Assembly (NCBI GenBank): GCA_963829055.1
Contig: CAWHHI010000016.1
Span: 576,001-640,000, forward strand
DNA from: an uncultured Gemmatimonadaceae bacterium
Lineage (GTDB): Bacteria; Gemmatimonadota; Gemmatimonadetes; Gemmatimonadales; Gemmatimonadaceae
Length of the DNA stretch: 64,000 nt
Reading direction: 5' to 3'
Shown: positions 1 through 64,000 of the stretch, piece after piece
How positions within the stretch are numbered: position 1 is the first letter of the stretch
Layout: the number at the start of each line of letters is the position of its first letter
Program-made: the position numbers and the translations under genes
Notes under the pieces: model-generated
Told to the model about the DNA's origin: nothing
Database searches by the model: none
The model's input: only the letters and a program-made list of their open reading frames with translations

Positions 1-1077
1 CCGCGCATTCTGCTGCGCGAGATCCACGAGCTCGCGCCGCGGTCCGCGTTGCGGTACGACGACGCGCGTGCCCTGCGTCAATGTCTCGATGGCTTCACGA
101 TCCTCGAAGTCGAACGGCACGAGCAACTCGTCTGCACGTTCCTCCGCGGTCACGTACGTGCGCGCGAGGTAGGCCGACAGCACAGCGGCGTCGTCCTCGC
201 CATCGATGTTCTCCACGAAGCGATGGTCTCTCCCGAGCAGCTTCCCGCGTCGAATGCGAAGGATCGCGACACACGCGTCATCGCCGTCACGCGCATAGCC
301 AACGACGTCGCGATCTCCGCCCTCTACTTCCAGCACGACGCTCGGCTCCTCCATCCGTTCGAGGTGCCGCAGCGCGTCGCGCAGCTCGGCCGCTCTCTCG
401 AAGTCGAGCGACATCGCGGCGTCCTCCATGCGGTCCCGTACGCGGCGAATCACCTCGTCCGCGCGCCCGTCGAGAAAGAGCACGACCTCGTCGATCATCG
501 CGCGGTAGTCCTCACGCGACTGCGCGAGAATGCATGGCGCCTTGCAGCGGCCGATGTGATGATCGAGGCAAGCTCGCTCGGGCATCTCCTTCGGCATGTC
601 GTAGTTGCACGACCGGACCGTGAAGATGCGCTTCACGACATTCAGCGCGCGTCGCATCTGTCCGACGTCGGTGTACGGCCCGAAGTACTTGGCGCCATCG
701 TCGAGCAGGCGGCGCGTGACGAAGACGCGAGGGAACGGCTCCTGGACCGTGACCTTGATGTACGGATACGACTTGTCGTCGCGCAGCGCGATATTGAAGC
801 GAGGCCGATACTCCTTGATCAGGTTCGCTTCGAGAATGAGCGCGTGCGCCTCGGTCGGCACGACGATCGTATCGAGATCGGCCGCCTGACGCATGAGCGC
901 GCGCGTTTTCACGCTCTCGAGATGATCGCTGGCCAGGTAGCTCCGGACACGCGAGCGGAGTCGTTTGGCCTTGCCAACATACAGCACGACGCCCTCCGCA
1001 TCCTTCCACAAGTACACGCCTGGTGACTCCGGAAGATGCGGCAGCTTGGCGGTGATCGCGTCGGCGGCAACGAACAT
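1..1077 (-). CDS. uvrC: Excinuclease ABC subunit C, N-terminal part (runs off the window edge)
   Basis: Manual translation from ATG 1077: MFVAADAITAKLPHLPESPGVYLWKDAEGVVLYVGKAKRLRSRVRSY...EANLIKEYRPRFNIALRDDKSYPYIKVT, the GIY-YIG start of UvrC. Not in the ORF track because it has no stop inside the window. Confidence 0.95.
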   Translation of the reverse strand, partial: MFVAADAITAKLPHLPESPGVYLWKDAEGVVLYVGKAKRLRSRVRSYLASDHLESVKTRALMRQAADLDTIVVPTEAHALILEANLIKEYRPRFNIALRDDKSYPYIKVTVQEPFPRVFVTRRLLDDGAKYFGPYTDVGQMRRALNVVKRIFTVRSCNYDMPKEMPERACLDHHIGRCKAPCILAQSREDYRAMIDEVVLFLDGRADEVIRRVRDRMEDAAMSLDFERAAELRDALRHLERMEEPSVVLEVEGGDRDVVGYARDGDDACVAILRIRRGKLLGRDHRFVENIDGEDDAAVLSAYLARTYVTAEERADELLVPFDFEDREAIETLTQGTRVVVPQRGPRRELVDLAQQNAR

Positions 1078-1138
1078 GCACGAAAACTAGACGCGGGCCA
1101 CTCGATCGTGGAGCCCAGCGGCGTCGACGTCGCGCTCG

Positions 1139-2782
1139 CTAGGCCGCTGGTGGTCGCCGGCGCAGTCCGAGCCGTCGAGCGATGCCCGCGGCGTCCTCTA
1201 CACCCGCGACAGACGTGCAAAGAAAGTAGGTCGCGCCGTAAACGGCGATCACGATCACACCGACAACGAGCGGCCGCTGAACCGTCACGAACATCCGCAC
1301 GACAGACGCGACGACCGCGGAAAGCGCAGCGGATCCCCACAGTATCGCGATTCGTCGCGGAGGGATCGTCGTGCGCCCAATCCGTCGGTGCACCGCACGC
1401 CTCAGCAGCGCGAATTCGACCCATCCCGCAATGCCGGCCGAAACCGTGAGCCCGGCTGCGCCCCACTGCGGATCGAGTCCGAGCGCCGCCCGCAACGGCA
1501 GCGCAAACAGGTAGCCGAGCACGATGGTGAGCGTCACGCGGACGAGCGCGAACCGGAACGGAGTCTTCGTATCGCGCAGCGCGTACAGCGACAATGCGTA
1601 CAATCGCCCGAGCGTCGTGGCGAGCAATCCAACGGCAGAGCCGGCGAGAATACCCCAGACCCAGACTGCCACATCGCGATTGAACTTTCCGTTCTGGTAA
1701 ATGACGCCGGCGACGACGTCGCCAATGGCAAGAAATGCCATCGCTGACGGAATGATCCAGAACGCGATGCGACGCATCGCCGCCTCGAGCCGTACGCGCA
1801 TTGCCGCCGCGACAGTCTCGTCATCGCCGCGCAGTGTGGACATCGCCGGCAGCTCCGCGGCCGATACCGACATCCCGAAAAGACTCACCGGCAGCACAGA
1901 CAGGTTCTGGGCGTATGTCAACGCAGCGACGGAGCCCGCAATGAGGAACGACGCAATCCACGCATCGACATAGGCGCTGATCTGCACGACGCCTCGACCG
2001 ACGAACACCGGCCCGAAGTTCCGCACGACCTCACGCACGTGAGAGGAGCGCGTCATCAGCCCAAGACGCAGCCGACCCAGCAGCTTCAACACCAGCGGCA
2101 GTTGCACGAGCATCTGGAGCGCGCTGCCGACAACGGAGCCCCACGCAAGCCACACTGCGAGATCCGACAGACTCCTGTTCCCGCCGAACCACAGCAGTGT
2201 CGCGATCATCGCGACGTTCCATAGCACAGGCGCCGAGTAGGACAGGAAGAACTTGCGGTGACTGTTGAGAATCCCGAGGCACCACGCCGACAAGACGAGC
2301 AGCCCGGCGCCGGGAAAGAGCACTCGCACGAGCGTGACCGTGAGGTCGCGCTTTCCGCCTGGGAATCCCGCGGCAATGAGGTCGACGAGCACCGGCGTCG
2401 CCACGACGCCCACGAGCACGAGCAGCGAGACGATCAACGCGAGAATGGAGAACACCGCACCGGCGACGCGCGTCGCTTCCTCACCTTCCTCGTGCGCGAC
2501 GAGCGACGCGTACACGGGGATGAACGACGCCGACAGCACGCCTTCGCCGAAGAGATTCTGCAGCAGGTTCGGGATACGGAACGCGGCGCGGAACGCGTCG
2601 GCTTCGTCGGTGACGCCGAAGTAGAAGCCGAACACGCGCTCGCGAACGAGGCCGATGATGCGACTGAGGAGGATCCCTGCCGCGACGAGCGCGGCGGGCC
2701 GCAGGCGCAACCGACCCAGCAACGTCCGCGGCGCCGGTGCAGCGTCCACCGTGTGCGTTATCGGGCCGGCAGAATCAGCCAC
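1139..2782 (-). CDS. murJ: Lipid II flippase MurJ/MviN
   Basis: 547 aa multi-TM protein with SRIIGLVRE, DAFRAAFRIPNLLQNLFGEG motifs. Confidence 0.95.
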   Translation of the reverse strand: MADSAGPITHTVDAAPAPRTLLGRLRLRPAALVAAGILLSRIIGLVRERVFGFYFGVTDEADAFRAAFRIPNLLQNLFGEGVLSASFIPVYASLVAHEEGEEATRVAGAVFSILALIVSLLVLVGVVATPVLVDLIAAGFPGGKRDLTVTLVRVLFPGAGLLVLSAWCLGILNSHRKFFLSYSAPVLWNVAMIATLLWFGGNRSLSDLAVWLAWGSVVGSALQMLVQLPLVLKLLGRLRLGLMTRSSHVREVVRNFGPVFVGRGVVQISAYVDAWIASFLIAGSVAALTYAQNLSVLPVSLFGMSVSAAELPAMSTLRGDDETVAAAMRVRLEAAMRRIAFWIIPSAMAFLAIGDVVAGVIYQNGKFNRDVAVWVWGILAGSAVGLLATTLGRLYALSLYALRDTKTPFRFALVRVTLTIVLGYLFALPLRAALGLDPQWGAAGLTVSAGIAGWVEFALLRRAVHRRIGRTTIPPRRIAILWGSAALSAVVASVVRMFVTVQRPLVVGVIVIAVYGATYFLCTSVAGVEDAAGIARRLGLRRRPPAA

Positions 2783-4397
2783 GGCCTAACGCGGCCGCCG
2801 ACGGGCCAGCGGTCGCGCTCTCCGCCGTCCTCACACCGACCAGGTCACGCGCATGGTCACGGGCGCCTTCGAGCATGCGGTCCGTGATGACGCGCCCGTG
2901 GCGCGCGAGGAACGGAAGCAGGTTGAGCGCCCGCTCCTGTCGCGAGCCTAACGGGAAGAGCGAGCCGCGCGCGGTACCGATCTGCGTCATGGTCTCGTCG
3001 CTCCGGCGCTTGGCCGCGGCGACGATGCGCCGGTGCAAGCGATCGAGGCGATGTTGCATCGAACGCTGCGCACCGGCCACGACCTCGGGTGGTAGCGGCA
3101 GGCCGCTGCCCTCGGTCGCATCGCGGAGCGCCTCGGATCGCGCATCGAGCTCTGTCCGTAACTGGGCGAACGCGCGAGAAAGCTCTGGCGGAATCGACTC
3201 CGTCGCGAGCCGCCCCTCGGCGCGATGGGGATCCGCCAACTCCTGCTCATCGATACCGAGGCGAGCAAGAATGCGCGCGACGTGCGGCTCGATGATGGTC
3301 GTCGACCATCGGGGCACCGCGAGCGGTGGCGCCAGCGACAGCGCCGTCGCGACGGCCGACACCTGCGCGAAATACGCGAACTCACCGGGACCAGCCACGT
3401 AGGCCACCGTCGGAAACAGCGCGCGCTCGATGACGGGCCGCAGCAGTACGTTAGGCGAGAGCACCGTCGCGCTGCCGGCGCCATCCCCGACCGATGCCGC
3501 GACAGCCGCCGCCTCGGTGAGCGGAACGCGCCGTTTGTCAGGCGTTCCGGCTGGTCGCTCGAACACGAGCGACAGCCCCTCGACCTCGGTGACCTGCACC
3601 TGGTAGCCGGCGGATACGATCGCGGCGTCTCGATCGCGGAGCGCCTGCGCCACGTCTCCACTGCGGTCGAGCGCGCGCACGAGAAACGGTCGCGCCGCCG
3701 ACGTCACGCTCGCATGGGCGGCGTCGAGTACCGCGATGCCGAGTGGTTCGAAGAGCTCACGCAGCAGCTGCAGGTACGCGCCTCCAACGGTCGCGCCGAG
3801 CCGATACGCGGTTCGCGCCGCGCGCAGCGGGCGCTCGTCGACGGTCGTGCCGCACGCTCGCTCGAGCGCCGCCAGCGCCGCGGCGGGATCAGTAAGCGGC
3901 ATCTCGGCCATCGGACGCCCCAGCGCAGCGCCCGGGGCGACCGACAACCGCTCCGCGCCGCCTGGAACGGCGATCGCTGTCCACGCGGCCTCGGCGAAAT
4001 CTGCGTCGTCGTTCGCGGCCCAGAACACGGGCGCCGCCGGAGTGCCTGTGGCGGCTTCGATTTCGTCGGCCAGCGCGAGCGCGCTCAGCGCTTTGGACCA
4101 GGTGTAGATCGGTCCGCCGAAGAGGCCCGGCTGTTGACCGGTCGTCACGACGACGCCCCGCCCCTTCGCGACACGCTCGAGGCGCGCCGCCGCCGCGCCC
4201 GTCGCGGCGAACGCCGGTGCGAGCGCGCCGAGCCAATCCCTGTCGCTCGTGCTCGCGCGCACCGCTTCGGCACGTGCCGTCCACCCCGCCACCGACGTCG
4301 GACGAGCCACATACCAGTCGCCAAGTCGGCCTTCGATGCCGGCGCGTGCGAGCGGTGAGCCGCCGAGCGGCTCGGTGCGGACGATAGGCTCACTCAT
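2775..4397 (-). CDS. bshC: Bacillithiol biosynthesis cysteine-adding enzyme BshC
   Basis: 540 aa; VVTTGQQPGLFGGPIYT, PVFWAANDDADFAE, SPNVLLRP, YVAGPGEFAYFAQ, QERALN motifs. Confidence 0.9.
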   Translation of the reverse strand: MSEPIVRTEPLGGSPLARAGIEGRLGDWYVARPTSVAGWTARAEAVRASTSDRDWLGALAPAFAATGAAAARLERVAKGRGVVVTTGQQPGLFGGPIYTWSKALSALALADEIEAATGTPAAPVFWAANDDADFAEAAWTAIAVPGGAERLSVAPGAALGRPMAEMPLTDPAAALAALERACGTTVDERPLRAARTAYRLGATVGGAYLQLLRELFEPLGIAVLDAAHASVTSAARPFLVRALDRSGDVAQALRDRDAAIVSAGYQVQVTEVEGLSLVFERPAGTPDKRRVPLTEAAAVAASVGDGAGSATVLSPNVLLRPVIERALFPTVAYVAGPGEFAYFAQVSAVATALSLAPPLAVPRWSTTIIEPHVARILARLGIDEQELADPHRAEGRLATESIPPELSRAFAQLRTELDARSEALRDATEGSGLPLPPEVVAGAQRSMQHRLDRLHRRIVAAAKRRSDETMTQIGTARGSLFPLGSRQERALNLLPFLARHGRVITDRMLEGARDHARDLVGVRTAESATAGPSAAALGRG

Positions 4398-4442
4398 GCC
4401 TGATCAGGCCCCCGGTCACGTCGCGACAGCCAGCGTTAGGCA

Positions 4443-4904
4443 TCATTTGTGGTAGGGCTCTCCGCGCACGATCGTCCCCGCCCGGTACAGCTGCTCGGCG
4501 AGAACGAGCCGCGCGAGCTCGTGCGGCAACGTCCAGGAAGAAAACGAGACGCGCGCAGCGGCACGCTCGGTAAGATCGTCAGCCAGCCCGTGCGCGCCTC
4601 CGATCACGAAGGCCACGTCGCTCGCGGACTCGCGCAGCCGTTGCACCCAGGCCGCGAACTCCGGCGACGATACCCGTCGTCCGCTGACATCGCAGGCGAT
4701 GACCTGAGCGCCACCGACAGCGTGGGCGAGGCGCTCCCCCTCGCGTTTGCGCACGAGGTCCGTGTTCGCGGCGCGCACGGGTTCGTCCTTCACCTCGAAC
4801 ACGTGAAGAGGCCAGTAGCGTCGCGCACGCTCCTCGTAGTCATGGATCGCCGCGGCGAGCGGCTCGTTCCTCGGCTTGCCGACCACGGCGACGATCAGGC
4901 GCAT
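4443..4904 (-). CDS. rlmH: 23S rRNA pseudouridine-1915 N3-methyltransferase
   Basis: 153 aa; FVIGGAHG, TLPHELARLVLAEQLYRA..I..GEPYHK. Confidence 0.95.
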   Translation of the reverse strand: MRLIVAVVGKPRNEPLAAAIHDYEERARRYWPLHVFEVKDEPVRAANTDLVRKREGERLAHAVGGAQVIACDVSGRRVSSPEFAAWVQRLRESASDVAFVIGGAHGLADDLTERAAARVSFSSWTLPHELARLVLAEQLYRAGTIVRGEPYHK

Positions 4905-4959
4905 GAACGGACACGATGGTGGCGGGCGCCATCAACAGGACGCCCGCCGCCCGTCGTTG

Positions 4960-6269
4960 TTAGGCATAGATGCCGCGCAGCCGGTGCACCGTCGCCACCC
5001 GGCTGATCGAAAGCATGTACGCCGCGGTGCGCATGTTCACCTTGTGCTGGCGCGAGAGGTCGAGCACGTCCTTGAAGCTGCGCGTCATGATGTCGCGCAG
5101 CCGGTCGTTGACGGTATCCTCTGTCCAGAAGTAGCCGCCACGGTCCTGGACCCACTCGAAGTAGGAGACGGTCACCCCACCGGCGTTCGCCAGGATGTCG
5201 GGGATCACGAAGATGCCCTTCTCCTCGAGCACGGCATCGGCAGCGGCGGTCGTCGGGCCGTTGGCGCCCTCGCAGATGATCTTCGCGCGAATCTTCCCCG
5301 CGTTCTTCGTCGTGATGACGTTCTCGAGCGCGGCCGGCAGCAACACGTCGACGTCGAGCGTGAGGAGCTCGTCGTTCGTGATCCGATCGCCCTTCGTGTA
5401 GCCTTCGAGCGAGCGGTGCTCCTTCACGTAGGCGATGGCGTCTTCGACGTCGATTCCGTCCGCGTTGTGCACGCCACCGGTGCGGTCGCTGATCGCGACG
5501 ATCTTGCATCCTTCGCGCTGCATGCAGCTGCGACGCGATCGAGCCCACGTTGCCGAATCCCTGCACCGCGACCGTTGTGCCGCGCACGTTCATGCCGAGG
5601 TGCGCGAGCGCCTCCTTCGTGACGATCATGCAGCCCGCGGCCTGTCGCCTCGCGACGCCCGAGCGATCCGCCCATCTCCACTGGCTTGCCGGTGACGACC
5701 GCGGTCACGGTGTGGCGCACGTGCATCGAGTACGTGTCCATCACCCACGCCATCACGCGCTCGTTCGTGTTCACGTCAGGCGCTGGGACGTCCGAGTCAG
5801 GGCCGAGCGTCGAGATGATTCCCGCCGTGTAGCGACGCGTCAGTCGCTCGAGCTCCCCGACGCTCATCTTGAGCGGATCGCACACGACGCCGCCCTTCGC
5901 GCCGCCGAACGGGAGGTTCACGACCGCACACTTCCACGTCATCCAGGCGGCGAGTGCCTTCACCTCGTCCAGCGTGACATTCATGTCGAAGCGAATACCG
6001 CCCTTAGCCGGCCCGCGCGACGTGTTGTAGAGCACGCGGTGGCCCGTGTAGACCTCCACCTCTCCGTTGTCCAGCAACACGGGCACCGAAACGGTGATCT
6101 GCTTCTCCGGATGCCGCAGCACCTTGTAGAGGCCCGGCTCGAGGTCGAGGAGGTCGGCAGCACGGTCGAACCGCGACATCATCGCCTCGAACGGGTTTTC
6201 CTCGTTCAGGAAGCGATCCTTGTCAGGGCGAACGATGCGATCGGTGGGAAGTCGGAGGTCAGTGGCCAT
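4960..6269 (-). CDS. gdhA: Glu/Leu/Phe/Val (glutamate) dehydrogenase; two apparent frameshifts (~5635, ~5522)
   Basis: [70 protein letters not shown] spread across ORFs 5424-6332, 4895-5629 and 4960-5523. Confidence 0.9.
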
Positions 6270-6273
6270 GGAA

Positions 6274-7345
6274 TCAATCAAGGGGTCGGGACGGACCCGA
6301 CCGTCGAGAATGGATTGAAGCGGAACGAGCAAGGAGCGTCGTGGTCAGCACATCGTCCACCGCGCCGACGCCGCGCTCGACGACGACGCGCTGGGAAACA
6401 TACCACAGAGGCGACGGACCGGGCCACAACGGGCCCAGCTTCACGGCATCCTTGAGGGTGCACACGACGCGGTCGTAGCGCTCGGCGCGCTTGCGCAGCA
6501 CGGCTACGTCAGCCGCAGAGTAGCGGTGATGGTCTCGAAACACGGCGGTCTCCACGCGCGCTCCCGTCCGCGCAAGCTGGGCTTCGAACGCCGCAGGATC
6601 CCCAATCGCCGAGATCGCGAGCACAGATTCGTTAGCCAGCACGCTCAGGTCGACGGTCGTGGTCCCGTTCGCATCGCGAAGGGTGCCCGGGTCGAGGTGG
6701 ACGATGGCCGTCGGAATCGCGGTCGCGGCGCCGCGTAGCGCGTCGATCACCAGCATCGCCTGATCGAGCGACGCGGCCTTGCGCGTCACGATCGCCAGCG
6801 ACGCTCGGCCCGCGGCCGAGAGGCGCTCGCGCCACGGGCCTGCGGGAAGCAGATGCCGCTGCCGTCCCCGCCACCGGTCGGCGCTGATCACGACGATATC
6901 GGCGACGCGGCTGGCCTGCCGATGCTGAAAGGCATCGTCGAGCACGGCGACATCGCAGCCGAGATCGCGCGCCTGAATACAGCCGGCGACACGATCAGGC
7001 GACACGACCACAGGCACGTCGGGGTTGAGCGTCCGGTGCACGAGAGGCTCGTCGTCCCCGTACCCGCGAAGCACGATTGCCGGCGTGGCCCCCTGGTCGC
7101 GCAGGCGCTTCGCGAGATACGCCGCGAGCGGCGTCTTGCCCGTGCCGCCAACCGTCAGATTCCCAACGCTGAGCGCCGGAATCGCCGTTGCGTGCGTGTT
7201 CAGGATGCCTGACGAGTACAGCGCGGCTGCGAGTGGCACTAACTGTGTGGAACAGCAGCTCCGCCGGCACTAGCGCGGCGCGTGCGACGCGCGCGCCAAT
7301 GCCGTCGCTCTCCCACAGCGTCCGCAGCCAGTCGCCGTCACCCAC
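6274..7345 (-). CDS. lpxK: Tetraacyldisaccharide 4'-kinase; frameshift ~7235
   Basis: [51 protein letters not shown]-terminus in ORF 6995-7345. Confidence 0.92.
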
Positions 7346-7997
7346 GCTCTGCCACGGCGATGGCTTCGTCGATCAGCGCCTCGAACCGCGGAGCCTCGAG
7401 CTCCGCTTCCCGGGCGGATGCCGCCGTCACGAACGTCGGGGCGCTATACGCGAGCGTCACGCGGCTGAATGGCTTCGGGATCATGAATCGATCCCAGCTC
7501 TTGAGGTACCATGCACGCGAGGCGCTGATTCCGACGCCGATGATCGGCGCGCCTACGCGCTGCGCTGCGACCAGAGCTCCGCTGGCGAATTTGCGCGCCG
7601 GCCCTCGTGGCCCGTCAGGGGTTACGGCAACCTCGATCCCGGCTTCCAACTCACGCACGATCCCGAGTAACGCGCGTGCGGCGCCGCGCGATGAGGACCC
7701 ACGAATGGTTTGGTGACCCAATCGTTCCGCGATGCGGGCGACGATCTCCCCGTCGCGATGTGAGCTGATGACGATGCGCACGCCTTCGGAACGATGACGC
7801 CACAGCAGCGGAAGGAGCTGGCCGTGCCAGAACGCGAACACGAATGGTTGGCGCTGCGCGCGAAGCGCCTTGAAGCCTGCATCATTCGCTATGCGGAACC
7901 GCCATGTACTCGCCAGTACCCGGATCAGCAGCGTCCCGAGAGCAACGAGGACAGGCAGCTTCCAGCCTCGCTTTGCTTCGTTCTTTGTCTCACTCAC
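7338..7997 (-). CDS. DUF374 / lysophospholipid acyltransferase family protein (LpxJ-like)
   Basis: FWHG, ISSHRDGE, IRGSSSRG, TPDGPRGP, SWDRFMIPKPFS. Confidence 0.85.
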   Translation of the reverse strand: MSETKNEAKRGWKLPVLVALGTLLIRVLASTWRFRIANDAGFKALRAQRQPFVFAFWHGQLLPLLWRHRSEGVRIVISSHRDGEIVARIAERLGHQTIRGSSSRGAARALLGIVRELEAGIEVAVTPDGPRGPARKFASGALVAAQRVGAPIIGVGISASRAWYLKSWDRFMIPKPFSRVTLAYSAPTFVTAASAREAELEAPRFEALIDEAIAVAERG

Positions 7998-9106
7998 ACT
8001 GCGAGCTCACTCGCGATCGCTGCGACGCGCTCGGCCGCTCCTGGTGTGCCGAGCTTCGACCGCACGTCGGCCAGGCCCTCGAGCATCGCGCCGCGACGCG
8101 GATCGTCATGGTCGAGCAACGGCTGCAGCGTCTCTGCGACGCGTTCGGGTACGACGGCATCCTGTACGAATTCCGGAGCGACTTCGCGCCCCGCAACGAC
8201 GTTCACCAGTCCGATGCGTGGGATCTTCACGACTCGGCGCGCGATCGCGTACGTCCATGGACTCGTCTTGTAAGCGACGACCAGCGGACACCCCGCCACG
8301 GCCGCCTCGAGTGTCGTCGTGCCGCTCTTGCAGAGCGCCGCGTCCGCTGCGCGCAGCACGGTGAACGATGCGGACGGCACACGGGGATACGGGCACCGCG
8401 CGGGATCGATGGTCACGGTGGACGCGGCGCTGACGATGACGCGTAGACCTGGACGCTTCCGTTCGAGAATCTGCGCCGTGCGCACGAAGTCATCGAGGTG
8501 TCGGTGAATCTCCTGCGCGCGACTGCCAGGAAACAACGCCAGTACCTCGTCGGACTCCTTGAGTCCGAGCATGCGCCGCGCCTCCGCGCGCTCGGGCATT
8601 TCACCGATGCGATCCAGCAACGGATGACCGACGAACGTAGCGTTGATTCCGTGCGAGCGCAGCAGCGATTCCTCGAACGGCAGGATCGGTGCGGCGCGCG
8701 TCACTATCTTCGACAGCTCGGCGAGCCGGCCCGCACCCCACGCCCACACCTGCGGCGTGATGTAGTAGAGCACCGGAACGCCCGCGGCCGCCGCGGCCGC
8801 CGCGAGCTTCATGTTGAAGCCCGGATAGTCGATGACCACGAGCAAGGCGACCGTACCCGATCGCAGCCGGCGCTTGAGCGACGACAACAACGCGTAGTGT
8901 CGAGGCACCTGCCTAACGACTTCGACGAAGCCCATCACCGCCATGCGATCGGACCGCTCGATCAGCGTGACGCCGGCGTTCTCCATGCGCGAGCCTCCGA
9001 TGCCGGTCAGCGCGAGGTCGGGACGCATGCGCTTCAACGCGGCCGCGAAACCGGACGCGTGAAGATCGCCGGACGCTTCCCCGGCGATGATGAGCACTTC
9101 ACGCAC
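7994..9106 (-). CDS. lpxB: Lipid-A-disaccharide synthase
   Basis: IIAGEASGDLH, IDYPGFN, PQVWAW, FVGHPL, PGSR, SGTTTLE; GTG start at 9106 overlaps the upstream stop. Confidence 0.95.
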   Translation of the reverse strand: MREVLIIAGEASGDLHASGFAAALKRMRPDLALTGIGGSRMENAGVTLIERSDRMAVMGFVEVVRQVPRHYALLSSLKRRLRSGTVALLVVIDYPGFNMKLAAAAAAAGVPVLYYITPQVWAWGAGRLAELSKIVTRAAPILPFEESLLRSHGINATFVGHPLLDRIGEMPERAEARRMLGLKESDEVLALFPGSRAQEIHRHLDDFVRTAQILERKRPGLRVIVSAASTVTIDPARCPYPRVPSASFTVLRAADAALCKSGTTTLEAAVAGCPLVVAYKTSPWTYAIARRVVKIPRIGLVNVVAGREVAPEFVQDAVVPERVAETLQPLLDHDDPRRGAMLEGLADVRSKLGTPGAAERVAAIASELAV

Positions 9107-10132
9107 GCGCGACCGTACCTGCGTCCGCCGCGGCTCCTGTGCGGCCCAAGCCAGAAAGCGACGGCAGCGTGCGCTCGATCTCGCTGACGATGCGTAGCGC
9201 GACTGCCAACGCCTCTCGGCCATCCTGTCCCGTCACGACGACCGGCTGCTCACCCCGCACCGCGGCGATGAAGCTCTCGAACTCCAGTCGGAGCGGCTCG
9301 CCCTCCGGCGCTTCGAGCGGAATACGCTCGACGAACGCTTCCAGCGCGAGTGGGCCTTTCGCGAGTTGAGCAAGATCGAGGTCACCACGAAGCCGGTAGA
9401 ACTCACCGTCGCCCGCCGCGAGGTCGAGCGAGATGTATCCGCTCTGCTGGAAGATGCGAACCTTCCGCATGCGCTCGCGCGACACGCGACTCGACGTGAT
9501 GTTCGCGACGACGCCCGAGTCGAACGAGATGCGCGCATTCGCAATGTCCACGAACGGCGTCAGCACCGGCACACCGACCGCCGCGACATCGGCGACGTGA
9601 CTCCCGACCAGCGTCAGGACGAGATCGATGTCGTGAATCATGAGATCCAGCACGACCGCGACGTCCGAGCCGCGCGGGTTGAACGGCGCGAGTCGGTCGC
9701 TGTCGATGAATCGTGGCGCCTCGACGAATGGCAGCGCCGCACGCACCGCACGGTTGAATCGCTCGACGTGGCCGGTCTGCACGATGGCCCCTGTCCGCTC
9801 GGCGATCGCCGAGCAATTCGTCCGCTTCCGCGAGCGTCGTCGCGATGGGCTTTTCGATGAGCAGGTGACGCCCTTTCTCGAGCGCCACCTTCGCGACGGC
9901 GTAGTGCGCCGGCGTCGGCACGGCGATCGTGAGCGCATCGCACGCATCGACGAGTGCCTCGACGGTGTCGAATGCGGGCACGTTCAACTCGCTCGCGACC
10001 TGCTGCGGCGCGCTCGGGTCGCGCGTCGTGGAAGCCGACGAGCGTCGCGCCCTCGACATCTCTGAACAGGCGGACGTGGTGGTAGCCTAACGCCCCCGCG
10101 CCGATGACGCCGACCCGCACCGGCGCCGTCAA
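9099..10132 (-). CDS. Gfo/Idh/MocA oxidoreductase (GnnA-like); frameshifts ~10010 and ~9810
   Basis: GVIGAGALGYHH, LLIEKPIA, GHVERFN, VVLDLMIHDID spread across three frames. Confidence 0.85.
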
Positions 10133-10902
10133 AACCCGACCCCGCGCTGACTCTCCTCGATGAACTGCAGGAAGTATTCGACTTCGGGCAGCGGCTGAAG
10201 CTCCGACCGCGCTCGCTCCATCGCCTGGGAGACGTTGAGCTCCGAGCGGAAGAAAAGTCGATACGCGCGCTTGAGCTCACGGACGGTCTCGTCGGCGAAC
10301 CCGCTGCGCTGCAGACCGACGCTGTTCAGCCCGTAGAGCTTTACCGGGTTACCGACCGCCTTGATGAACGGCGGAACGTCCTTCGCGACGCGCGACATTC
10401 CACCAACGAAGCTATGACGTCCGATCTTCACGAACTGATGCGCTGCGGACAGCCCCGATAGAATCGCGCGATCCTCGACGGTGACGTGGCCGGCGAGCTG
10501 CGTGCCGTTCGAGATGATCACGCCGTCGCCCACGTGACAGTCGTGCGCGAGGTGCACGTACGACATGAGGAAGCATCCCTTCCCCACGCTCGTCTTGAAC
10601 GACTGAGCGGTGCCGCGGTTGATCGTCGAGTACTCGCGAATCCGCGTGCCGTCGCCGATCTCGACCCACGTCTCCTCACCCTTGAACTTGAGATCCTGGG
10701 GATCGCCGCCGAGAATGGTCCCGATGCCGACGCTGACGTTGGTGCCGAGCCTAACGTTTTTCTCGAGGACGGTGCGCGCGTCGAGCGTACAGCCGTCGCC
10801 GATGAAGCAGCTCTCACCGACGATCGCGTACGGTCCAATCGTGACGTTGTCGCCGATCTCGGCGCGCGGTGACACGATGGCCGTCGGATGGATCCCGGGC
10901 AT
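10129..10902 (-). CDS. lpxA: UDP-N-acetylglucosamine O-acyltransferase
   Basis: IHPTAIV, hexapeptide repeats, PQDLKF, IREYSTINRGT, HLAHDC, GLNSVGLQR. Confidence 0.95.
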   Translation of the reverse strand: MPGIHPTAIVSPRAEIGDNVTIGPYAIVGESCFIGDGCTLDARTVLEKNVRLGTNVSVGIGTILGGDPQDLKFKGEETWVEIGDGTRIREYSTINRGTAQSFKTSVGKGCFLMSYVHLAHDCHVGDGVIISNGTQLAGHVTVEDRAILSGLSAAHQFVKIGRHSFVGGMSRVAKDVPPFIKAVGNPVKLYGLNSVGLQRSGFADETVRELKRAYRLFFRSELNVSQAMERARSELQPLPEVEYFLQFIEESQRGVGF

Positions 10903-10918
10903 TACGCTGTGGACTCGC

Positions 10919-12193
10919 TCATCGGTCTCGCACCATCGCCGCCATCTGCGCCTCCGCGACAAGCTCACCGTCTACCTTCGCCACACCGTTCATCTTGCAG
11001 ATGCGCCCGCGGATCTGAACCACCTCGAGCTCGAAGCGGAGCTGATCGCCCGGCTTCACCGGCCGTCGCCACTTCACGTTGTCGAGCGACATGAAGTACA
11101 CGACCTTGGTCTCCGGATCATCAAACGATCCCATGAGCAACATGCCCGCCGACCTGCGCCATCGCTTCGATGATCAGCACGCCGGGCATGATCGGGTGAC
11201 CCGGGAAATGCCCCTGAAAGAACGGCTCGTTGATCGTCACGTTCTTCAGCCCGACGATCCGCTTCCCGTGCTCGATCTCGAGGATCCGGTCAACGAGCAG
11301 GAATGGATACCGATGCGGGAGGATCTTCATGATCTCTTCGATTCCGATCACGGTATTCTCCTTCCCCGCCTGCTTGGTGAGTTCTCGAACGAGCAAGATC
11401 GTTCCCCTGTGACTCGGTTTATGTGCAACGACTCGCACCCGCACCCGACGCCCCGCGAGCGCCAGGTCGCCCGACGCAATCGAGCGCCTTGTGGCGCACG
11501 AACTCATCAGGCCAACGCAGCGTGTTCTCGATGACACTATCGCCATCGAGCACGACCGCGTTCTGCGTCGACCCGCCACGAATCAGTCCTCGCGACCGGA
11601 GCGCATCGACCTCGCGCGCGAATCCGAACGTACGCGCCGGCGCAATCTCCCGCGCAAACACGTCGGGCGTCACCGTGTACCGGCATTCCTGGCGCCCAAT
11701 GAGCGGATGCGGGAAATTCGATCGACACCGACAGGTCGAGCGTGTCGGACGGGTGCGCCTCGTACACCGACTCGCCGTCGACGACGCGCACCGACGACTG
11801 CAGCGTAAGATACTGTGCCTGGCCCCGCTGCTCCGTCCAGCCGGCGGATCGCAACGCGTCCAGAAATGGCGCCGCACTTCCATCCATGATCGGCGGCTCG
11901 GGCCCGTCGATCTCGATCGTCACGTCATCGACCTCGACCCCAGCGATCGCCGCAAGCACGTGCTCAACCGTGTGGATCGCGTCATCGCCGCTGCCGAGCT
12001 GCGTCCGCCGCTCGGTCAGCACTGCGTGCTCTACGACCGCGGGGATTACCGGCGTCCCCGGTCTGTCGGTGCGAATGAACCGGATGCCGTAGCCCGCGGG
12101 CGCCGGTCGGAACGTGAGACGACACGCCACCCCGAGATGCAGCCCGACTCCCTCGAGCGTCACCGGGCGCGAGATCGTTCGACGAGACGTCAT
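10919..12193 (-). CDS. lpxC: Bifunctional LpxC deacetylase / FabZ dehydratase; three apparent frameshifts
   Basis: [41 protein letters not shown], then [32 protein letters not shown]; the junction is in one frame (ORF 11121-11579). Confidence 0.9.
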
Positions 12194-13251
12194 TCGCGCT
12201 CCACCAGGCGTTCGAGCTTCTTGATGATGTCGGCCAGACGCAGCACGGCGGCGCTAGCCCGGAGCGACTGCCGATGCGGACGCGCCGGGTAGCCGGACCA
12301 GGTCTCGCCCGGCGGCACATCGCCGAACACGCCCGCCTGCCCAGCTATCTGCGCGCGCGCCCCAATCGTGATGTGACCGCCGAGTCCCGCCTGTCCCGCA
12401 ATGACGGCCCCGTCTTCCACGCGGGCGGAGCCGGCGATACCGACCTGCGCCAGGATGAGGCACAACCGGCCGATGCGCACGTTATGCGCGATGTGCACGA
12501 GGTTGTCGATCTTGGTCCCCGCACCAATCACCGTGTCATCGACGCTGCCACGATCGATCGTCGTGTTGGCGCCGATTTCGACGTCGTCCTCGATGATGCA
12601 ACGACCGACGTGCGGAATCTTCTCGTGCGCCGCGTTGCGAAACACGTAGCCGAAACCATCGCTCCCGAGTCTCACGCCGGCATGAACCACGACACGGTTG
12701 CCGAGCGTCGTGCCACTGTACAGAGTGGCGGACGGGAACACGCGGCTGTCGGTGCCGACCACCACGCCCGCGCCGACAGAGACGTGTGCCTCGATCCAGC
12801 TCCGGTCGCCGATCGCCGCGCCGTCCGCAATGACGGCATACGGACCGATCGTCACGTCGTTGCCTAACGTGACGCCACGACCGAGGCGCGCCGTCGCATG
12901 CACCCCGGGCTCGCGGGCCGGAGATCTGTACAGGCGTGGCAGCACCGCGAGCATCGCATCGTGCGGGCGATCGACCACGATCCGCGCAGCCGCCGTCGTC
13001 GCGAGCTCGGCGAATTCCGGCGCGATGAGCACGACGCTCGCCCGCGTTCGCTCGTACATCGGTGCATAACGCGCTTTCGCGAGAAAGCTCAGGTCTGTGT
13101 TCGTCGCGCGATCGAGCGGCGCCATGGCACGTACTTCGGCCGCGCCATCGCCCGTCACCACGCCGCCCACGAGGCCCGCAATGTCCGAAGCGGTGAGAGT
13201 GCGAACACCCTCACCGCTCGTCGATCGTTCAACCTGCTGCGACGCTGCCAC
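12190..13251 (-). CDS. lpxD: UDP-3-O-acylglucosamine N-acyltransferase
   Basis: Hexapeptide repeats, [32 protein letters not shown]; start approximate. Confidence 0.93.
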
Positions 13252-13256
13252 TGCGA

Positions 13257-13887
13257 CTACGGTTTCGGCCGAGTCGCACCCGCGGGGGCGGGGCGCGGTC
13301 CCGCAGGTGCCCCCTTGCCGGTATCTGTCTTCGGTGCGCCGGGCGCCGGACGCCGTCACCGGCACGGGCTTCAGCCGCGAGATGACTTTCTCTGTGACAT
13401 CAAGGTTCCGATCGGCCGCCACGATAACGCCGGCCTCCGACCCAGCATCCAGAATGAACGCGTAGCCATCTTCCTGACGAATATCGTCGAGGACTTTCCG
13501 GATCTGGTCCATGATCGGCTTCACGAGCTCCATCTGCCGCTGCTGCATCTGCTGATCGAGCGCGCCGGCTCGCGCTTGATAGTCTTCCTGCTTCTTGCGA
13601 ATGGCCGACTCGCGCTGCTCGCGAACGTTCGCGGCGAGCGTCGCCTGCGCCTTCTGGTAATCCGCGATCATCGTCTGCAGAGAGTCGCCCATTTTCTGTA
13701 CCTGGGATCGCGACGTCTCCATCTCCTTGTTGAACTGATCCTCGGCTGCCTGGCGGCCAGGCGCGCGAGACAGGATCACCTTGCTATCGACGTAGCCGAT
13801 CTTCTGAGGTCCCTGCGAGAAGGCTGGGGCCGCAATGACGGGAGAGAGAACAAGCGCGAGCTTCGTCGCGCGGCGTATCAGATTCAT
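13257..13887 (-). CDS. skp: OmpH/Skp outer-membrane protein chaperone; frameshift ~13345
   Basis: Signal peptide, KIGYVDS, coiled coil, GYAFILD...[14 protein letters not shown] at 13257-13259 after a one-base shift. Confidence 0.85.
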
Positions 13888-13904
13888 GATAGAGCTCCGG
13901 AGTT

Positions 13905-16339
13905 TTAGAACAGCTGACCGAGTCGGAAGTGAAGAATCCACTTCGGGTCCGGACGTCCGAACTTGTCCAGACGATCGAAGCCGTAGCCGTAGTCGAGCCC
14001 GAGTGGCCCGAGCGGGGTGACGGTCGAAACACCGATGCCCGCACCGCGGAAGAGCCGCGTGGGGTCGAACTGGCCGGCCTTCCTGTACAGGTTGCCGACG
14101 TCGTAGAACAGATTCCCGTAGAGCGACTGGTTCACGCGAAGTCCGAGTTCCGCCGTGCCGTTGAAGAACGCTTTGCCGAACGACAAGCGCGTGGCGTTGA
14201 AGTTGTCGGTACCGGTGACGTAGCCACGGGGCGAGATCGAGAACTCCTGGTAGCCGCGCAACTGCTCGCCGTACTGTACGCCGCCCATGGCGAACTCCTG
14301 CGAGAAGAAGAACGGACCCGTGTTCCCGCTGACCATACCCGCGCGAGCCGTAAGCCCGAGCACGAACTTCAACGGTTGCGAACCGGCGGCCTTGCCGCCG
14401 ATCTGGCCGAGCGGCGCGTAGGCGCGGCTCTCCGCGCGGTACTGCTGGAATCTGTACGTGCCGCCTAACGGCCCACCCGACAGCTGCGCCGAGATGCTCT
14501 GCATCCCGCCAGACGTCGCGAACGGCATGTCGGCTCGCGTGTCGTGCGCCAGGGTCGAGCCGACCGTCGAGCGGTACGTGCTGTTGCCGTAGATGCTGGA
14601 TTGTTCGCCGAGCAGGCCGCTCGTGCCGAAGCGTCACGACTTCCGCACCATAGTTGAGAGCGGATTCGCGAGTACGGTGACCGCGGAACCGGGAAACCAA
14701 CCTCGAACGATCCACCGGTTCGCAGGCTACGACCCAGGTCGGCGACGGTGTAACGCGCCTGCGTCCGATAGGCCGAGACCGTCCCCGAGAAACGCGTCTG
14801 GCGGATAGCCGGGTCGCTATACGAGAGGTTGAAGTCGTTCACGTATCGGCCGAACTGCCACTGCAGCGCTCCGCGCTTGCACCGGCCAAACAGGTTCGGC
14901 TGGTCGAGGCCGATGAAGCCACCGACACCGAGCCCCTGTCCCACCGATGCACCGAAGTTGACGTTGCCGGTTCGCTTCTCTTTCACGTTGAAGATCACGT
15001 CCACGTCGCCCTGTTCGTTGGCAGGACGGGTGTCGGGCGGGGACACCGGCGTCTCGAAGAATCCGAGATTGCCGATGCTCTGCCAGCTGCGGATCAGGCG
15101 GTCCTGGTTGTACACGTCGCCGGGAATAATCACGAGTTGGTCGCGAATGCACGACTCTACCGTGTAGTCGTTCCCGACGATCTCGATGCGATTGATGATG
15201 GCGGGCGCTTTCTCGTCGATCACCCAACGGAGATCCACCACGTGCTGCGACGTATCCGACGTCACTCGCCGATCGACGACGGGCCGAAGGTCAGCGTAGA
15301 TGTACCCCTCGTTCCGATAGGCATTCTGCAGGCTGCTGAATGCTTGCTCCCACCGGTCCTTGTCGAACACGCCCTTCGGCGTTGGATCGGACGAAAGGCC
15401 GATACTCGACGTTACGACGCTTGTGATCGATCTCGTGTACTCGTTGAAGGGGTAGAAACGCATAACCTCTTCGGTCGAGAACCGCTTGTTCCCTTCGGCC
15501 TCGAATCGACCAACACGGTATTGCGGACCTTCGGAGACTGTGATCTCGAGGAGCGCTTTGCCGTTCTCGCGATCCACGATCATCGTGTCGCGGACGACTT
15601 GGAAGTCAATGTATCCGCGTTTGCCATAGAGCGCCGGCAGACGATCGCCGAGGTCGCCGGCGAATGTGTCCTCGTCGAACGCGCCCTTTCGGAACCAGAG
15701 GAAGCCCTCCGGCTTGGTCTTCATCGCGCCGACGATCTCGCCGTCGGAAACCTTCTTGTTGCCGATGATCCGAACGCCGGAAACGGCGACTCGACGCCCC
15801 TCGTCGACCTTGAACGTCAGCCGGATCTGGCCGCCGACGAACGTCGTCTCGGGTTTCACGCGCGCGAGATAGTACCCATGCGCTTCGTAGAGCGAATCGA
15901 TGCGCTCCACCGCGCGGGTAACCAGCGCGGGGTTGAGCGGACGGGCTTCGGGAATCTCGACGCGGTCACGGACCGACTTCTTCGAGACCCGGTCCACGCC
16001 TTCGATGCGAACGTCGGAGAGCACCGGCCGCTCCTTGACCGTGACAGCAACGACCGTCCGCGTGCCCGCTCCGGCAGCAGGGCTACACGTGATTTTCACG
16101 TCATCGAACTGACCGGTCGCGAAGATATTGCGAATGGCACGCTGGATGTCGCGGTAATTCAGGGTGGCGCCGGCTACGAGCCCTGCGTCACCTCGAATTG
16201 TCGCTTCGTCAACGTGTTCGTTGCCGCGAACCGCAATCGAATCCGGTACGGCGCAACTTCCAAGGGGTGTGGTGTCTTGCGCAAGCGCAGAAGCGCTCGC
16301 CGCTGCCAGACACAGCAGCACGAGAGGCAATCGGGACAT
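13905..16339 (-). CDS. bamA: Outer membrane protein assembly factor BamA; frameshift(s) ~14560-14670
   Basis: Signal peptide, POTRA repeats, VKEKRTG, QPNLFGR, LRGY loop, [12 protein letters not shown], terminal F. Confidence 0.93.
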
Positions 16340-16355
16340 GGCGGTAATATACACG

Positions 16356-16391
16356 AAAGCGCCCGCCGGGTTCACAGTCCCGGCGGGCGCT
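16356..16391 (-). terminator. Probable intrinsic terminator after clpC
   Basis: 13-bp stem AGCGCCCGCCGGG/CCCGGCGGGCGCT followed by a short T run on the minus strand. Confidence 0.6.
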
Positions 16392-16436
16392 ATCCATTGC
16401 CGCCGCCTAATGTTGGCGACGGATTGTCCCGATTGC

Positions 16437-18932
<2,496 letters not shown>

Positions 18933-18962
18933 ATGTCCCTCAAGTCCGGAGCTGTGCTCCGG

Positions 18963-20045
18963 TCACGCCTGCGAACCCGCCTCATTGATCAACGCCTGTC
19001 GCACGTATCGTGCGCGGGCGAGGTTCGCTTCGCTCTCAGTCAGCGCACGACCTTCTGCGTACGACAAGTGCGCGGACTGGCTGAAAATCAGGAGCTTGTT
19101 GAGGGTATATACACTCAGGCCGATGATCAGTTTCAGACCAACTGCCAACCGCACCCCGCTCAAAAAGTTCATCGCCTCATCGAACGAGAGGCTGCGGGCA
19201 TACCGCAGGGTGCCGTACGCACGCCAGAGCTTGTCCTCAATAATATACCCGGCGTCACGCAGCAACACCCGCCGCGCCTCCTCTTCACGTTCGATGACCG
19301 TGCGAACCACTCGTGCGAGGTGCTCGGCCAACTCGTCCTCCGAACGACCGAGCGTCGTCTGGTTCGAGATCTGGAAGAAGTTCCCCACGACCTCGCTGCC
19401 CTCGCCGTACAGCCCGCGATAGGTCAGCCCCATCGCCTGCAATCCAGCGAGCACCTTCCCGATCTCCTTCGTCAACACCAAACCGGGCAGGTGAATCAGC
19501 ACCGATGCACGCAGACCCGTTCCCGTATTCGTCGGGCACGCCGTCAGGAATCCGAACTCGTCGTGAAACGCGAACGGAACTCGGTTGCCTAACTCCCGAT
19601 CTACACGCATCACCGCTGCAAGCGCTTCGCTCACACTGAAGCCGGACCGGAGCGCCTGCAAACGAAGATGGTCCTCCTCGTTTATCATGACGCCCGCCGA
19701 CTCGCAGAGATACAAAGCCGCGCCACTGCGCACTCCCTGAGGGAGATCCAATCCTGCGAGCTCCTTGCTCACGAGATGTCGCTCGTGCAGCAACAGCCGG
19801 TCAGTGGGCGGCATCTCGTCCACCCGGAGCAGCACGCCATTCGAGAGCGCCGGGACGTGCGGCAGCGCTTCGCGCACCTGCGTCAGGATCCGAAGCCGCT
19901 CTCCGTCACGAGCACGACCAGTGAACGCGTACCCCTCGACGTTGCGCGCGAGGCGGATGCGGGTCGACAGCACGATGTCAGCGTGGTCGCCTGACGCGTC
20001 GAGCCAGCTTGCCCCGCCATCAGGAAGCAATGAGAGATCGACCAT
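18963..20045 (-). CDS. mcsB: Protein arginine kinase
   Basis: STRIRLARN, ERHLVS, MINEEDHLR, FLTACPTNTGTGLRASV, FQISNQTTLG. Confidence 0.93.
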   Translation of the reverse strand: MVDLSLLPDGGASWLDASGDHADIVLSTRIRLARNVEGYAFTGRARDGERLRILTQVREALPHVPALSNGVLLRVDEMPPTDRLLLHERHLVSKELAGLDLPQGVRSGAALYLCESAGVMINEEDHLRLQALRSGFSVSEALAAVMRVDRELGNRVPFAFHDEFGFLTACPTNTGTGLRASVLIHLPGLVLTKEIGKVLAGLQAMGLTYRGLYGEGSEVVGNFFQISNQTTLGRSEDELAEHLARVVRTVIEREEEARRVLLRDAGYIIEDKLWRAYGTLRYARSLSFDEAMNFLSGVRLAVGLKLIIGLSVYTLNKLLIFSQSAHLSYAEGRALTESEANLARARYVRQALINEAGSQA

Positions 20046-20530
20046 TACTCGAGTCCCTTGATCTGATCGCGAATGGAGGCCGCGAGCTCGAACTGTTCCG
20101 TCTCGACGGCACGACGCAGTTTCTCGCGCAGTTCCCCGATCACCGATGTTCCCTCGAAGAAAAGCGGCGTAGGCGGCTCATAACGCCGCCCCGCATGACG
20201 CGAATTTCCATGAATCTTCCGCAGCAGCTCGCGAAGGCTCTGCTCGAACGTTCCGTAGCAGTGCATGCACCCGAGCCGCCCGGAATTCCGGAACTCGCGG
20301 AGCGTCGTCGAGCAGAACGCGCAACGCGCCGAGTCACCCTGCTGCCCGCCTAACTGCTGCTGCACGCCAGACAGGAAGTCACTCAGCGGGTGCTTCGGCA
20401 TTGTCGCCGTCGTCTCGATGCCGCGCGCCGCCGCGCACTTCTCGCAGAGGTTCTCGAGCGTCACCGAGTTGTTCTCCATCTTGGTGACTTGGACAACGCC
20501 TTCACGTTCCCTGCACACATCGCACAACAT
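20045..20530 (-). CDS. mcsA: Protein arginine kinase activator (CxxC zinc motifs plus UVR domain)
   Basis: Four CxxC motifs, GRLGCMHCY, EQFELAASIRDQIK. Confidence 0.9.
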   Translation of the reverse strand: MLCDVCREREGVVQVTKMENNSVTLENLCEKCAAARGIETTATMPKHPLSDFLSGVQQQLGGQQGDSARCAFCSTTLREFRNSGRLGCMHCYGTFEQSLRELLRKIHGNSRHAGRRYEPPTPLFFEGTSVIGELREKLRRAVETEQFELAASIRDQIKGLE

Positions 20531-21229
20531 CAGGCAACGACCCCCCGGACATCGGTATCGACTAGTCGACCATCCTCGAGCAGCAGCGCGCGGTCCGCGC
20601 GCGCCGCCAGCGACCGGTTATGCGTGACCACGACCATCCCAATCTCCAGGTCGCGAGCGAGTTGCGCGAACACCTCGTGCAACCGCTCGCCGTTTCGATG
20701 ATCGAGATTGCCCGTCGGCTCATCCGCCATCAGCACCGCCGGGTCGACCGCGAGAGCGCGCGCCACAGCCGTGCGCTGCTGCTCGCCGCCCGACAGCTCG
20801 CTCGGCCGGTGATGCATGCGCGCGCTCAGCCCCACGCGCGACAGCAACTCGGAAGCGCGACCCTTGGCTTCTGACACCGGCGTACCACCAATACGCATCG
20901 GCATCATCACGTTCTCGAGCGCCGAGAACTCACGCAGCAAATGGTGGTACTGAAACACGAACCCGACTTTTCGGTTCCTGATCACCGCCAGCTCATCGTC
21001 CGTTCGATTCATCGATCGACTCACCACCGATCAGCACGTGGCCACGCGACGGGCGGTCGAGCGCGCCGATCACGTGCAGCAGCGTGCTCTTGCCCGCGCC
21101 GCTCTCGCCGACGATCGCGATCATCTCACCGCGTTTGACGCTGAGATTCACGCCGTTGAGGATGTGGAGCGTGCTCCCGTCCCCTCCGCGATACGACTTC
21201 GCGATGTCGTGGGCTTCGAGCACGTTCAT
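20530..21229 (-). CDS. lolD: Lipoprotein-releasing ABC transporter ATPase; frameshift ~21020
   Basis: [39 protein letters not shown]. Confidence 0.9.
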
Positions 21230-21248
21230 CGGTCCACCTGACTCGTGA

Positions 21249-23980
<2,732 letters not shown>

Positions 23981-23984
<4 letters not shown>

Positions 23985-25097
23985 GACGACCCCACGCGTT
24001 CGCCCGTCTGCTTGAGATACGCCCGAATGAACGGGTCGATACCACCATCCATGACTTTCTGCACGTCCGGGATCTTCAACTCGGTTCGGTGGTCGTTGAC
24101 CATCGTGTAGGGCTGGAAGACGTAGCTGCGAATCTGGCTGCCGAACGACACGTCGGACTTTGTAGCGTCCAGCTTCGCCTTCTCTGCCGCCTGCTTGTCC
24201 GCTTCGATCTGATAGAGGCGGTTCTTCAGCATTTTCATCGCGGTCGCCTTGTTCTTGAACTGCGAGCGCTCCTGCTGCGACGCGACGACGACTCCGCTCG
24301 GGATGTGCGTGAGCCTAACGGCGGAGCTGGTCTTGTTTACATGCTGGCCACCCGCGCCGCTCGCGCGGTAGACATCCATTTTGATGTCCTCGTCGCGGAT
24401 CTCGATCTTGATCTCGTCGTCCACCACCGGATACACGAATACCGAGGCGAAGCTCGTGTGCCGGCGCGACTGTGCGTCGAACGGTGAGATGCGAACGAGA
24501 CGGTGTACTCCCGTCTCGGGGCGGAGAAAGCCGAAGGCGTGCTGGCCCTTGATCTCGAGGACCGCACCCTTGATTCCCGCTTCCTCCCCCTCGCTGAGGT
24601 CGAGGATCTCGACCGTGTACCCTTTTCGCTCCGCCCAGCGCGTGTACATCCGCATGAGCATCTGGGCCCAATCCTGCGCTTCGGTGCCACCGGCGCCGGC
24701 GCTGATCTCGACCTGCGCATCGCGAAAGTCGTCCGGTCCGCGGAGCAGCGAACGCAGTTCGTAGGCGTCGATCTCAGTCTCGACGGCATCGAGCTCTTGA
24801 TCGACGTCCGCGGACATAGACTGATCGGGCTCACCCGCCAGCAGTTCGTCCAACTCCACGGCGCCTGCCACGCGGGCCACGAGCTTGTCGTATGGCTCGA
24901 TCCAGCCCTTCAATTCTTTGACCTGCTGGACACCGACGCGCGCACTCTCCTGATCGTTCCAGAAGGTCGTCCCGGCCATGCGTCCTTCGAGCTGTGTCAG
25001 CGCTTCCCGCTTGCGATCGAGGTCAAAGATACCTCCTTAGCTCGAGCAGCCGATCCTCGGCGTCTCGGAGCCGACGCGTACGCTCGGTCTCTGCCAT
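23981..25097 (-). CDS. prfB: Peptide chain release factor 2 (programmed +1 frameshift)
   Basis: SPF and GGQ motifs; a 24-codon first frame from ATG 25097 ends in CTT TGA C with AGGAGG just upstream. Confidence 0.96.
25022..25038 (-). promoter_or_regulatory. prfB +1 ribosomal frameshift signal
   Basis: Minus strand reads AAGGAGG TAT CTT TGA C. Confidence 0.93.
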
Positions 25098-25234
25098 TGT
25101 CTTCGTCCCCATCGCGGCGAATATGACATGAGCCGCCCTCCACGCCGGAGAGCGGCTCAGCTGTCACTGGTGTGCGATGAAGATAGCCGGAAAACGGATA
25201 TCGAACCACCCCGGCGCCGCCCGCTTGCGAACGG

Positions 25235-26326
25235 CTAGAAGACTTTCTTGCCGCCCGCCAGCACGTCGTTCAACGCATCCTGAAAGTGAGATGTTGTTTC
25301 GGCGAACTCCTTCCCGATCTGATCGACGTATTCCTCGTAGCTCTTCTTGATCTCCTCTCGGAAGAGCTGCTTGAGGGTGCCGGCCCGCATTCCCTCATCT
25401 CGTTTTTGCGGATGGTACGCGACCATATCGGAAACCAGCGCGCGAGCGAGTCGCTTGGCCTTCTGGTTGGGATCGTTCGCGAGGAACGGATTGATCGGCG
25501 ATTTCGGCGGCGTTGCGGCCGTGGCGTCGGCGCGCGCCGGCTGCACAGTTGGCGAGTCGGCCATCGGCGACGCAGCGCGCGGCATCGGAAACGGTGTGGC
25601 GGAAGCGGCCGAAGGCGGTATGGGAGCAACAGAGCGAGCCGCCGGCGCGCCAATCGGGACATCGCTCGTTCTCATGTCCGGCGACGGCGCGCTACTCGGG
25701 CGCGTCGTCTGGCCAGATGTCGTCGCGCGAAGGCGCAGCCGGACGTGGCGGCTGCATCGACGGCACCTGCGGCGCGACAGGCGCCGCGGGTGGTCCCGAT
25801 GCGCGAGCGGGTGGACTCATCGGCGGAGCCATCGCAGCCTGCGGCATCGAGCCCTGAGCGCTCGATGCGGGCGGCGCGCTCTTCGTTTCCGCGAGATGCG
25901 GATGGTGCTGAGGGGCCGCGGCCGACGGCATCGTTGGAACTCCTGCCGGTGTCGGTCGGCGTCCCGGAGCGAACGGCGGAACCCGAGTCGGCGTCGCCGA
26001 TCGAGGGACGCCGGCGGGCGGCGTGAGGAAGCAGCGCCTGCCGTGCCTAACGCTTGGCTGGCACCCGATGGACCCCGGGACCCTTCGGCCGCGATGGGTC
26101 GGTCGGCGAGGCCTGCGGCTCCGGTGGCCGATGCTCCGGCTCGCGCTGGCGCAGCCGTTAGGCTGGCCGCGTCGTGAGAGATCGCGAAATCATCGGTCCA
26201 ACTTCGCGCCGATGTGATCGGGATGATGCCGCCGCAAACCGAGCAGCGCGCGCGTATGCCGGGTCCCGGTACGCGAGCAGGGTCCACTCGGAACACGGAC
26301 TGACACTCGGGACATGAAACGTTCAT
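25235..26326 (-). CDS. Zinc-ribbon (MJ0042-type) protein with Pro/Ala linker and helical C-terminal domain; apparent frameshifts in the linker
   Basis: N-terminal CPEC...VDPARVP...CSVC; C-terminal AKRLARALVSDMVAY...FREEIKKSYEEY...HFQDALNDVL. Confidence 0.7.
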
Positions 26327-27340
26327 GACTCGTCGCCCAGGCTAAGCGGAACGTCGGATCGTGCCGACGGCGAACGAACCGGTTGACCTACCGGCGCGTC
26401 TTGCCGACGATCGATCGTGTACACGGAACCCGTCAACGTCTTTGCGTAACTCTTCATTTCGGTCGCAAGCTCGCTCACCTGAGCCGCGGTCGCAAACTGT
26501 CGGCGCTCGTTCGACACAACCCCGATGGAAACGGTCATGAGCGGGACGCGGTGGAGTTGCCCCCGCCGATCCTTGCCGAAGAAGTATCCCGCGCGTCGGT
26601 CCTGCTCGGAATATTGATAGGGAACCAAGGAATCGAAGATGAACACGATTTCGGCGCATGTGTCGTTCACGGCCGACGCTGGAACGATAAAGATGAAATC
26701 GTCGCCACCAATGTGGCCGACGAATCCCTGCTCCGCACATATACCTTTTACCACATCGTGCAGGATCTTCGCGAGAATGCGGATCACACGATCGCCGTCG
26801 TAATAACTATATCGATCGTTGAATTCCTTGAAGTGATCCAGGTCCGCGTAGCAGACAGCGAACGGTGCGTCCTGATGCAATCGCCGCGTGATCTCGGCCT
26901 CGATGTCGATCGTGCCAGGAAGTCGCGTGGATGGATGGACGAATACATCGCGATCGGAACGGCGCAGCAGGACGTCGAATCGAATCGTTGACTCGTCGGT
27001 GCTCAGTCCGTCGTTCGTCACCTCGTCGGCGCCGGAGTCGAAGGCGGCGCGTAGCGCCCCGTCCGCTGTTCCGCAGACAAAGAGCGCGGGAATGATCCCG
27101 GTGAACGAGTCGCTCTTCAGCCGCGTGCAGGCCTCGAGGCAGCTCTCGGCGTGGGAGCGTCCGTCGAAGACGACGAGCCTGGGTCGACCTCTGAGCGCGC
27201 GCGCCATGAGCTCGTCTGCGACTCTGCACGAGCACCGCGGCGATTCCGCGCGCGGCGAGCCACGAGGAAATCGCCTCGGGCGGGGATCCCCCGCCTGGGC
27301 TGAACACCATCGCTGTATGCCGCTGCGACACGCTACGCAA
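26323..27340 (-). CDS. GGDEF-domain protein (putative diguanylate cyclase) with degenerate receiver-like N-terminus; frameshift ~27225
   Basis: HPSTRLPG, YADLDHFKEFNDRY, GHIGGDDF, TVSIGV; start uncertain. Confidence 0.85.
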
Positions 27341-27503
27341 TGCTCATGCTGGGGGGCGCGAAGTTATCGGTGACATGAAACGAATCAGAACGCAAACGAT
27401 CCTGTGCGTTGCGTCACAGGTCGCCGCTGGCCGAGTGTCCGGGGATCATCTGTAGACGCGGCGGTGCCACTCAACGTCATTTGAAGGGGCCGCATCACCG
27501 AAA

Positions 27504-28346
27504 TCATCGAATCGGGAATGACCCGAAGAGCTCGAACCGCTGCGATCCCGCTTCCTCGTGACGCCGCAGCCTGACCGTGATGAAAGCGTCCACCGTGCTC
27601 AGGGCGTGATTCGCGATCACGACCCCGAGGTCCTGGAGTGACGTCCGGTAGGCGTTGTTGCTCCTTCGAATGGTGCGCCGGAACTCCGCGTACTCCAGAC
27701 GAGCGTTGCTCCACGACCATCGGTAGTCAGCGGTGACCGCTCGGTCCCGGTAGAAGAGCTCCGCGTTCCTGGACTCTGCCTCGTCTCGCGGTGCGTCCGG
27801 GTTGGCCCAGTACGTCTGACGAGCGAGCAACCAGATTGCACCGTTGGCGGTCGTCGTGTCTGTCTCCGGATTCAGGTCACCGCCCGGTATGACGTCGAAG
27901 GCTCCGCTCGAGACGAACTTCTCCATCCGCTCGTAGTAGTCGAAGTCACCGATGGGACGCGTGGCGCTGAACGGTCGCCGGGCGACCTCGGACGCCAGGT
28001 TGCGGTAGCTGCCACGCGCTCGCTGTCCCTCCTTGGCGTCCGCTGCATAACGCGCCCACGCGTACGCCTCCACCGCGAGATACGCGACAACCCGGTCCTG
28101 ACCGAGAAGTGCCTGGCCGGTACCTGGCACGATCGCCGACGCGAGAACCGCCCACGCCGTCGTCTCGCGCGATGAATCCTGCCGCGCCCGCAGTCGATCC
28201 AGCAAATCGCCGTGTGGAACCGCGCTACCGCGCCAGGCGGCGGGTTGTTGCGCTGCGAACGAGCGGCCGACCGACGCGCGCTGTGCGAGGCCGCTCGACA
28301 GCGGCAGCGCTATCGCCAGGAGCACCACCACCCATCGCGGCTTCAA
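27504..28346 (-). CDS. Hypothetical exported/membrane protein
   Basis: 280 aa ORF with signal peptide and SAIVPGTGQ segment; overlaps the neighbouring gene. Confidence 0.7.
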   Translation of the reverse strand: MKPRWVVVLLAIALPLSSGLAQRASVGRSFAAQQPAAWRGSAVPHGDLLDRLRARQDSSRETTAWAVLASAIVPGTGQALLGQDRVVAYLAVEAYAWARYAADAKEGQRARGSYRNLASEVARRPFSATRPIGDFDYYERMEKFVSSGAFDVIPGGDLNPETDTTTANGAIWLLARQTYWANPDAPRDEAESRNAELFYRDRAVTADYRWSWSNARLEYAEFRRTIRRSNNAYRTSLQDLGVVIANHALSTVDAFITVRLRRHEEAGSQRFELFGSFPIR

Positions 28347-29356
28347 AACAGGTAGCGAAGCGAGAGAAACGTCGGTGCCTTCCCCGCGTCAGCGGAAAGC
28401 CCGCTGAGTATGCGAGCCACGTCGAACACCAGGTTACCCGTGCTGAGGCCAATGCCTATGGACGGACCGCCTGCCTCCGACCGAGACGCTTCGAACGCGT
28501 AGCCGGCCCGCACGTGAAATCGATCGCGGTACGCAATGTCGGTCCCGAATCGCGGCGCTGGGTTCCCTACGTGGATTCCGTCGGAGAGGTCGAACGCGAG
28601 GCGCACGGCTGTTTCGGGCGCGAGTTTCGGAGGCAAGTCCAGGCGGTACTGTACTCCGACCTGCAGACGCATCGGCAACTCATCCGCCTGCGGGCTATCG
28701 TTGACCTGCAGCTTGATGCCGACGAAGTTGCGCGCCGCAATTCCGATGACCAATGGCACGGAGCGTTTGACCAGAAACTGCGCGCCGAGATCGAGCGCGC
28801 TCGTCGTCGATGAGAACGTGATGTCGTCGGGACACGGCCCGGTGCAGTCGATGCGAAACTGCACGAGTTTGTACGTGAGCCCGGCGGTGACGTAGCTGCC
28901 TAACGATGTCGCGTACGTCGCCGCATAGATGAAGCTTCGCGGAATGATCGTGCCGCTTACCGCCTCACCGCCAGCCGGAGGCTCAATGGGGGTGAATTCT
29001 TGCTCGCCGTAGTCGAAGATGTTCACGGACAACGCCAGGACACCGAGTAGAGACGATGGAACGACGATCGTCACGGCGTCTCCGGTACCGGCGACACTCT
29101 GCGAGTGGTGGATCGCCGCCTCTCGACGTGTCGAGGCGCCGAGACCAGCGGGGTTCCACCAAATGTTTTCGCTACCGGACCGGTCGGCCACGACGGCCTG
29201 GCCCATTCCCACGGATCGAGCGCCTACCGGCAATAGCAGGAAGAGCGCGCCTTCCTGAGCGAGCCCACTCTGCGCGCGTGAGACCGCCGCGACACTTGAG
29301 ATCAGCGCAAATGCGCCAGCGAGTGCGACGACCAGGCTAGAGCGGCGTCGCCTCAT
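28343..29356 (-). CDS. PorV/PorQ-family outer-membrane barrel protein
   Basis: Signal peptide; [29 protein letters not shown]; terminal F. Confidence 0.75.
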
Positions 29357-29504
29357 CCGCGAGCATTATCGGGATGTCGTCTCGCACCGGGTAGCGGAGT
29401 CGGCAGTTGTGACACACCAAGCTCGCCTCCTCGGCACGATACTCGAGCTCGCCTTTGCACTTCGGGCAGACGAGAATCGATAGCAACTGCGGAGACAAGG
29501 TCAT
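29337..29504 (-). CDS. Trm112-family small zinc-binding protein (55 aa)
   Basis: Manual translation: [22 protein letters not shown]...[27 protein letters not shown]. Confidence 0.88.
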
Positions 29505-30382
29505 TTCGCGGGCTCCTGAGGCATCCGATATCCGAACCGCTCGAGCGAACGAACGTCGCGACGCCAGTTGGCGAGGACCTTCACCCAGAGGTCCAGATAA
29601 ACCCCGCTGCCCACGAGACGTTCGATCTTCAGGCGAGCGGCCCGACCAATGTCACGGATTCTGCCGCCTTTCTCGCCGATCAGGATCCTCTTCTGGCTGT
29701 CGCGCTCGACATAAATCGTCGCCCGAATGTACACGGGCGTGCGGTCCTCGCGAAACTCCTCGATTTCGCACGCGACGCTGTACGGTACCTCTTCATCGAG
29801 CTGGTCGAGAGCGGTCTCGCGAATCAATTCCGCAGCAAAGAAGCGCAGCGACTGTGTGCTGACGTCGTCTTCCGGGTAGAGAAACGGGCTCTCGGGCAGC
29901 TCGGCAGTGACGGCCTTCAGCAGTTCGTCCATCCCTTCGCCGGTAAGGGACGATATTGGGATGGCATTGGACGTCGCATCGAGAAGCTGCTGTCGCTCCG
30001 CGGGCGACACGTGATCGATCTTGTTCAACGCCGTAACGACTTTCGCCCGCGGCAAGACATCTATCGCAGCGGCCTCCTGCAGTGATGGCGGCGGGCCGAG
30101 GGTCGCATCGGTGACGTACACAATGACGTCCGCATCGTGCAGGGCGTGTAGCGCCGTGGAGCGCATGACCCGTTGCAGCTCATAGCGCGGCTCGAGCAGC
30201 CCCGGCGTGTCGACAATGACCATCTGGGTGTCGTCGACCGTTCGGATGCCGACGATGCGGTCGCGGGTGGACTGCGGTTTCGGGCTGGTGATACTCAACT
30301 TCTGCCCGACGATGCGATTGAGCATCGTGGACTTCCCTGCGTTCGGCTTGCCTGCGACCGTGACAATGCCAGCGCGTTGCAT
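29501..30382 (-). CDS. era: GTPase Era
   Basis: [27 protein letters not shown] and KH-domain motifs. Confidence 0.95.
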
Positions 30383-30444
30383 GGACGAAAGATACCGTGG
30401 TGTCTTGGTTGCCGCGTGCGCGGTGCCGAACAACAGAACAAATG

Positions 30445-30482
30445 CACAAAGCCCCCGCCGGAATCCCGACGGGGGCTTTGTG
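30445..30482 (-). terminator. rRNA operon terminator
   Basis: CACAAAGCCCCCG...CGGGGGCTTTGTG inverted repeat just downstream of 5S. Confidence 0.75.
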
Positions 30483-30490
30483 TACTGAGG

Positions 30491-30607
30491 TGCCGGCGAT
30501 GGCCTACTCTCCCGCGACCTCTCGATCGGAGTACCATCGGCGCTGTAGGGCTTAACGACCGTGTTCGGGATGGGAACGGGTGTGGCCCCTACGCTCTAAT
30601 CGCCAGC
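30491..30607 (-). rRNA. rrf: 5S rRNA
   Basis: CCCGTTCCCATCCCGAACACGG, GATGGTACT and GGGAGAGTAGG conserved segments on the minus strand. Confidence 0.95.
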
Positions 30608-30732
30608 GATTTTCGGACGTCGCTGCAAGACAGCGGAATGGAAGTAGTGATCGTGTGTGATCGATTTGTTAATAGATCGTGCAGTGCTCTGCTCGGATTG
30701 TGTGCGGTCGGTTGTTCTCGACCGCCATGCGA

Positions 30733-33695
<2,963 letters not shown>

Positions 33696-33940
33696 AAAAA
33701 AACACGTCAAGCAGAGCACGCGCGATCTACTAGCGCGGTGTCCGTGGTCCGGGCACCGCACTTCAACGAGTGAACGGTTTCGATCGCTGGCGAGACCAGA
33801 GGCCTGCCATCGATCGCGAAACTGTGTCACGTGTGTTGATTCATCGATCGCCTCACGCATCCGACGCTCTCAGCGACCCACCGAAGTGGATCGAGACAGT
33901 GTCGCTGCGTGGGCTATCCCACGATCACTACTTCCATCCG

Positions 33941-33953
33941 TTGTCAAACAGCA
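33941..33953 (-). promoter_or_regulatory. boxA-like antitermination site in the ITS
   Basis: TGCTGTTTGACAA on the minus strand; similar AGCTGTTTGATAA at ~35835-35847 in the 16S leader. Confidence 0.6.
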
Positions 33954-34130
33954 AATACGAAAGCAAAAACGAAGCTCGATAAGACAGCTATGCGCGCGAC
34001 CATAATGCGCCGCGCGCACAGCGTATGAGAAATCAAGATTGAGATCGGGTGTACGAAGCGAGCGACTAACATTGAGCGCTTTCGAACGATACACCGACTT
34101 GCGTCAGGTCCGTTCTACTCACAGCTCCGT

Positions 34131-35675
<1,545 letters not shown>

Positions 35676-35874
35676 AGAAGAATTCAATGCTCATAGCTCT
35701 TCGAACTGCTGTCGCGCTGTTCGCGACAGCGCGTCCGAATCACTTTAGAATGATCAGGTCTGAACTCTCCCCGAAGCCCTGATCGGCTCCGGATCAACGA
35801 GTTCGCCTCGCACACTCTGCGATCTCAATCTCGATTATCAAACAGCTCTAATGTCGAATGAACGACAGCCTATC

Positions 35875-35903
35875 ATTGTACCCAACAGGGCTGTCGTTGT
35901 CAA
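35875..35903 (-). promoter_or_regulatory. rRNA promoter P2 (sigma70 type)
   Basis: TTGACA-17 bp-TACAAT. Confidence 0.8.
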
Positions 35904-35990
35904 CTCCTAAACAGCCCTGCCCGACGCCGAAAAGTCTCGAAACCGAGGCCTCTCATCCAACGCGAAAACACCAGCGTCGGGGGGATTCAT

Positions 35991-36019
35991 ATTCTAGTGG
36001 GTCATGTCCCGTTTGACAA
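35991..36019 (-). promoter_or_regulatory. rRNA promoter P1 (sigma70 type)
   Basis: TTGTCA-17 bp-TAGAAT. Confidence 0.7.
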
Positions 36020-36619
36020 CCCATTCGAGACATTTGTTTGCGATCACTTTCCCAGCGGCAACGGGTCAAGTAGCGACACTACGCCCTAGTAGCTATGTCG
36101 CTCAGTGACATGTCTTTACGCCGGACGTTGTCACGCTTGACTCAGGCCCGTGACCGCGTTGATACTCAACGAAGAGATCGCCTCCGCCCCCGCATAATAT
36201 CGACGGCGAGAAGCCCGCGACCAGACTACAATCGCGGGCCGAAAAACCTACTGCGTCCGGAGCTGCAATGGGAGTCTATCCAGCGACCGGCTTGGCCACG
36301 AGAAGCAGGCGATCCGGTGCTGGACCGAAGTAGCGCAGAGGCCAGCACGTCGCGAGTGTCAACGTCACCTTTGACTCCTCGAAAAGTGCCTGAGTATCGC
36401 GAAACGACGCGCCTCTCAGTGATGACCCGCTCTGTCACTCGGACTCCGCGTTTCAGTTCGACGGCGAGTTCCGACCGCCAGCTCCCATGCGCCGGAAGTG
36501 CCGATCGCGGTGCGCCGATACAATTGAATTTCCGTGTCTCTAGGCAACGCACTGCCTGGACAATGGCCGAAGTACCACGGATGCGGAGACGAAGGCAACT
36601 GGCACACCTCAGCCCGCCA

Positions 36620-36911
36620 AGCGGGCGACACTGACTGGCCGGAGGTCGTCTCACTCTACGACCAGCTCGTCCGCCTCGATTCCTCGCCGCTTGTCGCTGT
36701 CAACGGGGCATCGCGATCGGCGAGCTTGACGGCCCGAGGTGGCACTCACTGCCGTCGACCGGTTCGAGGGCAAGTGACCGGCTATCATGTCTACCATGCG
36801 ACCTGCGCCGACCGCGCGGCGGTACTGGGCGCAGCGCGAACGACGATCGAGTTGGCGGCCAACACCGCTGAGATCGCCTACGTGATACGCCGGCGCGACC
36901 GGCTGGAATAG
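36620..36911 (+). pseudogene. Degraded C-terminal fragment of an ECF42-type sigma factor (DUF6596/TPR tail)
   Basis: DTDWPEVVSLYDQLVRLDSSPLVAVN, GYHVYHAT and IELAANTAEIAYVIRR, broken by frameshifts and deletions; no sigma2/sigma4 domains upstream. Confidence 0.65.
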
Positions 36912-37123
36912 ACTCGGTCCATGCGTCGTGCGAGACGCTGCCAAGGAGCCCGACGCAACGGACAGAAGAGCGTCAGGGCGACCCCAAGTTCGACGAACGG
37001 GAATCGGTCATGAGGTTCGAGATCGCGAGGCGCGGCGATGCTGTGGGAGCGCCGTGCGCGGATTGCATCCAGGCAGGCGCTTCCCACTGCGCTGCGGCGG
37101 CGCCCCGGGGGGACTGCGCAGAC

Positions 37124-37173
37124 GAAAAGCGGCCCGTCCGCCATGAGATCCATCATGGGGAACGGGCCGCTTT
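37124..37173 (-). terminator. Probable terminator after the tRNA cluster
   Basis: AAAGCGGCCCGT...ACGGGCCGCTTT inverted repeat with A/T runs on both sides. Confidence 0.65.
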
Positions 37174-37201
37174 ATTCGTACCGTAAAATGTTGTGTGCTA
37201 A

Positions 37202-37274
37202 TGCACTCGGAAGGAGTCGAACCTTCAACCTACAGATTAAGAGTCTGCTGCTCTGCCAGTTGAGCTACGAGTGC
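37202..37274 (-). tRNA. tRNA-Lys(CTT), CCA not encoded
   Basis: GCACTCGTAGCTCAACTGGCAGAGCAGCAGACT-CTT-AATCTG...GGTTCGACTCC...GAGTGCA. Confidence 0.95.
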
Positions 37275-37382
37275 AAAATAACTTTCGCGAAAGCCACGTG
37301 CCGTTCGTGACCGAAGTGCCTAACGCCAGCCGTGCGCCATCGCTTCACACCAGAGGTACCCGTCACGCCAAACATCAACAGG

Positions 37383-37459
37383 TGGCGCGCCAGGAGGGAC
37401 TCGAACCCCCGACCCACAGCTTAGAAGGCTGTCGCTCTATCCACCTGAGCTACTGGCGC
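37383..37459 (-). tRNA. tRNA-Arg(TCT)
   Basis: GCGCCAGTAGCTCAGGTGGATAGAGCGACAGCCT-TCT-AAGCTG...TTCGAGTCC...GCGCGCCA. Confidence 0.95.
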
Positions 37460-37499
37460 AATGGCCGAACCGACGCTCTCGAATGCCGAGCGCCACAAA

Positions 37500-37573
37500 T
37501 CGGGGCGCCCGGATTTGAACCGGGGACCTCCTGCTCCCAAAGCAGGCGCGATACCAGGCTACGCTACGCCCCG
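37500..37573 (-). tRNA. tRNA-Pro(TGG), CCA not encoded
   Basis: CGGGGCGTAGCGTAGCCTGGTATCGCGCCTGCTT-TGG-GAGCAGG...TTCAAATCC...CCCCGA. Confidence 0.95.
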
Positions 37574-37582
37574 CTGCGACCA

Positions 37583-37611
37583 ATCTTAGTTGGATCGAGA
37601 AACGCGGTCAA
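37583..37611 (-). promoter_or_regulatory. Promoter of the tRNA cluster
   Basis: TTGACC-17 bp-TAAGAT, about 10 bp upstream of tRNA-Pro. Confidence 0.65.
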
Positions 37612-38228
37612 CGCCCCGACTTGATACGGGCGAGTAATTCTCGAAACGCCCGACCCCGATGACTGACGCGTTCCTTCTCTGCTGCGGCGGCCTCAGCGAA
37701 CGTGCGGCCGAGGTCGGCCGAGAGAAAGTGGGGATCGTAACCAAACCCGCCCGTTCCGCGAGCGTCTCGCACGATCTGTCCGGAGCTCTCGCCTCGCGCG
37801 GTGATCTCGTCGCCGACGGACACAAACGCCGCGACGCACACGTAGCGCGCGTTCGCCATCTCGAGACCTGACAGGGCGGCGATCAACGCTTCGTTGTTCG
37901 CCGCATCGAGCGCGGCACCGCGAAGGTCGCTTCTTCCCGACCACCGTTTGCTTTGTACACCCGGGCGACCACCGAGAGCGTCGACCTCGAGGCCCGAGTC
38001 GTCGGCTACGGTCGGGATACCGCCACTCACCTCGTAGAAGTAGCGCGCTTTAGACAGCGCGTTCTCTTCGAACGTGGCGAACGGCTCGAGATCCTGCTCC
38101 TCATCGGACTCATCGATCCCCAACTCGTCGAGTGAAACGAGCGTCAAGCCGGCGGCGGCGAACATCGGCTTGATCTCCCGCAACTTTCCCGCACTCCGCG
38201 TCGCGATCAGCAGCGCCGTTGCGCTCAT
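37608..38228 (-). CDS. rdgB: Non-canonical purine NTP pyrophosphatase
   Basis: [43 protein letters not shown]. Confidence 0.95.
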
Positions 38229-38950
38229 TCGGCGAGCGCTCGGCGCTGTGCTGCGTCGAGTACTTGAATTCCGCCCGTTGCGAGATCGAGCAGCGCGTCG
38301 AGTTGAGCGCGATCGAACGTTCCGTGCTCACCGGTGCCCTGCACTTCCACGAAGCGTCCTTCGCTGCTCATGACGACGTTCATGTCGACTTCTGCTTTCA
38401 CGTCGTGTTCGTAGTCCAGATCGAGCCATAGGGAGCCGTCGACGACGCCAACGCTCACGGCGGCGACACGCCGGCGAACGGGCGACTGTTGCATATGACC
38501 CTGTGCGACGAGCCAACTGAACGCGTCGTGAACCGCCACGCACGCCCCGGTAATCGCCGCCGTCCGCGTTCCTCCGTCTGCTTGCAATACGTCGCAGTCG
38601 AGGCGAACGGTAAACTCACCAAATCGGAAATCGTCGATCATCGCGCGGACGCTGCGACCGATGAGTCGTTGAATCTCTTGCGTGCGCCCACCGAGTTGCG
38701 CGCGCTCGCGCTGTGTGCGAGTGCGCGTAGCCCTCGGCAGCATCGCGTACTCCGCGGTGATCCAGCCTTCGCCGCGGCCTTTTTTCCACCCCGGAACGGA
38801 GAGCTCGACCGACGCCGCACACAGCACGCGCGTGTCACCGAACGAGATGAGGCACGATCCCTCGGCGTACGGGACAGCGTTCCGCTCCAACGTGATTGGG
38901 CGAAGGTCAGTCGGACGACGGGCGTCGTTAGGTGAAGTTTCAGCGGCCAC
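38225..38950 (-). CDS. rph: Ribonuclease PH
   Basis: [43 protein letters not shown]. Confidence 0.96.
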
Positions 38951-39428
38951 GGAGGCGTTCGATTGTGGAGGTCGTGGAATGACCGGGCGTCAGCGGAATG
39001 ATGACGACGTGTCCACCACGTGCTCGGACTTCAGGCGCTCCGACAACAGTGTCGGGAGCGTAGTCACCGCCTTTGACGATCACATCCGGCTGCAGCAGTC
39101 GAATGAGCTCGAGAGGTGTGTCCTGCTCGAACAACGTAACGGCATCGACCGCGGCCAGGGCAGCAAGGACGTACACCCGCTCAGCGCCGGATCGGATCGG
39201 CCGGGTGGGACCCTTGAGCCGCTTCACCGAGTCATCGCTGTTGACGCCGACGACGAGCGCATCACCGTGCGCTCGCGCGCCAACGAGCACATCGACATGC
39301 CCCGGATGGAGAAGGTCGAACACGCCGTTGGTGAAAACGACGCGACCCTTCTGCCGCTCGCGCCAGTCCACAAGCACTGGCCACGACATCGCTTTTCGTT
39401 GCGGGTCGAACGGACTCAGTAGGTCCAC
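38940..39428 (-). CDS. rfaE2: D-glycero-beta-D-manno-heptose 1-phosphate adenylyltransferase
   Basis: [36 protein letters not shown]. Confidence 0.92.
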
Positions 39429-39766
39429 TCGGCCTGGGGCGAAAAGAGAATGTCGCGAACGATCAGCGGCATCTCGACGCGTTCGTAGTACGAGCTGGAG
39501 AGCGAGATCCGATTGGACGCGCGCCGGACCCGGACGCGTCCCGCTGCTTCAGGGAGGCCGAGTGAATCAGCGAGAGCGGCCAGGCGTCGCTGGATGTCTT
39601 CGTCCGTGAAGCGAGCAGAAAATCGTGCTTCCTGCTTCATGCCGTCGACGTATCGGTAGTAGCGGAGATATGGCTCTCCGACGTTGACGGCGAAATACAC
39701 TGCGGTGACGGATAGCAGAAGGCCGAGCAGACATCCAAAGCTGCTGCGGCCGAGCCGTCGGCTCAC
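39416..39766 (-). CDS. Hypothetical single-TM protein (weak DUF4845/pilin-like resemblance)
   Basis: Basic N-terminus, G-x-F, hydrophobic helix, then alpha/beta domain; overlaps both neighbours. Confidence 0.6.
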   Translation of the reverse strand: MSRRLGRSSFGCLLGLLLSVTAVYFAVNVGEPYLRYYRYVDGMKQEARFSARFTDEDIQRRLAALADSLGLPEAAGRVRVRRASNRISLSSSYYERVEMPLIVRDILFSPQAEWTY

Positions 39767-40266
39767 CACTGCGATTGCGCTCCCTCGATGACGTCGTTCA
39801 CAATCCGTTCGAGCGCCTGTCGCCGCCCTTCCGGCTCCGCGCGCTCGGCATACTCGCCCTCGGCGGACAGTCCCTTCCGCTCCCACAACGTCTTGCCGTT
39901 TGACTGGTCGACAATCGAGACGTCGATGACGATCTGCAACCGGCGGCGAGCCGTCGTTGCCTGGTTCGGATCGGCGCTGAAGGCGACGGGGACATCGGGC
40001 TCATACTTGGTGATGGTGCCGCGGACGACTGCGTTTGCCCGATTCTCGGACGCGTCGCGAAGCCCCAACCGAGACTGCATCGCTTTCCGTAGCGCGTCGG
40101 ACAGCTCGCGCGTCACCTCGGCGGCCGCGGTCTGATTTTCGAACGGAAGCACGGCAACAGTCCGGATGTGGCCTGGGAGACCACCGCCAGAAAACTTGTA
40201 GATGCAGCCGGCGAGAAGGAGCAGGCTAGCGACGCCAAATCTCCGGATCGAACGGTGAAGCTTCAT
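39763..40266 (-). CDS. lptE: LptE-family lipoprotein
   Basis: Lipobox LAGC, YKFSGGGLP, TVAVLPFENQT, TLWE. Confidence 0.8.
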   Translation of the reverse strand: MKLHRSIRRFGVASLLLLAGCIYKFSGGGLPGHIRTVAVLPFENQTAAAEVTRELSDALRKAMQSRLGLRDASENRANAVVRGTITKYEPDVPVAFSADPNQATTARRRLQIVIDVSIVDQSNGKTLWERKGLSAEGEYAERAEPEGRRQALERIVNDVIEGAQSQW

Positions 40267-40888
40267 CGGTGCTGGTAACCTTGAGCATGAGCGATCGCGA
40301 GGCCCGCTCATTCTGATATCGAATGTCGGACCCTGTGCGGGCGACCCATTCGAGCCGACGTCCGTCGACGATTCGCTCGAGCCGCGTAAGACGGTCCGCG
40401 ACGAACGTTACACGCCACACGGGGTCTCGACCAATGTCGGCTCGCAGCGCTTCTCCGTCAACCTTCGCGACCGTGTCGGGGGTCGCCGGAACGGCAAGCC
40501 GCCCGAGTACAGCCCACAAGAGCGCGACGGGCGGAAGGTAGCGGCGCGCCTGATCACCGCCGGGCGTCGAGATCGAGTCGCCGACCACGATGGCGGAGCC
40601 ACCTCCGAGCCCACCATCCAGATAAAAGTCGAGTCTCACGCTGTCGGGCGAGGCTACGCGGGCGACGCCCTCTCCCTTGGCGGCAAGCGCCTGATCGATG
40701 TATTCCCAACGGAAGACAATGCGCTGGTGTCCGCGCGGAATGTCGGTAACCGGGAAGCGAACCGGGGTGGGAACGCCACGCAGCGATCCGGCGCGCGGTG
40801 CACACGCGAGCCCAACGAGAAACAGCGTCGCCAAACCCACGCACGTCGCGAGTGGGCGAGATCGCACCGCAGAAAGCGAAAGGATCAT
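40226..40888 (-). CDS. Hypothetical lipoprotein
   Basis: Lipobox GLAC; beta-rich; ATGA overlap with the upstream gene. Confidence 0.65.
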   Translation of the reverse strand: MILSLSAVRSRPLATCVGLATLFLVGLACAPRAGSLRGVPTPVRFPVTDIPRGHQRIVFRWEYIDQALAAKGEGVARVASPDSVRLDFYLDGGLGGGSAIVVGDSISTPGGDQARRYLPPVALLWAVLGRLAVPATPDTVAKVDGEALRADIGRDPVWRVTFVADRLTRLERIVDGRRLEWVARTGSDIRYQNERASRSLMLKVTSTDEASPFDPEIWRR

Positions 40889-42985
40889 TGGATGACAATG
40901 CTCAGGATGCGATCGCCCTGCACGATAGAATCGAGGACGTTCAACCCTCGAGTGACGCGACCGAACACCGTGTAGTGGCCGTCGAGGTGTGGCTGAGGCG
41001 AGTGCGTAAGGAAGTACTGACTGCCGCCTGTATCCGGTCCAGACAGCGCCATGCCCACTGCCCCTCGCTCGTACCATTGCCGGTTGAGCTCATCGCGAAT
41101 CGCGTACCCTGGCCCGCCGCTACCGTCGCCCCTTGGGTCGCCGTCCTGGGCAACGAAGTTCGGCACGACGCGATGGAACGCGAGGCCGTCGTAATATCGG
41201 TGTCGCGCGAGCGTGATGAAGTTGCCCACCGTCAGCGGCGCGTCGGCGCCAGCGAACTCAATGTCGATCATTCCACGCTCGGTTGTGATGCGCGCTCGAG
41301 GTGGGCGGCGGAGGAGTGACGGTACCAGAATCGTTCGCACGCGGCCCAGGTAGTACGCGGTTGATTGCGCGGGAATTTCAGCGCCGGACCACGAGATGAA
41401 GGGACCGACGCGCCGAACAGCGTTGCGCTCGACCGGGTCAGCAGAAGGAGCGAGCGACGCGATGGAATCGCGCAAGGCGCCGAACGATGCGCTGTCGGTC
41501 GCCCAGGCCGCGGCAATGACTCCTAGGGCCGCGACTCTGGCGTCGTTTTCCGGATCCGTTGCCGCACGACGCCAGGCGGCGAGGGCCACGATTGCGTCAG
41601 ACGCTCTCGCGCGATCCCGCAGCGCGTTGAGAATCGAGGCGCGGACGAAGAGGTCGTCATCGTGAAGCCACCCTGGCAATGCGGCGCGGGCGTACGGGCG
41701 TGTCGCGGCACTGGCAGAATCGGTCCACGCCGGAGGCCGACTGGAACGCGGCGGCGCGCACCCGCGCGTCGGAATCGCGAAACAACGGTGCGGCAATGGC
41801 ATCGACCGCCGCCTGACCGCCGACGCCCGCCGCTTCCGCGGCGGCGGCTCGGAAATGCCAATCGGCGCGTCGCTGCCACGCTTCGGCACCGGCCGTATCG
41901 AGCGCGGGCATTCGGGCGCCCGCGCGAACGGCGGTCGACAACAGCGCGCGACGGAACGTGAACCCCGTGTCCGCCGCCCAGGCTGCGGACCAGTCAGGGG
42001 ACGGGACAGCGAGCACGCCGCCTAACGACTGTGCGACCGCGACGCGTGCATTGCCATCCGGGTCAGTGAGGTGTCGCACAAGGTCCGCGCGCGCTCTTGG
42101 ACCATACGTCGACAACGACCGGATCGCGTTAATGCGCACGTGCGCGTGGGGATCCTCCACGAGACGCCGCAACGCGGCACGGGCATCGTCGCCAAGCGAG
42201 TCGCCGGCGACCGTTCGACCGAGCCCCCTAGCGACGTAGGCGCGCAGATCGACTTCCACGTCCGAGCGATCAGGGCTCGTGTGTGTCGGCGACGCGGACG
42301 GGCGCCGTTCGAGTGCGAGGAGTGCACTCACCGACCCGGGAACCCTCGATCGGGTCAGCGCGTACGCAGCGCTCCGCTGTACACGTAGGTCGGCATGGTC
42401 GAGATATGGCACGATCAATCCCGCCGGCACTGGTCGAAGCTTCGCGGCTGCCTGCAGCACGTCTGCGAGCGACGTGGCGGGGCGGCCTTCCTTTAGCGAG
42501 GTTTCGAGGGTCGGACGCGCGACTTCACCGAGCTCGCCCAGCGACCAGGCGGCCGCCGATGCGACGGTGTGCGCAGCACCAAGGCTTGCGGCCAGCACGT
42601 TGGTCGCCGAGCTATCGTGCAGAAGGCCTAACGCGAAAGCGGCGTCGGCGGCGATCGTCGAGTCTGTATTGGCGACGAGAGATCTCACGATAGCCGCGCG
42701 GCTAGAAATGCCTACCTGTCCGATGACCCGCACGGCGTACGCCCGCACGAACGTTGTCGGTGATGCGAGGGCGCGGTCGACGACAGCGGTGTCGGGCCGT
42801 CTCGTATCAGCGACTCGCAGCAGGGATGCCAGGTGCTCGATATCTACCGCAGTGAACGGACTGTCGATAACCAACGGCGCCGCCGCGTCAGTGGGCTGCG
42901 GACGCGGCGCGCACGCAGCCGCAACCAGTACCGTGACCAACCCGAGGGCGACGCGCCACGAACGGCGGTCAGGAACGAACAACAC
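40885..42985 (-). CDS. Lipoprotein with HEAT repeats and a C-terminal cyclophilin-type PPIase; frameshift ~41735
   Basis: Lipobox AAAC, HEAT repeats, APLTVGNF, FHRVVPNFVAQDGDP, GSQYFLT, PHLDGHYTVFG. Confidence 0.85.
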
Positions 42986-43397
42986 CGCGCTCCATGAGGG
43001 CGCGAACGTCAGCGGGGATCGGAACCGGTTTCCCGTCTGGATTGAGTGACACGAGCAGCGTTCTGGCTGATGCGAGGCGTTCTTCCGTGTCAGCGTTGCG
43101 GATGAGGTAATCGAACGTGATCGCCCGCGACCGCACATCGACCAGACGCGTCTCCACACGCACGAGGTCATCGTAGCGCGCAGGCGCGTGATAGCGAATG
43201 TTCGCTTCGGCAACGGCGAGCGCGGTTCCCTGGCGCTCCAGCTCGGAATACGGCAGGCCGAGGGCACGAATGAAGTCCGTGCGCCCCACTTCGCACCAGA
43301 CGAGATACTCGGCGTGGTACACTACACCCATCTGATCGGTTTCGGAGTATCTCACCCGAAACTCGCTGATATGCGGCCTGACGTTCGGCGGTGTCAC
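42969..43397 (-). CDS. YbgC/FadM-family acyl-CoA thioesterase
   Basis: RVRYSETDQMGVVYHAEYLVWCEVGRT, YHAPARYDD; GTGA overlap with the pduL stop. Confidence 0.9.
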   Translation of the reverse strand: MTPPNVRPHISEFRVRYSETDQMGVVYHAEYLVWCEVGRTDFIRALGLPYSELERQGTALAVAEANIRYHAPARYDDLVRVETRLVDVRSRAITFDYLIRNADTEERLASARTLLVSLNPDGKPVPIPADVRALMERGVVRS

Positions 43398-44461
43398 CGG
43401 TCCAGTATGCCTAACGCAGCGGCACGGTCGCGAGCACTCGGGGTGAGCAGCGCATCGGCCGGTACGCGACCGCCGGTGCGGGCGAGTCGGATAACGTCGC
43501 GCTCCGTCACGAGCGGACGTTTTCGTTGAGTCGCCGAACGCCAGGCGATGATGCTCGCCGTATCGCCAGTCCTGACCCCGGCCGCACGCGCTTCGTCGAC
43601 ATCGAGGTGCAGCTCGCTCGCGTGGCCTTCGCCGGAGCGGACCAGCACCGTCATGGAACGTGGCGGCTCGCGCCCCGTCGCCGCATCGGACGTCCACCTC
43701 GGCGCCATTGGCCAAGCCCCAACGGTGCGCGTCGGTCGGGGCGCAGATGCAGGTGACGGGCGGCGATGATGACGCCGCGACGCAGGTCGACGCGTCCGGC
43801 TGGACCAACCAGCGTCACTCCACCCACCGAGGTGTCGAGGGAGCCGCTGGCGGCGACGGGCGCCTCGATGCCCAACAATCCGGCGTCGGATAGCGCGATT
43901 TCTAGCTGAGTGTCGCTTCGTGCCGGACCGACGACGCGCACGGCCTGTAGCTTCCCGTTGGGCCCCTCAATGTCGAGCGACTGGGTGGCGGCGAACTGGC
44001 CCGGCTGCGTCAACTCCCGCGCGACGGTCAATGGGGTTCCGCCGAACAGGGTCTGCACGTCGGCCCGCGACAGGTGCACGTGTCGGTTGGATACGCCGAT
44101 GCGCACGTCGATCGACGGGGCGTCGCAGCACGCGTTCGCGTTAGGCGTGCCTCGGCACCACGGGCGGTTGCGCTCAGGCGGCGGGCCTTTGCCGGCGGCG
44201 GCCGCCCGCGTCACACGCGTCAGCTCGCGGTGGACGTCCGAAAACGCGGACCGTCTCGTGACGCGCGACGGAGCGACGCCAGCCAGATCCTGTGCCGCAC
44301 CCGACCAGACTGGCGGGGTACCACCCCGTTCCGGCGGCGCGGGGCGCACGGGTGACGGTAACCATGTGGCTGCCCGTTCACCGGACGTACGCGTTGCCCA
44401 CCTGTTCGAGGAGTGCGCGAGCGATCAGCTCCGCCAGCCGGTCCAGCTCTGCGTCCGTCAC
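43394..44461 (-). CDS. pduL: PduL-type phosphate acyltransferase with N-terminal encapsulation peptide and C-terminal extension; apparent frameshifts ~44390, ~43745, ~43650
   Basis: IGVSNRHVHLS, LTQPGQFAA, VRVVGPAR, QLEIA, GVIIAARHLHL, ELHLDVDEA; GTG 44461 gives MTDAELDRLAELIARALLEQ. Confidence 0.88.
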
Positions 44462-45980
44462 CGGCGAGACGCTCGGAAGTCGGAGAGGAACTGGTCGACT
44501 ATTCGTTGGACATCGCCGGCGGGAAGTGATGCGGTGCGCGAGGCGGTGCCGCTATCTGCATTCGAATGCGACGGCTCGCCGAAGTCGACCGCACGTTTGC
44601 GCCGCCGGACGCTTCGCGCAGCGGGTCTACGTACGGCCGAATCTCTTCGCCCAGCCGCTTGATGTTTATCAGGTGAAGCGGCGTCACGTTGTCGGAGGTG
44701 ATGCTGCCGCCCCATGAGCCGGGTCCGAGCGTCATCGCCGGAGCGAAGCCGGTCGTGTAGCCCACTGCTCCGATCGCGACGTTCGAGTTCACGATGATGC
44801 GGAACGCCGGCTTCTCGGAGAAGAATCGGTCGATGACGTGCTGGTCCTGGCTGTGGATACCTAACGAGTGACCAAGGCCTCCGTACTCGAGCAACTCGAT
44901 CGCGCGCTCACAGCAGCGTTCCCAGCCGTCCTCGACGAAGAACCCCAGGACCGGGCACAGCTTCTCACGACTCAGCGGATCCTCGCGACCGACGTTCGCC
45001 AGATCCACGATCATCAGTTTCGCGTCTGGCGCGATAGCGAAGCCGGCCTTTCGCGCGATCTCCTGCGGCTGCTTACCAACGACGTCGGGATTGATGCCTT
45101 TGCCGCTCGGCGGAATCATCAGACGTTCCAGTGCGCGCTTCTCGTCCGCGTACAGAAGTGTGCCCGCTCGCGTTTGAATACGTCGCGCACTGCGCGCTCG
45201 ACGGGCGCATCGCAGACGACCGAGTTCTCCGCGGAGCAAAGCACGCCCGCGTCGAACGTCTTCCCGTCGACGACGTCTGCAACAGCCTTCTCGATTCGCG
45301 CCGTTCGCTCAATGATTGCAGGCACGTTTCCGGGTCCGACGCCGTACGCGGGCTTCCCTGCCGCGTACACCGCGCGCACCATGTCGGAACCGCCCGTGGC
45401 GAGAATGACCGCCGTGAGCTTGTGGCGCATCAAGGCGTTCGTCCCGTCCATGGTAGCCACGGTCATCGCGTTGACGAGCCCCGCCGGTGCGCCGGCGCCT
45501 AACGCAGCCGCTTCGAGAAGCCGAGCTGTCTCGACGACGCTCCTCGTCGCGCGCGGGTGCGGCGACATCACGATCGAGTTCCGCGCCTTCACCGAGATCA
45601 TTGCTTTGTAGATCGCGGTCGACGTCGGGTTCGTTGTGGGGATGATCGCTGCAACGACACCCATGGGGACGGCGAGCTCGCGGACCCTTCGCGTTCGGTC
45701 TTCGCGCAACACGCCGACGGTCTGCATCGGGCAGGATGTAGTCGAGCAGAAAGTCGGACGCGAAGCGATTCTTGATGACCTTGTGCTCGTAGACGCCCAT
45801 CCCGGTCTCGTCGACCGCCAGTCGCGCGAGTCGCTCGGCGTTCGACGACGCGGCAGCAGCCATCGCGCGAACCACGGCATCGACCTGACGTTGATCCGCC
45901 GTCGCGAACCGTCGCTGGGCGTCGGAGGCCGGCGCGACGAGGTCGCGCGCCTCCTGAACGCTCCGAAGGTCGGCGTCCAC
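44458..45980 (-). CDS. Acylating aldehyde dehydrogenase (EutE/PduP-like); apparent frameshifts ~45730, ~45165, ~44600
   Basis: DLRSVQEARDL, ETGMG, IPTTNPTST, SPHPRA, LATGG, GVGPGN, FDAGVLCSAE (catalytic Cys), EKLCPVL, GHSLGIHS, TLGPG. Confidence 0.9.
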
Positions 45981-45990
45981 GACTACTCGC

Positions 45991-46467
45991 TCAGGCGTTC
46001 AGCGACCGAAACGCGGCGAGCAGCTCGTCTCGGCCGGCACGCGCGACGTCACGGCCCTTGATCGGAAAGTTGTCCAGGCGGCGCGCCATTGCGCGGAGAT
46101 CGACGACGCGCGCGTTCTCGAGCGTCGCGACATCGATGCGGCCACCCTGCATGGGAACGGTGGCGGTCGGCTCGTCGTTGTCGTTCACCGCAACCGTCAT
46201 CTCCGGGTGCGGACGCGGGATGACGTGCGAGGAAATGAGATGACCGACCCGTTCGGCAGCGGACGACCCCGCGTCGACAGCCGCTTTCACCGCCGCGACT
46301 TCGCCGACGAACTTCACGGTCACGAGACCGGCGTCCGCCTTTTCGGTACCCAGCAGCCGGACGTCCGCCGCCTTGAGGCCAGCGTCAGCGGCTTCGATCG
46401 CGCCGACGAGCCCACGCGTCTCGATGAGGCCGAGCGCGCCGTAGGCCCAAGGATCAACCGGCGTCAC
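45991..46467 (-). CDS. BMC-H shell protein with C-terminal extension
   Basis: [26 protein letters not shown]...[10 protein letters not shown]...HVIPRPH plus a ~60 aa tail. Confidence 0.92.
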
Positions 46468-46747
46468 CCGAGGGACCTTGGGGAAGGAGTGCTTCGAGCT
46501 CCGCGTGCGGACGCGGGATGACATGAACCGACACGAGCTCGCCAACGCGCTCCGCCGCCGCGGCACCGGCATCAGTCGCCGCTTTCACGGCGCCAACGTC
46601 GCCTCGCACCATTACTGTCACGTAGCCTCCACCGACCTTCTCTTTTCCAACGAGCCTGACGTTGGCCGCCTTGACCATCGCGTCGGCTGCCTCGATAGCG
46701 CCGACGAGTCCCTTCGTCTCGATCAGGCCAAGTGCGTTCTGTGCCAT
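46454..46747 (-). CDS. BMC-H shell protein (EutM/PduA-like, 97 aa)
   Basis: [26 protein letters not shown]...[23 protein letters not shown]...HVIPRPH; GGAGG SD. Confidence 0.95.
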
Positions 46748-46815
46748 CAGTCCTCCGGAACCACCAGTGAGTGCGCGATCGGCGCCGTGGCACCGATGCT
46801 GGAGCATCGGCCGCG

Positions 46816-46866
46816 ATAATGTGTGCTCCCGTTCGGTTTGTAAAGATCGCGGCGTCGAAGTAGACT
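46816..46866. promoter_or_regulatory. Candidate divergent overlapping promoters (BMC operon and lpxH-like gene)
   Basis: Minus: TTTACA(46844-46839)-17-CATTAT(46821-46816). Plus: TTGTAA(46838-46843)-17-TAGACT(46861-46866). Confidence 0.5.
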
Positions 46867-46872
46867 GTCCCC

Positions 46873-47661
46873 GTGCTCCCGTCGCCGTGCTACGTCTTCT
46901 CCGACACACACCTCGGCGCTACGTCCACCGAGGTCGAACAGCGGTTGCTCGCGTTTCTCCGGCATCTACCCGGGAGAGCGCGATCCGTCGTCATCAACGG
47001 CGATCTGTTCGAGTTCTGGTTCGAGTGGCGGTCGGTGATTCCGCGCGCGTCGTTCCGCGTGTTGGCGGCGCTGGCTGATCTCGTCGACGCGCAAATTCCC
47101 GTGTTGTGGGTCGCCGGGAATCACGACTGCTGGGGCGGCGAGGTCCTGCGCGACGACGTGGGAGTCACCTACCACGTCGGACCGTGGACGGGACAGCTCG
47201 CTGGTTGGAACAGCCGCATCGAGCACGGCGACGGTCTGCGTCAGGTCGAGGATCGGAAGTATCGGAGACTGCGCACGGTGTTGCGGCATCCCGCTTCCAT
47301 CTGGGCGTTCCGCCATCTCCTGCATCCCGACTTCGGGAGCCGGCTTGCCGCAGGGTCGTCGCACGCCAGTCGGACTTATCAGGCGCGCGACGGCGGCCGC
47401 GGGCTACGCGACGTGGCGATGAAGGAACTTGCTAGCAGCCCCGCGACGGAACTTCTCATCTACGGTCACTCGCACGTCGCTGCTCTGGAGCGCGCGCCGT
47501 CTGGCGGTGTCTACGCCAATGCTGGCTCGTGGATGAGCAGGCCCACGTTTCTACGTGTCGATACGCAACGCGTGGCACTCATGGAATGGAGCGGATCAGC
47601 CGAGGGTGAGTGTCTCGACGCACTCGATCGCCGAGCCGAGGAAGCGCTGACCAAGGCGTAG
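46873..47661 (+). CDS. lpxH: UDP-2,3-diacylglucosamine diphosphatase (LpxH-like metallophosphoesterase)
   Basis: [32 protein letters not shown]. Confidence 0.8.
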
Positions 47662-48417
47662 GAAGTGGTCGGGCGCATCCGAGGCGATGAACCGATGTCG
47701 CCGAACAGCTGATCGGCCGATCGTTGCTTCATCCGCGAGAAGGCCACGTGTCTGGAGAATGCGTGCCGTCTCAGTCGCCGTTTCGTGCGCGCTATCGATG
47801 AGGATGACGTCTGGCCCGAGCACATCAGCGAGCAGCGGTTTTAGCAACGGATAGTGCGTGCAGCCGAGAACGAGTGTGTCGATGCCGGCAGCTTGCAGCG
47901 GCGTTAGGTATTCGCGCGCGATGAGCCGCGTCGCTTCTGTATCGAGCCAGCCCTCCTCGACGAGCGGAACGAAGAGCGGACATGCGCGTGCGACGATGTC
48001 CGCATCCGGAGCGATGGCGCGGATCGCTCGTTCGTATGCGCCGGAGCCGATCGTGCCCGACGTTCCAATGACGCCGAGCTCGAAACGGCGCGATGCGGCG
48101 ACGGCGGCTCTCGCGCCTGGCTCGACGACGCCGATCACCGGTACAGTGCACTCGCGCTGCAGTTGTGGCAGTGCGTGCGCGGTGGCGGTGTTGCAGGCGA
48201 CGACAATCGCCTTCACGTCCTGCGACATCAGGTACTCGGTGATCTCGCGGCTGTAGCGCCGCACCGTATCCGGGCTCTTGGGCCCGTATGGGACACGAGC
48301 GGTGTCACCGAAATAGATGACGCGTTCGTGCGGCAGTTGCCGCAGGACCTCGCGCACGACAGTGAGTCCGCCGATGCCGGAGTCGAAGATCCCGATTGGT
48401 GACGCTGGTGTGCTCAC
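47596..48417 (-). CDS. murI: Glutamate racemase
   Basis: FDSGIGGLTV, PYG, ACNTAT, LGCTHYP. Confidence 0.96.
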   Translation of the reverse strand: MSTPASPIGIFDSGIGGLTVVREVLRQLPHERVIYFGDTARVPYGPKSPDTVRRYSREITEYLMSQDVKAIVVACNTATAHALPQLQRECTVPVIGVVEPGARAAVAASRRFELGVIGTSGTIGSGAYERAIRAIAPDADIVARACPLFVPLVEEGWLDTEATRLIAREYLTPLQAAGIDTLVLGCTHYPLLKPLLADVLGPDVILIDSAHETATETARILQTRGLLADEATIGRSAVRRHRFIASDAPDHFLRLGQRFLGSAIECVETLTLG

Positions 48418-48447
48418 GACTACCTGACTGCAACCACGACTCGCGCG

Positions 48448-49080
48448 TCACCAAGGAATCGAAGCGGAGAGGACGGCACCAAACGGCAGTGCCCTGAACG
48501 ACACGTGGTCGGGCAGGTCCCAGAGTTGCGCGGACACGAACGCTTCCGCGCCCGCCAACAGGTGGTTCACAATGATCAGCGCGTAGTAGTCCTCGAGATG
48601 CTTGCGGCGCGCTTCTACACGCTCGGTTGCATAACGATTCGTCGCGTAGGTCGTGCCGACAGGGCGGCCGAGCGAATCAGTCTTGACGGTTCCGTCAGAG
48701 TTGGTCGCGTACGTGACGATCAGGCTGTCGGCTTCATGCGCCTTCGCGAAGCGAAGGTCGAACGCCGATTTCGTCGCGAGTGCGATGAACGTCACCTCGG
48801 CCGTGAAGAACAGGCCACCGGCAATGGGACGATTGAGGACGGACTGACCGTAGCCCGGCGCGACCAACGAGTAGAGGAACGCTCGCTTGGGCGATATCGG
48901 TGGGCGCACCGTATCGGGTGCCGGCGCGGCGCGCGGAGGGGCTGGCCGCCGACGCGCGCCGACGCGGGCGCTATCCACTTGTTGCGCGTCGGCCCGCCCG
49001 TATGGCACTGCGCCGAGCGCCCCAACGATCAGCGTTGCGACGACGACGCGAGCCACAACACGACGGAGAGTACCGAGCAC
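48448..49080 (-). CDS. Hypothetical membrane protein (DUF5683-like)
   Basis: PKRAFLYSLVAPGYGQ...AEAFVSAQLWD; start placed downstream of tRNA-Sec. Confidence 0.65.
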   Translation of the reverse strand: MLGTLRRVVARVVVATLIVGALGAVPYGRADAQQVDSARVGARRRPAPPRAAPAPDTVRPPISPKRAFLYSLVAPGYGQSVLNRPIAGGLFFTAEVTFIALATKSAFDLRFAKAHEADSLIVTYATNSDGTVKTDSLGRPVGTTYATNRYATERVEARRKHLEDYYALIIVNHLLAGAEAFVSAQLWDLPDHVSFRALPFGAVLSASIPW

Positions 49081-49101
49081 GAAGGAATCCGGAAAGCGGT
49101 G

Positions 49102-49198
49102 TGGCGGGAGCGTGTGGGAATCGAACCCACCCAACCCGACGGCGTCGGGTCGCATCAGTTTTGAAGACTGAGGAGACCACCAGACCCCAGCCGCCCCC
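49102..49198 (-). tRNA. selC: tRNA-Sec (TCA)
   Basis: 97 nt; anticodon loop CT-TCA-AA, long variable arm GACCCGAC/GTCGGGTT, GGTTCGATTCC, 3' GCCA. Confidence 0.93.
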
Positions 49199-49203
49199 TC
49201 GCG

Positions 49204-50241
49204 TCACCCAAGCACAATCGCGGTCTCACCTTTCGGCAGCACCTCTCCGACCTCAGCGGCACGCGGGACGCGTGCAAGATAGTCAGCCACGCGCGACGAG
49301 GGCACCGCCACGAGCAGCCCGCCCGACGTCTGAGGGTCGGTCAGCAGCGCACGGTCGGCCTCGCTCGCGACGCCCCACGTTACGAGCGGCTGCACGTAAT
49401 CGAGGTTTCTGCTCCCGCCGCCGGGTCGTGACCCACCGAGCCATGCCTCCCGCGCACCAGGGATGACCGGCACGTCGTGAACGCGGATGTAGAGCGTGAC
49501 GTCACTTGCGCGGGCAATGTGCGACGCGTGGCCGAGTAGCCCAAATCCCGTAATGTCGGTGGCGCAGCGGGAGCCAACGTCGAGAGCAACGCGACTGGGC
49601 TCCGCGTTCAACTCGCGCATGAGCGTGATCATCGCCAGCGTCGTGGCGGGGTCGAGCGTCCCTTTCTTCAACGATGTGGCCAGGATGCCGTTGCCTAACG
49701 GCTTCGTGAGGACGAGACGGTCGCCGGGCCGCGCACCCGCGTTGGTCAGCATCGTCCGCGGGTCAATGCGGCCGGTGACGGCGAGCCCGAACTTGATCTC
49801 GTCATCGACGACGGTGTGTCCGCCGATCACGTGCGCGCCTGCTTCGTGGACCTTGTCCTGTCCTCCGCGCAGGATCTCCGTGAGAACCTCGATGGGCAGT
49901 TGGCCGGTCGGGAACGCGGCGATGTTCAGGACGGTCAGCGGCGTCCCACCCATGGCGTAGATGTCCGACAGCGCATTCGCCGCGGCGACCTGCCCGAACT
50001 CGTATGGGTCGTCGACGATAGGCGCGAAGAAGTCGACCGTCTGCACGATCGCGACGTCGTCGGACACGCGAAAGACCCCCGCGTCGTCGAACGTTTCATG
50101 ACCGACGAGAATGCGCGGATCCGACTTTCGCGCGAGCGGCGCGAGCGCGTGAGACAGGTCGCCCGGACCCATCTTCGACGCTCAGCCAGCGCAGCGAGAG
50201 AAATGCGTTAGGCGAAAGATCTCAGAGCGAGAATGGGACAT
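49204..50241 (-). CDS. selD: Selenophosphate synthetase containing selenocysteine (UGA at codon 20)
   Basis: ATG 50241 gives MSHSRSEIFRLTHFSRCAG-UGA-ASKMGPG, in frame with DDAGVF, QTVDFF, ANALSDIYAMGG, DITGFGLLGH, DPQTSGGLL. Confidence 0.93.
50152..50174 (-). promoter_or_regulatory. Candidate bacterial SECIS hairpin
   Basis: AGATGGGTC-CGGGC-GACCTGTCT, starting about 8 nt after the UGA at 50184-50182. Confidence 0.65.
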
Positions 50242-50342
50242 GTCAACTGCGAGCTAGTCGCTGGTCGCTCGTGCTGGTGGCTGGTCGGACCAGCGAGAGG
50301 CGCGAGCCACCTTCGACGCGAGAGTCGTGCGCACCGATCGCT

Positions 50343-50726
50343 CTAGCCGACGAGCGCCACCGCGTCGATCTCCACCAATACTCCGCGCGGCAGCGCGGAC
50401 ACCTGCACGGTGGAACGCGCAGGCCGGGCGTCGCCGATCATGCGCCCGTACACTTCGTTGACGCGCGGGAAGTCGGCCATGTCCTGCAGGAAGACCGTCG
50501 TCTTCACGACGTGCGCCCAGCTCGTGCCGGCGGCTTCGAGCACCGCAGTGAGGTTGCGCATGACCCGCTCGGTCTGAACCGTCACGTCGCCCTGCACGAT
50601 CTGTCCGGTGGCCGGGTCCAGCGGAATCTGCCCTGCTGTGTACACGAAGTTTCCCGCCACGATCGCCTGCGAATACGGGCCGATAGCCGCAGGCGCTTTT
50701 TCGGTGTGTACGATGCGAACGCTCAC
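50343..50726 (-). CDS. ridA: RidA/YjgF reactive-intermediate deaminase
   Basis: APAAIGPYSQA, GQIP, VKTTVFL, PARSTVQVSALP, VEID. Confidence 0.92.
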   Translation of the reverse strand: MSVRIVHTEKAPAAIGPYSQAIVAGNFVYTAGQIPLDPATGQIVQGDVTVQTERVMRNLTAVLEAAGTSWAHVVKTTVFLQDMADFPRVNEVYGRMIGDARPARSTVQVSALPRGVLVEIDAVALVG

Positions 50727-50735
50727 GTGATCTCC

Positions 50736-52413
50736 CTAGTCCAGCCCGACGATCGAGCCGTCGGGGCGAATGGCCATTCGCTCGGCCGCGGGCTCCTTGG
50801 GGAGCCCCGGCATGGTCATGATGTCGCCAGCCTGCGCGACAACGAAACCCGCGCCTGCAGCGGGGTACACCTCGTTCACCGTAATGCGGAAGCCGCGCGG
50901 CCGACCCAGCTTCGTCGGGTCGTCGGTCAGCGAATACTGCGTCTTCGCCATGCACACTGGCGTGTTGCCGAGACCAATGGACTCGAGATACTGGATGGAG
51001 CGGTCCGCTTTCGGGGCGTAATCGGCGCCGTCACCGCCATACACCTTCCGCACGATGGTGTCGATCTTGTCCCGAATGGGTGCGTCCGCGGAATAGATGG
51101 GCGCGAAATGGCTGCCTCCTTCACCGAGCACCGCCATGACCTCACGTGCGAGCTCGACACCGCCCTCGCCTCCTTTTTCCCACACCTCGTTCAGCGCCAC
51201 GCGCGCGCCCGTACGCTCCGCACATTCCGCGACCATCTGCAGCTCGCGATCGGTGTCGCCGGTGAATCGGTTGACGCCCACGACGACGGGGACGCCGAAT
51301 TGCCTAACGTTCTCGATGTGTCGCTCGAGATTTGGCAGCCCGCGCTCGAGCGCGCCGAGGTCCTCCGTCTTGAGCGCGTTCTTGCCGGCGCCGCCATTAA
51401 GCTTGAGCGCGCGGACGGTTGCCACGAGCACCGCGGCCTTGGGATCCAGACCGCCGAAGCGGCACTTGATGTCGAAGAACTTCTCGGCGCCGAGGTCGGA
51501 ACCGAAGCCGGCTTCGGTTACGACGACGTCTGATAGGGACAGCGCCGATCGCGTTGCGAGCACGCTGTTGCAGCCGTGCGCGATGTTGCCGAACGGCCCA
51601 GCGTGCACGAAGGCGGGACCGCCTTCCAGCGTCTGCACGAGGTTCGGCCGGATCGCATCCTTGAGCAGCATTGCCATCGCGCCGGACGCCTTGAGATCCG
51701 CTGCCCGCACCGGGCGCCGATTCGAACCAGCCGTGGACCCGACGATGATTCGACCGAGGCGCTGTTCGAGATCGGCGGCACTCGTGGCGAGCGCGACGAT
51801 CGCCATCACCTCACTCGCGGGAATGATCACCCACCGCTCTTCGCGCGCCACTCCGTTGGCGACGCCGCCGAGTCCGATGACACAATCGCGCAGCGCGCGG
51901 TCGTTCATGTCGATGGTACGCGGCCACGTGATGCGACGCGAATCGATGCCGAGCGCGTTGCCGTGGTGCAGATGGTTATCGAGCATCGCGGCGAGCAACG
52001 CGTGCGCAGTGGAAATGGCGTGGAAGTCGCCGGTGAAATGGAGATTGATATCCTCCATTGGCAACACCTGCGCGTAACCGCCACCGGCCGCGCCGCCCTT
52101 CATGCCGAACACCGGCCCGAGGCTCGGCTCACGGATGCATAACGTTGCATTCTGCCCTATACGCCGCAGCGCCTTGCGTCATTCCAACCGCGGTCGTCGT
52201 CTTCCCTTCACCTGCGACCGTCGGGTTGATACCAGTCACGAGAACGAGCTTGCCGCGCGCAGGACGCTCGGCGACATCGAGCGCGATCTTCGCCTTGTAC
52301 TTCCCGTAGAGATCCAGGTCATCGGCGCCGAGTCCGAGCTCGGCGGCAACGTCGACGATCGGCCGCAATGTCGCTTGCTGTGCGATCTCGATGTCGGACG
52401 GTACGTTCCCCAC
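50736..52413 (-). CDS. fhs: Formate--tetrahydrofolate ligase; frameshifts ~52130-52175
   Basis: [73 protein letters not shown]. Confidence 0.94.
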
Positions 52414-52508
52414 TGATCCTCCGCTCGTGCTGGTGAGTCATGGACGTGTTCGCGCGTCAGGGCGCGTTCACGTCACGGCCGGTGGAAGTCGGTCGCGCGG
52501 CGCAGATA

Positions 52509-53297
52509 CTACGAGCGCGAGTCGGGCATCGCCAGCCCGAAGAGACGTGACGTGTTCTCCGCTGTACGTTCGGCAAGAACGTCGGGCGCGGTTCCACGGA
52601 CCACGGCGAGTCGCTCGATCGTGCGAGGGACAAACGAGGGCTCGTTGCGTTTGCCTCGGAACGGCACCGGCGCGAGATAGGGCGCGTCCGATTCGACGAG
52701 CAAGCGATCCTCAGGCACGAGTTGCAGAAGGGCGACGTCGTCCCACTTCTTGAACGTCACGATCCCGCTGAAGGAGACATACCAGCCGGCTGCAATGGCC
52801 AGCTCTGCAACAGTTCGCGGGCCCGTGAAGCAATGAAGGACGCCTCGCACTCCACCCGACGCCGCGGTCGAGATCAGCGCCGAGATGTCAGCGTCGGCCT
52901 CGCGCGAATGGACGACGACGGGCGTCCGCAATTCGGCGGCGAGCACGAGCTGCGCCTCGAAGGCCGCGATCTGCGCGTCGCGCGGAGAGTGATCGTAGTG
53001 GTAGTCGAGACCACATTCGCCGACCGCGACTGCCCCCCGCGCGATGTGCCGACGGATGGCCTCGATGTCTCGTGCGGCGTCGAAGGTGACAGCGTCGTGC
53101 GGATGAATGCCCGCGGTGTGATGGACGAACCCGCGATGCGATTCAGCTATCAGGAACGCACGATCGGCGGCCGCGATGGACTCTCCAATTGATACGACGG
53201 CCATTGCGCCGGCGTCGCGGGCGCGGGCGATGGTCTCCTCGCGATCGGCATCGAACGCAGGATCGGCGAGGTGCGCGTGACTATCGATAAAGCGCAT
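52509..53297 (-). CDS. tatD: TatD-family nuclease
   Basis: DSHAHL, GIHPH, GECGLDY, HSR, HCF, ESDAPYL. Confidence 0.92.
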   Translation of the reverse strand: MRFIDSHAHLADPAFDADREETIARARDAGAMAVVSIGESIAAADRAFLIAESHRGFVHHTAGIHPHDAVTFDAARDIEAIRRHIARGAVAVGECGLDYHYDHSPRDAQIAAFEAQLVLAAELRTPVVVHSREADADISALISTAASGGVRGVLHCFTGPRTVAELAIAAGWYVSFSGIVTFKKWDDVALLQLVPEDRLLVESDAPYLAPVPFRGKRNEPSFVPRTIERLAVVRGTAPDVLAERTAENTSRLFGLAMPDSRS

Positions 53298-53344
53298 AGA
53301 TGCAAACACCGCCGCGGTAGCGCGGCGGTGTCGGCAAGCGTGGG

Positions 53345-54377
53345 TCAGCGCGTGGCGGCGCCTTCGGTCGGACGAGGACGAGGCGTGCGCTCACCGGCTG
53401 GTAACTCGGCGGTGCGGGATGCGCGCACGGTGGCCTTACCGCTCGCCTTGTCGGAGGAGACGGAGCGCGGCCATTTGTGCTCGATCCACAGCAGCAACGG
53501 CGACGCGACATAGATCGAGCTGAACGTCGCGACGAAGATGCCGAACGCCATGACGATGGCGAACGGCTGGATCACTTCGCCCGCGAAGAAGAGAAGCGCG
53601 AGCGTCGCGGCGAGGGTCGTCGCGTGCGTCAGCACCGAACGCGGCAGCGTCTCGTTGATGGATCGGTTCAGCACGTCGTAGAGCGGCGACTTCCGATCCT
53701 TCTTCAAGTTCTCACGGACGCGATCGAAGATGATGATCGTGTCGTTGCCGGAGTAGCCAAGCAGAGTGAGGATAGCCGCGACGATCGTGAGTGATACCTC
53801 GATGTGCAGCAACTTGATGAACGCCAGCGTCACGAGGACGTCGTGCGCTGTCGACAACACGGCCGCGACGCCGAACCGCCATTCGAATCGTATGGCCAGA
53901 TAGACGAGCGTCACGAGCGACGCGAGCAACATTGCGATGCCAGCGTTTCGACTCAACTCGGCGCCGACGCGTGGCCCGACCGCTTCGGTGCGAACGACGC
54001 GGTAGGCGTTCGCGCCGAACTCCTTCGTCAGCGCGTCCTGCACGCGCTGGGCGACGCTTTCCGCTCCGCTCGCCTGTTGCGCGACGTCGCGCCGATCCTG
54101 CGCGCGCACGGTGAACTCGCTGTCCGAACCGAACTGCTGGATCTCCGCGCCGCGTGACGCCGGCGCGGTCCAGCGTGGAGCGGATGCGGCCCGCGTCAGC
54201 AGCCTTCGTGAACTGCAGCTGCATGAGTGTGCCGCCAGTGAACTCGATGCTGTAGTTCACGCCACCACGAATGGCGAAGCTAGCGAGCCCGGCGAGGATG
54301 AAGGCCGCGGTGACGCCGGCCGCCCAGCGCCACCACTTGATGAAATCGAAATTCGTGTCGTGTAGGATGCGTAGCAT
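53345..54377 (-). CDS. secF: Protein translocase subunit SecF; frameshift ~54150
   Basis: SIEFTGG, VGPRVG, RFEW, HDV, GYSGNDTIIIFDRVRE. Confidence 0.93.
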
Positions 54378-56035
54378 TAGATGCTCAGAGTCTGGGCGCC
54401 ACGCGAGCGGCTGAGCCACAGGAGATAGAACGTGCGAACGACGAAGATCGCCGTGAACAAGGACGCCGTGATGCCAGCGATCAGCGTGACCGCGAAGCCC
54501 TGGACCGGCCCGGTGCCGTACTGATAGAGCACGGCCGCGGTGAGGATGGTCGTGACACTGGTATCGATGATCGCAGTCAGCGCGTGCCGGAAGCCTTCAT
54601 CGATCGCCGTGCGTACCGTCTTGCCTCGTGCGAGCTCCTCTCGGATCCGCTCGAAGATCAGCACGTTCGCGTCCACCGCGATACCGACCGACAGCACGAA
54701 TCCAGCGAGGCCCGGCAGCGTGAGGACGGCGTTGAAATACGCCAGCATGGCCGCCGTGTAGAGGATGTACAGGCCTAACGCGATGACCGAGAGCACACCC
54801 GAGAAGCGGTAATAGACGACCATAATCGCGACCACGAGCAGCATCGCGATGACAAGCGCGCGGACGCCGTTCCGGATCGAGTCCTGACCAAGGCTCGCCC
54901 CGATGTTGCGCACCTCGGCGACCTTGAGTGGAACCGGGAGTGCGCCCGCGCGCAACACGAGCGCGAGGTCCTGCGCTTCCTGCAACGAGCGACCCTGACC
55001 CATCGTGATCTGACCGCGCGTGCCGATCGCGCTCTGGATGACAGGCGGGCGACCCATCACGCGCTGGTCGAGCACGATCGCCATGTAATCGCGAATGTGC
55101 TTGGCGGTTTCGGCGCGGAAGCGGCGTCCGCCTTCGTTGTTCAGTGTGAACTCGACGACCGTTCCCTCGAGCGGCACCTGGTTCGGCTTGGCGCCAACGA
55201 GGTATTCGCCGGTGATGATCGGCCGCGAGTCGAGCAGATAGATTGGCCGATACTGCGTGGCGCCGAGCGTCTGTGTCTCACCGCCCCAGCGCAGCACCTT
55301 ACCCGGCGGAATGGCCGACTGAATCGCCGGCATGTCCAGGTAGCGCTGCAGCGTCGGGACATCGCTCTCGGCTACAAAGTACTCGCCCGGAAACTGGCCC
55401 TGCTGGATCAGCTTCGAGAACGCGCCGCCCGTCGTCAGCGCGAGCGAGTCTTTCTTCGTCGAGTCGCCCTTCGTCTTACCAGCCGAGTCCTTCCCCGGCG
55501 TGAACAGCTCCTGAAGTCCCTTCCCGCTCTTCGCGGTGTCGCCGCCCACGACAGCCGGGCCGGCTGCGGCGCCAGCCTCCTTTAGAATCGCGTCGAACCG
55601 GGGCAGCGCCTTCTCCAGCGCCTGCGTTTCGTCGGTGATCTGGAACTCGAGGAACGCGCTCTTCTGGACAACGCCCATGGCGCGCTGCGGATCATCGATG
55701 CCGGGCAGCTCGACGATGATCTGGTTATCGCCGCTCTTCTGCACGACCGGCTCGGCGACGCCGAACTCGTCGATGCGTGTGCGGACGACCTTGATCGCAC
55801 GGTCGAGCGCCTCCGCCTTGTCGGCAATGGTGCCCTTCGACTCATCGATCTCGAGCGCGAGGTGCATGCCGCCTTGCAGATCCAACCCACGTTTGAGCGG
55901 AACCCGGGTAACGGTATCGAATACGTAGCTGTCACCGCGTTTGACTCGCTCAACGACCTTGCGCGGGAACAGCGACCATACGGACGCTGCCACGAGCGCT
56001 ACGATGAGCAGCACGCGGTACTTCAGGTTGGACAT
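54377..56035 (-). CDS. secD: Protein translocase subunit SecD
   Basis: [39 protein letters not shown]. Confidence 0.96.
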
Positions 56036-56074
56036 GCGCCTGCGGGGAGGAGGGTTTCGTTCGACAAGCTTCGA

Positions 56075-56103
56075 AGGTTAGGGAACCGCTTGTACGTAGT
56101 CAA
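56075..56103 (-). promoter_or_regulatory. Candidate secDF promoter
   Basis: TTGACT-17 bp-TAACCT. Confidence 0.55.
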
Positions 56104-56184
56104 CGGAAATCGTTGTGGTTAAAGGGTTGGGGCGCGTTTTCGGACCCATCTATAGCGATCATGTCTGGTTCGAACGCGGGTGAT

Positions 56185-57120
56185 TCATGACACGCCGGTG
56201 AGGACGCGTCTGGCGTCGTCCTCGTCGCGACGCAGCTGCTCGATCAGCGCCGCCGGCGTCGAGAACTTCTGTGTGTCGCGGAGGCGCGCGATGAAGTCCA
56301 CGCGCACCCACGCGCCATACCAGTCGCCACTCGTATCAAACAGATGAGCCTCGATGCCAATGGTCTGGTCGCCGAACGTGGGCCGAGGCCCGAGGTTCAG
56401 CATTCCGCCGTGGGCTCCACCGGGGGTCTGTACCCGCACCGCGTACACACCCTGCGGCGGAAGCAGCTTTCGCGGATTGGGAGACGCCACGTTGATCGTG
56501 GGAAACCCCAAGCCCCGCCCTCGGGCTGCTCCCGGCACGACGCGTCCGCCAAGCGAGTAGGGACGACCCAGCGCGTACGCCGCCCGCTCGAGGTCTCCGC
56601 CGGCGATCGCCCGTCGAATCGACGTCGAAGAGATAGGTCGTCCATCCCCGATCGACACTGGCGCGACGACCTCAACCCTGAACCCGTCGCGCGCGCCGAG
56701 AGCCTGCATTACCTCCACGTCTCCTTCGCGGTTCCGCCCGAACCCGTGATCGTGGCCCATGAGCAGGTGCTCCATGCGGAAACGGCCTCGGAGAACCTTC
56801 GTCACGAACTCTTCCGCCGTATAGCGCGCCAGCGACGGCGTGAATGGCACGACTGCGAGGTAGTCGATGCCCGACTCCGCGAGCACTTCGCGCTTCTCCT
56901 CCCCGACGGTCAGCATCAACGGCGCGGCCGCCGGATTCACGACCTCCATCGGATGCGGCTCGAACGTGACGAGCACGCTCCGGAGACCCAGTACTGCCGC
57001 GCGCGCGGCAAGGCGATCGAGAACGTCACGATGCCCGCGATGAACACCATCGAACGTGCCGACGGTGACGACGGTCGCGTGAACGTCGGGCGGGAGCCCG
57101 GACTCTGCGGCGTTACTCAT
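56185..57120 (-). CDS. ribF: Riboflavin kinase / FAD synthetase
   Basis: GTFDGVHRGH, TFEPHP, ISSTSIR, GFPTIN, GVYA, EAHLFD. Confidence 0.95.
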   Translation of the reverse strand: MSNAAESGLPPDVHATVVTVGTFDGVHRGHRDVLDRLAARAAVLGLRSVLVTFEPHPMEVVNPAAAPLMLTVGEEKREVLAESGIDYLAVVPFTPSLARYTAEEFVTKVLRGRFRMEHLLMGHDHGFGRNREGDVEVMQALGARDGFRVEVVAPVSIGDGRPISSTSIRRAIAGGDLERAAYALGRPYSLGGRVVPGAARGRGLGFPTINVASPNPRKLLPPQGVYAVRVQTPGGAHGGMLNLGPRPTFGDQTIGIEAHLFDTSGDWYGAWVRVDFIARLRDTQKFSTPAALIEQLRRDEDDARRVLTGVS

Positions 57121-57123
57121 CGC

Positions 57124-57972
57124 TCAGGCGTCAGGAAGCACAACGCGCGGCTGCCACGCGTCCGCAGCTCGTTCGGCGACCGCAACGAGGCGGCCGGAAC
57201 CATCCACCAGCGCCGCCATGGATGCCGGTGTCGCCTCGCCCGCGGCAGCAACCAGACGTCCCTGCCTAACGTGGCTCACATCGTCGTCCGACAGTGAGAT
57301 GGCTTGGAGATGCGGGAGCGCGTCCAGCGCCGGACGCAGGCTCGTTTCACCAGCGCGCAGCGTCTCGAGCGTGATCGCGTCGGCGACGTCGAACGATCCA
57401 CTCCGCACCCGGCGCAGAGCGCCAAGGTGCGCCGCCGACCCACTCAAGCGGCCGAGGTCGCGCGCGAGTGCGCGGATGTACGTCCCACCACCACACGTGA
57501 TCGTTGCGCGCAGGTGGTCGTCCGCCAGTTCGCGCAGCTCCCAGCCGTGTACATGGACCCGGACTGCATCGAGCGCCAACGCGACACCCCGCCGAGCTGC
57601 CGCGTATGCGCGCTGACCATCGACCTGCTTCGCCGAGTAGGCCGGTGGCACCTGGTCGATGCTACCGGTGAGCGACACGATCGCCTCACGCACGCGTGCG
57701 CGATCGGGAACCTCTGCCGTGCGGACGACGTTGCCAGTCAGGTCATCGGTGTCGGTCTCGCTGCCGAACACGATCGTCGCGTCGTACACCTTCGGCTCGC
57801 CGTCGAGATGTGGCAGCAGCCGCGTCGCGTGTCCGACGAGCAACACGAGAAGCCCCGTGGCAAAGGGATCGAGTGTACCTGCGTGACCAATCCGTCGCGT
57901 GCGGAGCGCGCGCCGCGCTTCACTCACGACGTCGTGCGACGTGATCCCGGCCGGCTTGTCGATGAGCAGCAT
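57124..57972 (-). CDS. truB: tRNA pseudouridine-55 synthase (start approximate)
   Basis: DKPAGITSHD, GHAGTLDPFATG, QVPPAYSA, GTYIRALARD. Confidence 0.95.
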   Translation of the reverse strand: MLLIDKPAGITSHDVVSEARRALRTRRIGHAGTLDPFATGLLVLLVGHATRLLPHLDGEPKVYDATIVFGSETDTDDLTGNVVRTAEVPDRARVREAIVSLTGSIDQVPPAYSAKQVDGQRAYAAARRGVALALDAVRVHVHGWELRELADDHLRATITCGGGTYIRALARDLGRLSGSAAHLGALRRVRSGSFDVADAITLETLRAGETSLRPALDALPHLQAISLSDDDVSHVRQGRLVAAAGEATPASMAALVDGSGRLVAVAERAADAWQPRVVLPDA

Positions 57973-57976
57973 GCCG

Positions 57977-58393
57977 TCAATCGGTCGACTCTCCGCCTTG
58001 CACCGCGTCCCGTCGGCTGGCGTTTGCATCGTCGGCGGCACGCGCGTCGTTTATCTGGGCGAGCAATGTTTCGATGCGCGCCGCGTGCGCCACACTCTGA
58101 TCCAGCTGGAACTGGATCTCGGGCGCGAGCCGAAGCCGGAGCGCGCGTCCAATGTGAGGACGAAGATGGCTCGAGGCACTGGCCAGCCCGTCGAGGGTCG
58201 CGGCACGTTCCGCGTCGCTCCCGAGGATGCTGACATAGACCTTCGCGTGGCGCAGATCGCGTGTGACGTCGACGCCGGTCACGGTGACGAGACCGACAAC
58301 GCGCGGATCCTTTACGCCCTCGGCGAGGAACTTCGCCACTTCTTCACGGATCGCCGCAGCAACCCGGTCCGGGCGACGGGTATCGTGCGCCAT
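57977..58393 (-). CDS. rbfA: Ribosome-binding factor A
   Basis: RPDRVA, VKDPRV, TRDLRHAKVY, PEIQFQLD. Confidence 0.94.
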   Translation of the reverse strand: MAHDTRRPDRVAAAIREEVAKFLAEGVKDPRVVGLVTVTGVDVTRDLRHAKVYVSILGSDAERAATLDGLASASSHLRPHIGRALRLRLAPEIQFQLDQSVAHAARIETLLAQINDARAADDANASRRDAVQGGESTD

Positions 58394-58494
58394 GTATCGT
58401 TGAATCCTTCGCCCGAACTCGCTCCAGCGGCAACATGCCGCGCAGCAGTCGGGCGTTCACGCAGCGCCGTTCGTCTTCGGGCGGCCCGCGGAAA

Positions 58495-58540
58495 GAGAAA
58501 ACAAAACGCAGGGCCGGACGGCGTTCACCATCCGGCCCTG
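58495..58540 (-). terminator. Terminator after infB
   Basis: GCAGGGCCGGA...TCCGGCCCTGC stem followed by GTTTTGTTTT on the minus strand. Confidence 0.7.
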
Positions 58541-58549
58541 CCCCGAGCC

Positions 58550-61384
58550 TCAGCTCGATGCGTCCGCTACCAGCGTTCGGGCAACTTCCTCGGTGCGATA
58601 GCACTCGATGACGTCGCCGACCTTGATGTCGTTGAAGTTCTCGACGGAGATACCGCACTCGTAGCCCTTCTCGACTTCGCGGACATCATCCTTGAAGCGT
58701 CGAAGTGAACCGATCGTACCGTCGTACACCTCGACACCGTTTCGAATCACACGAACGCGTGCCTGACGAGAGATCGTCCCGTTCCGGACATAGCATCCGG
58801 CGACCATGCCGACCTTCGGAGCCTTGAAGGTCTGACGCACCTCCGCCTCGCCGAGCACGACTTCGCGCTCCTCGGGACGGAGCATGCCTTCGAGCGCCGC
58901 GCGTACGTCGTTCACGGCCTCGTAGATGACCTTGTACAGCTTGATCTCCACACCTTCGCGGTCGGCGGCCGTACGCGCGTTGTTGTCTGGACGCACGTGG
59001 AAACCGACGATGATCGCGCCAGCAGCGCGCGCGAGCAGGATGTCGCTCTCCGTCACCGCACCGACACCGCGGTGAATGACTTCGACCTGCACCTCGGCGT
59101 TGGACAGCTGAGCCAGTGCGTCGGCGAGCGCTTCCGCCGGACCGCCCTGGTCCGCCTTGATGAGCACGCGCAACGTCCGCTTCTCGCCGGCCGCGGCGTG
59201 CGACATGAAGTCTTCCAGCGTGACGGCGCTCTTGCTCGTGCGCCGGCTCTTCGCCTCGCGGTCGAGACGTTCCCGCCGCTGCGCGATGTCACGCGCCTGC
59301 GTCGCGTCGTCGACGACACGGAATTCGTCGCCAGCCATCGGCACGCCCGTTAGGCCGAGCACCTGTACCGGGATCGCCGGGCCAGCCGACTTCACCGGCT
59401 TGCCACGCTCATCGAGCAACGCACGCACGCGACCCGAGTACAGACCCACGATGAAGTCATCACCGACCTTCAGCGTGCCACTCTGTACGAGGACGGTGGC
59501 CACCGGACCCTTGCCGGCATCCAGCTGTGCTTCCACCACCGCGCCGCTCGCGTTCTTCGACGGGTTCGCCTTCAGGTCGAGAATTTCTGCCTGCAGAAGA
59601 ACCTGATCGAGCAGCTCGCCGATGCCAGTGCCCTTCTTCGCGGAAATCGGCGAGGAGAGCGTCTGACCGCCGAACGCCTCGAGCACGACGCCGTGCTGCA
59701 GGAGATCCTGCGACACCTTCGCCGGGTTCGCGTCAGGCAGATCGACCTTGTTGATGGCCACGATCAGCGGCACGCCCGCGTTCTTCGCGTGCGAGATCGC
59801 TTCGATGGTCTGCGGCATCACCGAGTCGTTCGCGGCGACGACGAGCACCACGATGTCCGTGACCTGCGCACCACGCGCACGCATGGCGGTGAACGCCTCG
59901 TGGCCTGGCGTATCGAGGAACGTGATGAGCTTGCCGTTAGGCAGCGTGACATGGTACGCGCCAATGTGCTGCGTGATGCCACCGGCCTCACCAGCCACGA
60001 CGTTGGCTTTCCGGATGTAGTCGAGCAGCGACGTCTTCCCATGGTCGACGTGACCCATGATCGTGACGATCGGCGGCCGCGGCACGAGGTCCTCGGCCTT
60101 GTCGGCCTCGGTGACCTGCCCGGCATCCGCCGCGTACTCCGCTTCGCGTACGGCCTGGAAGCCGAACTCACCAGCGATCAACTCGATCTGATCGAAGTCC
60201 ATTCGCTGGTTGATCGTCACCATGAGCCCGAGGTTCTTGAACGCGAAGCCGACGATCTGCGTCGCGGGAATCTTGAGGATCTCGGCGAGCTCGCTGACGG
60301 TGATGAATTCGTTGACGTGAACGGTTTTCCGCTCGCGTTCACGATCCGCCTCGCGCTGCGCCTCCATCTCCTCGCGCGAACCCATGTCGTCGGAGCGCCG
60401 TGGGCCGCCGCGCCGCTGCGCGGGACCGCGGAGCGCGGACATGGTCTTGAAGATGTTGGCGGACACCGCTTCCTGATCGACTGCCCCGCGCTTGCCCTTC
60501 TTGCGCCGTCCAGCCGGTTGCTGCTGTTGCTGCTGACTACCGCCACCACCACCCCCACCACCGGGTCCTCCGCCGCCACCCTGCCGCTGCTGCTGCGGGC
60601 GGTCGTCTCGACGGGTCGGCGTCATCCCGCCGCCAGGCGCCGCCGAGGCGACAGGACGCGGCGGGACAAACGGGTTGCTGCTGGCGACCGGACGCGGGCG
60701 CGGAGCGCCAGGTACGATCGGCCGCGGACGCGGCCGATCACCACCGGCCGACGCTGGCTGCGGCGGCGGCATGGACGGACGCATCGGAGCCACCGGTTGC
60801 GGCGGAGTCGGTGTGCGCTCGAAGCGCTCCGGCTCACGCGGCGGTGGCGGCTCTACCGGCGCGGCCGCGACAGGCGGGGCCGGTGGTGGTAGCGGCGGTG
60901 GCGGTGGCGCAACGTGAACCGTCTCTTCGACGACCGGTTCACTCGTGTCGACGGCTGGTGCAGTCGACACCTCGGGCTCGTGCTCGTGCTCGACGGTCGT
61001 CTCGTGATCGACCTCGGCGAGGTCGGGTGCCGCAACATCGACATCGACGTCGTCGGTTGCGATCGCCGCTTCCCCGACGACGTCGGCGGGACGTCGGCGG
61101 CGTCGGACGCCCGACGCTTCCGCGGGCACAGGGGCCGCAGGTGCGGCCGCTGCCGGCGCAGCCGCCGGCGTCCCGCGCCGGCGGCGCGCCGGCGGCGCGG
61201 TCTGCTTCTCGGCGCGGACGCGTTTCTCACGCTCCCAGCGCGCGCGAATACGCGCGACCTGGTCATCGGTGAGAAGAGTGAGATGGCTGCGCACGGGGAC
61301 GTCCATCTGACGAAGGAGGGTGATCACCTCGTCGCTGGAAACCCCGAACTCGCCTGCCATGTCGTGTACACGAAGCTTGCTCAA
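58550..61384 (-). CDS. infB: Translation initiation factor IF-2
   Basis: [26 protein letters not shown]; long Pro/Gly-rich N-terminus. Confidence 0.97.
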
Positions 61385-61393
61385 ACAGTCCTC

Positions 61394-61750
61394 CTAGCGG
61401 GCTCGACCAGAGTCCGCGGCATGCCCCTCGGCGGGGGCCGACTCGACGATGGCACGAATGCCCTTCGCGAGCTGTGGATCGACGACTCCGACGGCGGCCG
61501 TCGACTCCCGTCCTACCGCGGCGCCAAGTTCTGACGCCGAGGGTCCTTCAATCATGCGAATGTGCTTCGCCCGAAGCATCGGAACGACCTTGTTCAGGCT
61601 GTTGTGCGACGCATCAGGCGCGATCACGACGAGCTTGAGCTTTCCCCGCAGCGCTGCGTCGCGTACCTGCTGCACCCCGACAATGACCAGCCGGCCGTTC
61701 ATGCCTACTCCGACCAGGCGAAGCAGCTTGCTTGTTGTCGAGGCGTCCAT
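61394..61750 (-). CDS. L7Ae/L30e-family RNA-binding protein
   Basis: VVIAPDASHNS, ELGAAVG; position between nusA and infB. Confidence 0.85.
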   Translation of the reverse strand: MDASTTSKLLRLVGVGMNGRLVIVGVQQVRDAALRGKLKLVVIAPDASHNSLNKVVPMLRAKHIRMIEGPSASELGAAVGRESTAAVGVVDPQLAKGIRAIVESAPAEGHAADSGRAR

Positions 61751-61759
61751 CGTGTTCGT

Positions 61760-63127
61760 CTAGACCGGCGACTCGCCGCGGCGCGACGTGTCGTTGGTCC
61801 CGCCGTCGCCGTCATCGGCTCCGGCTTCTTCTCCACCTTCTTCCGTGAGTTCATCGAGCATCGTGATGATACGATCCGCCTCCTCCGGCGCGATACCTGG
61901 CAGGCGGAGCAGATCCTCGCGCTCGAGATCGATGATGTCGTTGAGCGTGCGGTAGCCGCCTTCCTCGAGCACAGCGACAGTCGCGGGCGACATGCCTTCG
62001 ATCTCCGACAGCTTGACGTCCGCGGCCGAGTCGGCCTCTTCGGGGAGCGGCGCGAACAGCGGCGCGTCACCACCACGGTCGAGCCACTCGCGACTCGAGT
62101 AGAGGTCGATCTTCCAGCCCGTCAGCTCGGAGGCGAGCCTAACGTTCTGTCCGTTGCGCCCGATCGCGAGCGACAGCTGATCCTCATCAACGACAGCCTG
62201 AATCGTCTTGGCAATCGGATCGGAGAACACGCGTGCGACGCGAGCCGGCGCGAGCGCGAGCTTCGCAAAGCGCTCGGGGTCAGCAGACCACGGCACAATG
62301 TCGATGCGCTCGCCATTGAGCTCGTTGACGACCGCTTGCACGCGCGAGCCCTTGAGCCCGACGCATGCGCCAACCGGGTCGATCGAGTCATCGCGCGAGA
62401 ACACCGCGATCTTCGTGCGGCTGCCGACCTCGCGCGCAGCGGCGCGGATGTCGACGATGTTCTGCTGGATCTCGGGGACCTCGAGCTTGAACAGTGCCTT
62501 CACAAACAGTGGGTCGCCGCGGCTCAGGATGAGGCGGGGGCCCTTGGGCGTCTCCTCGACGCGCTTGAGCACCGCACGAATGGGCTCGCCCTGGTGGAAG
62601 TGCTCGCGGTGGTTCTGCTCGCGATACGGAATGATTGCTTCCGCCTCGCGGAACTTGTTCAACATGACGACAAGCTTGCCGCGCTCGATCTGCTGAATCT
62701 CACCGCTCAGCAGGTCGCCGACACGACCCGCGAACTCGTCGCGGATCCGCGTGCGCTCGCCCTCGCGAACGCGCTGGATGATGCGCTGCTTCGCGGCTTG
62801 CACGGCCGTGCGTCCGAACTCCGCGAAGTCGACGGGGATCTCCATCATGTCGCCGACCTGGAATTCCGGGTCTTCGAAGCGGGCTTCCTCGACGCTGACC
62901 TCACGGCCGGGATCGGTGACCTCTTCAACGACCGTCTTGAGCAACACGATGCGGATCTCACCGCGATCTTCGTTGATCTCGACTTCGGCCTGTACGTTCG
63001 GCCCGTGCTTTTTCGCGAGCGCGGCATGGATGCCATCCTCGAGCAGTCCGTGTAGCTCGGACCGATCGAGTTGCTTCGAGCTCGTCAGCTCGCGAATCGC
63101 GTTCAGGATGTCAGCGGAACCGATCAT
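61760..63127 (-). CDS. nusA: Transcription factor NusA
   Basis: FGRTAVQAAKQ, LFKLEVPEI, DPVGACVG, AIGRNGQNVRLAS. Confidence 0.96.
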   Translation of the reverse strand: MIGSADILNAIRELTSSKQLDRSELHGLLEDGIHAALAKKHGPNVQAEVEINEDRGEIRIVLLKTVVEEVTDPGREVSVEEARFEDPEFQVGDMMEIPVDFAEFGRTAVQAAKQRIIQRVREGERTRIRDEFAGRVGDLLSGEIQQIERGKLVVMLNKFREAEAIIPYREQNHREHFHQGEPIRAVLKRVEETPKGPRLILSRGDPLFVKALFKLEVPEIQQNIVDIRAAAREVGSRTKIAVFSRDDSIDPVGACVGLKGSRVQAVVNELNGERIDIVPWSADPERFAKLALAPARVARVFSDPIAKTIQAVVDEDQLSLAIGRNGQNVRLASELTGWKIDLYSSREWLDRGGDAPLFAPLPEEADSAADVKLSEIEGMSPATVAVLEEGGYRTLNDIIDLEREDLLRLPGIAPEEADRIITMLDELTEEGGEEAGADDGDGGTNDTSRRGESPV

Positions 63128-63139
63128 TACGGGCGCCCT

Positions 63140-63613
63140 CTAGACTTTCCAGTGAAACACCAGCCGAGCTTCGCGAATGGCGTCGAGCGGGGCGCGGTGT
63201 GTCACGCCCTTGTCGTCACGCACTACCGCGACTGCGCTGCCAGCGTCATGCTCGAGCCCGACGATTTCTCCTTCCACCATACCTCCGACCGCCGCACTCG
63301 TCAGGCGAGCACGACGGCCAACGAACCTTTGCCAGTCAGTCGGCGTCCGGAGCGGACGCTCGACACCAGGCGACGAGACTTCGAGCACGTACTTGCCACC
63401 GAACACCGCGCCCGCGTCGAGGCGCGCCTCAATGGCGCGCGACGCGCGGGCGCAATCGTCCACGGTCACTTTCTCTCCGTCACGCCGATCGATGCGAACG
63501 TCGAACACGGGCCTCGTTCGCGTACCGCCACGCCTCATCTCGACGAGATCGAACCCCAGCGAATCAAGCTCGGCAACTACAACGTGTTGAACGTCTTGGA
63601 ACGCCTGGTTCAT
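63140..63613 (-). CDS. rimP: Ribosome maturation factor RimP
   Basis: VTVDDCARASR, YVLEVSSPGVERPL. Confidence 0.93.
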   Translation of the reverse strand: MNQAFQDVQHVVVAELDSLGFDLVEMRRGGTRTRPVFDVRIDRRDGEKVTVDDCARASRAIEARLDAGAVFGGKYVLEVSSPGVERPLRTPTDWQRFVGRRARLTSAAVGGMVEGEIVGLEHDAGSAVAVVRDDKGVTHRAPLDAIREARLVFHWKV

Positions 63614-63638
63614 GTCGTGTCGAGGTACCCGCCAAGAA

Positions 63639-63670
63639 CAAAAAAATGTGGGGAACCCTCCCCCACATTC
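63639..63670 (-). terminator. rimP-leader hairpin / attenuator-like terminator
   Basis: AATGTGGGG...CCCCACATT followed by a T run, between the promoter and rimP. Confidence 0.65.
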
Positions 63671-63701
63671 CGCTGACGCCAGGCGAGACGGCAGCGTGGT
63701 G

Positions 63702-63730
63702 AATCTAGACGGCGCCTCAAGTGCCGTCAA
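63702..63730 (-). promoter_or_regulatory. Promoter of the rimP-nusA-infB operon
   Basis: TTGACG-17 bp-TAGATT. Confidence 0.65.
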
Positions 63731-63747
63731 CCCAACGAAGAGCTATC

Positions 63748-64000
63748 TCATAGAGGCGCAATCATTACGCCGAGTTGTCGGCCGCCGTCGCCGGCGCGAT
63801 GTGAGAAGTACAGGTCGTTGTCGCAGCGCGTGCAGCGCTCGCTTGTCGAGATGTCGCGGACCCCGCGCGATCGTGCGTGGTCGGCGATCAACTGTCGCAA
63901 GTCGACAGTCGTCGCGCGATCCACGGCGCGCCCTGTGAGTCGCTCGAAAACATCCGGACTCACCTCGTAGCAGCCACCGCAGATGGCCGGCCCGAGATGG
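63748..64000 (-). CDS. pgeF: YfiH/PgeF (laccase-domain) protein, C-terminal part
   Basis: HLGPAICGGCYEV, VDLRQ, CTRC, YFSHR, GRQ. Confidence 0.85.
   Translation of the reverse strand, partial: HLGPAICGGCYEVSPDVFERLTGRAVDRATTVDLRQLIADHARSRGVRDISTSERCTRCDNDLYFSHRAGDGGRQLGVMIAPL

Follow-up and report, generated by a model that had tools for sequence, protein, structure and literature searches.

Hyper-abundant genome words are known from few groups, as the uptake sequences DUS (Neisseriaceae) and USS (Pasteurellaceae) and as HIP1, and the cause of their accumulation is a long-standing question. In H. influenzae two uptake sequences within 100 bp bring no added uptake and 23% of USS lie at most 100 bp from another (PMC7811141), while temperate Pasteurellaceae phages accumulate USS (PMC6776037). 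HIP1 (GCGATCGC), a hyper-abundant cyanobacterial octamer conserved beyond codon needs, has been tied to methyltransferases (PMC4390886), and its function is debated between chromosome structure and transformation (PMC5861425; PMC13756078). Also relevant are Gbn, a small, sequence-specific nucleoid protein of Streptomyces with thousands of binding places for its short word and a mild repressive effect on promoters that it binds (PMC9239103), and the attC sites of integrons, with the core consensus RYYYAAC/GTTRRRY (PMC3053210).

Here we describe a word, GCCTAACG and its reverse complement, in a Gemmatimonadaceae genome (G000; 7.78 Mb searched). Like DUS and USS it is short, non-palindromic and orientation-neutral, occurs in thousands of copies, sits in genes in permitted frames, has lineage dialects, is scarce in new DNA and accumulates in temperate phages, although it has no sequence likeness to them. 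With HIP1 it shares hyper-abundance, the length of an octamer and single-mismatch variants under weaker selection. However, HIP1 is palindromic whereas GCCTAACG is not self-complementary; HIP1 is reported to have no promoter link whereas the present word avoids promoters; and, unlike that of HIP1, its spacing signal is local (~190 bp), a simple Fourier test on four contigs having found no kb-scale period that stood out.

Copies of the word in the window and in the genome

The window is the whole stretch of 64,000 nucleotides analysed, taken from G000. A preliminary description of it had listed 28 exact copies of GCCTAACG, 21 on + and 7 on -, and every one lies at the coordinates given there; dinucleotide shuffles of the window held a mean of 1.22 copies and a maximum of 5. 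The nine one-mismatch copies that it listed were likewise recovered, though the window holds 58 in total, and the frames and codons it named are correct. Genes and their starts were called with a simple gene finder on a frameshift-rich assembly.

Copies on + encode Ala-Leu-Gly in bshC (2784..2791; a gene on the - strand, with TTA), lysS (23850..23857), ORF 41657-42748 (42626..42633), the short ORF 43394-43654 (43409..43416), the acetaldehyde dehydrogenase gene (45497..45504) and secD (54773..54780); Pro-Leu-Gly in bshC (2946..2953) and selD (49693..49700); Thr-Leu-Gly in lpxD (12862..12869); and Ser-Leu-Gly in a PorV/PorQ-family gene (28898..28905) and again in ORF 41657-42748 (42020..42027). 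The Val-Arg frame is used, also on +, in lpxB (8911..8918), lpxA (10749..10756), prfB (24313..24320), fhs (51302..51309), truB (57264..57271) and nusA (62137..62144), and a further + copy covers the TAG that ends the called bamA ORF (14463..14470), a gene that is probably frameshifted. On the - strand the Pro-Asn frame occurs in bshC (3449..3456) and infB (59935..59942), and infB also carries Gly-Leu-Thr with CTA (59348..59355). Other copies lie directly after the rlmH stop (4434..4441, -, intergenic), directly downstream of lpxA and outside called genes in a region that may be frameshifted (10085..10092, +), between two tRNA genes (37318..37325, +), directly upstream of the called start of the phosphate propanoyltransferase gene (44139..44146, -) and between selD and a Rid-family gene (50206..50213, -). 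Two copies outside called genes, at 26045..26052 (+) and 26156..26163 (-), form a rare close pair 111 bp apart. The rRNA operon (30491..35677, -) has no exact copy, as had been claimed, which is weak by itself with ~2-3 expected in 5.2 kb.

The enrichment seen in the window holds genome-wide. Both strands of G000 carry 5,004 copies, ordinary genes included, ~32 times the codon-aware expectation, and under Markov models of order 2 and order 3 no other 8-mer ranks above GCCTAACG and its reverse complement (observed/expected 49 and 19). Called genes contain 3,230 copies, against 88-109 after synonymous-codon shuffling. Moreover, all six frames are used, 47% of all TTA codons sit inside the word and its conservation is about twice that of background 8-mers, which supports selection, as proposed earlier, or drive acting on DNA and not on protein. 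The functional class is V-C-M-T-A-A-C-R, with GCCTAACG as its best form; of its variants, those that avoid the word (ACCTAACG, CCCTAACG, GCATAACG and GCCTAACA) are the ones found in excess, 3-15-fold. Chromosomal copies in G000 have no hairpin and no flank consensus. In keeping with the earlier statement that it is unlike known signals, the word was not found in the literature searched.

Spacing, promoters and distribution

Copies of the word avoid each other. In G000 the pair correlation is 0.15 below 25 bp and reaches ~1 by 600 bp, following 1-1.06*exp(-d/188 bp) with similar values for the same and opposite orientations, and no helical or long-range period was seen; six control 8-mers of similar abundance are flat. 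Thus one site makes a second rare within ~200-300 bp. No conservation halo surrounds shared sites.

Copies are also kept out of promoter regions and of the first 300-450 bp beyond them. Density in G000 is lowest in divergent spacers, at 2.3 per 10 kb, and highest in convergent ones, at 17.7, with 6.5 for coding DNA and 8.7 for tandem spacers. Within bases 0-300 of the first genes of divergent pairs, 22/303 and 29/314 compatible peptide sites are used, against 20-24% in other genes and further downstream; overall, 51/617 compatible sites behind a promoter carry the word against 210/916 in the comparison set (Fisher p=1e-14). The deficit holds for each of the four frame classes and for either orientation. 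No drop is seen across the first 200 bp of operon-internal genes, control words show no promoter-proximal drop, and AT-rich tracts within genes have a slight effect only.

Two other genomes show the same self-avoidance and promoter avoidance. No word pairs closer than 200 bp occur in G004, whose first-gene starts hold 2 copies over 39 kb; G014 has a pair correlation of 0.12-0.48 under 200 bp, with no copies in 5.4 kb of first-gene starts and 1 in 2.6 kb of divergent spacer. Taken singly, the first-versus-internal tests of G004 and G014 give p=0.06 and 0.07. Chthoniobacterales G235 shows hardly any self-avoidance and weak promoter avoidance (10.6 per 10 kb vs 22.5 in operon-internal genes, p=0.004; all other genes ~13), and pooled G385/G315/G236 DNA shows avoidance at 30-150 bp only and no promoter effect. 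Judged by eye in three genomes, the exclusion range is longer as density falls.

The word is patchy across Gemmatimonadales and nearly family-wide, in the form GCCTAACGA, in a Chthoniobacterales family (Verrucomicrobiota). Among close relatives the density varies between under 10 and ~1,400 copies per Mb, which offers many independent contrasts for phylogenetic profiling of the responsible gene. The word is present in tailed phages and absent from foreign DNA in the G000 assembly: in word-free zones, which may be assembly chimeras, core genes are present as second, foreign copies and tetranucleotide profiles are odd. Low-GC genes carry 2.9 copies per 10 kb against 8.4 in the highest-GC genes. 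The word marks long-resident DNA, and in these lineages it is of practical use as a marker when binning, detecting chimeras or assigning phages to hosts. That a word which is evenly spaced and promoter-avoiding in G000 also floods the genomes of an unrelated group, so that two phyla of common soil bacteria share it, points to an undescribed chromosome-marking or self-DNA signal.

Candidate readers of the word

The reading that we favour, while holding it tentatively, is that the word is a putative site for an intracellular DNA-binding protein acting over a few hundred bases. Most likely the reader would be abundant, sequence-specific and nucleoid-associated-protein-like, landing chromosome-wide on sites that arise by point mutation in any frame and are neutral to orientation and replichore. 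If the bound protein influenced DNA for a few hundred bases on each side, a second nearby site would add little, and a site near a promoter would be costly, or the promoter might already supply the same function. Gbn provides a precedent for a nucleoid protein with a short word, dispersed by thousands, that dampens promoters; dispersal with promoter avoidance is found here in Gemmatimonadaceae and weakly in Chthoniobacterales. However, the Gbn word, GATC(A/T)T, differs in sequence and phylum, and Gbn binds many promoters whereas the present word is excluded from them. No candidate for the reader was found: a histone fold occurs in none of five genomes tested, a single HU-family gene is present in positive and negative genomes alike, and no methyltransferase, integrase, histone or pilin gene tested tracks the word. 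If intracellular binding is correct, the word reflects an unrecognised mode of bacterial chromosome organisation.

Given the identity of the word with the attC core box, one may speculate that its reader contacts DNA in the manner of a tyrosine recombinase; no integron-integrase-type N-terminal domain was found in G010 or G235. A bolder extension of the intracellular reading, possible though less likely than not, is a sequence-encoded chromatin-spacing code common to several Gemmatimonadales genera and the Chthoniobacterales family, in which a protein with a tyrosine-recombinase-type DNA preference, gained repeatedly or by transfer, would sit on the attC-core word at intervals of a few hundred to a few thousand bases, promoters being left free like nucleosome-free regions, host and phage codons rewritten, and cassettes arriving already marked.

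A close rival, which we consider possible with somewhat less conviction than intracellular binding, is a new DNA uptake sequence, in which a type IV pilus or secretin receptor would prefer word-bearing DNA, and biased uptake with homologous recombination would spread the word through the chromosome; a fragment of a few hundred bases would need no more than one site and even spacing would follow, in line with the lack of added uptake from close uptake sequences in H. influenzae. Thousands of non-palindromic, orientation-neutral copies in all frames, in coding and non-coding DNA, agree with this, as do the graded single-mismatch variants, the dialects GCCTAACG and GCCTAACGA, the scarcity in recently acquired DNA (word-free zones being possible chimeras) and the word-bearing tailed phages, which recall temperate Pasteurellaceae phages with USS. 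G000 has comEC, pilin, pilB/T/C/M/N/O/Q, dprA and comM genes, with a weak ComEA-type match, and all five Chthoniobacterales genomes tested have ComEC and pilus ATPases; G235 moreover shows inverted pairs and enrichment in convergent spacers.

Against uptake stands the promoter-specific exclusion to 300-450 bp inside genes, unexpected for an extracellular receptor, which would have no evident means to sense promoter function, although promoter DNA acting as a weak substitute site might yield the same pattern. Strong short-range self-avoidance likewise sets the word apart from DUS and USS: unlike H. influenzae USS, G000 has 132 neighbours <150 bp apart against 465 expected and is almost without the inverted pairs that can serve as terminators, though some inverted pairs occur in G235. 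Pilus proteins of the two phyla that share the word are only ~23-48% identical at the compared loci. None of 18 genomes has a ComP-family (PF16732) match over the cut-off, though a receptor unrelated to ComP is possible, and neither ComEC (59/61 genomes, equally present in word-poor relatives) nor a PilX-like minor pilin (50/61) tracks the word. Twenty hand-picked DNA-maintenance and competence loci, 43.4 kb in total, hold 19 copies, a density of 4.4 per 10 kb against ~6.4 genome-wide, giving no genome-maintenance bias, and the missing conservation halo also weighs against uptake. The spacing law and the promoter gap yield predictions, in quantitative terms, by which an uptake receptor can be told from an intracellular binder; were uptake correct, sequence-specific uptake would extend beyond Proteobacteria. 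From the list of candidates in the preliminary description these two, nucleoid-protein site and uptake sequence, remain live, whereas its HIP1-like methyltransferase and Chi/KOPS entries are unsupported.

A methylation or repair ratchet like the one proposed for HIP1, with CCTAAC marked by a methyltransferase and sites made and kept by biased mismatch repair or by uptake that depends on methylation, appears improbable. In form CCTAAC matches the asymmetric targets of type IIG or BREX systems, and a type IIG-like adenine methyltransferase (1,050-1,100 aa) followed by a SNF2 helicase occurs in 58/61 Gemmatimonadales genomes. However, it is found in word-rich and word-poor genomes alike, with a similar C-terminal target region in the parts compared, and only 4/41 genomes of the Chthoniobacterales family have a weak relative (24-30%). 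For a second methyltransferase, of the D12 class, no match was found in G014, G010 or G033, whereas five word-poor genomes carry it; other classes were screened in G000 by motif regex only. Assembly indels, a proxy for modification, do not cluster at the word (0/69), and a site-autonomous process does not predict self-avoidance.

Slightly less probable still is an integron-linked origin, with the word as an attC core box acted on genome-wide by the integron integrase, or as the site of a cassette-tuned receptor. The inverse-core and core box of local attC sites, extended by one base pair, gives the word exactly, and the word fits RYYYAAC/GTTRRRY; by our arithmetic only ~32/16,384 7-mers fit this consensus on either strand, so a chance fit is unlikely. 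The functional variant GTTATG is similar to the Xer half-site core. In word-poor relatives the copies are clustered in cassette arrays, where they form the invariant inverse-core box of the attC hairpins, and the attC-like sites of a small integron in G000 begin in the same way. Yet hairpins occur at these array copies and a few G000 integron sites and not at the dispersed ones, which are thousands of single boxes in genes with no hairpin, flank consensus, cassette or integrase dependence. Integrase presence (42/61 genomes, many word-poor) does not track the word, and no integrase was found in G002, G004, G010, G014, G020 or G029, though integrons assemble poorly in MAGs. Some catalytic residues are missing from the G000 integrase, and genomes of other phyla with large attC-like arrays have one-strand clusters only.

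The lead reading of the preliminary description, a polar Chi- or KOPS-like signal, is very improbable. It drew on the ~3:1 bias towards the leading, coding strand, which is real in the window (binomial p=0.013; the most extreme of 108 non-overlapping 64-kb windows, 7 of which reach p<0.05) but absent genome-wide (2,457:2,547). Chi and KOPS share with the word the character of over-represented non-palindromic octamers in core DNA. However, on the contig carrying dif the word is split 257:212 (55% leading-oriented, matching its 54% coding-strand bias in G000) with no switch at dif, against 110/125 (88%) for the separate, canonical and strongly polar KOPS of this genome, and self-avoidance ignores orientation; the word is thus not replichore-polar, and Chi and KOPS are rejected. 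A compositional or codon artefact, for which nothing speaks except that TA-containing words are in general odd in GC-rich DNA, is refuted by the synonymous-shuffle count and by the density of <20 copies per Mb in most relatives of similar GC content.

The octamer in the window and across the genome

The preliminary description had reported a highly iterated octamer embedded in coding sequence, and all 28 exact copies of GCCTAACG are indeed in place in the window, where shuffled sequences would be expected to hold 1.22. The genes of the window are housekeeping genes (lpx, clpC, lysS, prfB, secD, infB and nusA), with ClpC finding its best matches, at 87% identity, in two Gemmatimonadaceae MAGs. 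Counted on both strands, the whole assembly (G000) contains 5,004 copies, at 4.8-8.0 per 10 kb across all 20 contigs, and in a genome-wide 8-mer count the word ranks first against Markov models of order 2 and order 3, models of higher order being of no help, since the octamer itself dominates the counts of its sub-words. The proposal that selection acts on DNA rather than on protein is borne out by a codon-aware comparison, in which 3,230 copies in called genes stand against 88-109 after synonymous shuffling. In coding copies the reading is x-Leu-Gly in 1,293 cases, Pro-Asn in 884, x-Leu-Thr in 594 and Val-Arg in 441; the word also encloses 47% of the TTA codons of G000 and supplies 242 of 921 TAA and 199 of 1,888 TAG stops. 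Genes were called with our own ORF finder (7,319 ORFs, 74% coding), and the calls include fragments because one-base indels are frequent in the assembly: of 69 isolated indels relative to sister genomes, 57 are one-base insertions, splitting many genes and making ORF lengths within the window unreliable.

When 122 G000 sites were aligned to G004, a genome of the same genus at ~77% identity, 42 were identical compared with 17-18% of background 8-mers, and the sites are therefore maintained, yet turning over by point mutation. No clear conservation halo or compensatory turnover accompanies them (23 observed vs 17.8 expected). Copies in G000 share no flank consensus, and membership of a REP or MITE family was rejected, none being seen. 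There is a distinct REP-like palindromic repeat family of ~800 copies genome-wide, which starts with GTCATTCCG.

The word is real, genome-wide and without a published report in the literature searched, most subscription papers, REBASE and supplements lying outside it: whole-word searches with the 8-mer and 7-mer returned one unrelated paper, and topic searches returned no report for these lineages. It acts like a highly iterated self-marking word, and it fails, or leaves undecided, the defining tests of DUS/USS, HIP1, Chi and KOPS. Elsewhere in the window, ethanolamine-type microcompartment genes and a selD region (45119-46747 and 49106-50172) lie amid the housekeeping genes, and the tRNA-Sec next to selD overlaps the end of an ORF.

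Spacing, promoters and strand polarity

Neighbours less than 150 bp apart number 132 in G000 vs 465 expected. The pair correlation of the word is 0.15 below 25 bp and ~1 by 600 bp, following 1-1.06*exp(-d/188 bp) alike for same, convergent and divergent pairs, whereas it is flat for six control 8-mers; neither helical phasing nor kb-scale or long-range periodicity was found in the spacing. The word is likewise avoided by the variants ACCTAACG, CCCTAACG, GCATAACG and GCCTAACA (over-represented 14.6x, 3.3x, 4.8x and 11.8x, respectively) but not by GCCGAACG, GCCTGACG or GCCTCACG, although GCCTGACG is 2.5x over-represented. An unbiased scan of 5- to 7-mers recovers the same class of variants, and thus the functional site can be written V-C-M-T-A-A-C-R. 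Avoidance is repeated in G004 (111 sites, 340 kb sampled) and in G014, from another genus (486 sites, 426 kb).

Per 10 kb, divergent spacers contain 2.3 copies and coding sequence 6.5, compared with 8.7 for tandem and 17.7 for convergent spacers. For the first genes in divergently transcribed pairs, the proportion of permissive peptide sites that actually use the word climbs bin by bin from the start codon (7, 9, 14, 21, 22 and 24%), whereas in other genes it is 20-24% throughout; 51 of 617 such sites use it in bases 0-300 and 210 of 916 beyond 600 (p=1e-14), a difference seen in each of the four frame classes. Behind operon-internal starts the density stays level for 200 bp, and control words show no drop near promoters. 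AT-rich tracts within genes have no more than a slight lowering effect on the density within 50 bp, and were rejected as substitute sites on account of this slight effect. First-gene starts of G004 hold 2 copies in 39 kb and bases 0-300 in G014 hold 3 in 10.3 kb, with p=0.06-0.07 in each genome for first vs operon-internal genes.

The preliminary description had likened a ~3:1 strand bias to Chi sites and listed a KOPS-like signal among the alternatives. That bias holds in the window (21 copies on + and 7 on -), which is the extreme of 108 windows, but is lost genome-wide (2,457:2,547). At C16:560,790, ~15 kb left of the window, lies a dif-like site, and canonical KOPS switch there as a positive control should (110/125 leading-oriented). 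Over 0.9 Mb around it the word divides 257:212, resembling its 54% coding-strand bias, so replichore polarity was rejected, and the word is neither Chi nor KOPS. The same contig has core genes 80-90% co-oriented toward the terminus over ~0.8 Mb, and the rRNA operon (window 30491-35677), together with numerous genes for translation and lipid A, is situated 15-80 kb from dif; a 5S-23S-16S operon this close to the terminus is unusual.

Occurrence across lineages, phages and foreign DNA

Fifteen of 60 relatives carry at least 100 copies per Mb, and most others fewer than 20. The high group comprises all six of the same genus (350-680 per Mb), G014 (1,247) and members of two families; four unpublished genomes (G013, G102, G140, G216) fall among the word-poor rows and support no claim. 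A 200-genome sample of the phylum adds seven genomes at or above 100 per Mb, all inside the order, outside which none of 63 exceeds 15. On a quick tree of a conserved methyltransferase standing in for the species phylogeny (38 rows, two of 40 fetched being dropped as fragments and 20 of the 60 relatives lying outside), the high-density state requires nine changes, at least five of them forced by well-supported branches, and 34 of 500 shuffles are as low.

When every GTDB species genome was scanned for mixed-orientation triplets of the word, a search that detects very dense genomes only, 47 stretches were obtained: 25 from Gemmatimonadota, 20 from Verrucomicrobiota (Chthoniobacterales, Spartobacteria, Verrucomicrobiae) and two others (Burkholderiales, Terriglobales), both rejected as word-rich genomes at 26 and 44 copies. 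Among the matches listed, a same-orientation scan otherwise gave one-strand arrays and repeats. In the family of G235, a member of Chthoniobacterales, 39/41 genomes reach at least 30 per Mb (36/38 without three unpublished genomes; maximum 1,430), as do 2/120 in its class, both from this family. The family's dialect is GCCTAACGA, A coming next in 469/502 copies, and some of its copies form inverted and tandem pairs. Samples of 20-60 kb from each of six relatives within the Gemmatimonadaceae family of G000 contained no other dialect word of this kind. The genome G021 (L138-L139) has a different abundant word, of GCTTCCC/GGGAAGC type, occurring ~1 per kb in a 40-kb sample; it may be a short tandem repeat family.

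Tailed phages bear the word in either orientation: 26 copies were counted over 28.5 kb, a 50-kb integrase-bearing phage genome with terminal repeats has 24, and further fragments carry it in both dialects. Phage contigs with one or the other dialect at host-like density (L364/L624-L626 of G400, L377/L627-L628 of G239, L513, L515, L534, L575) may infect Gemmatimonadaceae and Chthoniobacterales.

Three zones at contig ends in G000, 31-50 kb long, are word-free (C6:5440-55037, C6:592000-623330 and C11:1-46789; L010-L017). All have deviant tetranucleotide profiles, and two hold divergent second copies of ftsK, aroC, trp genes and folD (47-65% identity for ftsK, aroC and folD), the second ftsK not being found in the four other genomes searched. 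The zones are probably foreign DNA, chimeric joins or contamination; given the foreign duplicates inside, a terminus domain or occlusion-free zone was rejected, and dif itself sits in word-bearing DNA.

Candidate readers and competing explanations

We tentatively propose, at somewhat less than an even chance, that the word is the site of a predicted intracellular nucleoid-type protein. The benefit would saturate over the same few hundred bases that the promoter gap spans, and this shared scale, with the indifference to orientation, suits a double-strand binder. Such a protein would account directly for the gap, with Gbn as precedent (PMC9239103). The proposal fits Chthoniobacterales more poorly: a weak promoter effect in G235, and none seen in the pooled G385/G315/G236 sample, count against it.

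Somewhat less probable is that the word is instead a DNA uptake sequence read by a receptor, which would cover the spacing saturation, the dialects and the phage load; PMC7811141 has two USS within 100 bp adding nothing to uptake, and PMC6776037 offers a precedent for the phage load. Uptake does not readily cover the promoter gap, the terminator pairs missing in G000, or the use of a single word by two phyla whose machinery is not common to both. Among the matches listed, the pilus loci compared between the two phyla encode only distantly similar proteins, and genes shared between G000 and ~0.6-0.7 Mb of Chthoniobacterales DNA gave no pointer to a reader, nor did codon bias or promoter-near site clusters. 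In gene-by-gene comparisons, ComEC, ComEA, ComP (18 genomes), a PilX-like minor pilin, HU and a histone fold (five genomes) were rejected as readers, none tracking the word.

A methylation ratchet is improbable: neither the D12-class methyltransferase nor the pair of a type IIG-like methyltransferase and SNF2 tracks the word, and assembly indels as a methylation proxy were negative.

About as improbable is an integrase-driven cause, although local clusters of the word in word-poor relatives are attC sites, in which the word opens the hairpin and the complementary box closes it, with one small ORF between copies. The word fits the attC pattern RYYYAAC/GTTRRRY (PMC3053210), and one of two hairpins folded gave z=-3.9. 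Against this, integron integrase genes occur without regard to word density; the link may therefore lie in the reader's binding preference, not in the integrase itself. A small integron in G000 (C20:202000-209000) has ~5 attC-like sites and an integrase without some catalytic residues. A truncated integrase N-terminus lies at C4:2850-3239, and Gemmatimonadales relatives (L001-L009; G039, G037, G057, G041) carry long chromosomal cassette arrays, with at least 27 attC sites on one contig. To all remaining explanations together we give negligible weight.

The type IIG-like adenine methyltransferase (1,050-1,100 aa) lies in G000 at C8:73551-78414 (L127), followed by the overlapping SNF2 helicase; the pair has an intact orthologue at L168:555-6049 and weak DrmMI/DrmD-like matches. 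Present in 58/61 Gemmatimonadales genomes, nearly always as a single copy and conserved in its C-terminal region, it resembles a housekeeping locus in its behaviour, which is unusual for its class.

Follow-up and report, generated by a model that had tools for sequence, protein, structure and literature searches.

A four-gene cluster in a Gemmatimonadaceae genome fits the hexamer and core-enzyme part of a split FRAG8 metabolosome, likely for deoxyribose-5-phosphate breakdown

The window, a 64,000-nt stretch of DNA from an uncultured Gemmatimonadaceae bacterium, carries four bacterial microcompartment (BMC) genes on the minus strand within 43394..46747. We confirm the four identities given in the first-pass annotation: a BMC-H, an extended BMC-H, an acylating aldehyde dehydrogenase (AldDH) and PduL. 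The features of the cluster and its flanks are as follows.

42969..43397, minus strand: YbgC/FadM-family acyl-CoA thioesterase, downstream of PduL (TIGR00051 above cut-off)
43394..44461, minus strand: PduL phosphotransacylase with an N-terminal encapsulation-peptide-like helix and a C-terminal module (PF06130, E 5e-44)
43397..43522, minus strand: 42-aa EutQ-like module at the PduL C-terminus (alignment with the RpiB module; hhalign to EutQ)
about 44458..45980, minus strand: acylating AldDH, type I, with a C-terminal encapsulation-peptide-like helix (similarity to an intact relative)
45991..46467, minus strand: BMC-H with a C-terminal tail of ~70 aa, 158 aa in all (PF00936, E 7e-27)
46454..46747, minus strand: BMC-H, standard hexamer, 97 aa (PF00936, E 1e-30; NCBIfam EutM above cut-off)
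46816..46844, minus strand: promoter-like site in the gap of 125 nt upstream of BMC-H (1 found versus 0.6 expected)
46873..47661, plus strand: housekeeping gene that we take, from its motifs, to be metallophosphoesterase-like; divergent flank, outside the system (motif-based label)

The two BMC-H genes overlap by 14 nt, and GTGA overlaps join the AldDH stop to the PduL start and the PduL stop to the thioesterase start. The promoter-like site is by itself not above chance; its -35-like hexamer is kept in the upstream sequences of three close relatives (L013-L015). The housekeeping setting described earlier also holds, with the divergent metallophosphoesterase and murI on one side and the acyl-CoA thioesterase on the other. 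The closest named loci belong to Gemmatimonas, Gemmatimonadaceae and Gemmatimonadota MAGs (86-92% identity, same flanks), and the 97-aa BMC-H is 88-98% identical to its counterparts in the loci of relatives. The last 50 aa of the 158-aa BMC-H form a conserved helical domain (alignment of 23 rows; AlphaFold pLDDT 92). All top 10 Foldseek rows for the tail are Rho (best E 0.93, TM 0.66) and Pfam Rho_N matches 3 of 23 members (best E 0.11), which suggests a weak resemblance of these 50 aa to the Rho N-terminal domain.

Single-base frameshifts, to which the first-pass annotation did not refer, break both AldDH (near 45729, 45148 and 44576 in this assembly) and PduL (several sites), while the genes of relatives are intact. 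The AldDH pieces are 83-90% identical to the intact 506-aa protein of a relative and retain an intact motif that presumably holds the catalytic Cys; the best NCBIfam model of the intact relative is TIGR02518, at 570 bits against a cut-off of 620. The C-terminal amphipathic helix of AldDH (about 44461-44514) is conserved in relatives. In the AldDH tree the enzyme groups with C-terminal-encapsulation-peptide (EP) enzymes, separate from type II, and it shares an unresolved fork with a group of ACI-like architecture (44-48% identical, with no labelled ACI sequence among them). The PduL pieces in the window contain the His motifs, and the intact protein of relatives has 355 aa and matches PDB 5cuo (E 1e-51).

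The genome-wide search for satellite genes proposed in the first-pass annotation found three PF03319 (BMC-P) genes, deoC, rpiB, a class II aldolase and ackA. Exactly three BMC-P genes are present in the genome and all lie outside the window, which bears out their reported absence there; the window likewise has no deoC, class II aldolase or Fe-ADH, in line with the earlier lack of an aldolase and an alcohol dehydrogenase. Parts of the system lie at four sites on contigs C16 and C12. One tandem on C12 consists of two BMC-P genes directly upstream of deoC, and a tandem on C16 consists of deoB, cdd and the third BMC-P. The DeoC (DERA) on C12 has an EP-like N-terminus, so that amphipathic terminal helices are seen on AldDH, PduL and DeoC; it scores above the TIGR00126 cut-off and can be aligned to DERAs of known structure across the catalytic Asp and Lys motifs. 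The RpiB on C12 carries the EutQ-like module at its N-terminus and no EP helix. Its DGAG motif, shared with its orthologues, places Asp at Cys66, the change known from SPU-type enzymes, and in a tree that included 22 Cys-type rows the Asp-type RpiBs and the RpiBs of contiguous SPU loci form one branch (SH-aLRT 98). A pyrimidine-nucleoside phosphorylase is also present, and the class II aldolase lies in the pyr operon at C16:679177.

The searches described next covered a genome that is 86% complete. PF00936 searches of it up to E 10 revealed no BMC-T and only two matches above cut-off, both BMC-H, and blastp with BMC-Tdp and BMC-Ts queries from contiguous SPU loci returned just these two proteins. 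EutB, EutC, EutL, EutS, EutJ, EutQ, EutP and EutT gave no blastp match in the genome at 1e-4, and searches of the genome found neither a glycyl-radical enzyme nor a linked alcohol dehydrogenase. Several candidate parts were rejected: a second deoC (C10) has no shell link, a second rpiB (C4, Glu type) has no shell link and no visible module, an Fe-ADH on C20 has no terminal peptide, and the class II aldolase also occurs in genomes without a shell. Profiles of the three peptides, which are insensitive at such short length, matched nothing more in the genome.

We examined 120 other genomes of the family; across the family the four-gene cluster is stable as a unit. Exactly three BMC-P genes occur in 28 of them, and the remaining 92 have neither shell genes nor PduL. 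BMC-H (26 genomes), PduL (24) and the AldDH orthologue (27) are found among these 28 only, and 25 of the 26 BMC-H-bearing relatives have two PF00936 matches. BMC-H, AldDH, PduL and a second copy of the EutQ-like module occur together in 23 of the 28; this second copy, which sits on RpiB in every checkable case, is present in 26/28 shell-bearing versus 2/92 shell-less genomes. The lone BMC-P lies behind deoB-cdd in all 28 genomes, and deoC lies beside BMC-P in 27, of which 26 are placed by coordinates and one (G045) is cut by a contig end; in G050 it is on a separate contig. Shell-less relatives have nothing in the slots, and the genes on either side lie next to each other (4/4 and 5/5); a search of five shell-less genomes found the thioesterase in four, and the metallophosphoesterase gene directly adjoins it in all four. 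Because deoB (102/120 genomes) and deoC relatives (76/120) are both common in shell-less genomes, the pathway can do without the organelle, and the deoB-cdd neighbourhood counts for less than it might seem to. In shell-less genomes deoC keeps the same site, sometimes with an N-terminal helix. A Cys/His tail of DeoC is present in shell-bearing genomes and largely missing from five shell-less orthologues.

Judged by sequence, the four-gene cluster is not a new compartment but fits the already catalogued FRAG8 type, of which it would encode the hexamers and the core enzymes. FRAG8 comprises seven fragmented loci, mostly from Gemmatimonadetes (Sutter et al., 2021, PMC8217296, Supplementary Data 1 and 2), with an AldDh that bears a C-terminal EP and is closest to the ACI enzyme, PF01791 in nearly every locus, PF02502 in some, and a BMC-P triplet; the standard BMC-H is joined in some by a BMC-H with a C-terminal extension of about 50 aa (PMC8217296). 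The system described here shares the Gemmatimonadetes host, the scattered sites, the type I AldDh with a C-terminal EP, the deoC (PF01791) behind two BMC-P and the BMC-P triplet. In the FRAG8 member Gemmatimonadetes SCN 70-22, the neighbouring tags ABS52_17750 and ABS52_17745 are BMC-H proteins of 97 and 158 aa, the same two lengths as in the window, and this member also has a separate BMC-P pair. However, the published text makes no mention of PTAC, of the deoB-cdd site of the third pentamer, of the EutQ-like module or of the Asp-type RpiB, and it assigns no reaction; some members also have BMC-T, which was not found here. Our literature search found no experiment on any FRAG8 organelle.

The SPU metabolosomes (subtypes 1-7; Axen et al., 2014, PMC4207490; Dwyer et al., 2024, PMC11585597) have the same DERA with an N-terminal extension and catalytic Asp/Lys/Lys, the Cys66-to-Asp RPI, the AldDH, the BMC-P triplet and, in some subtypes, PTAC. 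DERA activity and a DERA-RPI complex have been shown experimentally for SPU6 (PMC11585597). In contrast to the four sites found here, SPU loci are mostly contiguous, and every subtype is said to have BMC-Ts, of which we found none. The EP of their AldDH is N-terminal in all subtypes but SPU6, a subtype restricted to Chloroflexi, whereas here the EP is C-terminal and the host is a member of Gemmatimonadota, with an RpiB that bears the module but no EP helix. Three further types of Sutter et al. (2021) resemble the system in having split loci or no obvious signature enzyme. HO and ACI also have BMC-P triplets, but HO combines one BMC-H, three BMC-T and an AldDh with an N-terminal EP, and ACI, confined to Acidobacteria, encodes a class II aldolase with an EP in its main locus. 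Gemmatimonadetes also harbour MUF2, which includes AldDh and PTAC, but this type has BMC-Ts and a PF00596 class II aldolase beside BMC-H. The gene content found here differs from all three.

The first-pass annotation had left a choice between one part of a split locus, as in HO- or SPU-type BMCs, and something undescribed, either a stripped-down compartment or an uncapped scaffold, whose substrate would be unknown. The split locus stands, with FRAG8 and not HO as its type. The other option falls by the test that the annotation itself had set, a satellite with pentamers and a signature enzyme of a described type: there are three BMC-P genes, an EP-like DeoC beside two of them, an SPU-type RpiB and the FRAG8 match. 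Its notion of a minimal system survives for the shell, in which two BMC-H and three BMC-P but no BMC-T were found, and for the lack of a linked alcohol dehydrogenase, but not for the pentamers and the aldolase, which exist elsewhere in the genome.

We consider it likely that the system is a split metabolosome, with hexamers and the aldehyde core encoded here and the pentamer, DeoC and RpiB genes at three other fixed sites, and that it sequesters acetaldehyde derived from deoxyribose-5-phosphate. By analogy with SPU metabolosomes, it likely converts deoxyribose-5-phosphate to acetaldehyde, acetyl-CoA and acetyl-phosphate. Cytosolic Cdd, pyrimidine-nucleoside phosphorylase and DeoB would supply the deoxyribose-5-phosphate, AldDH would produce acetyl-CoA and NADH, PduL would recycle CoA and release acetyl-phosphate, and cytosolic AckA would use the latter to form ATP. 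Two BMC-H and three BMC-P would close the shell without trimers, the encapsulation peptides would aggregate the core, and the EutQ-like module, carried by PduL and RpiB, would anchor it to the shell, with RpiB probably a non-catalytic partner of DERA. Because no linked alcohol dehydrogenase was found, the model does not cover NAD+ regeneration. In addition, the AldDH is a type I enzyme that shares only about 31% identity with the AldDHs of contiguous SPU loci in the same phylum, so that acetaldehyde is its presumed rather than proven substrate.

Alternatively, a split metabolosome could receive its aldehyde from another source or from a mixture of sources, such as the class II aldolase of the pyr operon, which would cleave a deoxyhexose phosphate to lactaldehyde and leave deoC a bystander. 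Acylating AldDHs can accept several aldehydes, and this aldolase family is used by the PVM, ACI and MUF2 types. We regard this as unlikely, since the aldolase at C16:679177 has no terminal peptide and occurs in 80 of the 120 genomes irrespective of shell genes, whereas deoC keeps its place beside the pentamers in 27 of 28 genomes and the Cys/His tail of DeoC is largely missing from the five shell-less orthologues; the own genome also yielded no EutBC or glycyl-radical enzyme as a source.

The frameshifts raise the question of whether the system, though genuine in the family, is being lost from this strain, with AldDH and PduL as true pseudogenes. At least 10 coding indel sites fall in about 2.1 kb of AldDH and PduL, compared to 5 in the neighbouring 10.2 kb (stricter likeness cut-off), and sister lineages such as G115 and G003 have lost the whole system. 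However, the contigs of near-identical strains from four studies do not have the listed indels, nor those that break fhs and secF, and the tested AldDH and PduL pieces keep their motifs with no in-frame stops. One 1,755-nt piece has 21 substitutions and 8 gaps, a higher share of gaps than natural decay would be expected to leave. A background check by tblastn covered four regions of the genome, and heavy frameshifting also affects genes near the satellite rpiB. The frameshifts are thus probably assembly errors, and decay is very improbable. That the four genes alone form an uncapped or substrate-less scaffold is barely credible and is refuted at the level of gene content, because each of the 26 family genomes that carry the BMC-H pair has three BMC-P as well, and BMC-H occurs without BMC-P in none of the sampled genomes, even though the unit is stable across the family and has its own upstream gap.

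Only two strong copies of the 42-aa module exist in the genome, those of PduL and RpiB, and the module aligns to residues 2-44 of E. coli EutQ (hhalign probability 87.9, E 3.3e-6). This is the region of the N-terminal helices H1/H2 reported to bind the shell in Salmonella and E. coli (Yang et al., 2025, PMC12487888). In EutQ, however, the region is fused to a cupin rather than to PduL or RpiB, and EutQ requires EutM and EutL, whereas no EutL-like protein was found in the own genome. The module matched no solved structure, the Atlas gave a lead only (0.84, with PF15953 on 12% of members), and the longer carriers among the best 120 of 257 protein database matches are just PduL-type proteins. Two features may be new: the constant arrangement over four sites, and the presence on both PduL and RpiB of a module similar to the shell-binding N-terminus of EutQ. 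More tentatively, and with rather less confidence than an even chance would give, these elements may be read jointly as a DNA-sugar organelle without trimers or alcohol dehydrogenase, whose genes occupy four constant positions among housekeeping genes in roughly a quarter of the sampled Gemmatimonadaceae-family genomes. In this joint reading PduL would link shell to cargo, with an encapsulation peptide at one end and an EutQ-H1/H2-like docking module at the other, and the same module would also lie within the so-called "unstructured linker" of the RPIs of SPU loci and behind the EP of ACI-like AldDHs; it would therefore be a general second targeting signal of metabolosomes.

If the module binds shells, it would explain cargo attachment in several metabolosome types that have no EutQ, PduB or CsoS2, and it would be an engineering handle. 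The system also offers a five-protein shell without trimers. FRAG8 gains a concrete, testable function in deoxyribose-5-phosphate breakdown, a gain of modest value, and is far commoner in this family of soil and rhizosphere bacteria than one would expect from the seven published loci.

The first-pass annotation described a four-gene bacterial microcompartment (BMC) locus in the window, and the locus is real, with its genes tightly packed or overlapping on one strand and a G+C content similar to that of the surrounding DNA:

46747-46454, minus strand, BMC-H, 97 aa
46467-45991, minus strand, BMC-H with tail, 158 aa
about 45980-44458, minus strand, aldehyde dehydrogenase (AldDH)
44461-43394, minus strand, PduL

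The BMC-H tail is predicted to form a small helical domain (pLDDT 92), for which the Rho N-terminal domain is the best, though weak, match. The nearest named loci, from Gemmatimonas, Gemmatimonadaceae and Gemmatimonadota MAGs, show gene order and flanks identical to the window's, and their AldDH (506 aa) and PduL (355 aa) are both intact. Elsewhere in the window lie an rRNA-operon-like stretch (32700-35800, judged from ORF translations), tRNA-Lys, -Arg and -Pro (37201-37573), and tRNA-SeC beside a selD-like gene, labelled from its translation (49102-50172).

Single-base indels interrupt AldDH and PduL in the window, at 10 or more sites (at least 10 among those listed). The 10 listed coding sites are absent from the contigs of near-identical strains in four studies, which argues against decay of these genes in this strain, and in the adjoining 10.2 kb, 5 further sites carry indels that contigs of four runs, chosen by a stricter likeness cut-off, do not show. 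The frameshifts are likely assembly errors. Decay keeps a small probability because indel density in the BMC enzymes is several times that of the adjacent 10.2 kb, and because no sequencing run could be identified as the window's source (best share of words 0.56). Among those 5 sites are single-base indels that interrupt an fhs-like gene (50736-52413) and a secF-like gene (53345-54419) and do not occur in the near-identical contigs.

The annotation reported no vertex protein or signature enzyme, which holds for the window (C16:576001-640000) but not for the genome (7.78 Mb, 20 contigs, completeness 85.9%, contamination 3.95%). The whole-genome search that it proposed found deoC, rpiB, class II aldolase, ackA and three PF03319 (BMC-P) genes (C16:797367, C12:233305 and C12:233655, on contigs C16 and C12), bearing out its split-locus option; this 85.9% complete genome yielded no BMC-T, no EutBC and no glycyl-radical enzyme. 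The C12 BMC-P pair is flanked by a rhomboid-like gene on one side and deoC on the other, and this DeoC, in which an amphipathic helix followed by a linker forms the N-terminus, exceeds the TIGR00126 cut-off and can be aligned to solved deoxyribose-phosphate aldolases (DERAs). The C16 BMC-P overlaps the cdd stop, downstream of deoB. One of the two rpiB genes (C12:140764) encodes an N-terminal 42-aa EutQ-like module that also occurs at the C-terminus of PduL, and the catalytic Cys of this RpiB is replaced by Asp, a change reported by Dwyer et al. 2024 (PMC11585597) for all SPU RPIs. AckA and pyrimidine-nucleoside phosphorylase are encoded elsewhere in the genome. No peptide is seen on its Fe-ADH or on its class II aldolase, which is present in 80/120 family genomes; the aldolase gene (C16:679177-679836, L239) ends a pyrR-pyrB-pyrC-like run.

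The DeoC beside BMC-P ends in a Cys/His tail (L007:8829-8960 from C12; L106-L119), with Cys224, His242 and Cys246 invariant in 15 rows, and the tail is largely absent from five shell-less orthologues (L121-L125). The tail may be a metal site linked with the organelle. A second, divergent deoC (C10:159322-163084) stands immediately before a gene for a long aldehyde dehydrogenase, with no shell gene there, and the two may break down this sugar in the cytosol.

We examined 120 other family genomes of at least 85% completeness; as the sampled kin are not independent, the counts are patterns rather than statistics. Exactly three BMC-P genes occur in 28 genomes, and within these fall all genomes with BMC-H (26), PduL (24) and an AldDH orthologue at least 73% identical (27); one genome outside the 28 has an AldDH homologue at 35%. 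A second module copy is found in 26/28 shell-bearing versus 2/92 other genomes, and sits on RpiB wherever sequence or position could be checked (one copy is at a contig end). The two outside carriers, G032 (L152) and G083 (L153), have an RpiB with a degenerate active site, and no shell gene was found in them. All five markers occur jointly in 23/28, several gaps falling at contig ends. These tallies include the unpublished G007, without which 27/119 have pentamers and 22 all five markers. The order BMC-H, BMC-H, AldDH, PduL is kept in all 20 main loci fetched (of 26), BMC-P adjoins deoC in 27/28 genomes, and deoB-cdd precedes a lone BMC-P in 28/28. In shell-less relatives the corresponding slots are empty: metallophosphoesterase adjoins thioesterase in 4/4 (five searched, one without a thioesterase match), and in 5/5 nothing separates cdd from the gene downstream. 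In shell-less genomes (L121-L125) rhomboid-deoC is still found at this site but lacks the BMC-P pair, and the N-terminal DeoC helix is kept in G115 (L121) and two others.

The window's system fits FRAG8, a known but uncharacterised BMC type, of which we take it to be a new member. Compared by description and protein lengths, the two share host phylum, scattered sites, an AldDH with a C-terminal peptide, a linked PF01791 aldolase, a BMC-P triplet and both kinds of BMC-H, and with the missing parts present in the genome, the annotation's other option, an undescribed compartment, is set aside. As described in sections of Sutter et al. 2021 (PMC8217296), FRAG8 comprises 7 loci, mostly from Gemmatimonadetes, with an AldDH near ACI bearing a C-terminal encapsulation peptide (EP), PF01791 in almost all loci and PF02502 in two, and a shell of a BMC-P triplet and standard BMC-H, plus a 50-aa-tailed BMC-H in two loci; in Gemmatimonadetes SCN 70-22 the two BMC-H, of 97 and 158 aa, have adjacent locus tags, and a BMC-P pair is listed apart from them. 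The system probably resembles SPU (Axen 2014, PMC4207490; Dwyer 2024) in mode of action, but differs in that no BMC-Ts was found and in the position of the AldDH peptide, and is therefore filed as FRAG8 rather than an SPU subtype. We found no paper on FRAG8 function in the open-access literature.

The module matches residues 2-44 of E. coli EutQ (prob 87.9, E 3.3e-6; E 0.0014 in a second comparison), for which Yang et al. 2025 (PMC12487888) report shell binding by helices H1/H2 (residues 9-41). Run against the 3,702 open frames in 20 loci, the module profile gave 12 matches, all BMC cargo; RpiBs from contiguous SPU loci account for 6 and AldDHs of ACI-like architecture for the other 6, at independent E 3e-5 to 5e-3. 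In metagenome loci L208-L223, BMC-H lies beside an AldDH with an EP near its C-terminus and then the module, which fits the published ACI description. The idea is partly anticipated, because Sutter et al. noted EutQ-like homology both for an extension in MIC2 and for a small protein of SPU6; no paper on the module in PduL or RPI was found in the open-access literature, and its presence on both proteins, as read from sequence, may be new.

Beyond the family, BMC-P occurs in 21/200 other phylum genomes (6/12 families). The split layout recurs as rhomboid, P, P, deoC in three fetched loci and P, P, deoC in two more, and the one such site fetched shows deoB, cdd, P. Seven fetched loci are contiguous and SPU-type (rpiB, deoC, BMC-H, BMC-P, AldDH, further BMC-P), with an AldDH about 31% identical to the window's and, in both loci read gene by gene, interspersed probable BMC-T genes. 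Contiguous loci L246-L252, from two other Gemmatimonadota families, encode an RpiB with an EP and then the EutQ-like module. The proposed AldDH tree, built quickly, places the window's group (SH-aLRT 100) among C-terminal-EP enzymes, away from contiguous-SPU enzymes and EutE, with the fork from the ACI-like group not settled. In the RpiB tree, built equally quickly, split and contiguous systems share a single Asp-type branch (SH-aLRT 98), and the 22 Cys-type and 9 Glu-type rows lie outside it.

Gene content, linkage and motifs, all directly observed, underlie the mechanism that we propose. Cdd, pyrimidine-nucleoside phosphorylase and DeoB would yield deoxyribose-5-phosphate, which encapsulated DERA would cleave, giving glyceraldehyde-3-phosphate plus acetaldehyde; AldDH would convert the latter to acetyl-CoA, and PduL, whose structure and EP are described in part of PMC4784909, would recycle CoA and make acetyl-phosphate for AckA. 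The module on PduL and RpiB may bind the shell, and RpiB may form a complex with DERA. An identical route is proposed in a preprint (PMC12747264) for archaeal SPU-like compartments. In the family, deoB is present in 102/120 genomes and deoC relatives in 76/120, and thus the pathway exists without a shell. Because the genus of G115 also contains shell-bearing members, the system appears to have been lost at several sites in the G115 lineage.
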